From Monocercomonoides exilis PA203 (taxonomy: Eukaryota > Protista > Preaxostyla), in contig LSRY02000073.1 of NCBI GenBank assembly GCA_001643675.2, positions 51,671-115,670 on the forward strand: 64,000 nt of DNA, given 5' to 3'. The translations under genes were made by a program, and so were the position numbers. Below, one piece after another: positions 1 through 64,000 of this stretch; the stretch's first letter is position 1, and each line of letters opens with the position of its first letter. The notes under the pieces are model-generated. The model had not been told where the DNA came from. It worked only from the letters and a program-made list of their open reading frames with translations, and did not search any database.

Positions 1-608
1 ACACATATAAAAAATTACGAATTGTTTTTGTGGAGCATTTATTTCACTATCAAAAGGATGGAACAAAAATAATTAACATGGACGAAACTTCGTGGAACAT
101 CGATTGCATCAGAAGATATGGCTGGGCCAAAAAGGGAGAAAAATTACTTGTGCCGCCTCCTCCAATCACTCAGTCTATAACAGGAATAACGTCAATATCA
201 CACGATGGGATGGACTTCACTGAGCTAATTCGAGGATCTGTCACTCATGAAATTTTTGAGTCATATTTGAAAAGGTTTTTAATGACTATAAAGGATGAAG
301 ATTCATCCGTCGTAGTGATGGATAATGCTTCTATTCACCATGTTCATGTGGATGAAATCATTCGAGAAGCTGGGCATTTTGCACTGTTCAATGCAGCATA
401 TTCACCGGAATTAAATCCGATAGAAAATATCTTTAGCATATGGAAGCAAAAGGCAGAAGGAAATTCTCTCAGATGGGAAGGTGAAGATCATTTTATAGCA
501 ACTCTATTGAAGGCTTTTAAAGAAATATCGTCTCGTGTTTTTAGAAGATCAATAATGTACGTCGAAAACGAAGTCTGGCCTCGAGTTCTCGAAAAAAAGG
601 ATTTATGA
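1..608 (+). CDS. Tc1/mariner-IS630 superfamily DDE transposase, C-terminal catalytic part (5' end outside window)
   Basis: Motifs NMDETSW, VVVMDNASIH and YSPELNPIE. The frame is open back to base 3 (TYKKLRIVFVEHL...). 33 residues separate the second D from the E. Confidence 0.9.
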   Translation, partial: TYKKLRIVFVEHLFHYQKDGTKIINMDETSWNIDCIRRYGWAKKGEKLLVPPPPITQSITGITSISHDGMDFTELIRGSVTHEIFESYLKRFLMTIKDEDSSVVVMDNASIHHVHVDEIIREAGHFALFNAAYSPELNPIENIFSIWKQKAEGNSLRWEGEDHFIATLLKAFKEISSRVFRRSIMYVENEVWPRVLEKKDL

Positions 609-1397
609 ACATTCATTTTTATTTTTTATTCATTTCGAATTGATTTTCTCGTTTTTCAATTTCACAATTTTTCAAACAGAAAGCAAAGAATAAGAAACTA
701 ATAGCTTGTTTTTTTTATTAAAAAATTGTTTGTTAAATGAATAAATCTGAAAATTGAAAAATCACACAGAGAATTTTTTATTCCAAAATACGGAGGTTGT
801 AATATTTCTATTGAAATACTCCAATACAAATGTTTCTTCAAAATAAATGCAGTTCGCAACTTCTTATTTTTCATAAACTGTGGAAATGATTGCAATTCGA
901 TGTTTAACTTTCAAATTTGAATAATGAAGTGAAAAAAATATAATGAAAATTGAAAAGACTTTTTAATTAATTCGTCATATTTGTTTTCAAAGAATAAACA
1001 CTATATTAGTTAAATCATAAATTGTTTGAACATATATTTTCAGTAGAATCATCAACAAACAAAAACAACAACAAACAAACACAGCTCTCAGGATTAATTA
1101 ACTTCTCCATTATCTTCATTAATTTCCGATTCATCTTCACGCTAAATGGAATAAATCTTTAAAAAATATTAATGCAGTAATGAAATCAAGCATAATCAAA
1201 CTTTTACACACTTTTACACTATCAATTGCATTGTTAAAAGTGAAAAACGCTGAAATGCAAGATGTTTATTCCTTTTTTCTTTCCATTTGTAAAGAAGATG
1301 TTTGAAAAATATTGAAATATGGTTGCAAAGTTCATTTCATATCATGGTATGATCAACTTTTTTTTCGGACAGATCAACTTTATTTCCGGTCAGACTG
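1..1397 (+). mobile_element. Right portion of a Tc1-like element ending ...CCGGTCAGACTG|TA
   Basis: The terminus reads CAGT on the minus strand and is followed by TA (1398-1399). Two subterminal direct repeats GATCAACTTT.TTT.CGG.CAGA lie at ~1351-1394. The left TIR is outside the window. Confidence 0.6.
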
Positions 1398-2439
1398 TAA
1401 TTATTTTCATGATGAAAAATGTTGTTATTTGTTTTGTTTGCTTTGGAAAAAGCAAACGGAATAAAAAGATTTTGTTTGTTATTGTTTTACTTATTCAACA
1501 ATAAAAGAAAAAAATAATTTTTCTTCGAAAAAATTGTTGTGGGATAAATATGAAATGTTCAAAGATAATAAAATTGTGCAAAAAAAAGATAATCGCAATA
1601 TTGTCAATTAAACATCTGCGTTACATACCTTCTGAAGTGAACATTTTTGGAGTGACATGACGAAACAGAAATAAATATTATTCACTCATTTAAATTAAAA
1701 ATTTTGAAATTAAAAATTGAAATGCAAAGAAAAATTGAAATATATTAGTGATTATCTTTGAAATCATAACTTTTTTCGGTGTAATGATTTCTCCAATATT
1801 GTTTGATATTGGGAAAAGATTTTGTATTCAAATGCTAAAATTATCACAACTGTTTCAAAAACAAATGCTTTCACTGCAATGAAAAAGAAGATATTTTGAA
1901 TAAACCTATTCATGTTTTTTTTGTGTTTTTATGTTGATGTATTAAATGAATACTTAAAAACGAAATTATTTGATTGAGATAATATGATTTCAAAAATAAT
2001 CACACATATTTTAATTTTATTAAATATAATTTTGTGTTTCAAAAAAAAAATTATTATTATTTTGTTATTGTTCATTTTCAATTCAATATAATGAACAATG
2101 GGTTGTATCGTGATCTTTTTTTGTGGTATAAATACAACGTCACAAACGTCACTGTCTGTCACTGACGTAATTAAAGTCAGGAAGTCGTTTTTTCAAATGT
2201 TTTTGTTTTTTTCAGGTTGAAAATATTCTTTAATACAGTTTTTAACTTCACAAAGTCATCCAATTATTGTTAGTAAATAATTTATATTTTTTTAATTTTT
2301 CTTTAGTATTTTTTCTAATTCTTTTTGATAAAAAAGCAGGTTTTTCACAAGGAGGTGGATCAAACTGACGAGATGCTTATTTAAACATAAACAATTATTG
2401 AATTTCACATACTGAGTGTCAGATACAAATATGTTTTCG

Positions 2440-3732
2440 GGTGAAATTGTGTGTGCTATTGTGTGAACGGTAAATGCGTTTTCCTTGTTCAGCGATGTGC
2501 AGATGGGCGACTGTACAGGACACAAAAAGCTGCGGCTGTGGCTGGGGCTGGGGACGCACAGGCAAAGCTTTGTGTGGAACTCGGGGCCTGCGGGAAGGGA
2601 AATGTTTGTGGAGTGCCTGAACATATGGCAGCAGGCGCGCGACTTGGAGTTCACACTGAAAAGCGAGCAGCATGAAGGAGCGAGCCGGAACGAGATCGGA
2701 GGATGCGACGAGCTTGTGGAATGTGTGGAGGAAAATGAGATGGATCTGTTTGAGGAAATCCGACTCCTGTGGGATAGGGAATTGCTTGCATCTTCAACGG
2801 CAGGAGGCAGGACATAGCAGCGGATGTGCTGGACGCAAGATGCGGAGGAGGAGCGTCTGCGCAACGAGTCGGAGAAGACACAGTATGTGGTGGGATATCT
2901 TCTGATATTTGGAGAAGAGAGTTGGATGCTGTGTTCGCAAAGGAAGAGGCTGCTTGTGATTGAGAAGTGCGATGTGAGGGGGAATGTTCAGAGCCAGAGC
3001 GAGCAGGATGTGATTTGGAAAAAAGTGCAAGTGTGGAGGGTGCTTGAGCAGTGTATCCACATTTCCATTCACTTATGCACGGGGCAGATAAGGAAGAACG
3101 TGTGACAACATGTCAGTTTAATAACATTGGAAAGATCACCTGGCTTCTAGGGAACAGGAGGATAGGCTCGGATGTGATAGAGGAGAACTGGGCAGAAGAG
3201 GAGGCGGTGCTCAGGCTGAGTGTTCGAGCGAGGATCTGACTGCGGAGTTGTGGGCAGGGGATGAAGGAGAATAATGAAGTACAGTGGACGTGCTTGATGA
3301 AGGAGGTGAGGGAAATGCGACAGCACGGATTGTTCTGAAGTGGAAAGGTGAAGTGGCACATTGGAGGCAGAGTCGGAGTTTGGAGCAGAGAAGGAAGTGT
3401 GTCGTGTGAAGGGGTGGGAGGATGAGTGGTGGATGATGGAGGAGATTCTTGCAGGAGAAAGAGGATGGGGAAGAGGGGAAAGCTCAGCAATAATTTTATC
3501 TGTGTTTGATGCATTGATTAAGCAGTGCCTGAGCATGGAGGAAGGAGAGCGGCCTTCGCTGAACGAGATCAAGTTGGAGCTCACGAACTCATTTGAGGTG
3601 TGGTCATTGAAGCTGAGCGGAGAGCAGGCACTTGAAAATTGCGAGGAAGAAAATGAAGAGGAGATTGAAGAAGAGAAGGAAAAAGAAGAAGAAGAGGAGG
3701 AGGAAGGAGAAAAAGAAAAAGAAGCAAGATAA
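2440..3732 (+). pseudogene. Fragmented protein-kinase-like gene (C-lobe remnant plus acidic tail)
   Basis: GC-richer island with broken ORFs. FDALIKQCLSMEEGERPSLNEIK resembles kinase subdomain XI (LI..CL...P..RP). Multiple stops and frameshifts. Confidence 0.5.
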
Positions 3733-4239
3733 AGATAAAGATAAAGAAAGATGAAGAAAATCAAAAAGTTTGAAACGAATCAATTCGATGGACACTAACT
3801 TTTTATTTGTTCATGGTCAAAACTCTCACAAAGGATCAGAGCAACAGTTATATGAAAACAACAAATAAAAATAATAAGAGACTTATATTGTCATGAACTT
3901 TTAATACAAATCAAATTGTTTTAAACCATTTGAATAACATAGTATTTTTATTCTTATTCATGGATAATAAATGTCTTATGTCAATTATTATTTAAAGACG
4001 ACATATCAAATGATTTTTTTGTTAAAATATTCAACTGAAAAATGAAAAGGAATAAATTGTCTCTTGCGAATTGCCAAAAAGCAATATTAAATCATGAAAA
4101 TTAAGTCTTTCGAAGAAAAAATTTGTTGAAAATGAAAAATCACTTTCATTTAAAGTTTTTAAAATAAGAATAAGAATAAAAATGAGACACTGAAAATATA
4201 GCTTTTAAAACATTTTAAACTGAATTGGAAAATTATGAT

Positions 4240-4479
4240 GTGTCAAAATTTTTTTGAAAAATTCCTTTTGTTTCATTTTCAAATAAAATAGAAATTACAT
4301 ATTTTCATCAAATTTCTATTCTCACTCACCAAAATTCGCTGTCATGAAAACAAAATCTGAACAATATTCTTATTTTCATTCTTGAAAAGTTTCGTGAGTG
4401 AGAACAGAAATATGATGAAAATATGGAATTTCTATTTTATTTGAAAATGAAACAAAAGGAATTTTTCAAAAAAATTTTG
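4240..4479. mobile_element. MITE-like foldback (~86-bp arms), related to the MITE at 23888
   Basis: 4244-4329 is a near-perfect reverse complement of 4394-4479. It shares TTTTTGAAAA...TGTTT.ATTTTCAAATAAA...CA.TCACCAAA with 23888-23985. Confidence 0.75.
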
Positions 4480-5624
4480 GTATGTTAATTTTCATAGAAT
4501 GATTTGACTTCAGTCAAAGTGTGAAATTGTTATTTAATTTTTAAATAATTAATTAAGGTTTATTGATTGTGAATTGAGTGGATATTTTTGTTAAAAAAAT
4601 ATTGAATTATTGGAAAAGGTTTTATCCTTTTCGAAGCATAATTTTTTCAAAAATTGTTTGTTTTTATCGAAAAAAAAAATAAAATAAAAATAAAAATAAA
4701 AAAAAGTGCTGGGCACTGACTGACCCGAGCCCACCTTCTTCAAAATGATGCAGATGTTTATTGTGAATAACTCTGGGTAACACATTGACTTCCAACGTGA
4801 ACTTCATGATTTTTGATTGACGTGACAAAAAAATCCACGTCACAAGAGTTATCCGAAAGATTTTTATATATGATTAATAATTTTTAAAAAATTTATCAAA
4901 AAGAGGTTTTTATCAATTTGCATATGTTATTTTTTTAAAAAGTGATTATTATATTTGAAATCATATTTCTTTTGTCAAAATTTTCGATTTGTTTATTTGT
5001 TTTGAATACTCACAAAAGAACACAAAAAAACTAAAGATCTATTTAATGACTCCTCTTCAATATTTTTCCAAGTCAAACAATAGCTTTTGAAACGATAAAT
5101 GAACATTTGAATTGGAAAGAAAATAATAAATCAAATGACAATGAATTATCATTAAAACAAACACCCCGAAAAAAGTTATTATCTAAAAAATTATCATCCA
5201 TGTTTTTATTGAGTTCAAACAATGTGAATTAATGATCAAAATTGTATTCTCCTGCGAAATATGAAAATAAGTGAGGAATTTTCAAAATAGAGAAATATTG
5301 ATTCAAAATAAATTAATTAATCCAGAAATTTTTATTTTTTGACTGTGAAAAGTGACATCACAAGTTATCACGAGCAGATACTCCCAAAAAATAGTTGTAA
5401 AAAATCATTCTCATATATCTGATCCTTTTTGAAATCATTCTTTCATTCCAGTTTGAACAAAAACTATATCTTAGTGAGATTTCGAAAATTTGAACTAAAA
5501 CTGTTAATACATATTGTTTATGACGTTATTGTTGTTAAAACAAATTTTGACAAAAATCCCATAGAGATTGAATTATTGATCAAAACTTGAATGAAAGAAT
5601 GGTTTCAAAAAAAATCAGCCATAT

Positions 5625-8600
5625 GGGTAATTATTTTTGGGATCGTAAAAAATTTCGATGTCATTGAAAATTTTATCTTTGCTATTTTTGCCTTTTTCTA
5701 ATTTTCAATTATATTGTTTTAATATCCATGAAATTTCTAACCGTGAGATTGTTAAAAATTCGGAAATTGTTCCATGTTTACAAAAACATCTTTGAAGGAA
5801 TACTTAATTCGTTATGGGACAGATCAACAGTTTTTCAATCTTTTCACTTCTCAACAGAGAAAATGAATCCACACAAGTTACGCAATTCTCTGTTCCTGTG
5901 CTCATCAGCCACGCTCACCATTGACAGATTCGAGTTTTGGAACAGCAGCAGCTTAAATGTTGAGTACAGGATCATTTACGTAACAAATGGGAAAGCTGAA
6001 TTGAATGGATGCAAAATGAAGGACTTTGTAATGGGAAATGCTGAGATTATTGCACTTGACGGAAACGATGCTGAGTGTTCAATTGAAGGAATGGAAATGT
6101 CAAAGCTGAGCAGAGAAGGAGAAGGATCACTGCCTTTGGTTGCGAGAGGGAAAATTTTGGAGGTTGAGAACAGCGGCATTGAGAATTCAACAATGCTCAA
6201 CAGCAGCCACATTACAATTAATCCACTTGCAAATGGTCTTCTGAAGAATGTGACATTTACAAATCAGAGCAGAACAAACAGTAATTGAGGAGTGATAATG
6301 GGCGAATTGTGTGCTGGCGAGGTGTTGAGTGTGGAGAACTGCTCATTTATTCGCTGTATTTGCTATTCTGGGAGAACGATTGGAGGGTGCGTGCTGATGG
6401 ATGTAAAAGAAAATGGCGCATTCCGATTCGAGAGAACCAAAGTGGAGTTCTGCATTGTGTCCAGCGGAGATGGATTTAGCAGAGGGCTGTTCCTCACATT
6501 CACCTCTTCACACGTCGATTACTCGATGAGGAACAACACGTTCGAGAACAAAAGCAATGATATTTTGAAGAAATGGAAAGTTCGAGCTGGTTGAAGGAAG
6601 TCGCTCAACCACCCTTTCATTTTCCAAGCTTTGCTTTGTGCTTCCATCGTCTCCCAATCCTTCACCTGAAATGAGTTCTCTTATTGAAGATAGCATTGGT
6701 CAATGCTCATTCTTAGATTGCACATTTGAACAAGGAAGCAGCAGTAATTCCAACCCTTCGAAATGGATTGTTTCAGGAGGTGGAGGAGTTGTTCACTTTG
6801 ACTCCTGCACTTTCAGCAATATTCCATTTCAGACAGCTGGGGTTGTTTTTATTGATGGAGCATCGCTTTTGTTGGAGGCCTGCAGCTTTTCTTCTATCTC
6901 TTCTGACGCACGAAAGGGTTTGATAACTGGAAGCGGGAATTGCGATATAACGCTGAAGGATACAGGATTTGCGAATTGCGAGACGACAAATGGACATGTG
7001 TTGGAGATGACTCGACCGAAGTCTGTTGAAATCTCAGGGGCATGCACATTCGAAGGATGCACTTCGACAGAAGGGGATGGAGAGGCTCTTTATTGTTTTC
7101 TGGAGAGAGAAGGATCTTTGACTATGAACAAAACATCAATTGTGTCTTGTGAAGTGAATCAGATTAATGGGAGAGGAGGCGGAATCTATCTCGATTTGAG
7201 GGAGAATGTCAATGTCTATTTATTTTCTGATTTAACATTCAGCGGAAATGAGGCGTTTGAAGGGAAAGACATGTTTGTGAGAAGCGCTGATTTGAACGCG
7301 TCAATCATTCCATCTCTGTTTGATTTCGAGTATTTTGGAGCAGACGGAGAGACAAAAGTCGATCTGAAAGGAAGAGATGAAACACATTTTATGAGCGCAT
7401 CTGCGGATCTGCTGTATTTTTTGGTGAAATATTCTTCATCGACAATAAGCGTTGGATCGGCTGGAATCGACTTTATCTGGTGTGAAAAGGCAGAAACACC
7501 TTGTCACTCGTTGTGGTGGGGCATCAACAACTTGCAAGCAATTGAAGACTCGCAGTCGTGCTTTGTTGAAATTCTGGATGAAGTGGCAATATGCGAGCGC
7601 TATGAATTTGTCCTTTCTCAGCTCAGCATTGGATTGCCTGCCGCAGCTGCTTCACCTGCATTTTCCGAACTGTCGATTTCTCAAACAACAGACGGCTCGA
7701 GCCAGTAGATTTTCAGCTCGAATAATTCGCTTTCGTTTTGTTCTGTGCAGTTCCATCTGCCTGCGTTCTTCTCAAATGGACAGTCTTCTGTTGTTTCATC
7801 GTCTGACGGATATCTCACCTTCAACTCAACCTCGTTCCATTCGGATGCCACTTCTGCGCTGGAATATGTTCTGCTGTCGAACAAAGGAGGAACAGCTGAG
7901 CTGCTGAATGTGTCTGTTTCTTCGTTAGTGTTTGCACGCTTCCCCTTCGCGCTTTCGTCTTATGTCACGCTCGAGGAGTGCTGCTTTCACAGCATTTGCT
8001 CTCCCACAGGCACAGATGGCGGTGCAATGTCTGTCTGTCTGGAGCGATCAGACCTGCTGCGCGTGAAGAGCTGCCGAGCTAAGCTGTGCAAATGCTCCAC
8101 AGGAAGAGGCATAGGAGGGTTTTTATATGCAGATTGCTCGAAATCGACAGCAACAGCACCACTACGATTTGAAGGTGAAATGGCGTTTGAGAGAAATGAT
8201 GCGCAGCTAGGCAAAAACATATTTATTGCATCTACTGAATTGATCTCGTCAGTCTCTTTGGCAATGTTTGCCTTCTCATTCGAGGCAATGAAGGGCGACA
8301 GCAACGCATTTGTGGGGATTGAAGGAGAAAGCGAAGAACTGGATTTATTCAGATATTTGGTTTCTTATTCCTCGGCTTCAATTTTTCTATCGGAAGACGG
8401 AGAGGATGCGATGAGACATGGAAGCACAGATGATCCATGCTGCTCGTTCTGGAAAGGGATGCAGCAGATCAGCAACGAGGCCTTGCCAAAGCTCATTTCC
8501 ATTACCAAATCCACTGAAGTTGCCAACACCTTCACTCTCTCCAACTTCACCATCTAATCAAACTCATTGGAAGAAGAAGAAAAACGGGAGTCGAAGCTTC

Positions 8601-8989
8601 TGTTTATAGAAAAGGCAGGAGAAGTATCTGAGCCGTTTTTGTATGAGAAGGCGAGCTTTCGTTGAAGCTTATAACACTTGTAATTGTATCATCCTTCAAC
8701 AATTCGGCAACAGCTTTGGTTCAGTGCGAGGATGGGGTGCTGAGTCTGGCGCAGTGTGTGTTTGGAACAGAAGCAGGGCTTGGTGGAATGCGGCAGAGCA
8801 GGTGCAGTTTTGTTGTCTGCTTGAAAGGGAAACTTTCACTTGTAGATGTGTCAGTGGAGTCGACCAGCATCGCGAAAAGCGCAATTATAATAGGCGCAGG
8901 TGTTTGTGAGCTCAAGAACTTCACATGCTCGTTTGTAAACATTTCAGATGGGAGCATCTTCGAGGTTATTGAAGATGATGAACAACAAA
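5625..8989 (+). repeat. Left giant TIR
   Basis: Reverse complement of 13383-16747. Identity ends after GATGATGAACAACAAA. Confidence 0.95.
5860..8989 (+). pseudogene. Captured, disrupted Cys-rich beta-helix (pectin-lyase/Pmp-like) surface protein gene, copy 1
   Basis: Consecutive ORFs 5728-6288, 6292-6594, 6638-7708, 7745-8557 and 8662-9006 carry GGG(I/A)Y, F..C and C....PC motifs like the intact 24957 gene. Broken by stops and frameshifts. Confidence 0.75.
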
Positions 8990-9566
8990 AGAGATACTTA
9001 TATTGAACGTAATGAAAACGTTTTATTTGAAAATTTTTGTTGATTTATTGTATTTTTTTGTGATATTTTCTTTTCATCTATACGTGCAAGAAAAAACAAA
9101 AATGCTTGTTTTCTATTTTGGAAAGAAGATTTATATGTAATTCTTCGTGGAGAACAATTTTCATCTTTTTAGAATCATCACATTTGTTAATTGCTACAAT
9201 TTCGAAACTTCGTGGAATTGGTTTTTTTATTCAATTTGTTCTGCCTCTTAAATGTGATGATCCATAAATTGTGTTTCATGATTGTGAAAATGTATTTCTT
9301 TTGCGTGAGAAGATTTTGAAATAACTTTCAAATTAATTTTTCAGAACATATTTTTCACTTTTGATATCTGCTAATTATCTGATAATATCTGTTTCATTTC
9401 AGTATGAAAACATATTCATATAAATATTGTTCACACTCCAATTCTTATAATTTTAACTCTTTGTGAAAGCAAAAGAGTGAATTATCCATTATTTTTTTTT
9501 CGTGCAACCATAAGTATTTATTTGCATATTTGTCAAACTGAATCGACTTTTCTTCATTAATATTTA

Positions 9567-12500
9567 ATGAAAATAACAACTTCTTTATCAACATTGTCAA
9601 CTCAAGCTAATAAGGCTTGGAAAATCATCAGGCAAATCGGTGCAAACAATTTGGATGAGCTGATTTCTTATCTTCTTTACAACTTTAAAATATTCAAACA
9701 CGCCATGCATGAAGTTAAAAAAATCAATCAACAGTGTGATATCTTTTTTGCTATGCATGCATAATAAGCATTTGTCAAATAATCATTGTTTCTTATTTGA
9801 ATGATAATACTTTTTTTAAATAAGTATACGATGTTGCTAACGGATCTGACACAGTTTATGGAAAAGCTCCACTGCATAGACAAACTATGATCTTTCAAGC
9901 TTATGTTCGTAATTTATCGATAAAAGAAATTATGAAATTCTGTTTCAACGTTACACAAGGAAAAGTGAGCCACGCATAGAGAGTGCTGGAAAAAAATCAT
10001 GGAATTGTTACATACGCTTTATCTCCGACTCTTCCCCGAAGCAAAAGAGGTTTTTTTATTAATTTTTTTCATTATTAAAAAATTATTAAACTTTTATTTT
10101 TAGGATTGAGACACAAAGAATGGGAATTAGGGAACAATTGGATGCTTTCCAATTCAAGTGAAGCATCAACTTCCATGCATTTAACGAGCAAACAAAAGAA
10201 AAAAGAATGTTTTGATAAGCATTTCAATGAAGAGGAGTGGGACAAAGACATTTGTATTAATGATCAAAACAGAGAAATGAACGAAAAAGAAAAAATGTTC
10301 AATCCCACAGATCTACAGCCTTATTGTTCTCCTTTGCTTTTCAGTTTTTCTTCAAGAGGAAAACAGTCTTTGTGTGAAAACTGCAAAGATACAACGTCCA
10401 ATTTTAATCAAATATCAAGTAACATGACTACATTGAAAGCTTCTGATAATCCAACACACTCAAAAGGAATGAAAAATTTAGGGAATACGTGTTGCTTATC
10501 TTCATTGTTACAATGCCTATCTGCTGCATTACCACATCGTGAAAACGAAATTACAAAAATGGAACAAAAGACTCAATTATCATCCAAAATATTACAAATT
10601 TGCTATGAAATTCAAAAAGTGAATGGATTCTCCTTCAGTTGGAACAATGAATTTGTAGATCAATGGGAACAATGTTGTTGTTATGAAGCAAGACAACCTC
10701 AAAACATTTCGGATGCCTATACGAAAATGACTAATATTTTACTATGAAATAGTTGTATTCAAAAAAGAGACTTCATTTTTCCCACATCGTATTCTTCTAA
10801 ATGTTGTTCATGTGGGGAGGAGTCAATTCAACAAAACGATGAAACATTTGTGAAAGTAATTTACAGTTTTTCTCCCTGCAAAGGTTTGAGAAAAGAATTC
10901 ACTACAGAAATGTTGGACGATTCAAACAGAATTTTTTTTGTTCAACCTGCAAAAAACATTCAAGTGTAATCCGAAACTTGTTTTGTAATTCATTTCCTTC
11001 AGTTATTGCACTGTCTCATGAAAAATGTTCAGATATCAGCAACACTCCAGAGCTTTCATTAATAATATTTTCTGATACCAAAATACACAAAAGTTCAGTT
11101 GTGTATCATCAGAGAGAAAAATTCTCAATTGAAAATGAGAATTGCGGAAGAGTTGTTAAATACGATCTTGTTGGAGTAATTTAACACAAACCATTGCAGA
11201 ATATTTCTGGACATTATGTGGCTCTTGTTCGTCGAACAAACAGTATGAACTCAACATAGCAATTATGTGACGACTTTGATATTGACAATTTCGAAGAGAA
11301 AAAACTAATTGAAAAATGGAAGTCATTATTAACAGATGGGTTTTAGCCATCTTTATCAATTTACAAGAAAAATAAAGTTGGAAATGAAACTTTGAAAATG
11401 ACTAAAGGAGGAGTTGACACTTCAATCACTCATGAAAATATTTCTGTGACTAATTCCAAGTCTTTCAAAGAAGCAGTTCTTGGGGCCATGCAAAGATCCT
11501 CACATTTTACAGAGAAAATGACTACACAAGAAAGAAGCTCTTCACTATCTCCTTCAATGGTTCAAAGATAAGAAGGTGTTCGAGTTTTCTCTCCATTTCA
11601 GAAAAGACTCATTTTCAAGCCAAAAAACCAACTTTGGAAAGAATTTATGGGACAAACGGGAATAGAAATGTCGTTGTCACAATTCTATAAAATGACTGTT
11701 CAATTTTGCAAAGCAAAGAGAAGAACTGACATGTGTAAATTATGCAACATGCTTGAACAAATCGAAAACAAGAGGAAAACTCTTAATCAAGGTGGAAAGC
11801 TTCAAAAAGACGAAGAAATTGCTCACAGGCTTTTGAAAAAACATCAGGTGTTTGCTCATTGGCAACGTGATCATTTCAATAACAGTTTATCTTCTTTAAA
11901 AGAAAGTGAGGTGATTTGTCTTTTTGATTTTAAAGAGAAGTGGAGGACACCGATAACAGCGACTCAGGTTCAAGATGATTTTTACAGCTATCGTCAAGTT
12001 TCTCACTTTGCAATAATCACTTTTCAGAAGAGAAATTGTGTTTTCAACAAAAAAATTTACAACTTTTTGTCTGATAATCCAAACAATGATCATACTTTCA
12101 TTATCAACTGTCTAACATCTGTGTTGTCCAGATCAGCTTACAAACATACAAAAATGTTTAAGTTTTTTTGTGATTCAGGAGCTCACAACAAAAACAAATT
12201 TGTTCTGAACTTTCTTCTCTCTCACAAAACAACTTTCTTCCGAAACTCAAAACGCGAAGTTAGCTTCTTTGCGGAACACCATGGCAAGAATCTTTGCGAT
12301 GGAGAGTTTGGAATGCTTGTCAATATTATTCGGAATCATTTATCAAACGAAAAACTTGAAAGTGCATCTGATTTAATCACATTTTTCCAAAAGAATGCAA
12401 ACTCATTTTCTTCTTCATCTTTGAAAAAATCACAATTGCACTTGTCATCAGATTCAATCGCTACTGAAAAAATGAAGAAGAATAACTCTTATAACACAAT

Positions 12501-12840
12501 CGTTCAGAGATTTTTCGAAGAATACATATCAACAAACAACAATTCATATTCCTCTTTAATCATTCCGCATCTCAGAGATTATTTATATTTTGAAAGTCGA
12601 GGAACAAGCATATGCGGATCTGCTGTTAGCTTTATTCCTCAGCGTTTATTAATAGCTCTTGAATTTTCCATCAAGAAGGAGAAAGTGAAATCACAAAGGA
12701 TTGTTTCACAAAAACAACAAGAATCGCAATGTTTGAATTTTTCAAGTTTTTCAAATAGCATGCTTAAAAGAAGGTGCAATCTTGTTCGAGATTCGTCTGC
12801 ATTTTCGTCTCCAATCAATGATGACTTTTTTATTGATTAA
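9567..12840 (+). pseudogene. Intron-containing fusion gene: HTH-like region + USP (peptidase C19) domain + Sola-like DDD transposase; disrupted
   Basis: Cys box GMKNLGNTCCLSSLLQCL; Zn-finger KCCSCG and FCSTCK; His box YDLVGVI*H...SGHYVALVR...LCDD. The same frame runs into DMCKLC, LFDFKEK, FCDSGAHNKN and FFAEHHGKNLCDGEFG. GT-AG intron 10050-10103 joins exons in frame. Stops at 9977, 10745, 11182, 11257, 11344 and 11569, and a frameshift in the T-run ~10932-10939. Confidence 0.75.
11647..12840 (+). CDS. Intact 397-aa transposase catalytic ORF (RNase H-like DDD, Sola-like)
   Basis: Candidate catalytic Asp codons at 11926, 12172 and 12298. HGK..DG motif and upstream CxxC. Superfamily call is from recalled motifs, not a search. 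Confidence 0.7.
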   Translation: MGQTGIEMSLSQFYKMTVQFCKAKRRTDMCKLCNMLEQIENKRKTLNQGGKLQKDEEIAHRLLKKHQVFAHWQRDHFNNSLSSLKESEVICLFDFKEKWRTPITATQVQDDFYSYRQVSHFAIITFQKRNCVFNKKIYNFLSDNPNNDHTFIINCLTSVLSRSAYKHTKMFKFFCDSGAHNKNKFVLNFLLSHKTTFFRNSKREVSFFAEHHGKNLCDGEFGMLVNIIRNHLSNEKLESASDLITFFQKNANSFSSSSLKKSQLHLSSDSIATEKMKKNNSYNTIVQRFFEEYISTNNNSYSSLIIPHLRDYLYFESRGTSICGSAVSFIPQRLLIALEFSIKKEKVKSQRIVSQKQQESQCLNFSSFSNSMLKRRCNLVRDSSAFSSPINDDFFID

Positions 12841-13319
12841 TAAGCTCATTTTTGCGTATGCTTAGCTTTCATTCTGTTGGAAGAATGTGAGACAAGATAT
12901 CACACAATAGAAAAAACAACTGATCGTTGTTTTTTCCGGACCTGGATACGGTGTGATATTTCCCAGGTGCGCATATATGAAGTTCAACATGCTTATTATT
13001 AATAGATTGTCTTTTTGATATCTGATCGATTTACGTGATCAACAAACTTTCCTTGTTGAAAACAATTCAGTTTCTGATAATGATCTTTACACTTTTTTTC
13101 ATATTTGTTGAAAATATGAATTAATATAAGACTTAAATGAACATGTTTAATTTTTTCCAATGATATTCATTTATTTCAAGAATAAAAGTGAAAATGAAAC
13201 TTCAAGAATCATGATTTTATTATTTCTTAACTAGAAAACATTAAGGAATTCATCCAATTAACAATTAAATTCTTTTCACATGTGACAGTCGAAATTAAAA
13301 ACAGATTTTTGTTCGATTT

Positions 13320-16300
13320 CACAAACCATCATGAATAACTCGTTTTCATTCATCTTTCATTATTTTCATTCATTCGCGCATATTTGTTGTTCATCATCTT
13401 CAATAACCTCGAAGATGCTCCCATCTGAAATGTTTACAAACGAGCATGTGAAGTTCTTGAGCTCACAAACACCTGCGCCTATTATAATTGCGCTTTTCGC
13501 GATGCTGGTCGACTCCACTGACACATCTACAAGTGAAAGTTTCCCTTTCAAGCAGACAACAAAACTGCACCTGCTCTGCCGCATTCCACCAAGCCCTGCT
13601 TCTGTTCCAAACACACACTGCGCCAGACTCAGCACCCCATCCTCGCACTGAACCAAAGCTGTTGCCGAATTGTTGAAGGATGATACAATTACAAGTGTTA
13701 TAAGCTTCAACGAAAGCTCGCCTTCTCATACAAAAACGGCTCAGATACTTCTCCTGCCTTTTCTATAAACAGAAGCTTCGACTCCCGTTTTTCTTCTTCT
13801 TCCAATGAGTTTGATTAGATGGTGAAGTTGGAGAGAGTGAAGGTGTTGGCAACTTCAGTGGATTTGGTAATGGAAATGAGCTTTGGCAAGGCCTCGTTGC
13901 TGATCTGCTGCATCCCTTTCCAGAACGAGCAGCATGGATCATCTGTGCTTCCATGTCTCATCGCATCCTCTCCGTCTTCCGATAGAAAAATTGAAGCCGA
14001 GGAATAAGAAACCAAATATCTGAATAAATCCAGTTCTTCGCTTTCTCCTTCAATCCCCACAAATGCGTTGCTGTCGCCCTTCATTGCCTCGAATGAGAAG
14101 GCAAACATTGCCAAAGAGACTGACGAGATCAATTCAGTAGATGCAATAAATATGTTTTTGCCTAGCTGCGCATCATTTCTCTCAAACGCCATTTCACCTT
14201 CAAATCGTAGTGGTGCTGTTGCTGTCGATTTCGAGCAATCTGCATATAAAAACCCTCCTATGCCTCTTCCTGTGGAGCATTTGCACAGCTTAGCTCGGCA
14301 GCTCTTCACGCGCAGCAGGTCTGATCGCTCCAGACAGACAGACATTGCACCGCCATCTGTGCCTGTGGGAGAGCAAATGCTGTGAAAGCAGCACTCCTCG
14401 AGCGTGACATAAGACGAAAGCGCGAAGGGGAAGCGTGCAAACACTAACGAAGAAACAGACACATTCAGCAGCTCAGCTGTTCCTCCTTTGTTCGACAGCA
14501 GAACATATTCCAGCGCAGAAGTGGCATCCGAATGGAACGAGGTTGAGTTGAAGGTGAGATATCCGTCAGACGATGAAACAACAGAAGACTGTCCATTTGA
14601 GAAGAACGCAGGCAGATGGAACTGCACAGAACAAAACGAAAGCGAATTATTCGAGCTGAAAATCTACTGGCTCGAGCCGTCTGTTGTTTGAGAAATCGAC
14701 AGTTCGGAAAATGCAGGTGAAGCAGCTGCGGCAGGCAATCCAATGCTGAGCTGAGAAAGGACAAATTCATAGCGCTCGCATATTGCCACTTCATCCAGAA
14801 TTTCAACAAAGCACGACTGCGAGTCTTCAATTGCTTGCAAGTTGTTGATGCCCCACCACAACGAGTGACAAGGTGTTTCTGCCTTTTCACACCAGATAAA
14901 GTCGATTCCAGCCGATCCAACGCTTATTGTCGATGAAGAATATTTCACCAAAAAATACAGCAGATCCGCAGATGCGCTCATAAAATGTGTTTCATCTCTT
15001 CCTTTCAGATCGACTTTTGTCTCTCCGTCTGCTCCAAAATACTCGAAATCAAACAGAGATGGAATGATTGACGCGTTCAAATCAGCGCTTCTCACAAACA
15101 TGTCTTTCCCTTCAAACGCCTCATTTCCGCTGAATGTTAAATCAGAAAATAAATAGACATTGACATTCTCCCTCAAATCGAGATAGATTCCGCCTCCTCT
15201 CCCATTAATCTGATTCACTTCACAAGACACAATTGATGTTTTGTTCATAGTCAAAGATCCTTCTCTCTCCAGAAAACAATAAAGAGCCTCTCCATCCCCT
15301 TCTGTCGAAGTGCATCCTTCGAATGTGCATGCCCCTGAGATTTCAACAGACTTCGGTCGAGTCATCTCCAACACATGTCCATTTGTCGTCTCGCAATTCG
15401 CAAATCCTGTATCCTTCAGCGTTATATCGCAATTCCCGCTTCCAGTTATCAAACCCTTTCGTGCGTCAGAAGAGATAGAAGAAAAGCTGCAGGCCTCCAA
15501 CAAAAGCGATGCTCCATCAATAAAAACAACCCCAGCTGTCTGAAATGGAATATTGCTGAAAGTGCAGGAGTCAAAGTGAACAACTCCTCCACCTCCTGAA
15601 ACAATCCATTTCGAAGGGTTGGAATTACTGCTGCTTCCTTGTTCAAATGTGCAATCTAAGAATGAGCATTGACCAATGCTATCTTCAATAAGAGAACTCA
15701 TTTCAGGTGAAGGATTGGGAGACGATGGAAGCACAAAGCAAAGCTTGGAAAATGAAAGGGTGGTTGAGCGACTTCCTTCAACCAGCTCGAACTTTCCATT
15801 TCTTCAAAATATCATTGCTTTTGTTCTCGAACGTGTTGTTCCTCATCGAGTAATCGACGTGTGAAGAGGTGAATGTGAGGAACAGCCCTCTGCTAAATCC
15901 ATCTCCGCTGGACACAATGCAGAACTCCACTTTGGTTCTCTCGAATCGGAATGCGCCATTTTCTTTTACATCCATCAGCACGCACCCTCCAATCGTTCTC
16001 CCAGAATAGCAAATACAGCGAATAAATGAGCAGTTCTCCACACTCAACACCTCGCCAGCACACAATTCGCCCATTATCACTCCTCAATTACTGTTTGTTC
16101 TGCTCTGATTTGTAAATGTCACATTCTTCAGAAGACCATTTGCAAGTGGATTAATTGTAATGTGGCTGCTGTTGAGCATTGTTGAATTCTCAATGCCGCT
16201 GTTCTCAACCTCCAAAATTTTCCCTCTCGCAACCAAAGGCAGTGATCCTTCTCCTTCTCTGCTCAGCTTTGACATTTCCATTCCTTCAATTGAACACTCA

Positions 16301-16512
16301 GCATCGTTTCCGTCAAGTGCAATAATCTCAGCATTTCCCATTACAAAGTCCTTCATTTTGCATCCATTCAATTCAGCTTTCCCATTTGTTACGTAAATGA
16401 TCCTGTACTCAACATTTAAGCTGCTGCTGTTCCAAAACTCGAATCTGTCAATGGTGAGCGTGGCTGATGAGCACAGGAACAGAGAATTGCGTAACTTGTG
16501 TGGATTCATTTT
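13320..16512 (-). pseudogene. Captured surface protein pseudogene, copy 2
   Basis: Mirror of copy 1. Coding-like sequence continues a short way past the TIR boundary (QQICANE), so this is probably the original copy. Confidence 0.75.
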
Positions 16513-16747
16513 CTCTGTTGAGAAGTGAAAAGATTGAAAAACTGTTGATCTGTCCCATAACGAATTAAGTATTCCTTCAAAGATGTTTTTGTAAACATGG
16601 AACAATTTCCGAATTTTTAACAATCTCACGGTTAGAAATTTCATGGATATTAAAACAATATAATTGAAAATTAGAAAAAGGCAAAAATAGCAAAGATAAA
16701 ATTTTCAATGACATCGAAATTTTTTACGATCCCAAAAATAATTACCC
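13383..16747 (-). repeat. Right giant TIR
   Basis: Reverse complement of 5625-8989. Confidence 0.95.
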
Positions 16748-17035
16748 AAATTCTCTCTTTCTCAATTGAGGAGAATATGAGTCTTATTCTTTTTTTATGG
16801 TTGCAACAGTTTTTTTTTGTTTTATCTGAACATCTCTTTAATTTTTTCAGTCTTCACTTCAAGCTTTTTATTTATCTCCAAAAGGCCATCCATTTAGTGA
16901 ATAAAATATTGTATGATGTTTGCCTTTTCTATGGCAGAGTTTTAAGTGCACATCTCAAAAATTGTGAAAAACAATGTGGTTTTCAATTAAAGCATAAAAA
17001 CGGACGTTTGTGACTTTTCAAAAAGATTGACATAT

Positions 17036-20000
17036 GTGTCATTATTTTTCATATCGTAACTTTGTTCGAAGAAAGATCTTTATTTTAATAATTGTGGTAT
17101 GTTGAATTTAAAGTTAAAATATATGTTAATAAAAGCAGTGCTAAAAAATCTTGAATGAATATATAAACAAAATGGAGAATTTAAGGATATTTAGAAAATT
17201 CCATTATAATAATAATTTATACAAGAATTTTTATCATTACAATAATTTGACATCACGATGCCCAGCAAGTTCAGTTATTGCTTAAAGAAGATAATAATTT
17301 AAGTATGCTGAATGAAATAATTTTTTTATTGATTACAATTACATATCATCTGAATTTAAATGATGAATTCATTTATCATATTTTTATGTGAAAAAGCAAA
17401 TTTGATATTTTCATAGGTTAATATTTTAAGACCTTGTAAAAGTTTTGAACAACGCATATTCGATTAAGGATGATTAAGGAGGTTGAAGAGAAGTGATTAC
17501 ATTGAAAGTTGAAAGATAGAAATGAAATGAAGATAATTGAGGCAGAAAATGTGAACAACAAAGTTGAAGATGAATGATTTAATGACGATGAAAATATCGT
17601 TTTTTTTTGGAATAATTAGAATACTCTAATGTTTCATCAATTTTTTTCTTTTTTTTGTTGTATTTCAAAATTGTTTCCTTTCGAACATTTTCTTCATAAG
17701 TTTTTTTGAAGTATTAATTATTTTTGAAATGTGAACCTCATAAATGTGATTTTATTATGAGTATGTTCGAAAATTTTTAGAGATCATTTTAAACTTGAAA
17801 CATTTGAACATTGGAATTGAAAATAAAAAAACAAAAATTTTTAAAGTCTCATTAAACATTTGATTTTCTTTTGTGATTTCAATTTTTCTATTTCAATTGA
17901 TCTGCGAATTGGTGAAATGCAGAAAAAGTGAGAAAAAACAAGTGAACTCAATGAAAGCTAAAAAAAGTCACTTTCATACTGCTTTGCTTCATTTCGTTCA
18001 TCAACAGAATGCAAGTTCTAGACTGAATAGAAAGATATATACCGATCACATGTTCATTTTTCTGGTTTATTAAAACCGAAAACAAAAGAAAAACATATTT
18101 TGAGTTTGATTCATTTTTATTGGAAACACATTGCTGGAATAGATCATCAAATTAAATCACGTCCGTGAAGTAATCAATGAATAAATTCGTCAAACGAGAT
18201 TCTTCTGCTTATCTCTGATCATTCTTGCACGATATTATCTCTTGTATTTTTGACAGAACTCTCACATCCACCAAATTCCACTTCTCTTTTCCTTTTGCCT
18301 TGCATCTGCAATTTCTTCTTTTCAACTTTCTTCTTCTTTCATTCATCAATTTCATTCTTTTCTTATATATTCGACAAAGCGCTCCCTTTCATTCACGAGG
18401 ACTGAAATCTTCTGTGTCCCTATCTCGATCGTTGCCTCCTCGCTTTGATGATTCCCTTCCATCAGAGTGATTGCCAAGCTAATCTGCACCTCACACATCT
18501 CAAAGGCCTTCTTCACCGTCAGACAAGGAAATGTTTCATTTGCCCCACACGGATCATTCAGGACATTTCCACTCACTGAAACGAATATCGTCTTGTCCTT
18601 CAGCCAATCCTTCTTTTCCGTGTGCTGATAATACCAGCTGCTCCCAGTATAATGGTAGGCATAGCACATTCTCTTCTCATCTGTATTCGTTGTATAGCAT
18701 TCTTTGAACGGATTTCCTGACTCAAAACAAAGACCGTAATAATCTGCATATTCAACATCATGTCCATATGGAGTATTGGCAGAGCATTTGCATTCATGAA
18801 AGAAAAGGAAATAACAATAGATTCCATCATCAGGTTCTGTTGGTCTGTTTGGATGCAATCTCAAACCTCCTCCATTTGCAGTTGCTGAACATTAAATAAA
18901 TTGAATGCTTATAATCTTATCTTGAATAGGAATTTTTTTCCAAAGCATACCACCACTGTCAGTGCTTGTAAGTGAACATGATTTTGGGCTGCAGTCAAAT
19001 ACTCACGCACTCTCCTTTCCCTCATTTTCTGCTTCAATACATCCTGTTCCTGAAACCTGAAAATTATCAAGATAAAGTCCTCCTCCCCAGCCATAAGAAG
19101 AACATCTCCGAAATTCACATCCGCTGATTCGAGTGCATGCTGAAGTTGTATAAACACATATCCATCCTCCAATCCATGTTCGAGCAGTGCATGAGTCGAA
19201 TGTGTTATTTGTAATATCAGCAGATTTGATGTTGTAGCGAAGAATGCCTCCTCCAGAATAATACGCTTCTCATCCACTGAACGAATAGCATTTCACTGAA
19301 AGAATTCCAGACGATAAGCTGAACACGCAAATTGCTCCACCATAAGAATCATCATCAGCGTTTTAATTTTTATTCCCTTCTACATTTGATCCATTCCATT
19401 CGCACCAAATAAACGAATTTGCTCCATTATCCGTTTCGTTCTGTCTGTCTGGCTTCAATGGTACCTCTGCAGTTCCTTCACATTCAACATTCCTTGTCCG
19501 GCAGCATCCAATGAATGATGTGTTTGAGGCAGTCAAGGAATCCAAGGGGTTGTTGAGAGAGGGAACAATCCCACCATCATATGCATCACACACTGACGAA
19601 AATGAGCAACTATTCATAAAACTTGATGCTTGTGATAATGTAGTTGTTGAAGGTGAACATGCCTCATTTGCTGTTGAGATATTGAAAAATGATAATTTGG
19701 AGAGGGACATAAGGGGAATGGAAGGTGACGAGAGGAATGGGGCTGATGAGATACAAAAAGAGGAAAAACTCGATTCTGCCACAAAAATGTTCACATCAAT
19801 GCATTTTCTGTCTTCTTCTCTTTCTCCCGCTCTTCCTCCTTCTTCATCTCTTCCCCTTCCCTATCCTCCTATTCCTCCTCCACATTCTCTTTCACTCCTA
19901 ATCTGTCACATCTTTCCCTCCCCTCTTTAAAAACCTCCCAAAATTCATCTCTCCTTCTCAACCACGTCTATTCAATGAAATATTTATCAAAGTCCCAATA

Positions 20001-21069
20001 AGCGTTAATCTTTATCCGCTTCTTTCTGAAATTTAATAAATGAATATTGTAGTTAATGTATTAAAAAACCTTTTCTCAGCCAATACCTTATATAAAGAAT
20101 GATCCCATCAAGCTCTTTTCCAAGCTGATTCCGCTGATTGACCTTAACTTTCAATCGTTTGATGAAATTTCACTCCCTTGAAGTTTTGCAAAAACTCCAG
20201 CAAAAATGCTTTTGTTCTTACAAATAAAAAGAAAGACTTTACATCATATTTCAAAATGTGTCGAATAAAATCACAATTAAAAATTTCAGACCTTTATTCT
20301 CCTTTTATTTTGTCAACTTTTGTCTTGAAATCTCCGCTTTTCTCACCTCCTCTTCTCTTCCATCATCTATGTAAAAAGAAAAGCATATTGCATTTCCCAT
20401 TCTTAAAGAAACAGTTTTTAATTAATATTCTGAGGTGAAATCATATCTTCTTCAAGATAATGCCGAAATGTTCAGAAACCAAAGCATGAAAAAATCTTGT
20501 TTCAATTATGAAAAAACAACCATTCAAGCTTTCAAATCCATATTATCCTCTTCACCTCTTCTGCCTCAATTATCTTCATTTCATTTCTATCTTTCAACTT
20601 TCAATGTAATCACTTCTCTTCAACCTCCTTAATCATCCTTAATCGAATATGCGTTGTTCAAAACTTTTACAAGGTCTTAAAATATTAACCTATGAAAATA
20701 TCAAATTTGCTTTTTCACATAAAAATATGATAAATGAATTCATCATTTAAATTCAGATGATATGTAATTGTAATCAATAAAAAAATATTTCATTCAGCAT
20801 ACTTAAATTATTATCTTCTTTAAGCAATAACTGAACTTGCTGGGCATCGTGATGTCAAATTATTGTAATGATAAAAATTCTTGTATAAATTATTATTATA
20901 ATGGAATTTTCTAAATATCCTTAAATTCTCCATTTTGTTTATATATTCATTCAAGATTTTTTAGCACTGCTTTTATTAACATATATTTTAACTTTAAATT
21001 CAACATACCACAATTATTAAAATAAAGATCTTTCTTCGAACAAAGTTACGATATGAAAAATAATGACCC
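17036..21069. mobile_element. Non-autonomous Pack-type element with ~512-bp TIRs and ATAT target duplication
   Basis: 17036-17547 is the reverse complement of 20559-21069 (about one indel). Ends GTGTCATTATTTTT...AAAAATAATGACCC, with ATAT at 17032-35 and 21070-73. Confidence 0.85.
18300..20640 (-). pseudogene. Disrupted Cys/Ser-rich beta-helix surface protein family gene carried inside the element
   Basis: ORF pieces 19363-19794 (SSVCDAYDGGIVPSLNNP) and 18352-18864 (CGANETFPCLTVKKA), separated by frameshifts and stops. Confidence 0.7.
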
Positions 21070-21111
21070 ATATAAAAGTTAATGTTTTTTTAATTGAGTG
21101 TTTTTCAATTC

Positions 21112-21112
<1 letters not shown>

Positions 21113-21173
<61 letters not shown>
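21113..21173 (+). repeat. Poly(A) tract (~61 nt)
   Basis: Direct read. Confidence 0.95.
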
Positions 21174-21177
<4 letters not shown>

Positions 21178-21739
21178 TCGTATTTTTATCTACGAACAGA
21201 AAAAAGTGAATCAATCGTTTTCAAATTAGTTTGTTTTGTTATTCATCATTAATAATAACATTTTTTCAATTATTTAACATTGACATTAATACGTGAAATC
21301 ATTATTAGATTAAAAGAGGCCATATAAGAGATGATTATTGCAATGGGTGATAATATTAGTAATTAAAACTTATTTCGGAGTGTAAATTCTTCAATGGTTT
21401 TATTTCTTTAGTGAGGAATCATTCATTTGAAGAAAAAAAGCATGAAAATTGTTTCAAATGACAGTGTTTGAGCTTATATTTAGAAATAAATTATCTTTAA
21501 AAGGAGTCAAACAATTCGGAGTTAATTAACAAATTCTCAAATGAAAATTTCTTATCGTAAATTTTCGCAGAAAAAATAATATATACACAATTTATTATTC
21601 AATATTGATTCACTTTTTATTTGAAATTGGAAAACTTCTAATTCGAAATTAATGAAATTAAGAAAATTTAAGAAAAAAATTTCGACACAATAAAATCACT
21701 GGGTGAGAGTCGAAAAGTAATTAAAATGTTTTGTTTTTT

Positions 21740-22640
21740 CATTATTCTGCAAAAGGATGAAAAATTGAACCCTGATTTTTATTTCTTGTGAATAAAGATG
21801 AAATTTTTTGATTTTTCAGAAAAAAGTCATCACAATGGAAATAGGATAATTTTCTTATGAATTAACCTCTCATTGTTTGATAATACATCATTCAATCAAG
21901 AAAAGTTATTTGCATCAATTCTACAAAATGAATACATGAATTAATTTTCTGTGAATGAACCTTTTTATGCACTTTTAGGATTCATCATTTGTTTAATTGA
22001 TCTTCTGAATATATATATATATATGTAACTTTTCTTGATTGAATGATGTGTTATTAAATAATGTGAGGTTAATTCATTTGAAAATTATCCGATTTCGTGG
22101 ATAATGATTTTTTACTGAAAAATCAGAAATTCTCATGTTTATTCCAAATACAGTCGAAATCGGATATAAAAACATCGGTTTTTGCACAACTTTTTGTGAC
22201 TATATCCGATTGTGATTATACACGATGAAACTTTACACAGATAAAAATCATAAAAAATTTATAGATAAATTTAATTTTTTGGTTGAAATTTTCATTTTTG
22301 AAAATTCTTTTCAACTACTCGTTTTTCTGATTCATATACAATTTTTTTCATTAATGCACATTATTGAGACTTTTTCGAGAGCATTTTTGAAAAAGCGATA
22401 AATTGAAATTTTTTGATGAAATAATCGATTTTTTATGGAAAATATTACATAAAAAAATAAAAAATGTGATTGGATATTTTCAGTCCTGTGAATAAATGAG
22501 ATGGAAAATGAATGAAAAACAAGCAAAAAATGTCGGTGCATCGAAAGAAGTGACAATAAATGAATGTGATTATATTCGACGTGATTATATCCGGTATATA
22601 CTGTAATTAAAATTTGGGTTCAAATTCTCATATATATTCC
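21740..22640. mobile_element. Older imperfect foldback interrupted by a MITE
   Basis: 21790-21908 pairs with 22026-22144. Pairing resumes after 22605 (GGGTTCAAATT vs AATTGAACCC at 21763). Confidence 0.6.
22151..22603. mobile_element. Tc1/pogo-type MITE with TA duplication
   Basis: TA|CAGTCGAAATCGGATATAA ... TTATATCCGGTATATACTG|TA, with internal GTGATTATATCCG-like repeats. Confidence 0.75.
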
Positions 22641-22739
22641 GAATATTGAGAGAATATAATATTTTCAATATTTTTTGATATACAGCCAAAAACTAGTTTT
22701 TCACAAAAATTTTTTTTCAAAAAAAACTCATTTTTATTA

Positions 22740-22960
22740 ATTATGAATAAGAAGTTTAATAATTTCGAATAATAAGTTCATTAATTTTGAATAATAAATT
22801 AAACAATTTTGAATAATAAGTTTATTAAATTTGAATAAGACACTAAAAATAATTCTATATCAAAAAATAGAAATTTATTTTCGGAAAAAAACAATTCAAA
22901 TTCGGAATAAATATTTCTATTTCGAAAAAGAATAATTCGATTTCGAAATTCATTTTCAAC
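22740..22960. repeat. Degenerate ~20-bp AT-rich tandem repeat (TTT[C/T]GAATAATAAG)
   Basis: GAATAATAA[G/A]TT units recur several times. Confidence 0.55.
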
Positions 22961-23887
22961 TGAAATTTTTAATTTTTTTTTGATGGATTTCGGAAAATGT
23001 CAAGTTAATTTTTCACCAGTTAAATATAAAAACTCTAAAAAAACCGTTTTTTTAAATTGAAACAATCAATAAATCAATTTTTTGAAAAATAATTTTTTGA
23101 AAAAAAATCATCACTCTGATGAAAAATTAATAGCAAATAATTCAATATTTTAAATATCGTTTAGGAAATAGTGAATTTTCAATCACATTTATTGAATTTC
23201 AAAAGACTAGAATTTTTTGCCAATAAAATTTTTTGTTTCATTAGTAAAATTTTTAAAAATTTCGATTTTTCAAAAATGAAAATGAATTCATTTTCTTTTC
23301 GAATTAACTTCAAATTATAATATTTTCAATTAAAATGAAACAATTTTTTAAAAAGGAAATGCATCATTTATTAAATATTCAAGAACAAAGTGTGCTCGCA
23401 AGATGAAAATCAAGAGCATTTTTACAACAAAACGTAAGTTATTAATATCACAAAACAAAAAAAATATTCATTTCGAAATCAAATTAATTATTTGAAAATT
23501 TGAATTATAATTTCCGAAATCGAACTATTTTTTTTCGGAATAGAATTATTTTTGGTGCAAATGGTGAAAAAAAAATCACTTGAATCAGAATAAGTTTTAA
23601 ACGATTGTGATTTTTTCGGTCAAATAAATATTACTCCATATTTGAGACGATAATATCTGCTTTTTGAATAATGTTCCACACAATGCATTCAAAGTTTTTT
23701 CTATACAGATATCGCACAAAATCCAGTTGGAATCTCTCCAATTGTTTTGAACTGATCAGGGTTAAACATTGGTACTGATAAGGAAGAGCTGCAACCCATG
23801 AACTTCGTCAATAATTACAAAAATATTTTAACTTTTGTGTCATCCAGAATTTGTTTTGTTGCAATTCGTTTATTTTATAATTCATAT

Positions 23888-24126
23888 GGGTTATTCTTTT
23901 TGAAAAGTCGCAAATGTTTAATTTTCAAATAAATCAAAACTTTTATATTTTTCTCGAATTTTTGTTAACATTCACCAAATTCACTGATGTGGAATCTATT
24001 ACTTGATAATGCTATTTCATGAATTCTTGGGAAGATTCGTAAGCGGGAACAGAAATTTTGGCAAAATATGAATATTTTGATTTATTTGAAAATTTAACAT
24101 TTGCGACTTTTCAAAAAGAATAACCC
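23888..24126. mobile_element. 239-bp MITE of the GGGT.ATT/ATAT family
   Basis: ATAT|GGGTTATTCTTTTTGAAAAGTCGCAAATGTT ... AACATTTGCGACTTTTCAAAAAGAATAACCC|ATAT. Confidence 0.9.
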
Positions 24127-24956
24127 ATATATCAAAATCGAAAGATAAAACAAATATAACAAATTGAGCTTCAAAGGCGAAAACAAATTTGACTGTAACA
24201 TTTTCTTTTTTCTTTTCTTTTAAATATTTGATATATTTTTTATGTACTTAAAGAAATACTTTGTGCTAATTGAATTTCAATATCAGAAAATAAAAGAAAA
24301 TAATTTTTATAAATAGTCTTCAATTTACAGATTGTACAAAAAATACCGGACAAGATCGATTTCGCAAAAACCTCAATAATAATACAGTTTGCACAAAAAA
24401 TACAGGACATCGCAAAAAATACCGGACAAGATCGATATCTCAATAACCGCAAGAAGAAAAATTCTGATAATTTTCCTCAAAATATATCTCATCAATACTA
24501 ATTCATTTGAAATATAAAACTTTCAAAATATCTTTATTTGTGCTCAGAAAAAATTATTTATTAAAATCTCGGAGAAACATGATTTTGAGTTTCTCCGAAA
24601 TTTCAAAAATAATTTTTTCTGAGCATTACCGAGGAAGTTTTGAAAGTCTCGTTTATCATTTGAGTTTGTATTAACGAGATGTATTTTGAGGAAAATTAAC
24701 AAAATTATTCCTCTTTCGGTTATTGTTAAATGCATCTTGTCCGGTAATTTATGCGATATTTGTTCCTTTAAATTTTTCTTAAGATTTTTTTTCATTTTAA
24801 TGTTAGGATTGTAATCATACGATTGAAGAAAAAATTTGGAATAAATCATTGATTATTTTATTAATCTAATAATTTTTCCTCGTTTTTTTTTCTTTGATAT
24901 TTTGATTTTATCATTTATATAATCATTGATCAAATATCTCATTTTCATTTCGGACA

Positions 24957-27900
24957 ATGAGCTTATTGCTCTTTATTTTGATTTGCTTACACGCATATAT
25001 TTTCTCTGATTTCGATGACATCAATTATAGAACATATGCAACTGTCTCAAAAGAAGTTTTTCTTTCGGAGAAAGGAAATGATTCTTTTCAGGACTGCGGA
25101 ACAGAAAATAATCCTTGCAAAACAATTGGAAAAGGATTGGAGCTGATAGGAAAGGGGAATGAAGAAGAAACTTTGAAGATTGTTGATTCAGCTGATGTTC
25201 CTTATGGTTTTTTGTTTTCCAATGATTTCAAGTTAACATTAACAACAGCATCAAAACAAGGAATAAGAAGAAATATTACATTTGACTTGAATGAGTTGGC
25301 AACAAAAGGGAAGTTCCACCTGACAAATGAGAAAACCTTGAATATGGAACATTTGAACATTAATTTTTTGATTTTTGAAACAAAACAGTATTTTCCTAAA
25401 GATACCAATGAAGAATCAGCAGTTATTCTTTCGAAAGGAGCTCATGGGGATTTAACATTAAGGGATTGTAGCATGATAATTAATGAGTGGATCGATGATT
25501 ACACCACATTTTCTATCTTGAGAATTACTGATGGTAAAGTCTTGATTGACGAGGTAAAATTTTTGCCAGACTATTATTATCTTTCAGAAGCAAACTTACT
25601 GCACATTTCTGAGAATGTTGAGCTGTCAAAACTGAATGCATTAACCATTTGGAGCATGAAATTGGAAAAAGAATGTGCACTGAAACTTCCATCTTCATTC
25701 ACATTAGAGAAAAGCGAAATGATTGGGATAAGACGGAATTCAGATGGACCCGCTTTGCTTGAGGCTTGTAGTCGTGCAGAAGAGAAAGTAATGATTACTA
25801 TTTCGAAGTGTTTATTTGATTCAGTGAAATCGTCAGAGTCAGAAAAAGGAAGTTGCTTCTATTTTGAGATGCTGCATCCGGAAAGTATTCTGAATATTTT
25901 TGACACGGTGATCAGCTTTGGAGAAGCAACCAAAGGGGGAGGCATAATGATTGGAGCGACAAAAGGAAAAGTTAAATTGGAGAATATGGTGTTTTACCAG
26001 TGCAAGGCAATCGAAGATGGCGGAGGGCTGATGATTTATGATTTAACACAGATGGCAGGATTTGAATGCACAAACGTGTCATTTGAAGAATGCCAAGCAA
26101 AGAAGAGTGGTGGAGTCGAAGCAATTTTTGGAGAGGAAGAGATCAAAGGAGATGCTATCATATTTAAGAACTGCCTTTTTAGTAACAATAAAGCAGACAT
26201 TGGAGGGAAAGACATGACTCTTTGTTGTAAAGGGAAAGCGGAGGAGAACAAAACGCCTTTTGACGAAAAGTGCTTTAGCACGACAACGAAGAATCGGGTA
26301 TGTGTAATGAAAAAGGACGGATCAGAGATGTTTCACGATGAATGGCTAAGAGAAGATTCATTGGAATTGAATGTGGATGCAGAAAATGGAGTGGACAGCG
26401 CTGAATGCGGAAAACACGAAAAGGCTCCGTGTAAAACGCTGAAGCAAGCGATTGCCAATAGCCTCCCAGGAAGACCATTTTCAATCTTCACGACGGAAAA
26501 GTGTAATAAATATGACACAGAGCCGATAGTAATTGAAGATCATCATATTGAGATTAAAGGCAAAGACAATTGCATAATTTCACTCACAACTGTATTGGAT
26601 GAAATGAAAGCTCAGAAAGGCGAAGGATTATTCAACTTGAAGAAAGGAGGGTATCTGAAATTGTGCAGTGCCGAAGTCAAAGTGGACACAACAAGAAAAA
26701 GTGGTCGAGACAATGGACTATTTGTATGCGATGGAGAAGCAAAATTTTATATTTATAAAGATAATATAACTTCAACTGATTCTAACCAGGCTCTGAACTG
26801 CGTCTTAATAGAATGTAAATCAGGAAATTTTGAAATGCGAGAATCAATATTTGCACATTTTTCATCTTCTTGTGCGTTGATACTGGCAGTTAATTCGGTA
26901 GAGATTGAAATAAATGATATTGCTCTCGACTCAATTTCAACCACAAGCGAAACCCAATCTGTCTTCACCATTTTAAGCGGATGCCAAAAAATTTATTGGT
27001 CTGGAGGAAAATTTTCGAATTGCAATTCAATTGAACATAAAATTGGTGGGGCGCTGTATGTGGAAATTGGAGACAGCAAAAGCAGAAAAACACTTTACAA
27101 TCTATACTTTACAAACTGCTCGTGCAGAAGTGAACAAACAATTGCACGCAAAAGGAATTTTGAATCAAACGAGGAAACAAAAGGAGGGGCAATGTACATT
27201 AAAGCTAACGATGAAGCAATTGGTCAACTTTTTGATGTATTTAATTGGATGACATTCACAAATTGTAGCGCTGACAAAGGGCAGTACATTTTCATTTCGT
27301 TGCCCGGAGGGCGAGAGCAGATCGACGACGATATGTTTAAATTTGAGATGAAAGATATTTTTGGCAAAGAGGGTATAGTAGTTTTGGAAGAAAGGAAAAA
27401 TGGGGAAACAAAAATTATTGATCTTTTGAGCGATGAAGCAAACAGTTTGCCCTATTGTTCATCAGTCATTTATGTGGGAGGTGATAAAGTTAGCAACGAA
27501 AAAACATGTGGAAGAATGGAAGAACCATGTGATCTGATAAGCACTGGAAATCATCATGGAATACCAGGTCATCATTTTATGATGCTGATCAACGGAAGAG
27601 TTTGCGTTAACGAGCCATTTACAGAATCGATTTATGGTACAATTTCATCTGCAACTGAATCTTTTGCGTCTTCGAATTCATCTTTTTCAGAAGAGCCGAA
27701 CAGAGGGACTATTCGGATAGGAACGAACATGAAAGCAGGTTCATCTGATGGAGTATTTGAAATAATAAACAACGAGTTTCATTTCAAGCATATTGACATC
27801 GAATACCCAGATGCTATCGAAGGTGATGCGCTCGATTTGATTTACGCAAGTAATAACTTTCAAATGAATGATGTTGTGTTCCGACCATGGTATACAGAAC

Positions 27901-29006
27901 TTACAGGTGAGAACGTGCTTGGCGGAGAAGGAAAGAAGCTTCCTTACAAACTGTTTAATTTTGATGAAGGAGATGTAACCATTTCTCAATTGGTTATTTA
28001 CGGAAGAAATGGAAATATAACTGAAAAGTGTCACCATTCTCATAATCTAATTCAGAATAATTTTAACTTTGATAAAAACAGTGAAATAAAATCAGAATTC
28101 GGAACAGTTGACAGAATTGTCGAAGAGGATGATCCGTTGTGTTCTTGGGAGTCTGGATTGCTTCACCTGAGTGTTGCATTTGAAGCAACCATCAACGATA
28201 GCACGTTTACGGACATCAGCGATGGTGCAATTCATTCTGATGCATCTTATCTGGAAATGAACAATTGCAGTTTCACAAACAATCATCCAGTTGAAGAGAA
28301 TTGGAAGAAATATCCTTCACTACGTCGCAACCTTCGCCAAACTGGAGAAGTTAGTTGGGCTTACACAAAATTGAGTTCTTTGGCACCTGGAAGTGATGGA
28401 TTGGATGGGAAGCCATTTGGAATGCTTACGGAAGCTGAAGCAGGCGGTACAGCTTTAGAGAACATGGATTCGTATTTCTTTTCGCCTATTTTTAAGAACA
28501 TAACACTTAAAAGAGAAGAAGCCTTCAATAAGAATGAAATGCAAAATAAAGAGGAAAGACAAAAAGAGATTGAAGCCGTTGTGCAAGGATCGTATCTATT
28601 TCCTTGTGGACTGACATTTGAAGCGACAAAAAAAAGGAAAGGAACAGACATGAAATGGTCAGACTGCCCAGTTTCAGAATATACAAATGAGACAGAAATG
28701 AAAGTTAAGATTCCTCCTTTTCTGTTCGAAGTGGATGAGTATACATCAGTTGTGTGCCGTTTGTCATACCCAAGTGGAATCATTAATGGAGAAAAAAAGC
28801 ATTCGGGTAATGTTATTTTAATAAAGCAGAAGAAAGACGATCCAAACGAAAATGACCCAAATAAATCGATTAAAACACATCAAGTTGCAATCATCGTTTC
28901 TGTGAGCGTTTCTGTTGTTGTTGTTATTATTATTGTAATTGCTGTTACTGTTTGTGTTATGAGAAAGAAGCGAAGGCATTACACTACTATCAACGATTCA
29001 AAATAG
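24957..29006 (+). CDS. 1349-aa type I membrane protein with Cys-rich right-handed beta-helix (Pmp/pectin-lyase-like) repeats
   Basis: N-terminal signal peptide, repeated GG[AG]..I and F..C motifs, CG....PC.T modules, C-terminal hydrophobic helix followed by RKKRR and a short Tyr-containing tail. Confidence 0.85.
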   Translation: MSLLLFILICLHAYIFSDFDDINYRTYATVSKEVFLSEKGNDSFQDCGTENNPCKTIGKGLELIGKGNEEETLKIVDSADVPYGFLFSNDFKLTLTTASKQGIRRNITFDLNELATKGKFHLTNEKTLNMEHLNINFLIFETKQYFPKDTNEESAVILSKGAHGDLTLRDCSMIINEWIDDYTTFSILRITDGKVLIDEVKFLPDYYYLSEANLLHISENVELSKLNALTIWSMKLEKECALKLPSSFTLEKSEMIGIRRNSDGPALLEACSRAEEKVMITISKCLFDSVKSSESEKGSCFYFEMLHPESILNIFDTVISFGEATKGGGIMIGATKGKVKLENMVFYQCKAIEDGGGLMIYDLTQMAGFECTNVSFEECQAKKSGGVEAIFGEEEIKGDAIIFKNCLFSNNKADIGGKDMTLCCKGKAEENKTPFDEKCFSTTTKNRVCVMKKDGSEMFHDEWLREDSLELNVDAENGVDSAECGKHEKAPCKTLKQAIANSLPGRPFSIFTTEKCNKYDTEPIVIEDHHIEIKGKDNCIISLTTVLDEMKAQKGEGLFNLKKGGYLKLCSAEVKVDTTRKSGRDNGLFVCDGEAKFYIYKDNITSTDSNQALNCVLIECKSGNFEMRESIFAHFSSSCALILAVNSVEIEINDIALDSISTTSETQSVFTILSGCQKIYWSGGKFSNCNSIEHKIGGALYVEIGDSKSRKTLYNLYFTNCSCRSEQTIARKRNFESNEETKGGAMYIKANDEAIGQLFDVFNWMTFTNCSADKGQYIFISLPGGREQIDDDMFKFEMKDIFGKEGIVVLEERKNGETKIIDLLSDEANSLPYCSSVIYVGGDKVSNEKTCGRMEEPCDLISTGNHHGIPGHHFMMLINGRVCVNEPFTESIYGTISSATESFASSNSSFSEEPNRGTIRIGTNMKAGSSDGVFEIINNEFHFKHIDIEYPDAIEGDALDLIYASNNFQMNDVVFRPWYTELTGENVLGGEGKKLPYKLFNFDEGDVTISQLVIYGRNGNITEKCHHSHNLIQNNFNFDKNSEIKSEFGTVDRIVEEDDPLCSWESGLLHLSVAFEATINDSTFTDISDGAIHSDASYLEMNNCSFTNNHPVEENWKKYPSLRRNLRQTGEVSWAYTKLSSLAPGSDGLDGKPFGMLTEAEAGGTALENMDSYFFSPIFKNITLKREEAFNKNEMQNKEERQKEIEAVVQGSYLFPCGLTFEATKKRKGTDMKWSDCPVSEYTNETEMKVKIPPFLFEVDEYTSVVCRLSYPSGIINGEKKHSGNVILIKQKKDDPNENDPNKSIKTHQVAIIVSVSVSVVVVIIIVIAVTVCVMRKKRRHYTTINDSK

Positions 29007-29677
29007 CGGAGTATGGAAAACTGCTTGAATAAGAATTTATCTATATATTAATTTGCTTTTGCAGAGATAAATTAAAGCAAAAGTAAAATAAAATAGCTTT
29101 TTAAAAGTTTTTTTTTTTAAAAATTATTGGTTATTATTTATCTATAGAAATGAAATATTATTTTTATTTTTATTTTTTTGTATAGATTGTTTATCTGAAT
29201 TGCTTTTTAATGTATAATTTAAAGAGTATAGAAAATTTCCTTTTTAAAAATAAAAAATTTATGAAATTTTGCTGAGATTAGAATATTCTTTTGTTATTGT
29301 AATTCCTTGATTATGTAATTTGGCTTTTGTTTGTTGATCGTGCTTTGCTGTGAACACCTTTCAAGGAGAACGCCATGTTTTTGAATTTGTGTTTCAAAGG
29401 CATCTTACAGCATTTTGTTTTAACATTTTATATAAAAATATTTCAATTCTTTTTCATTATTTTTATCAAAATGCTAAATAATTATAAAAAGCCAAAATAA
29501 AACTGAAGATAAATCAATTTTTGTAAAAATTTAAATTTCTTGAATTTTTTCTGATTCAAGAGTGAAAAAATAAGTTCTTTTGAAAAAGTATTCGCATACA
29601 ACAAAAAAACAAAAAAAAAATGTTCGCTAAAAATTCTTCAAAACATTCAACGATAATTCAAAATGCTCAATTAAAAA

Positions 29678-30061
29678 TTATCTAGGTTGAATTTGACTTT
29701 CCGGAGAATAAGGAGAATGTGACGGAGAATAACCGGACCGAGATGCTGTTGTAACTGTAACAGAAGTCCCTTCCGGTCCACTTGACCCATGCCAACCTGA
29801 AATTTGCATTCCTCCTCTTCCGTCAGAAGAAACAACTCCTCCTTCAAAACTTCCTTCTTGACGACCGGGAATAATCTTAACGTCTTCAGTTACTTTGCCT
29901 TGATACTCTCGTCGGATAGTTTGTTTTGTCTGCCCAGACCCATCAACCTCTATTATCGTGGTTATTTTAGCACCACTCGAATCGGTGGTAGTTGATGAGG
30001 ATCTTGAAACACTATGCGAAGAATGAGAACAAGTACTGCTTGAATGCTTTCGTATTTTCAT
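29678..30061 (-). CDS. Small Ser/Thr/Gly-rich hypothetical protein (127 aa)
   Basis: ATG-initiated ORF in a GC-richer island flanked by AT-rich DNA. No family recognised. Confidence 0.55.
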   Translation of the reverse strand: MKIRKHSSSTCSHSSHSVSRSSSTTTDSSGAKITTIIEVDGSGQTKQTIRREYQGKVTEDVKIIPGRQEGSFEGGVVSSDGRGGMQISGWHGSSGPEGTSVTVTTASRSGYSPSHSPYSPESQIQPR

Positions 30062-30612
30062 TGTTAAAAAATAGATAATTACAAATACATATACTTAAAA
30101 ATTGTCAAACAGAATAATGTTCACAACCAGTTGGTCCAGATGCTTAACATGAAATATAATTCAAAGATATACAAATACATTAATCAGTAGCACCTATAAA
30201 AATAAGTGCAAACTTGAAATAGAATAACTCATGTGAATTATCTGACAAGAGCTACACAAAAATAAAAAGTTGAAAGAATAATAAACAAATAAACATACAT
30301 GACTATCACAAAATATAATTAGATAAAAGATCACAGCTAACATTTGAACTTCTCACAAATATTGTAAAAAACAAGATAAACTCTTTAAAAAGAACGTTTA
30401 ATAAAATAATAAGCTATGAGTGAACAATTTCTTTCCCCTATAATATTATTTCCAAATTTTTTTCAGTCTCATTAATAAATATCTGTTGCTCATTGCACTT
30501 GATCCATTGATTCATTTTCCAATACTAGTATTTCTCTTCTTTGTTTTTTTATTTGATTTGGAGCTTACGATGAAGCTTCACTTCTGCCTCATTTTCCGCT
30601 TAAGTTTTCTCA

Positions 30613-31271
30613 CTAATTTCCTTTTTTACGCAATTGCAATCTTTCCTGCGCTTCGGCGCTTAATCGCTTTATTTCGTCTCTTTTGTGCTGATTTTCTCTC
30701 AAATTAATTGTTTGCTCTTTCTCTTTCTGAAGGTGAAGATGCTCATTTTCACTCTTCAGAGCTTGAGATTCTTCTTTCTTTATTCTTTTCGGATGCTCTT
30801 GTTGCTTTGCAATTCTTTGTCTTTCTTCTGTTCGGTCTCCAGATTTCTTTCTCTCTTCAAATTCCTTTGAACAAGCAGACAAATGTGCTTGCTGATCTTT
30901 GAGGCTCAGCGCAAGCTCCTTATCTTCTTTGTGCTCATTCATCTCGGCTGTCTTCTGCCTGTGCATGTGTCCTGTGTTCAGCTGCTTCTGCTCTTCTTCT
31001 TGCGTCTTCTGTCCTTTCTTCTTCAAACTGCGCATATTCTGTTCAGCTGCCTTCATTTCCTGCAGCGCTGACTCCCTCTTCACATACACAACAGATGCCT
31101 CACAATGCCTCTCATCCGCATTCGACGTGCAAATGCTGTCTGAGCGGGCAGAGTTGTGGTGTGTGGGAGATGCGATGCTGCGCAGTGCAACGTTGCCTAA
31201 ATCAGTCAAATTTCATTAAATACATGCATAATATTTCGGTGACAATAGAAATCATAAGAAATAATTTTTGG

Positions 31272-31321
<50 letters not shown>

Positions 31322-33922
31322 ATTTATTTATTCTCAAAATTCAAATAGAAAAGAATGGAATATCATACCTGTTTTCTTTGATTTCGATGAATTGGTCGGC
31401 GATTGTATTGTCTCCTGTGTCATTGTCGATGAATACGACCCAAGAGACGTTTTCGCTCTCAGTCTTTTTTCGTGTTTGTCTCCAATGTCATCTTTCTCTC
31501 TTGAAATCTTATGCACCTCCTTCCTCTCATCTGCAAAGGGGGAAAGAGAAGGCAGCTGGTACTTCTTTGAAACAGAGGCTGAACGCTTGGCCGATGAAGA
31601 GGCAGGCAGCGAGACCGACTGGCTGACTGAGAAAGGCAGCACTGGCGAGCGCATTTCAGACACGCTGCGCTGGCTGTTCTTCCGAACAGAAGGCGATGCA
31701 GGCAGCTGGACACTCTGCCGGAGCGGCGTGGCTGGCAGCCTTTTGGAGGCAAGCGTGTCTGAACGTGCTGTCGTCATCGTCGAGTAAATCGATGAGAAGA
31801 CGCTGCTTTCTGCCAAATCGTCTGCTTCCCCGTTCTTTCGGGAGACTGCTCTCTTCTTCTTCTTCTTCTTTTTCCTCTGCTTTTTGTCAGACTTGTTGGA
31901 GAATTCCAACAACATTTCTCTGTCTTCGGTGTATCTTCTGTTTATTCTTTTCCATTCACACGCTGCTTCCTCCTTACGACCTTCCAGTTTGTGTGAGCCT
32001 TCATCTGCACCAAGCAAATACGGGTTGAGTCTGATTTCTGTGGATTTTCCTTCATCCGTTTCTGAGCTGTAATCTGCTTCCTCAGCCGCATTATCATCTT
32101 CAGCAGCATCGTATTCATCATCTTCATTTGAGTCTTCAGAAGAACATTCTTCTTTGTCGTCTTTTCCAACTTTCTTTTTGTAGTTTTTACTTCTTCCTCT
32201 TTTTGGAGTTCCCTTCTTTCTACTGTCTCTGCCTCTTTTGTTCTCAAATATCCTGTCGTCATCTTCCTCATTGCTCAAAAAAGACGAATGCTCAGATGAA
32301 ACATTGCTTTTGCTTTGAACTTTCTTCTGTATGTTTGAATGTGCTGTGCTGCTTGGCAGCTCTAACCAGTCGTGCAAATCAGTCTTTCCTGTTTTGTGCT
32401 TGCTTTTCACAGGTTTAATAGAAGGTTCCGTTTTTCTGCGCTGCTTTTGTGTTTCGAGATGTGTGGAATGGTGCTGCACTGCTTGTGCGTGTTGGGTAGA
32501 GGTGGATGCTGTGTCTTTGGAGTGTTTGTGAGAAGGAGAGGCGTTTGAGTGTTTCAGAGAGGTGGATGAGTGGGTGGGTGTTGTTGAGTGATGTGAATAG
32601 AGGTGTGCTGACGTGTTGGGTGAAGTTGCTGTCGAAGAGGTGTTGGCGGAGTGGGAGTCTGGTGTTGCCATCAATTCTGGTGGCAGAACTAATGGTGTGT
32701 GTTGTTGGGTAGGTGATACAGGAGATACAGGAGTATGTGGAGCGGATGGAGAGACAGGCGGAGAAGAATAAGAAACCGACGAATGTGTCGCATCGTCAGA
32801 CGATTCTGTGTCGTCTGACCATTTCCTGCTCTTCTTTACAAGGCGGTGCGATCTTTGAGATGCGCTCGATCGGTCAGAAAAGAGGTGCTCCTCGTCTTCT
32901 GATGCGACTGTCTGTGCAGTCCTCGTCTCGTCGCTCGATCTTCCGTCCCTTTTGTCGATGGCCGAAGGCGAAAAGGGTGTGCCTGTTTGGAACGTGGGCG
33001 ACTGAAGCCACACGCCGCTAGGAGGAGACACAAGTGTCTCCAAGCCAATTTGCGACTGGAGTTTGTCATGATACGCCTGCAACTGTGTCATTTGCTGGTT
33101 CAAGCCCTGCATTTGCTGCGAAAGGACTACAAGCTGGCGATTGTACTGTGCTTGCTGCTGCTGAACTGTTTGAGTCAGTTGCTGAATTTGATGTTGTGTA
33201 GACAATTGGATTTGCTGCTGCATTTGTGCTATTTGCGCACTTGATAATTGTGAAGTTGATTGCTGATGCATTATTTTCTGTTGCATTGCTTTTTGTAATC
33301 CTGAAACCTGTTGCTGATATTGACTCGTCAACGCCTGACTTTGAGATTGCATAAAAGATTGTTGCTGTTGGTTTTGATAAATTTGCTGCTTAAAAAGTGA
33401 AATTCTATGTTGAACCTGGCGTAATTCATTTTGAAGTTCTTGATGTTGTTGAAGGGAAAGCGGTACAGATTCTATATGAAACAAATAGGTTTTTTTTTTA
33501 AAATTATATTTTTAAAAAATATGAAAAATAAAAATATTCTTTGCTAACCTGATTGAAAAGATTCGGAATGATTAAACTCCGAAGGATGCTGTAATGTTTG
33601 ATGAATATTTGATTGCTGTGATGAAACTGGAATTTCTAGTGAATTTTTTATTTTTTGAAGCATAAGCTGCTTTTGCATTGCATGTTGTTGCATCTGCTGT
33701 TGCAATATCTGCTGCTTTTGTTGTTCCTGCGTTAGATGCATCATATACTGCTGATTATCGGATATCTGTCGAGGAAGATATGAGCTGTTGCTATTATTCA
33801 ATGGCTTTGAACGAAAACAAATTAAATATAAAAAAAGCAATGAAAATAATTGTAGATTATTAAAATATATAAATAGCAATGGAAACATATACATTGACAC
33901 TTCCCCCAACTCCTTGTTGCAT
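30613..33922 (-). CDS. Multi-exon Gln-rich/coiled-coil low-complexity protein, probably nuclear
   Basis: ORFs 33544-33909, 31334-33484 and 30613-31209 are joinable by GT-AG introns (~33806-33892, ~33472-33548, ~31198-31368). Basic NLS-like runs. Putative ATG at 33922; 3' end uncertain. Confidence 0.65.
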
Positions 33923-34150
33923 GATTTAGAAATAATGTAAAAATGATAACCAGCTTTCTAAACTTTCTTTAAGCCAATAGAATCGAAACTTCGAGTCAAT
34001 TGAACTTAAGTAAGGGAAAGAATTCAAAACAGTTTAATCCATTGCAAAACTTTAATCATTTGGATAGAATAACATTATTTGACATTTGAAAGCGAACAAA
34101 TTGAGTATTTATTTTATTTATGGATATTGATCTGAGTTTTTTATTTTGAA

Positions 34151-35519
34151 ATGACGACATATCCAAAAGCATTAAATCCTGTGAAAGTATTTCTTGCGAG
34201 CGCAGATCAAATAGAGCCCCTTGAACCTATTTTTGCATATTACTGTTTGCAGCTTCGTTAAAATTATGATCATTAGCATTTTGAGCTTTTTATTTGACAG
34301 TTCGAAAATATGCTGTTGATTTCATTGCCGATCAAAAACTGATTCAAGATCCAGATGTCAAAGCGTTTCTTCCTCCTCTGTTAGAGAAAGTGAACCCTGT
34401 TTGTGAATAATTACATTTTGTCTCATATTGGTGATTTTTCATAGAAAAAGCATTCTCTTGCACTTGACAAAGTTGCAGATATATCTAGAATGCATACCTT
34501 TGCTGACAATCTATTTGCAAAAGCACAAAAAGCTGTTGATGAAAAAAGCGCTGGACTGTATCTGACTTCTTCTTTGACTTAAAAAAATATAAATATATGC
34601 ACATATATTTTTTTCAAAATTCACCAATACAGTGAACACAGTCAAATGTTTTTCAGTGCAAAGAACTATTATGAAGTTGTTTGCCATTTTGAGGGAAACA
34701 ACGAAAAGGTTTGATTCCGTCAATATTTCCATTTTTAATCTCTTTTAATTAAATCAGGTTCAAAGTATGATGAAGCATGCAGCAATGATGGTTGGATATT
34801 TTGTTTAGTTTTATAAAATATTCTCTGAATCTTTGTTGACAATTCAATTTTAATTTAATTTTATTTTTTTTAAATGTGATGTTTTATTATCATAGGCCGT
34901 TCAGCTGCGAAAACAATATGGTGGAGGATCACCCGCAACTCCTTCAACACAAAGTGGAGGAGCCGTTGCATCGCTTGGATCTGACCCGCATCCAAGTCCA
35001 TCATCGATATCTCCGCCTGGTGCAAATCCTTCTTCTGGATATCCTTCCATTCCCTCTTTTCCACCTTCGATGTCACTTCCTCCGCAAGCTCAACCAGCAA
35101 CACATCCCGCTCCACAATCCATTTCTTCTTATCCAAACTCATTTCCAGCACCTTCTTCTCTTCCGCCACCTTCTGTTGCACCAGACAATTCGAAGTCAGT
35201 GCTTTCTTTCCTCCCTCCGCCAGTATCATCTCAGCCCTCTGCTTCACTGCCTGCTCCTTCAGCCAGCTTGCCATATCAAAATACACAGCAGCCTTCTGCA
35301 GCCACACCTTCCCAACCTCCTCAGCCTGTTCATTCATCGCCTCCTTCCTTCCCCTCGTCTGCAATATCTTCAGGTTTCGGCTCTCCTTCTTTTCTTCAGA
35401 CAGCTGAAAAGAAACAGGCTCTTGTCAAAACATTGCGATATGCCATTTCGTCGCTGGAATACGACGATTGGGCTGCAGCAAAGAAGTTCGTGGAGGAAGC
35501 TTTGAGGGACATGCAATGA
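34151..35519 (+). CDS. VTA1: Vta1/LIP5 ESCRT Vps4 cofactor (multi-exon)
   Basis: N-terminal MIT-like EPIFAYYC..RKYAV, Pro/Ser linker, C-terminal VSL motif KTLRYAISSLEYDDWAAAKKFVEEAL. Confidence 0.85.
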
Positions 35520-36691
35520 TTGGATGCAGATGGTTATATGTATTTTCATGTGTGGGCGAATGAGTGAGTGTTAAGCTATTTGTTTTGAGAAAGTGCATTA
35601 ATAATCATTTCTGATGAGTATATTTGCTTGAAATACTTCTTTGAGAACTTTTTTTTCTTTAGACGCTTATAAATTTTCTTTGCTTAGTTGTTTTATTGTA
35701 CGTTGTTGAAAGTTACATTTGTTAGGGGAAATGTGACATAATATTTTAATAACGGTTATCTTTTAATCATCTTTTCCTTTCTGATATGTTTTTCTCGTTT
35801 TGTGCATTTTTTTTGATAGATTTTAAATCTGCAAGCATTCTTTTCTGTTTTGTTACAAATATTTCCATTAGATATACTTTGTTTTATTTCCACATTAAGC
35901 AATTGACTCTTTTTTCTGTGAAACAGATTTTTTTTAAAGAATAAAAATCATTAATAAGAATTATTTACACTCGTTCTTCACATTTTTTTATGTTTCAATA
36001 GTGTTTTGATGTACATCCAAAAAGTTGATATTTTGTCGCTTGTAAACAGACAATCAACAAATGTGTAACCGAATTAAAAGGATGTGAATGAGTTTAATTG
36101 GATTTGTTCCAAAGAAGTTTTTTGATTCGATTTAAGACGCGAGTTAAAAAACATCTTCTTTTTTAATTTGAAATGAAAACGCTATTTTGGAATAAACATA
36201 TAAAAATTGGACAGAAAGGAAGGAAAATGAAATGGAATGAAAAAGGTGATGCAAAAAAATGGTGAGTGCAGTTGAATGGCATCTGCTTTTTATAAGTTTT
36301 TCGTAATTTGAGAATAGTGCAACAATTGGAAGATTATGAGAATAATTAAAATTAAAGCAAAAAGCAACAGAAAAAAGATATAAATGACATAAGCAACCCA
36401 CAAGCGAAGTACACTTTATGTCAGCATTTACACATGATATATTTGTAATATGAAACCAATCTCGCACAACAAAACAAATAAACAAGCGGAACATTGAATG
36501 ACAAACAAAGGCAATTATCTTCTATTTACTTTAAGTATCTTTTGAATGATTTTAAAATATTTTTTTTGTATATTTCAATTTATGGAAAGATAGATGAAAT
36601 ATCATCTAACATATTTTCTGAGTCTTCAAATAGAACTTTTAATTATCTTGTGCACATCAACAATATCTGCAACGCTGAAGAGCATGTCCAT

Positions 36692-39172
36692 CTAAGAAAA
36701 GTTCAACGTGGGCTGCGAGACGGCCAAGGCATTGGAAGAAGACGAAGGCACATTCAAAGCAGATGATGTTGTTCCATTTGCAGCAGATGCATTTGATATT
36801 TGCATATTTCCCATCTCTCTTCTGACCTGCTCGTCTTGTTCTGTTTGTTCTTGTGCCATCTGATTTATTTGAGTCATTTGAGTCATCTGATCTGCCACAC
36901 TCATCGATGTGCCTGTATTCAATGCTGCATTAGAGGCGAAAGAAGCAGCAGCAGCAGTAGTAGCAGCAGAAGAAGGAGCATTTGAAGCAAACGAAGAAGC
37001 CAAAGGCAGCGAAGGTGTGACAGACGAGATGAGCTGAGCAGATGTGGTGATTGTGTCTAGTGGAATGTTCACCATCTGCGCCCTTTCCAGAAACAGCTTC
37101 GTCTGCCGCTCGAGTTCAGCTGCGTTCTCTCTTTCCTGCTGCCTCAGCGCCTCTTCCTCTCTCTTCTGCGTCTCGAAGTACGAAAGAAGACGATACCTGC
37201 CGAACTCATCGACAGCTGCTACTGCAGACGGGTTGGGCGGAAAGGCGAAGGATGGCTGGGATGAGGAAGCGGATGGAGAAGGAAGAGATACATTGGCAGA
37301 AATGGCATTTGGAATAGACGATGAAGATGAAGAAGTGGAAGCATTAAATGCTACAGACGGATTCACAGCAAAAGAACCTGAAGATGGAGATGGCATTGAA
37401 GAAGAAGAAGATGATGATGAAGGCGATGAAGATGAAGTGATCACAGCTGGCGGAGGGAGACAAGGGAAGAATGTGTCAGAATAAGGTGCAGACGACAGGA
37501 TGTTGAAGAGGATTGTGGAAGAAGGCAGCGGAACAGCTGCGAGCGACGGCGAAGGCGACGAGCTGTGCGAAAGCGAGTGATGAAGCGACGCCGATTTGAT
37601 GATAAAATCTGAGTCGTTTTCGCCTTCTGCGTCTTCGTTTTCCTCTTCCTCTTCAGCTTCGTGGCCGGATCTCCCCAAATTGTCACTCAACTCCCTTTGC
37701 AACTTTTCTCTTTCTCCTTTTTCTGCTTTTTCTGCTTCGCCGCCTTCCTTTTCGTTTGCTCTGCTTTGCTCTTTCGCATCTCCGCTCTTTTTGTCTTTCC
37801 TCCCATCTGCCTCTCCTTCTTCCTCTCCTTCCTCCTTCTCCTCTCCTTCGCCCTCGCCCTCGCCCTCTCCTTCACCTTCCTCCTCCTCCTCCTCTTCTTC
37901 CTCCTCGTTCTCTGTTCCCTCGTTCTCTCCTCCATCTTCCACTGCTCCTCCTCCATCTCCATCATCATCCCCTTCTCCCTCTAACTCTCCGTTCTCGTCA
38001 TCGTCCCACGCAGTGCCTCTGTCCCGCATCTTCCGCCTCCGCATGAATAAACGCCTTTCTCTTCGCTCTCTCCTCTCCTCTTTTCTTCTTTCGCGTTCGC
38101 TGATCTCCAGCCTCTTCTTCTTCTTCTTCTTTGTTTTTTCTGACAGTTCTGCACCTTCTCCACCTTGAGCGTTAAGTTCAACTTTCTCATCTTTCGACTT
38201 TTCTTTTTCTCGAAATTTCTCCTTCTTCTTCCTTTCCATCCTCCTCTTCACCATCTTTTTCTGAATTCTCTTAACAACCCTTTCTCTTTCCCACTCTCTT
38301 TCTCGCTCGTCTTCTTCGGCCTCTTCCTCTCTTTTCTTCAATACATCGTTTAATGCATGATGCGTCCCAGTAAAAAGTTTAAATCCAAATAACATGTGAT
38401 TTGGAATATACCCTTCTCTTTCTGGAACAAGATGTCCGTAATGCAACAAAAACATGTGAACAAAGGATGGCCCGAAAGCTGCTCCATCGATAGAATGATG
38501 TTTAAGATAAGGCGGAATGTATATGTCTTCGCAACGAGGGCAGTATAGCATTACGAATTCTTTACGAGGTTCATGACTATTTCCAAATGGAAGGACAGGT
38601 TGCTCTTCACAACCAGTCCTCGGGCAAACTCCAAAGTCTCTATCCAAAAATTTAGTTTTCTGTTATTTGTGGGTTTTGTAAAATGAATTAAAACAAATGT
38701 AAAAAATCCAAATAAATGAAATTATTAAAACCATTGCTTTTAAGCCTTGAGGAGATGTGATATAACGAGCATGCACTAACGCAAATAATTCGCTTGTTGA
38801 TGGAGATAAATCATTTTCACTATCCAAGCTGTCTGTAAACAATTATGTTAAAATGCATTCGTTTGTAATAAATAATCAAAATATTGATATCAAAAAATGG
38901 TCATTCGTCCAAACCATCAGAATCTGTTAAATCAAGTATTTCTTTAAGTGCTCGGGAAAAATCTGCGACTTTTGATTGTAGTCCATACAAATTAAACTCG
39001 TCTTCAATAAACTCTCGTTCTATTTCACAAAAAAATTCATGCCCCTTCAAAGAGCAATACCACTCGATCCAAGATTCATCACTAGTTTCTTCTTCGGTTT
39101 GCGTTTCGGTGTATGACTCTGTTTCTTCCTCGTAAGGTATCATTCCACAAGAAAAGATCAATCATGTACCAT
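36692..39172 (-). CDS. CKB: Casein kinase II regulatory beta subunit with long C-terminal extension (multi-exon)
   Basis: SWIEWYC..GHEFFCEI..EFIEDEFNLYGL, VHARYITS..G, Zn finger CPRTGC...YCPRC, IDGAAFG. Confidence 0.92.
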
Positions 39173-39325
39173 ACTCTCTCTTACATATTTTCATTTTTGC
39201 GTTGTGAATAAATAAAGAAAATAAAAACAAATCTCTTTCATTGAAAAACGACTAATTTTTTTATTTGTTGTAAACTGCATATAAAGATCAAAAAAGACAA
39301 AACTCTAAACATTAATAAACATCAA

Positions 39326-41362
39326 TTATGCAGGAAGGCGACCAGCTATCTTCATAAGCATTACGCGTCCCTCTGGTATGTAATGGTACACTGAAGTAGC
39401 AGGTGCTGTTAGTGGTGAATATTTATCGTCTTGTGAAGGAACTGAAGAGGAAGAGGGAGATGATGCTGAATTATCTGATGATTTTGCTGAGTCATCGAAT
39501 GGAACATCCAAATAGAAATAGCCTTTTCTCTCAAACTGAACAATATCTCCGACAACACCATTTTTAGCTGCAGGCTCCATAAATGCATCGCACTCAAACA
39601 TGGAATTCCTGTTGACGAAATCTTCAAACTTTTCATTGTCCTTCAACTTGGCTTTGGTCAAAAGATGGTCGAAGCAACGCATTTTAACCACAATAAGAGA
39701 TTCTGGGTGTGCGTACGACAGCCAAGTCACCTTCAATTTAGTCTTTTTGAAGTCTCCCTCAAGATGCATGTGTGCAGTTATTGAAACCACAGCAGGCACC
39801 AAATTTTCCTCTTTCTTCTCTTCTTTCTTCTCCTCCTTCTTCTCCTCCACTTTTGCTGGTTGTGCAGAAGCTGGTTCAGTCGATGGCTGCTGAGTGTCTT
39901 CTGCTTCTCCAGCTGCTCCTTCCGCAGGCTTTCCAGCAGGCTTTGCCTTCTTCCTTTCTTTCCTCGAAAGCTTCGGCGCAGCATCTACCACTGCCTGTGC
40001 TTGTGGAGATGGATGAGCACCTTTCGCAAATTGAGCAGCAGAAGGAATCATCTTTGTCTCATCTCTTTTCACGCTGTCAATGATGATATTTCCCCATCCC
40101 ATGAGTGTTATTTCATCTCCCTCTTTCATCAGCTCTGCGTCGCATTGCTCAATAATGATTGTGTTAGAAAACTCAAACAGTTTATCGCCCACTGCAGGAT
40201 TTTTGCGATGTCTTGGCACAACTGAAACATATGGGTCTTTGGGTCCATCAGTAAGTGTCACTACCACAAAATTGTCTCGTTCAATAGCTGTGTAGCGAGG
40301 CGCTATTGGATCAATAACCTGCTTGTTCTTCTTCCAGATTTTATCCCATTCCTGATATGTAATGTTCTTTGACGGTCCTTGCTCCAGAACAAATGCGCGC
40401 AATGCAGGAACTGTCATTCCTCGCCTCATCATACCCTGAACTGTTGGGAATCGGGGATCATTCCAGCCTGATGCAATACCAGAGTCTACAAACCATTGAA
40501 GCTTTCTCTTAGACATTTCAGTGTTAACAAAATTCAGCCTTGCAAAATCGTATATTGGTACTTGACGTAATCCAAGTGCATCCTGAACCCAATGAAATTG
40601 TTCATTTCTGTCTCGATATTCAATTGTTCTTAATGAAACAGTAACTCCTTCGATAGAATCTACAATTGGACATGCAAAGTCATAAGACGGATAAACCTTA
40701 TATTTATCTCCTGTGCGAGCATGAGGTTTGTTTACAGTCCTAAATAAAACTGGATCGCGAAGTGCAGTGTTTGTTGAGTTCATGTCAATCTTTGCTCTCA
40801 TGACATATTTCATTCCTTTTTCACTTCCTTTCTTCATTTCTTCCCACATTTCCATATTCTTTTCAATTGAATTTGCTCTGCAAGGAGACTCAATTCCCTT
40901 CATTCTGTTGTCTCTCATAATTTCAACAGGAAGATCATCAATATACGCCTTATCCATTTCTAGCATCTTTGTCCCAAGATTAAAAATAAGATCAAAATAA
41001 TCGCTTGTATATGAAAGTCTATCTGGTTTTATTCCAACAGATTTTAAATCATCAATAATAGCTTTTTCAAATTCATCTCTTTCTTTTGCAGGATTTGTAT
41101 CATCAAATCGAAGAAGCAATTGTCCTTTGTAATATTTTGCGTAATACTCATTAAGCATTGCAGCTTTAATGTGCCCTACATGCAAAAATCCAGATGCTTC
41201 TGGAGGAAATCGAGTAACAACTTTTCCTTCTTCTGCACCTGGAAGATCAATATCAAAGGCTGCGCTCGCTGTCACAAGGGGAGCATCCATAATCAGTTTA
41301 TTATTGCAAGGATTTGGCATTGTCAACCTTTTCGCTGCATCCGTAACTTCGGGCAACTCCAT
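39326..41362 (-). CDS. EARS: Glutamyl-tRNA synthetase (eukaryotic cytosolic type)
   Basis: VVTRFPPEASGFLHVGH (HIGH motif), LRFDDTNP, YDFACPIVDSIEGVT, MSKRKL, GWNDPRFPT, QFERKGYF. Confidence 0.95.
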   Translation of the reverse strand: MELPEVTDAAKRLTMPNPCNNKLIMDAPLVTASAAFDIDLPGAEEGKVVTRFPPEASGFLHVGHIKAAMLNEYYAKYYKGQLLLRFDDTNPAKERDEFEKAIIDDLKSVGIKPDRLSYTSDYFDLIFNLGTKMLEMDKAYIDDLPVEIMRDNRMKGIESPCRANSIEKNMEMWEEMKKGSEKGMKYVMRAKIDMNSTNTALRDPVLFRTVNKPHARTGDKYKVYPSYDFACPIVDSIEGVTVSLRTIEYRDRNEQFHWVQDALGLRQVPIYDFARLNFVNTEMSKRKLQWFVDSGIASGWNDPRFPTVQGMMRRGMTVPALRAFVLEQGPSKNITYQEWDKIWKKNKQVIDPIAPRYTAIERDNFVVVTLTDGPKDPYVSVVPRHRKNPAVGDKLFEFSNTIIIEQCDAELMKEGDEITLMGWGNIIIDSVKRDETKMIPSAAQFAKGAHPSPQAQAVVDAAPKLSRKERKKAKPAGKPAEGAAGEAEDTQQPSTEPASAQPAKVEEKKEEKKEEKKEENLVPAVVSITAHMHLEGDFKKTKLKVTWLSYAHPESLIVVKMRCFDHLLTKAKLKDNEKFEDFVNRNSMFECDAFMEPAAKNGVVGDIVQFERKGYFYLDVPFDDSAKSSDNSASSPSSSSVPSQDDKYSPLTAPATSVYHYIPEGRVMLMKIAGRLPA

Positions 41363-41672
41363 TTTTCAAATATTATTCACATTGAACCATGGAATAATTG
41401 GATCAAAAATGGATGACTTATTTTACAGAAATGGAAAGATCACAATCATCCATATCTAATTCAATTTCAACTCTTTAAAAGAGGATTGCACTTCAAGATA
41501 ATATATGATAATAACAAAACAAATTTTTAAAACAAATACAAAAATTTTTTAAATGAGAGAATTATTGGATAATTATCTTTCTACTTAAATTTTTTCGAAA
41601 ATGACATGTAACAAATAAAAAACATCAAAAAAAACCCTTCCTTGGAAATGATTTCAACCTGTATTATTTCTT

Positions 41673-43061
41673 TTAATTTTCTTTCTTCTGCTCATTGCTT
41701 TCCTTTGGTTGTTCCACATCCATTTTATCTTCATCTTTCTCCTTTTTTTCCTTTTCTTCTTTCTCCTTCTGTTCTCGCTCAGCCTTTCCTTTTCCTTCTA
41801 TCATTTTCTTTTCTCTTTCTTTCTCTTTCTTTTCCTCTTCCTCTTCTGCTTCCTTTTCTTTTTTCGTTTGAAGTTCGATTTTATTTTGGATAAGAGAATG
41901 CATCGAGAGAGTAGTACGCATAAGATTAGACATAAGCAAAACAAGTGACGAATCGTTTGAGTGCTCAATTAACGCCCTCTGTATTTCAGGAGAGTTCACA
42001 TCTGGTATTAAATTAAAGATCTAATATTTAATGATATCAAATATTTTTAAAAAATTTCGTTTGTTAATTGTAAAAGAGAAATATATAATAATATTTCGCA
42101 AACTTCCTGTAACAGTGCAAAAATTTGTTGATTCATTGGCAATTTATGTTCAAGGACATCACGAAGATATTGCTGTATCACTGAAATATGCTTTGTAAAA
42201 GTTGCAAAAGCTAAATTTCCATATTAAGGAATTGTTAAATGATTTTAATCAAATAAGAATGATGCAAACATGTTGCACGTTGACTTATTTTTGAAGAAAG
42301 AGAAGTCATGTTAGTATCCATGACATCACGAAGAAGATGTTCAACACCAATTTCTTCGGCCTATTTCAATCCAATGTCTGAAAATATAATCAATATATGA
42401 TTCAAACCTCTTGAGCTCCCATCTCTGATGGTACATGTCTAAATGTTAACGTTAACTCAGTTCCATCCTAACGAAAATATTTACGTTACCATTTTTTAAG
42501 CACAGATAAAAATGACGTATTTTATTTATCAAACATATTTGGGATCGACATTCGACAAATAGGCGCTTGCTGGAAATTCTCCTTTTGGCTCAACATCAAT
42601 AACCAAATATAATGGATTTGGGCAAAATTGAGTTACCATCTAAATAGTTTCAAGAACTGTAAATCAACGTAATGAAAATAAAATAGCAAACTCTTTGAAT
42701 TGAAAGATCTGATGGTCTAATTTTTGCACCAGGAAAAGCAGAATACCAACCAACAATCACTTCCTTTGCTGAATAACGGAGAAATGATTTGTAATATTTG
42801 AAATTTTTACAAACCAGAAACTTTTCTTTGCATCGCCTTCATTACAATTATGTACTGAGAATCCAAGAACCATGTTCCATTTTCAAGATTCTCTTCAAAT
42901 GGAACAGCAAAACAATTTGAAATGTCCAGAATCCCACTGTTCATTGTTCCCAACAAGATTCCGCAAACTCTTTTGGTAAGAGAACCTTTTGCTTCCCTGT
43001 TATAGTGGTCAACAGCAAAGAGTAAAACTAGTGGATGAACTGAAGCTTTTTTGATCTCCAT
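41673..43061 (-). CDS. RPN8: 26S proteasome lid subunit Rpn8/PSMD7 (MPN domain), multi-exon
   Basis: VHPLVLL..VDHYNR, RVCGILLG, NCFAVPFEE, WFLD, VGWYS, AEEIGVEHLLRD, and a KEKE-rich tail, spread over short-intron exons. Confidence 0.93.
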
Positions 43062-43193
43062 CTTTTTGATCTATTCCCGTAGTTTATTAATTATTAAAAA
43101 AGAAAAAAATAGCAAGACTTTTGGATATAATGATGATGTTTCTATTTTTGTGTTCGGGCTTGTCCTATTCGACTCAATTTCGCGTATTGGCCT

Positions 43194-43194
<1 letters not shown>

Positions 43195-43290
<96 letters not shown>
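43195..43290 (+). repeat. Poly(A) tract followed by (AAT)n microsatellite
   Basis: Direct read. Confidence 0.95.
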
Positions 43291-43419
43291 TTTTTCTTGT
43301 TTTTGGCAAGTGGTTAAGGTTTCATGGTTAAGATTACAATTCTTCAGTTTTGTGTTGACGCAAAGTGGTGAGCATAACCCTAACATTGTGTTTTTTTCAA
43401 TTATCTGATTTGTTTGACA

Positions 43420-43860
43420 TGTTGCTGCTGGAATTACGATTGCGCGGCTGGTGTAGCGATCGCTTCGACTGAAGTGCTCAAAGGAAAAGATAGACAACGA
43501 AGCGATATGGAGAGGGGCTGTTGCGTGTGATATGAGAAAGGCAGTAGAGAATGCGCTGTCGAAGTGATTGGATGCTGCAGAGCTGAAGTTGGGTGGTGCG
43601 GTTCTATCACCTGCAGCGATTGTGCTGGCAGTAGTGGAGGAGAGAGAAGGGTGGAAGAAGGAGAAACGAGAGGAGAAAAAGAAAGAGAGGAGGAGGAAAA
43701 AGAAGGCGAGAAGAGGAATGAAGATAAAAGAACTCTCACTATTGGTGTGCCTCAAAGAAGATGAGCCGAGTGAAAAGATGGAAGCTGTGCCTCTGATGGA
43801 AAATCAAAAAAAAAAAAGAAAACACATTTTGAATCAATTGGATTGCAAGTGCAGCATTTA
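43420..43860 (+). pseudogene. Degraded coding fragment, family unassigned
   Basis: Purine-rich coding-like frame with in-frame stops. Confidence 0.35.
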
Positions 43861-45359
43861 GAGTTTTGTGTGATGGTCCCATTAGCAAGTCCAACGCTTC
43901 TGCTGCAATTGGAGCCATTGCAGAATGTCATTAGGATTTTCATTAAATTCGATGGATTCCCTTTTGTCAAGAATGGAAGAAGAGAATCCACAAAAAAAGG
44001 ATTGCTGAAAGCATTGTTCGCATTGAAAAGTCTTTGGCTAATGAATTTATGCAATTTCCTCGGAAAAATAAAGTCATCACAGAATGTCGAATCGTTCGTT
44101 GGGATAGTTAATCTTCATCGTCTGCTTGAAGCTGGACCAGCAAAGAAAGAAAATCCCTCTCAAAATAGTTCATCTTGAAGTTGTAAAGACGAATTGCCCA
44201 AGAATAGAGCATCTTATCCTCTATTGAAAAGATCAACTACATCTTGCTTGCTTTTCAGCAAAAGCATCCATTTTGCTGTCTTTTCCATTTCCCATTAATT
44301 CTTTCTCCATTTTCTTTTGTCTATCTGAATAAGAACACAATCCAAAAATACTCGAAATCAATATGCAACCACGAAACAATAACAAACCTTCAGCGTCAAT
44401 TTTTGACTATTTTTAAAAATGCCATTCCAAAATCATTGATCATTTTACCAACTAAGAGCCACCATTTCACAAAATTTCATCCTTCTTCCTCTGTGAGCGG
44501 ACAGAATACAGAAGTACAATGAACTTATTTTTCGTCATTCTTCCCTCATAAAAGAAGTTAAGCTTCCAAAGATCCTTCAAAAATCAATATCATTCTTTTC
44601 TTTTTCTTTCGACTTCATCCACTTGATCTCAAAACGGCGAGTGTAAAGCCATAAAATCTGTTTGCTGTAAATATCTGCTAAATATTTTTCTCTCGATGCA
44701 GCTGACAATAATCAGCTCCGTTCTCATCGTGTTGCTCTACAAAGCGGGGATTGGCCATTTCAACAAAAATTCGGATTCCTGCACTTTGGAGAGGATACGG
44801 ATGGAAATATCTTCACAACATATAGAACAATATAAAATACATACAATATCATTTTTGTGTGATTGATGAAATTGTTGCATTCACGTTAGCCATCTAATTT
44901 TCAAAAATAATCAGATTGAATTTCAAAAATATAGCATTTCCATCATTTCTTGTTGTAATCACAGAAAATAATATTTTAAATTCAGTGGATAACGTTCACT
45001 CACGGAATTCTCATTCTGTGAATGGATTATTCCGTTCTTTCAAATCGAATGATCATGGAATCCATTACAAATAATGTTAAATTATTAAGCATTGTTTTCT
45101 CCATTATCTTTTGTCAAAAACATAAATGCTAAAAATAGTAGTATGAACGCACATTTATTAAAGGCATTTTTTGAGTTTTTATTTTTCATAAACTTCTTCT
45201 ATCAAAATATATGCTTGTTTGATAAAAACTGCAAAATGGTGTTGCATTTATGTTCAATGGATTTTAATAAAATATGTGTGCAGGAGACGAAAAACATAAA
45301 GAAATTTACAGGCTTGTATTCGTCGTTGTTTTTGAATTCATTTTTCGCATTTTTTTCTT

Positions 45360-46690
45360 TTTCTTTTATGAAGAATTGTTTTCTGAACTTGAACGCTACA
45401 CAGAAATTGAACAGAAAAAAATAATTGAAGATATGAATGAAATTGTTGATGGAATGAATAAAGAAGAATTCAATTCTGTTTACACAGAAGAACTGTTCAA
45501 TAAAATATACAAAATGATTGAAGAAAAGAAAATGTCAATGGAGAATGCAATTTTGCTGCTGAAGCATGCTGGATATTGCATCAAGATGAAAAAGATTTTC
45601 ATTCAAAGCTTTGAAAAATCCTCACTTAGCAGAAGATTTGAGAAGATGATTTTTGAAGAAGAAAAGAAAAAAGAAGGGAAAAACGAAAAGCTTCTTATTG
45701 ATTTTTGTGAATGTTATATTTTGCTTAGCAACCGGGTTAAATCGGAATTGATATTAATATGTGTGCCTTGCCTTCTGAAAGCTGCTTCTGTCAAAGATGA
45801 AAGCGAGGAGACTCAGAAAGAAGTGGAAATGGCTTTATTGGCTTTGAGTTGTGCTGACCATTTTTATGTATGAACGTTGCTATTTCCTTTTTGATATTGT
45901 TGTTATTTTTTTTATCTATTGCAAGGATTTGAGGCAAGAACTTTATTTGAAGGAGATAAAGGAGATCATTGAATATCATCAAGAACATAGCAATCTGACA
46001 CGATTTGCTTATCAGTCTGCTTGGAAATTTTTTATGAACAGATTTTTCAGAGATAGAAATTTGGAAGATGCAGTTTCAAATGAGCTGCATTTCAGAAGAG
46101 AAGCAGCAAAAGCACTGGAAGAGCTGAAAGAATGTGTGGATTGGAAGAAGAAAGAGGAGGAAATGAGCAAAGAAGAAGCGAAAGAAGAGTTTGCATTAAT
46201 GAGATGGACCAAAACATGTGCAATTTATTTTCACTGTTGCACATTGTGGAATGAAGAATTTGTTAAATTTGTCAATAGCATTGTTCAGTTATTTCGAGCA
46301 GCGAAGGATAATCACAGCGATATTAGCAATCAATGCATTTATTCCTTTAAAAGGGCAGCAGGAAATTTTTATGTGAAAATTGAAGACTTGTTGAGAAGTG
46401 GGGTTATAAGTGCTGTTTTGGAGGAGATTCAGCAACCAACAATTGTTGACAAAATTGCATTTGAAAGCTTGCAATTCTTTTCGAATGTTTCATATCGATT
46501 GAAAGAAGAAGAGAGAGATGAAATGGAAGAAGCGAAAAGAAAGGCAACGAAAATGAAAATGCTTGAAAAACTAGAAGAAGAAGGATTAGAAGATATCGTC
46601 ATAAGCATTCATGATATATTCAATAATCGAAACAGACAAATTTATACTCAATTAATTATGATTGTTTTGCACCTTATTTTAAAGGCTTGA
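45360..46690 (+). CDS. Lineage-expanded alpha-helical (ARM-like) family protein, 2 exons; start uncertain, may be decayed
   Basis: FSELERYTEIEQK...CVPCLLKAAS..EETQKEVEMALLALS, intron ~45868-45925, then LYLKEIKEIIEYHQEHSNLTRFAYQSAW. Resembles a large Monocercomonoides family (from recall). Confidence 0.65.
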
Positions 46691-49600
46691 GGAAATGCTT
46701 CACATTTTTTGACACAAATTTATTATTTTTATTTTTTTACCATTTCACAAAATAGAACAGCCATTGGAAGTTTCATAAAAATATCTTTTTTAAACATCAT
46801 TGAAATGAGCAAACCAATGATAATAAAAGAAAAATCCTTCAAATTAATCAATTATTTTCTTTTCTTCAACCGAAATCTTCTGCAAATGAATTATCGCTTT
46901 TGCTGATTAAAATCCGGTATTGTTTATTCATTCAATTGTCGCATTAAACAGCCTTTCCTGTTCGTTTTCACGCTGAATGTGTTTTTCTACATGCTCCCTC
47001 TGCTTTTCTTGGATATTTGCGTTTTGCAAGATTATGAGAAGAATGAAAAGAAGATTTTTGAGACCGTGCTAAATGAGGAGCTTTCTTTTTGAGTAACGTT
47101 GATTAGAATTTCAAAGAGAAGAAGACAAAAAAAACTTGAAATGAAGAAATTACAAAAATCATTCATTAATCAAAATATGCGAAATTGGAAAAGCATAGAA
47201 TGTGAATGATTCAACTTCTTTTCTTCACCAAGCAGATTCGTTTTTGGTAAATTACTTTGCGATGTTTGTGAATGCTCTTCGCACTTCAGTTATCCTTCCA
47301 AAAAGCAACAGACCTTTTTGTTTATCTCAGCAGATGTTTGTTTGTCGTGCCTTTAAAGACCTCTTTCATAATGCTTTTAGACGATTCCTGGCTTTCCTTT
47401 ATCAGACTAATTCAGAAATTGTGGAGCATATTACAGATTCTTTTGCAATATTGATACGATTTCTCAATTCTCTTCAATTTCCTTTATTCCCTTTTGTTGT
47501 ATTTCCATTTCAATTTTATGTTTTGTCAGAGTAGATTGATAAATTTTATTTATTTCCAGCCACGATAAATGAGCATTGCAAATATTTTTCTGTTAAACAT
47601 AAATGAACAAAAAAACGTTCAAACAACTTGAACTGTGCAATTTTGAAAGAATAGTTTGCATAAACGTTGGAGTATTCTAAAAAACTTTCTTCCATGTAAT
47701 TTCCTTCGATCAAGAACAATTCAGCAGTAGCAGCTTCTGTGTTTTTTGACAAAGCCAATTTATATCGCAGGAAACTCGATACTTCTGGTGGGTGCCTGGT
47801 GTAAATTGTAGTACAGCTTCAAACTTCTATTCCGAGTTGATCAAAATTTCATTCATAAGCAAATTTGAATAGTTGAAATTGCTTTCCGTTTATTACAGCA
47901 AATAAAGCACAATTAAGTTGTCCTGAGCAATAACATTCATGAAATTTCCTAAGAATCTTGTGAGTGATTGGTCTGTGTGTCATTGAATGTCAAAAATTAT
48001 AAAAATTCAATATTTTTCAAAACAGGTAAATAACGACCTCCAAATAATCATGAAAAAATAAGCATACATTGTATATTCAAGGTGCACATTTTCATTGTTC
48101 AACTGTGAAATTTTTGCATCACGCGAACATTCCAGCTTAAAAGAATTTTCACGCAGTTATAACAAAAAGTTAAAGCTTTTTGTTGTTAATCAATTATGAA
48201 ACATGACCCAGATATTCCAGATTGAAGTTTGAGGAGGAACAAAAGTGTTGATTCTTTAAACAAAACGGGTTTATAATGAATGCAAATGAAAAGTAATAAT
48301 AAAAGAACGCAAACCTGTTATACGTATTGTAATGGAAAATAAAATGCGGAGGACTACTCAAATATTCAACAAATTAGCAAAACGTTATAATCTAATAGTG
48401 GTGCCGTTGTTTTCACTTTATCATGTAATCTATTATGTATCATGATCATATTTTCATTCAAAAGAACTAATAATTACTAATTTTTATTTTCATGAAAGTT
48501 ACTTATTATTAAATATAGAAGATGATATTGCATGGCTTTTCTACCATTTATAATATGTTGCAGAGAAAATACTAATTTTTATTTGCACTTGAAATATATT
48601 CAATTATTTTGCACAAAAATTTGAAAAATAAATGAGAATATTGGTAAAGGGGTCATGCCTGAGAAGGACGGATTAGACGAATCCTTGTTATCAGAGGGCT
48701 GTGCGTCTCAGAGTGTTTTGTTTGCACGATTTACTGAGGCTTAACTCTGAATATTGTCCAATTAATTTATTTTTTTTTGATTAAGTAGGAAACGAAAAAA
48801 AAGTCCGTTAAATAACTCTCCCCACAAGTAAATGTTTTAAAATTCATAGATATTCTCTTAAACCTCGTTTGAAGGGATTTAACGTATGAATGATTGAATA
48901 AAAAAACATTGAAAAAAACATTAACGACGGATGATTGGAAAGCCTTAATAATACCATGGATGAAGTACTACCCCCCCAAAAAAAACTGTTTTTTTTTTGG
49001 GAAAAGGAAAAAATAAATGGGAATTTGAGGGAATCCAATGTGGGAAAAAGTTTGAATGAATGAAACTTTTTTGAGTCAAAAATATGAAGATTTCAAAAAA
49101 TAAGTTTCTATTCTTCCTTCAAAGGAGTTGAAAGAAATATCTTCAAAAAGATGATGATATTTATCATTCAGATTAAGTCAAAACTTTTTAAAAGTTAATT
49201 TTTGAGTCAAAAAATAAGACCAAAGTGAAATGAAAAATTGGGTCAAAATTGACCAAAAGTTAAAAATGTTTCTATATCCAACAAATGAGAAGAAAGAAAC
49301 ATATTCAAAGATGATGAGAGTGAGTGTATATCATGTTTATCACGGTTACACATTGCTTTTGAAATCATTTCTTTGAAGTATTTTATGACTCACAAATTGA
49401 TAATTTGAAAAAAAGTTTCTGACTTCTTAAAAAAGAGAGAGAAAAGGGGAAAAATTAAGGAATAAGGAAGAAACCACCTCGAGGGGTGGGGGCCGCGCGA
49501 CAAACGCGGCAAAAGTGTGGGGAGCGAAAGCGACCGAACTTTTGCCGTGTGGCGCGTCGGCCATTGGGTGGGACTCTTTTCTCCTCATCAAAAGTGATTT

Positions 49601-64000: not shown

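What the first reader, a model, noticed from the sequence alone, without database searches (positions are those of the whole stretch)
5621..16751. Sola-like transposon with 3.4-kb TIRs built from a captured host surface-protein gene
Seen: two 3365-bp arms with no net indel and identical ORF translations. They end in GGGTAATTATTTTT, are flanked by ATAT/AAAT, and enclose a 4.4-kb unique core with a DDD transposase. Established: Sola elements make 4-bp TSDs (AWWT for Sola1) and Sola2 ends are 5'-GRG. Inference: this is one mobile unit whose TIRs grew inward by copying captured host sequence from one arm to the other, a Pack-/foldback-like behaviour I do not know for Sola.
Basis: partly seen in the sequence, partly recalled or inferred. 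Interest (0 to 1): 0.9.

Follow-up and report, generated by a model that had tools for sequence, protein, structure and literature searches.

The report
Transposon with 3.4-kb captured-gene inverted ends
This is a real but decayed 11-kb cut-and-paste DNA transposon of the protist Monocercomonoides exilis; its two 3.4-kb ends are perfect mirror copies built mostly from a dead piece of a giant host gene, and they stay identical by copying from one another, an unusually extreme form of known transposon behaviour.

Summary
Window 5625-8989 and 13383-16747 are a 3365-bp inverted repeat with no mismatch. They enclose a 4393-bp core and are flanked by ATAT and AAAT.

It is one mobile unit. A second, about 13-15% diverged copy on contig C14 has the same arm-core-arm plan and the same ends, with ATAT on both sides. 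It sits inside another repeat whose paralogues join the two flanks with room for exactly 4 bases, which is an empty-site test for a 4-bp duplication.

The end signature ATAT|GKGTNATTNTTTTT occurs 1397 times in the genome and 0 times in the control. A 4-kb element and 0.2-kb MITEs in the window carry it too.

Each arm has about 255 bp of element-specific terminus. The rest is a pseudogenised internal fragment of a giant beta-helix/Pmp-like gene family.

The core carries a broken gene for a ubiquitin-protease (USP) plus DDD (RNase H-like) transposase fusion. Related copies of this gene number at least 70.

Two nonsense mutations and a 382-bp deletion that only this copy has are present in both arms. 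The repeat boundary differs by 43 bp between the two copies. The arms therefore evolve in concert by arm-to-arm gene conversion.

Sola1 assignment is probable (AWWT target, DDD) but was not tested against reference Sola proteins. The scan's own notes had already flagged the shared terminal signature and the USP fusion on this same stretch.

The parts
5417..5620 (.). Palindromic MITE of the same terminal-signature group, directly abutting the left end. It is context, not part of the element.
   Evidence: Hundreds of genome copies match window 5413/5419 to 5621-5624. Its own flanks are ATAT/ATAT.
5621..5624 (.). Left flanking tetranucleotide ATAT. It is the target-site duplication copy and is shared with the neighbouring MITE's flank.
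5625..8989 (+). Left arm (terminal inverted repeat), 3365 bp, identical to the right arm.
5625..5879 (+). Element-specific terminal region, which begins GGGTAATTATTTTTGGGATCGTAA. Only the C14 copy shares it (about 94-95% identity).
5880..8974 (+). Pseudogenised internal fragment of a giant beta-helix/Pmp-like gene family. It corresponds to aa 153-1311 of the L023 frame. It has a TGA at 6286 and a TAG at 7706, and it lacks 382 bp at 6546, all found only in this copy.
8990..13382 (+). Core, 4393 bp. It is collinear with the C14 copy's core (86% identity, K about 0.15).
10106..11380 (+). Remnant of a USP (UCH, C19) deubiquitinase domain. The Cys box lies in ORF 10106-10747 and the His box near 11150-11230. 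A frameshift and in-frame stops interrupt it.
   Evidence: Intact relatives carry UCH (PF00443, E 4e-17) in the same ORF as the transposase domain.
11647..12840 (+). ORF of 397 aa holding the DDD RNase H-like transposase domain. D94 is at 11926-11928, D176 at 12172-12174 and D218 at 12298-12300.
13383..16747 (-). Right arm (terminal inverted repeat), 3365 bp, the reverse complement of the left arm.
16748..16751 (.). Right flanking tetranucleotide AAAT, one change from ATAT.

Best explanation
Window 5625-16747 is an old, no longer autonomous copy of a cut-and-paste DNA transposon of Monocercomonoides exilis. It belongs to a large local group of elements whose ends read GKGTNATTNTTTTT and which insert at ATAT (AWWT) with a 4-bp duplication. 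This is most likely the Sola1 branch of the Sola superfamily. The enzyme of the group is a fusion of a USP deubiquitinase domain and a DDD RNase H-like transposase; in this copy that gene is broken. An ancestor of this element picked up an internal piece of a giant beta-helix/Pmp-like host gene next to one end. That terminus plus most of the captured piece was then copied in inverted orientation to the other end, giving 3.4-3.7-kb terminal inverted repeats (this step is inferred). The whole unit then transposed at least once, since two copies exist. Since then the two arms of each copy have been kept identical by gene conversion between the arms, while patches are also exchanged with genomic paralogues of the captured gene. 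Shown here: the structure, the second copy, the ends, the 4-bp target, the DDD fold, the pseudogene state and the concerted evolution. Inferred: the order of capture and copying, and the enzyme-end pairing.
For: Structure.

Second copy at C14:1091381-1103537. It is collinear throughout, and its own arms of 3717 bp are 99.9% identical.

Only these four termini in the genome carry the 21-nt subterminal sequence.

Paralogous empty sites: both C14 flanks belong to one repeat family. At C2:925665/925674 and C15:1003037/1003046 the flank homologues are separated so that exactly 4 bases remain.

Terminal signature: with ATAT it has 1397 hits versus 0 in the control; without ATAT it has 3284 versus 165. 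The 4-kb element at 17032-21073 and the MITEs share it.

The base quartet before GGGT comes from the target, as shown by a nested insertion in L011 compared with L003/L005/L007.

Transposase: 47% identical to a family of at least 70 intact ORFs of 1050-1300 aa. The profile finds 1311 homologues with invariant D, D, HGK..D. 13 of 79 homologues hit Pfam DUF7869. The model has the beta1-3/alpha/beta4/alpha/beta5/alpha topology, and its best solved-structure matches are RNase H-like enzymes, among them Hermes, retroviral integrases, IstA and P element transposases.

The arm gene fragment is internal to giant ORFs and is broken.

Concerted evolution: core K 0.15 and ORF dS 0.34 between copies, against 0/3365 and 4/3717 differences between arms. 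The window-specific TGA, TAG and 382-bp deletion are in both arms. The arms are a mosaic of paralogue-like patches. The repeat boundary differs by 43 bp between copies, and one side of C14 keeps about 170 bp more of the gene.

Sola1 hallmarks from the literature: 4-bp AWWT duplication (PMC3845634); DDD enzyme, TIRs of 11-1124 bp and sizes up to more than 15 kb (PMC10741241).
Against: The window copy's flanks are ATAT and AAAT, not an exact duplication.

ATAT is a palindrome, so flank and terminus cannot be told apart by inspection alone. The empty-site argument rests on spacing, because I could not read the 4 bases at the paralogous sites.

Only two copies exist, both with broken transposase genes, so current mobility is not shown.

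No direct comparison with reference Sola transposases was possible. Pfam DUF7869 does not hit the window ORF directly.

The first 11 terminal bases do not meet the Repbase terminal-alignment rule (positions 1-11, one mismatch allowed) against a published insect Sola1 TIR.

The perfect identity of the arms could be slightly inflated by assembly polishing. No long read spanning the whole unit was available.
Confidence: 0.75

Rival explanations
1. The arms were made separately and recently in each of the two copies, or one whole arm was replaced once, very recently. On this view the identity reflects youth and not ongoing arm-to-arm conversion.
For: Only two copies exist, and each has near-perfect arms. 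A single long conversion or re-synthesis event per copy would give the same picture.
Against: Both copies share the same outer ends, the same start of the gene fragment (arm position 260) and almost the same inner boundary. The arms therefore predate the split (core K 0.15). The window arms are a mosaic of several paralogue-like patches, all present in both arms. That pattern needs repeated or at least late homogenisation, which is conversion in any case.
Confidence: 0.08
2. It is a composite: two copies of a 3.4-kb non-autonomous 'Pack' element sit in inverted orientation around a transposase remnant, as in bacterial composite transposons.
For: The genome is full of elements with the same end signature, some carrying gene fragments.
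Against: The inner ends of the arms carry no terminal signature and no ATAT. No solo arm with these termini exists anywhere in the genome. Both copies have the full arm-core-arm plan.
Confidence: 0.04
3. It is a palindromic segmental duplication of host DNA, not a transposon.
For: The gene family also forms large inverted pairs without transposon ends. One example is C36:1294567-1298022 with 1345851-1349306, 98.4% identical.
Against: Homology between the two copies stops at the base where the family's terminal signature starts, on both sides. The flanks are ATAT. The C14 copy interrupts another repeat with room for 4 bases.
Confidence: 0.04
4. It is an assembly artefact (fold-back or collapsed repeat), or the arms were homogenised by polishing.
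For: Perfect long palindromes are a known long-read artefact. All read sets come from one sample and one study.
Against: A diverged second copy has the same plan and its own arm-specific changes. Both inner junction words are present in short-read contigs of 2016 and 2022 runs, and arm depth is about twice core depth. The C14 arms keep 2 mismatches and 2 indels, so polishing does not erase all differences.
Confidence: 0.03

Closest known systems
Sola superfamily, Sola1 group (Bao, Jurka and Kapitonov 2009, as described in PMC3845634 and PMC10741241)
   Same: Cut-and-paste element with TIRs. DDD transposase. 4-bp duplication with AWWT preference (ATAT and AAAT both fit). Highly variable TIR length (11-1124 bp reported) and large size (up to more than 15 kb reported). 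The terminal motif loosely resembles an insect Sola1 TIR (GG....TT..TTTTGAAA).
   Different: The TIRs here are 3.4-3.7 kb, three times the reported maximum, and consist mostly of captured host sequence. The enzyme is fused to a USP deubiquitinase domain. Homology to reference Sola1 proteins was not tested. Terminal bases 1-11 do not meet the Repbase terminal-alignment rule.
Pack-MULEs and other Pack-type transposons of plants
   Same: Host gene fragments are carried between transposon ends and moved as part of the element.
   Different: A different superfamily. This element keeps a (broken) transposase gene. The captured fragment is duplicated into both ends as part of the inverted repeat.
Foldback-like and long-TIR elements
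   Same: Very long inverted ends relative to element size.
   Different: The arms here are not built of short tandem subrepeats, and a 4.4-kb unique core remains.
Large palindromes kept uniform by arm-to-arm gene conversion (human Y palindromes, plastid inverted repeat)
   Same: The arms stay near-identical while the spacer and orthologous copies diverge. Mutations, including a deletion, spread to both arms.
   Different: Here the palindrome is the end structure of a mobile element, and it also exchanges patches with dispersed paralogues.

Membership tests
Sola / Sola1 DNA transposons | Transposase with a DDD catalytic triad on an RNase H-like fold | tested here: met
   Three aspartates are invariant in 89 diverse homologues. 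The AlphaFold model has the RNase H-like strand/helix order with D94 on strand 1, D176 after strand 4 and D218 on the following helix. Foldseek matches include Hermes, integrases, IstA and P element transposases.
Sola / Sola1 DNA transposons | 4-bp target-site duplication | tested here: met
   The C14 copy is flanked by ATAT/ATAT. Paralogues of the interrupted repeat leave exactly 4 bases between the flank homologues. The window copy has ATAT/AAAT.
Sola / Sola1 DNA transposons | AWWT target preference (Sola1 hallmark, PMC3845634) | tested here: met
   1397 of about 3100 non-random signature ends are preceded by exactly ATAT, with 0 hits in the control. One nested insertion has ACAT.
Sola / Sola1 DNA transposons | Significant sequence similarity of the transposase to reference Sola1 transposases (Repbase; Yuan and Wessler or Majorek alignments) | not testable with these tools
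   No Repbase or Sola profiles were available, and the Bao 2009 paper is not held. The link is indirect only: homologues of the family match Pfam DUF7869, and the atlas feature search puts it with animal clusters that carry DUF7869.
Sola / Sola1 DNA transposons | Terminal bases 1-11 align with known family members (Repbase rule, PMC4455052) | tested here: not met
   By eye, about 5 of 11 positions agree with the insect Sola1 TIR printed in PMC3845634. The similarity lies further in (TTTTGAAA). Sola termini are described as very variable (PMC10741241), so this is weak evidence against membership.
Pack-type (gene-fragment-carrying, non-autonomous) transposons | Host gene fragment carried between the TIR ends | tested here: met
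   Arm positions 260-3354 match internal parts of giant ORFs on C36, C60, C24 and C89.
Pack-type (gene-fragment-carrying, non-autonomous) transposons | No transposase gene in the element | tested here: not met
   The core keeps a decayed USP-DDD transposase gene.
Foldback elements | Arms made of tandem subrepeats with little or no unique core | tested here: not met
   No direct repeat families of 30 nt or more occur in 4000-18500. The core is 4393 bp.
Ginger2/TDD (4-bp AT-rich target, integrase-type enzyme) | rve-type integrase domain | tested here: not met
   No rve or other integrase family hit in the Pfam scans of the ORF and of full-length relatives.

The most novel reading that the evidence does not exclude
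The element could be more than junk. Read-through transcription of the arm-core-arm unit would fold into a 3.4-kb double-stranded RNA that matches the giant beta-helix/Pmp-like gene family. The transposon-borne palindrome could then act as a mobile hairpin source that silences or regulates that surface-protein-like family, in the way Mu killer silences Mutator in maize. Its arms could at the same time serve as movable donor cassettes in the family's gene-conversion network. The genome does encode at least four Piwi-domain loci, and patch exchange with paralogues is seen. No RNA data exist to test expression.
Probability: 0.07. Interest if true: 0.8.

Novelty: new variant of a known kind. Interest (0 to 1): 0.5.

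Why it matters
The locus shows three things in a little-studied eukaryote without mitochondria.

- A cut-and-paste transposon can carry inverted ends several kilobases long that are mostly captured host sequence. These are about three times the longest Sola TIR I found in the literature.
- Such ends are kept identical for a long time (synonymous divergence about 0.34 between copies) by arm-to-arm gene conversion.
- Dead gene fragments on a mobile element take part in sequence exchange with a giant, probably surface-exposed, gene family.

It also anchors a large transposon group, about 1400 signature ends and at least 70 enzyme genes, whose transposase is fused to a deubiquitinase. This is useful for annotating this genome and for the natural history of Sola-type elements. 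It does not overturn any general principle.

Tried and rejected
**Searches that found nothing**
- Looking up P0001 and P0002 in public assemblies to get full elements with flanks: nothing on record.
- A second word-index protein search with alignment A3: only 3 hits, uninformative.
- Two cluster look-ups for names or taxa of distant homologues. Most were unnamed metagenome proteins. The named ones were Blattamonas and Heterostelium.
- The original Sola paper could not be read. No paper mentions DUF7869. No paper holds all of M. exilis, transposable elements and assembly.
- No RNA run holds the stretch, so expression is untested.

**Limits that blocked a test**
I could therefore not read full-length autonomous elements, nor the 4 bases at the paralogous empty sites.
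- Flip isomers of the core cannot be tested with 31-mer contigs.

**Ideas tested and not supported**
- A weaker inverted repeat continuing into the core: local alignment score 26 against shuffles at 24.6 +/- 2.9, so not significant.
- The core having its own TIRs: none found.
- An inverted partner for the 3' end of subfamily B (pattern starting ATATGTTCC...): only three single ends.
- The candidate 3' end of the abundant subfamily (GAGTTTTTTTTGAAATGG...): conserved about 750 bp downstream of the ORFs, but without an inverted partner at 3 mismatches or fewer.
- An empty site for the window copy: the left flank is a MITE and the right flank is unique in the genome.
Full report
**Where the window comes from.** The window is G000:C73:51671-115670 of an 82.3-Mb, 101-contig assembly. 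Protein matches name the organism as Monocercomonoides exilis. The window ends in an 18S rRNA gene followed by TTAGGG repeats, so the finding lies about 43 kb from a chromosome end.

**The observation.**
- The repeat finder gives arms 5621-8989 and 13383-16751 (3369 nt) around 4393 nt.
- A direct comparison finds one mismatch, at 5623/16749. The perfect repeat is therefore 5625-8989 versus 13383-16747, 3365 bp.
- Both arms start with GGGTAATTATTTTT. The + strand flanks are ATAT and AAAT.
- Contigs built by Logan from four short-read runs of the same sample cover the core without differences. They break exactly 30 nt (k-1) inside each arm at both inner junctions, as expected for a true repeat with two continuations. 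One 2016 contig spans 13297-13586. Arm-specific bins have about twice the depth of the core.
- No long read was available.

**A second copy.**
- The core matches C14:1095667-1099738 at 87%.
- The arms match C14 on both sides of that core in inverted orientation.
- The two loci are collinear from end to end. The exceptions are a 382-bp segment missing from both window arms and a 273-bp indel near the right end of the core.
- The C14 arms are 3717 bp long and 99.9% identical to each other, with 2 mismatches and 2 indels.
- Homology between the loci stops where the terminal motif starts. C14 reads ATAT|GTGTGATTATTTTTTGAG on one side and ATAT|GGGTGATTATTTTTTGAG on the other, and the DNA beyond is unrelated.
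- In the whole genome only these four ends carry the 21-nt subterminal sequence.

**Evidence for transposition with a 4-bp target.**
- The two flanks of the C14 copy belong to one dispersed repeat family.
- At C2 the left-flank homologue ends at 925665 (query base 399 of 400) and the right-flank homologue starts at 925674 (query base 3).
- At C15 the figures are 1003037 and 1003046.
- After counting the unaligned query bases, exactly four bases remain between the flanks. Two further paralogues give the same within one base. This is a paralogous empty site.
- In locus L011 an element with the same kind of end (GGGTGTTTTTTTTTTGATATC) interrupts a transposase ORF. In three sister copies that ORF reads GATCACATGAAATG. 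The bases before GGGT (ACAT) therefore come from the target.

**The terminal signature.**
- The pattern ATAT followed by GKGTNATTNTTTTT occurs 1397 times against 0 for the reversed control. Many hits form inverted pairs 230-250 bp apart.
- Without ATAT the count is 3284 against 165. Nearly half of the real ends sit next to exactly ATAT.
- In the window, the 4-kb element at 17032-21073 (524-bp TIRs, 99.2% identical) and the MITEs at 5417-5620 and 23888-24126 have the same ends and ATAT flanks.
- The MITE at 5417-5620 ends at 5624, so the 11-kb element abuts the MITE's own flank.

**The enzyme.**
- ORF 11647-12840 is 45-47% identical to two 624-626-aa M. exilis proteins.
- Those proteins stand for a family with at least 70 genomic copies in open frames of 1050-1300 aa.
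- In intact relatives the same frame holds a UCH/USP domain above Pfam's cut-off (E 4e-17), followed by the conserved C-terminal domain.
- In the window the USP part (Cys box in 10106-10747, His box near 11150-11230) is cut by a frameshift and several stops. Another stop lies between the USP part and the ORF. The C14 copy is broken too.
- Between the two copies the ORF shows dS 0.34 and dN/dS 0.4.
- A profile of the domain finds 1311 homologues, including in Blattamonas and Heterostelium, with invariant D, D, H-G-K and D.
- 13 of 79 homologues match Pfam DUF7869, which the atlas searches also pointed to.
- The AlphaFold model is of moderate quality (core pLDDT about 65-89). It has the RNase H-like order of strands and helices with the three aspartates in the catalytic positions.
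- Its solved-structure matches are RNase H-like proteins, including Hermes, retroviral integrases, IstA and P element transposases.

**Which superfamily.**
- The literature held here states that Sola elements encode DDD transposases and make 4-bp duplications. It gives TIRs of 11-1124 bp and sizes that can exceed 15 kb (PMC10741241). It names AWWT as the hallmark target of Sola1 (PMC3845634).
- ATAT and AAAT fit AWWT.
- The insect Sola1 TIR printed in PMC3845634 shares a GG....TT..TTTTGAAA pattern with the MITE ends here. [quoted passage not shown]
- Ginger2 also targets AT-rich quartets, but no integrase domain is found here.
- I could not compare with reference Sola proteins. I rate Sola1 membership at about 0.6-0.65.

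**What the arms are.**
- Arm positions 1-259 are shared only with the C14 copy (94% identity).
- Positions 260-3354 match, at 78-89%, loci on C36, C60, C24 and C89. At the C36, C60 and C24 loci a single frame is open across the whole 5.4 kb fetched.
- The arms correspond to aa 153-1311 of the L023 frame. They carry stops and frameshifts in both copies.
- Feature search places the giant family with Preaxostyla proteins and with bacterial right-handed beta-helix / Chlamydia Pmp-like families (a lead only). Pfam finds nothing significant.
- The captured DNA is therefore a dead internal fragment, not a gene.

**Concerted evolution of the arms.**
- The cores of the two copies differ by K 0.15. The arms within a copy differ at 0 of 3365 and 4 of 3717 positions.
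- The window-specific changes GGA to TGA at 6286 and TCG to TAG at 7706, and the 382-bp deletion at 6546, are absent from the C14 arms and from all paralogues. All three are present in both window arms.
- In 150-bp blocks the window arm is 74-83% identical to the C14 arms over 6671-7270 but 91-96% identical to paralogues L018 and L023-L025. The reverse holds at 8471-8770. Patches have therefore been exchanged with dispersed paralogues and then spread to both arms.
- At the inner junctions, one side of C14 follows the giant gene for about 170 bp beyond the repeat (to aa 1358). The other three arm ends stop near aa 1311.
- The near-perfect repeat ends 43 bp earlier in C14 than in the window. In the window, the right arm's gene-derived bases have been overwritten with the left arm's version, after which gene-like sequence resumes.
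- This fits arm-to-arm gene conversion with variable tract ends.
- No weaker inverted repeat continues into the core, and the core has no ends of its own.

**Rivals.**
- An assembly artefact is unlikely, given the diverged second copy and the junction words in short reads.
- A plain segmental duplication does not explain the signature ends, the ATAT flanks or the empty sites.
- A composite of two Pack elements is contradicted by the lack of signature at the inner arm ends and by the absence of solo arms.
- Independent recent formation of the arms in each copy is contradicted by the shared boundaries.

**Verdict.**
- The captured sequence is a pseudogene fragment.
- The enzyme gene is a broken USP-DDD fusion.
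- The core is not unique.
- Sola membership is probable, not proven.

It is a new variant of known kinds (Sola-type, Pack-type and long-TIR elements), of moderate interest.

Noticed in passing
window 57154-60124 and 60085-64000: A long (2.97 kb) eukaryotic 18S rRNA gene lacks its usual 3' end and runs directly into about 3.9 kb of TTAGGG repeats. The chromosome end looks like a truncated rDNA unit capped by a telomere. No 5.8S or 28S gene follows.
   Followed up: partly
window 17032-21073: A 4-kb element with 524-bp TIRs (99.2% identical) has the same ATAT|GKGTCATTATTTTT ends and carries gene-like ORFs on the minus strand. Its TIR sequence occurs at many loci as inverted pairs 3.5-5.5 kb apart, so long TIRs are common in this transposon group.
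   Followed up: partly
window 5417-5620 and 23888-24126; genome-wide: Palindromic MITEs of 0.2-0.25 kb with the same end signature and ATAT flanks. About 1400 signature ends preceded by ATAT are found in the genome.
   Followed up: partly
L012:972-3389 (-), L004:962-3454 (-); at least 70 loci listed: Intact ORFs of 1050-1300 aa fuse a USP/UCH deubiquitinase domain (PF00443, E 4e-17) to the DDD transposase domain in one frame. I do not know of a deubiquitinase fused to a Sola-type transposase from the papers I could read.
   Followed up: partly
G000:C36:1294567-1298022 (+) and 1345851-1349306 (-); loci L018, L019: Two segments of giant open reading frames of the beta-helix/Pmp-like family lie in inverted orientation 47.8 kb apart and are 98.4% identical. 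This is a large inverted duplication of host genes without transposon ends.
   Followed up: no
L011 around 2168 (oriented as): A nested insertion: an element ending GGGTGTTTTTTTTTTGATATC sits inside the transposase ORF of another family member, with ACAT as the preceding target bases.
   Followed up: partly
G000:C1:2697920-2709165: The terminal signature GTGTGATTTTTTTT recurs every 350-356 bases on one strand. This looks like a tandem (satellite-like) array derived from an element of this group.
   Followed up: no
window 4244-4479: An inverted repeat with 110-nt arms (89% complementary) and a 16-nt spacer lies just upstream of the MITE. It was not examined.
   Followed up: no

What the first reader, a model, noticed from the sequence alone, without database searches (positions are those of the whole stretch)
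5621..24130. One terminal signature unites elements of 11 kb, 4 kb and 0.24 kb
Three foldbacks with different interiors share ends: ATAT-GGGTAATTATTTTT (5621), ATAT-GGGTCATTATTTTT (21073, minus strand; left end GTG variant) and ATAT-GGGTTATTCTTTTT (23884). The 4240 MITE resembles the 23888 MITE. Inference: a transposase-bearing element, a gene-carrying non-autonomous element and MITEs form one family mobilised by the same enzyme with an ATAT target preference.
Basis: partly seen in the sequence, partly recalled or inferred. Interest (0 to 1): 0.8.

Follow-up and report, generated by a model that had tools for sequence, protein, structure and literature searches.

The report
Sola2 transposon family sharing one end
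Three inverted-repeat elements of 11 kb, 4 kb and 0.24 kb in this protist (Monocercomonoides exilis) subtelomere really do share one end sequence and a 4-base ATAT-type target duplication, because they belong to one large group of Sola2-type cut-and-paste transposons, an ordinary if previously undescribed family.

Summary
GGGTNATTNTTTTT ends all three elements and is a genome-wide terminus: 2,672 copies against 53 for the reversed control, and 472 exact inverted pairs 190-230 bp apart against 0.

The flanking 4-mers are true 4-bp target-site duplications. Of 50 MITEs read, 41 have identical flanks. Of those, 25 are ATAT and 14 are non-palindromic direct repeats (AAAT, ATTT, ACAT, AGTT and others). 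ATAA/ATAA, ATTA/ATTA and TTAT/TTAT show that the outer bases are duplicated too.

The 11-kb element carries a decayed gene centrally: a USP deubiquitinase domain plus a DDD transposase. The catalytic domain is homologous to the published Sola2 transposase Sola2_PPa-1 (hhalign 99.3%, E 2e-20). Sola2 elements are known for 4-bp AWWT duplications.

Corrections:
- The 11-kb element's right flank is AAAT, not ATAT.
- Its transposase gene is broken, here and in its only other copy.
- Its 3.4-kb arms are a 255-bp true terminus plus an internal fragment of a giant host gene.
- The 4-kb element belongs to a family of about 20 gene-fragment carriers.
- The abundant intact relatives of the transposase (over 100 copies) have different ends.

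"Mobilised by the same enzyme" therefore remains an inference. This is a new member of a known kind, of moderate interest.

The parts
5621..5624 (.). Left flank of E1, ATAT. It is also the right flank of the abutting degenerate MITE that ends at 5620.
5625..16747 (.). E1: an 11,123-bp Sola2-type element with GGGTAATTATTTTT at both ends. It has one sister copy in the genome, at C14:1091377-1103541.
5625..8989 (+). Left arm of E1 (the reported pair, which includes the flanking 4-mers, is 3,369 nt). 5625-5879 is the element's own terminal region. 5880-8951 is a captured internal fragment of a giant host gene of about 4,000 aa, 85-89% nt identical to paralogues on C36.
13383..16747 (-). Right arm of E1, the mirror image of the left arm. 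The captured fragment lies at 13421-16492 and the terminal region at 16493-16747.
10085..12840 (+). Decayed gene for a USP (UCH) deubiquitinase domain fused to a Sola2-type DDD transposase. It has a frameshift near 10936 and four in-frame stops between 11185 and 11646.
11647..12840 (+). Intact 397-aa ORF covering the catalytic domain. Motifs: RTD-C-x2-C, FDFKEKW (D94), FFCDSG (D176), HHGKNLCD (D218).
16748..16751 (.). Right flank of E1, AAAT. It differs by one base from the left flank.
17032..17035 (.). Left target-site duplication of E2, ATAT. It is shared with the remnant MITE-A end at 17031.
17036..21069 (.). E2: a 4,034-bp non-autonomous element with no transposase. Arms are 17036-17555 and 20551-21069 (99%). 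The left end has the GTGT variant. It belongs to a family with about 20 inverted pairs of 2-10 kb.
18352..19860 (-). E2 cargo: broken ORFs related to a second giant-gene family of about 3,000 aa. Homologous cargo occurs in most E2-family members.
21070..21073 (.). Right target-site duplication of E2, ATAT.
23884..24130 (.). Type-A MITE at 23888-24126 (239 bp), with ATAT duplications at 23884-23887 and 24127-24130.
1746..2005 (.). Degenerate type-B MITE of 260 bp. Its ends are TAGTGATT and GTGTGATT, with ATAT on both flanks.
4244..4479 (.). Diverged foldback related to type-A MITEs (66-71% identical). The terminal signature is lost.
4943..5201 (.). Degenerate type-B MITE, 77-81% identical over both ends.
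5409..5620 (.). Degenerate type-B-like MITE. Its right end (reverse complement GGCTGATTTTTTTTGAAACC) abuts the ATAT at E1's left end.
   Evidence: (I11)
16783..17031 (.). Probable remnant of a type-A MITE. Its right end ...GTGACTTTTCAAAAAGATTGAC abuts the ATAT at E2's left end. Only the 23-nt end is significant, so the left boundary is a guess.
   Evidence: (I12)

Best explanation
The region is a subtelomeric nest of one group of Sola2-superfamily cut-and-paste DNA transposons in Monocercomonoides exilis.

Members are defined by the terminus GGGTNATT(A/C)TTTTT. E1, E2 and type-B MITEs extend it to GGGTNATTATTTTTnnnATCrTA. They insert with a 4-bp staggered cut at A-W-W-T sites, mostly ATAT.

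- E1 is a formerly autonomous element. A USP-plus-Sola2-DDD-transposase gene sits centrally between the ends but is now broken.
- E1's arms grew to 3.4 kb by taking up an internal fragment of a giant host gene and duplicating it in inverted orientation. The whole structure then transposed at least once.
- E2 is a Pack-type, gene-fragment-carrying non-autonomous relative.
- The 239-bp element is a MITE.

Shown: the shared terminus, the 4-bp duplication and its ATAT bias, Sola2 homology of the linked protein, the host origin of the cargo, and the copy numbers.

Inferred:
- The E1-lineage transposase, or a close relative, recognised the shared 14-33 nt and moved all of these elements.
- Each insertion recreates ATAT at both borders, so later insertions land exactly at element borders and build the nest.
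- The near-identity of arms within a copy is kept up by gene conversion between the arms.
For: Terminus:
- 2,672 motif copies against 53 for the control.
- 472 inverted pairs against 0.
- In an alignment of 16 ends, 12 columns are invariant: G1, G3, T4, A6, T7, T8, T10-T14 and A18. E1, E2 and type B share more.

Target-site duplication:
- 41 of 50 MITEs have identical flanks. Of those, 25 are ATAT and 14 are non-palindromic direct repeats.
- ATAA/ATAA, ATTA/ATTA and TTAT/TTAT show that the outer bases are duplicated.
- E2-family copies have ATTT/ATTT twice and AGTT/AGTT once, plus six ATAT/ATAT.
- Background ATAT is 0.85% of 4-mers and ANNT 9.5%.

Transposase:
- A profile of the catalytic domain finds 1,287 proteins. 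One is P0103, at E 4e-24.
- P0103 is PPL_04538 of Heterostelium album.
- Long stretches of P0103 match, almost letter for letter, the 'Sola2_PPa-1' transposase printed in Additional file 3 of PMC3627910.
- hhalign gives 99.3% probability and E 2.3e-20 over 240 columns, including all three acidic motifs.
- Sola2 elements have 4-bp AWWT duplications such as ATAT, AAAT and ATTT (PMC3627910).

Linkage:
- E1's gene has no termini of its own inside E1.
- The sister copy on C14 has the same architecture, different flanking DNA and ATAT/ATAT.

Cargo:
- E1's arm from 5880 to 8951 is 85-89% identical to an internal part of open frames of about 4,100 aa on C36.
- E2-family cargo includes a myotubularin phosphatase fragment at E 1.6e-39.

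Abutting insertions share one ATAT at 5620/5621 and at 17031/17032.
Against: - Both E1 copies are broken. No intact transposase gene was found between GGGT ends.
- The only intact relatives number at least 104 scored hits out of 415 candidates, many with open frames of 1,000-1,430 aa. They are about 44% identical, and their defined 5' boundary reads ATAAAAATTCGATG, not GGGT.
- Linkage of the enzyme to the terminus therefore rests on one lineage of two copies.
- The 4-bp AWWT duplication is also the hallmark of Sola1 (PMC3845634), so the duplication alone does not name the enzyme.
- Type-A MITEs share only about 18 nt with E1 and E2.
- MITE copies are old: mean pairwise identity is 79% for type A. 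Current activity is not shown.
- The assembly is nanopore-based and was polished with short reads (PMC8767320). The 100% identity of the arms could be slightly overstated.
Confidence: 0.75

Rival explanations
1. The GGGT-ended elements are moved by a different, unlinked enzyme. Candidates are one of the abundant intact USP-Sola2 paralogues acting in trans, or a Sola1-type transposase elsewhere in the genome. On this reading the broken gene inside E1 is a passenger or a relic that never served these ends.
For: - Only two E1 copies exist and both are broken, yet there are hundreds of MITEs.
- More than 100 paralogues are intact.
- The AWWT duplication is also a Sola1 hallmark. A published insect Sola1 MITE terminus, GGACCGTTTATTTTGAAAGT, resembles the type-A end GGGTGATTCTTTTTGAAAAGT.
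Against: - The intact paralogues' own 5' boundary is unrelated to GGGT.
- E1's gene lies centrally with no termini of its own, and that arrangement is conserved in the sister copy.
- No Sola1 transposase could be sought, because no reference sequence was available to the tools.
Confidence: 0.2
2. The elements are Tc1/mariner- or Stowaway-like. On this reading the duplication is 2 bp (TA) and the repeats start TGGGT...ACCCA, so the apparent ATAT is half element and half target.
For: Most flanks read A-N-N-T. That reading gives the same sequence whether the duplication is 2 bp or 4 bp.
Against: - Copies with ATAA/ATAA, ATTA/ATTA and TTAT/TTAT duplicate the outer positions as well.
- The inner dinucleotide is often not TA: AAAT, ATTT, ACCT and AGTT all occur.
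- The linked protein is Sola2-like, not DDE_3 or Transposase_1.
Confidence: 0.02
3. The shared ends of E1 and E2 are incidental. Their long arms come from the genome's general tendency to form large palindromes, or from assembly artefacts, and not from transposon biology.
For: - Large inverted duplications are common. Some E2-family copies (L025, L033) and loci on C80 have flanks that are themselves inverted repeats.
- A main-family copy has 1.2-kb arms at 99.75% identity without recognisable ends.
- The assembly is nanopore-based.
Against: - E1 and its sister copy share the same junctions but lie in different flanking DNA, and the sister has a 4-bp ATAT duplication.
- E2-family members have perfect non-palindromic duplications.
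- The arms end exactly at the family terminus.
- Palindrome formation may well have built the arms, but the finished structures then transposed.
Confidence: 0.05

Closest known systems
Sola2 DNA transposons (Sola superfamily of Bao, Jurka & Kapitonov 2009; the DFa and PPa families of dictyostelids in Bao & Jurka 2013, PMC3627910)
   Same: - 4-bp AT-rich AWWT target duplications (ATAT, AAAT, ATTT).
- Terminal inverted repeats.
- A DDD transposase with the motifs RTD-C-x2-C, DFKE, (W/F)CD and HGK-x2-CD. The match to Sola2_PPa-1 is 28% identity over 240 columns, hhalign 99.3%.
- The dictyostelid elements also carry foreign cargo.
   Different: - The host is an oxymonad.
- The terminus GGGTNATTNTTTTT differs from the dictyostelid ends GAATATTTATTTCT and TGTTAAATTTT.
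- The transposase is fused to a USP deubiquitinase domain.
- Arms reach 3.4-3.7 kb, against a published TIR range of 11-1,124 bp (PMC10741241).
- There are very large MITE progeny.
Sola1 MITEs of insects (Sola1_NA of Bombyx and Rhodnius, PMC3845634)
   Same: - AWWT/AWDT 4-bp duplications.
- MITEs of 200-700 bp.
- The terminus GGACCGTTTATTTTGAAAGT resembles the type-A end here.
   Different: The enzyme linked here matches a Sola2 reference, not Sola1. The resemblance of the termini was judged by eye only.
Pack-MULEs and other Pack-type (transduplicating) non-autonomous elements. The comparison rests on established knowledge, not on a test here.
   Same: Host gene fragments are carried between the family's terminal repeats and are moved with a target duplication.
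   Different: - The superfamily is Sola2, not Mutator.
- In E1 the captured fragment is part of the inverted arms themselves.
Foldback-type elements with very long inverted arms (Drosophila FB and relatives; from established knowledge)
   Same: Kilobase-long, nearly identical inverted arms surround a short centre.
   Different: The arms here are not built of tandem subrepeats. They are a unique terminus plus a captured gene fragment, and a conventional DDD transposase gene sits in the centre.

Membership tests
Sola2 (Sola superfamily) | 4-bp target-site duplication | tested here: met
   41 of 50 MITEs have identical 4-mers, 14 of them non-palindromic direct repeats. The outer positions are duplicated in ATAA, ATTA and TTAT cases. 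E2-family copies have ATTT and AGTT duplications.
Sola2 (Sola superfamily) | AT-rich AWWT target preference | tested here: met
   ATAT makes up 25 of 50 duplications against a 0.85% background. A-N-N-T flanks both sides in 411 elements, against 472 strict-motif pairs counted without regard to flanks, and against a 9.5% background. The published Sola2 preference is AWWT.
Sola2 (Sola superfamily) | Encodes a DDD transposase homologous to reference Sola2 transposases | tested here: met
   HMMER E 4e-24 and hhalign 99.3% / E 2.3e-20 to P0103, which matches the published Sola2_PPa-1. The three acidic motifs align. No Sola1 or Sola3 references were available for contrast.
Sola2 (Sola superfamily) | The transposase gene lies between the family's terminal inverted repeats | tested here: met
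   This holds in E1 and in its C14 sister copy only. There are no nested termini around the gene.
Autonomous element | An intact transposase reading frame | tested here: not met
   The window copy has a frameshift near 10936 and four in-frame stops. The C14 copy has three stops in the catalytic domain.
MITE | Short (under 600 bp), non-coding, with terminal inverted repeats, a target duplication and high copy number | tested here: met
   The element is 239 bp with 83-nt arms and ATAT/ATAT flanks. At least 472 pairs of this size class exist genome-wide.
Pack-type (gene-fragment-carrying) non-autonomous element | Host gene fragments between family termini, without a transposase | tested here: met
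   E2 and its family give no transposase match. Cargo includes a giant-gene fragment, a myotubularin fragment and a collagen-like repeat. E1's arms hold an internal fragment of a C36 giant gene.
Tc1/mariner (Stowaway-like) | TA dinucleotide duplication | tested here: not met
   The duplications are 4 bp and often lack a central TA.
   Only sequence conservation of the outer 14-33 nt and physical linkage in two copies are available.

The most novel reading that the evidence does not exclude
The kilobase arms are not passive. On this reading, Sola2 elements in M. exilis rebuild one arm from the other through a foldback or hairpin intermediate during transposition or repair. That would keep the arms identical (100% and 99.95%) while copies drift 6-15% apart. 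It would also make these elements a standing mechanism for copying and scattering fragments of the giant surface-protein genes through subtelomeres.
Probability: 0.1. Interest if true: 0.7.

Novelty: new member of a known kind. Interest (0 to 1): 0.42.

Why it matters
About 35% of the M. exilis assembly is 'unclassified repeat', and its genome paper names no transposon families (PMC8767320). This work classifies part of that fraction. The motif marks about 2,700 element ends, covering two MITE families, a Pack-type family and a founder lineage, and all of these are tied to the rarely studied Sola2 group.

It gives a clean 4-bp ATAT target rule and a 14-nt end that can be used to annotate the genome. 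It also shows that fragments of the two giant gene families are carried and duplicated by transposons near chromosome ends. Apart from the USP fusion and the unusually long arms, it is ordinary transposon biology.

Tried and rejected
- Pfam found no transposase family in any E1 or E2 ORF. The top hits of the big search carry no Pfam family either.
- The word-based protein search found only two M. exilis paralogues.
- The ESM Atlas pointed to DUF7869 clusters. No Pfam scan confirmed this, and no paper mentions DUF7869.
- Bao et al. 2009 is not held. Additional file 10 of PMC3627910 is unreadable as stored. Additional file 3 served instead.
- I tried to define the termini and duplication of the abundant USP-Sola2 family. 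Only the 5' boundary was fixed. Twelve near-identical copies extend beyond it.
- The inverted gene-fragment pairs on C80, C53 and C71 are large palindromes, not GGGT-ended elements.
- The reading with a 2-bp TA duplication was considered and rejected.
- A nested-element origin for E1's gene was considered and rejected.
- No Sola1 or Sola3 reference sequence was available, so the contrast within the superfamily was not run.


Full report
**Source of the window**

The window is G000:C73:51671-115670, from a genome of 82.3 Mb in 101 contigs. Three facts match the nanopore assembly of Monocercomonoides exilis PA203, which has 101 contigs, 82.3 Mb and N50 1,379,369 (PMC8767320):
- Contig C17 is 1,379,369 bases long.
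- Contig C12 is 1,597,598 bases long. That equals the contig length recorded for the M. exilis protein P0001.
- The closest database proteins are M. exilis proteins.

The window is AT-rich eukaryotic DNA with GC-richer genes. A strongly G-skewed stretch at its far end fits a chromosome end.

**The observation**

- E1 has arms at 5621-8989 and 13383-16751, 3,369 nt with a single mismatch.
- E2 has arms at 17032-17555 and 20551-21073, 99% identical.
- The MITE has 83-nt arms at 23884-23966 and 24048-24130.

Without their flanking 4-mers the elements are 5625-16747, 17036-21069 and 23888-24126. Their ends read GGGTAATTATTTTT at both ends of E1. E2 has GTGTCATTATTTTT on the left and GGGTCATTATTTTT on the right. 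The MITE has GGGTTATTCTTTTT at both ends.

The motif is not a chance product of AT-rich DNA:
- In the window it occurs 8 times (1 mismatch allowed). Shuffles give 2.3, and none of 100 reaches 8.
- In the genome it occurs 2,672 times, against 53 for the same pattern read backwards.
- There are 472 exact inverted pairs 190-230 bp apart, against none for the control.

**The flanking 4-mers**

I read both flanks of 50 MITEs from the pattern listing.
- 41 have identical 4-mers on the two sides.
- 25 of those are ATAT.
- 16 are other 4-mers. Of these, 14 are non-palindromic and repeated in direct orientation: AAAT seven times, ATTT twice, and ACAT, AGTT, ACCT, ACTT and AAGT once each.

Had they been part of the inverted repeat, the right copy would be the reverse complement of the left.

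Because nearly all are A-N-N-T, a 2-bp duplication with ends T...A would give the same sequence. I therefore searched for copies whose outer positions depart from A...T on both sides and read them. ATAA/ATAA, ATTA/ATTA and TTAT/TTAT are perfect 4-bp duplications. The last sits inside a (TTTA)n microsatellite.

The duplication is therefore 4 bp. ATAT makes up 0.85% of 4-mers in the window and A-N-N-T 9.5%, so the target preference is strong.

For the three elements of the finding, E2 and the MITE have ATAT/ATAT. E1 has ATAT/AAAT. E1's sister copy has ATAT/ATAT.

**How far the ends are alike**

An alignment of 16 ends gives 12 invariant columns: G1, G3, T4, A6, T7, T8, T10-T14 and A18.
- E1, E2 and type-B MITEs (about 255 bp) also share ATC at 18-20 and TA at 22-23.
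- E2 and one end of type B continue alike to about position 33 (...ATCrTAACTTTkTTCG).
- Type-A MITEs (239-240 bp), to which the 23888 copy belongs, share only about the first 18 nt.

The GTG variant of E2's left end is not a private mutation. Among B/E-type ends with a non-G at position 2 there are 226 in the genome. Of the first 100 listed, about 72 are GTGT, 25 GAGT and 3 GCGT. The left end of the C14 copy of E1 and one end of the MITE at 1746-2005 carry GTGT as well.

**What E1 is**

The outer 255 nt (5625-5879) are the element's own. Only four places in the genome match its terminal 280 nt, and these are the two ends of two elements.

From 5880 to 8951 the arm is 85-89% identical to an internal part of open frames of about 4,100 aa on contig C36. 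Those frames belong to a giant-gene family with thousands of candidate matches.

The 4.4-kb centre holds one gene, at about 10085-12840. It is collinear from the first to the last residue with single ORFs of 1,000-1,430 aa found in at least 104 other places, out of 415 candidates. In the intact copies Pfam finds a USP/UCH deubiquitinase domain well above threshold: 53, 43 and 55 bits against a cut-off of 23.9.

In the window the gene has a frameshift near 10936 and four in-frame stops. Only the last 397 codons (11647-12840) are open.

The other copy, C14:1091377-1103541, has these features:
- It is 85-94% identical to the window copy.
- It has arms of 3,709 nt at 99.95% identity.
- It lies in unrelated flanking DNA.
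- It has an ATAT/ATAT duplication.
- It has three stops in the catalytic domain.

The long-armed structure therefore existed before the two copies separated and moved as a unit. It is not an assembly artefact.

No inverted repeats or termini of the abundant family surround the gene inside E1, so the gene is not a nested insertion.

**What the enzyme is**

Eight catalytic domains align with invariant motifs: RTD-C-x2-C, FDFKEKW, FFCD-G-HN-N and EHHGKN-CD-EFG.

A profile search of 1.8 billion representative proteins found 1,287 relatives at E up to 0.001. One of them, P0103 at E 4e-24, is PPL_04538 of Heterostelium album (Polysphondylium pallidum) PN500. Long stretches of its sequence match, almost letter for letter, the 'Sola2_PPa-1' transposase printed in Additional file 3 of Bao & Jurka 2013.

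A profile-sequence comparison gives 99.3% probability, E 2.3e-20, 240 aligned columns and 28% identity. The three acidic motifs are in register.

The same paper reports 4-bp AT-rich AWWT duplications (ATAT, AAAT, ATTT) for Sola2 elements. The protein and the insertion signature thus agree on Sola2. The oxymonad Blattamonas nauphoetae has a relative too (P0047).

**What E2 and the MITEs are**

E2's arm sequence has 41 matches in the genome, mostly at 69-73% identity. Most form inverted pairs 2-10 kb apart.

Twelve copies were read:
- All full-length ends read GGGT(C/T)ATT(A/T)TTTTTC(A/T)TATC(G/A)(T/A)AACTTTGTTCGAAGAAAGAT(C/T).
- Six have ATAT/ATAT duplications.
- Two have ATTT/ATTT and one has AGTT/AGTT.
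- Two (L025, L033) lie inside larger palindromes. One (L035) has a truncated right end.

None encodes the transposase. Their interiors differ. Cargo includes a myotubularin phosphatase fragment (E 1.6e-39), a collagen-like repeat, a nested DDE_1 transposase and a DUF5906/VapE-like ORF. Most share a fragment of a second giant-gene family of about 3,000 aa, as the window copy does. These are gene-fragment carriers of the Pack type.

Type-A MITE copies average 79% pairwise identity, so the family is not young.

**The neighbourhood**

Probing the window with representative copies found five more degenerate members: 1746-2005, 4244-4479, 4943-5201, 5409-5620 and probably 16783-17031. That makes eight members in 22 kb.

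Two of them end exactly at the ATAT that flanks E1 (5620/5621) and E2 (17031/17032). A tandem case was also seen elsewhere (L004). An element that duplicates ATAT offers the preferred target again at both of its borders, and this would explain such abutting insertions. That explanation is an inference.

**What remains open**

The claim that one enzyme moves all of these rests on the shared outer 14-33 nt and on the linkage of a Sola2 gene to GGGT ends in two broken copies.

The abundant intact paralogues are only about 44% identical to E1's protein. Their 5' boundary is fixed at ATAAAAATTCGATG, the point where many diverged copies begin. It is unrelated to GGGT.

A Sola1-type enzyme cannot be excluded. 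AWWT is also the Sola1 hallmark, and a published insect Sola1 MITE end looks somewhat like the type-A end. I had no Sola1 reference sequence to search with.

Arm identity within copies (100% and 99.95%) against 6-15% divergence between copies suggests gene conversion between arms. Short-read polishing of a nanopore assembly could inflate that identity slightly.

**Verdict**

It needs correcting in detail, and its central mechanistic claim is untested.

Earlier notes of this scan on the same stretch proposed a Sola-like element with captured-gene arms and a USP fusion. I tested those readings here and they hold.

This is a new member of a known kind (Sola2). It has two unusual traits, very long captured-gene arms and a USP-fused transposase, and it has clear use for annotating this genome.

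Noticed in passing
G000 genome-wide; examples L019:2591-5881, L020:2636-6922, L018:3734-7621: At least 104 scored copies (415 candidates) of a single-ORF gene of 1,000-1,430 aa fuse a bona fide USP/UCH deubiquitinase domain (Pfam 43-55 bits) to the Sola2 catalytic domain. Many copies are intact, and their terminal 300 nt are 95-99% identical, which suggests recent activity.
   Followed up: partly
window 5625-8989 vs 13383-16747; C14 copy; L019 arms: Arms within one element are 99.75-100% identical over 1.2-3.7 kb, while sister elements differ by 6-15%. This suggests concerted evolution of the arms, or their regeneration.
   Followed up: partly
G000 C80:1.15-1.85 Mb, C53, C71 (e.g. L052): Dozens of inverted pairs about 5 kb apart hold 5' fragments of the ~3,000-aa gene family. 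L052 is a large palindrome whose two arms contain mirrored MITEs. No GGGT ends bound these structures.
   Followed up: partly
genome-wide: At position 2 of the terminus, G to T (GTGT) is about three times as common as G to A and about 24 times as common as G to C. This is not what neutral decay would give.
   Followed up: partly
window 21117-21173: A run of about 57 A lies 45 nt to the right of E2. It could be the tail of a retroposed sequence or a microsatellite.
   Followed up: no
window 21790-22144, 24409-24757, 21589-22800, 22841-23557: There are further foldbacks, with arms of 87-157 nt at 70-84% identity, that lack the GGGT signature. They are presumably other MITE families.
   Followed up: no
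L040:2946-4850 (C36:1032831-1042830): A 635-aa ORF with DUF5906 and VapE-like primase-helicase domains lies inside a 10-kb E2-family pair. It may be a nested virus-like or Polinton-like element.
   Followed up: no
L028:4192-5400: A pogo-like DDE_1 transposase ORF (E 1.9e-16) is nested inside an E2-family element.
   Followed up: no
window 60001-64000: GC skew is 0.97-1.0, so almost no C lies on the + strand. This fits telomeric repeats at the contig end. Earlier notes of the scan place rDNA and the telomere here.
   Followed up: no
G000; C36:1347098, C36:1295708 and thousands of candidates: Two giant-gene families have single open frames of about 4,000 aa (4,731 candidate matches) and about 3,000 aa (1,256 candidates). 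Pfam found no family in the fragments scanned.
   Followed up: partly
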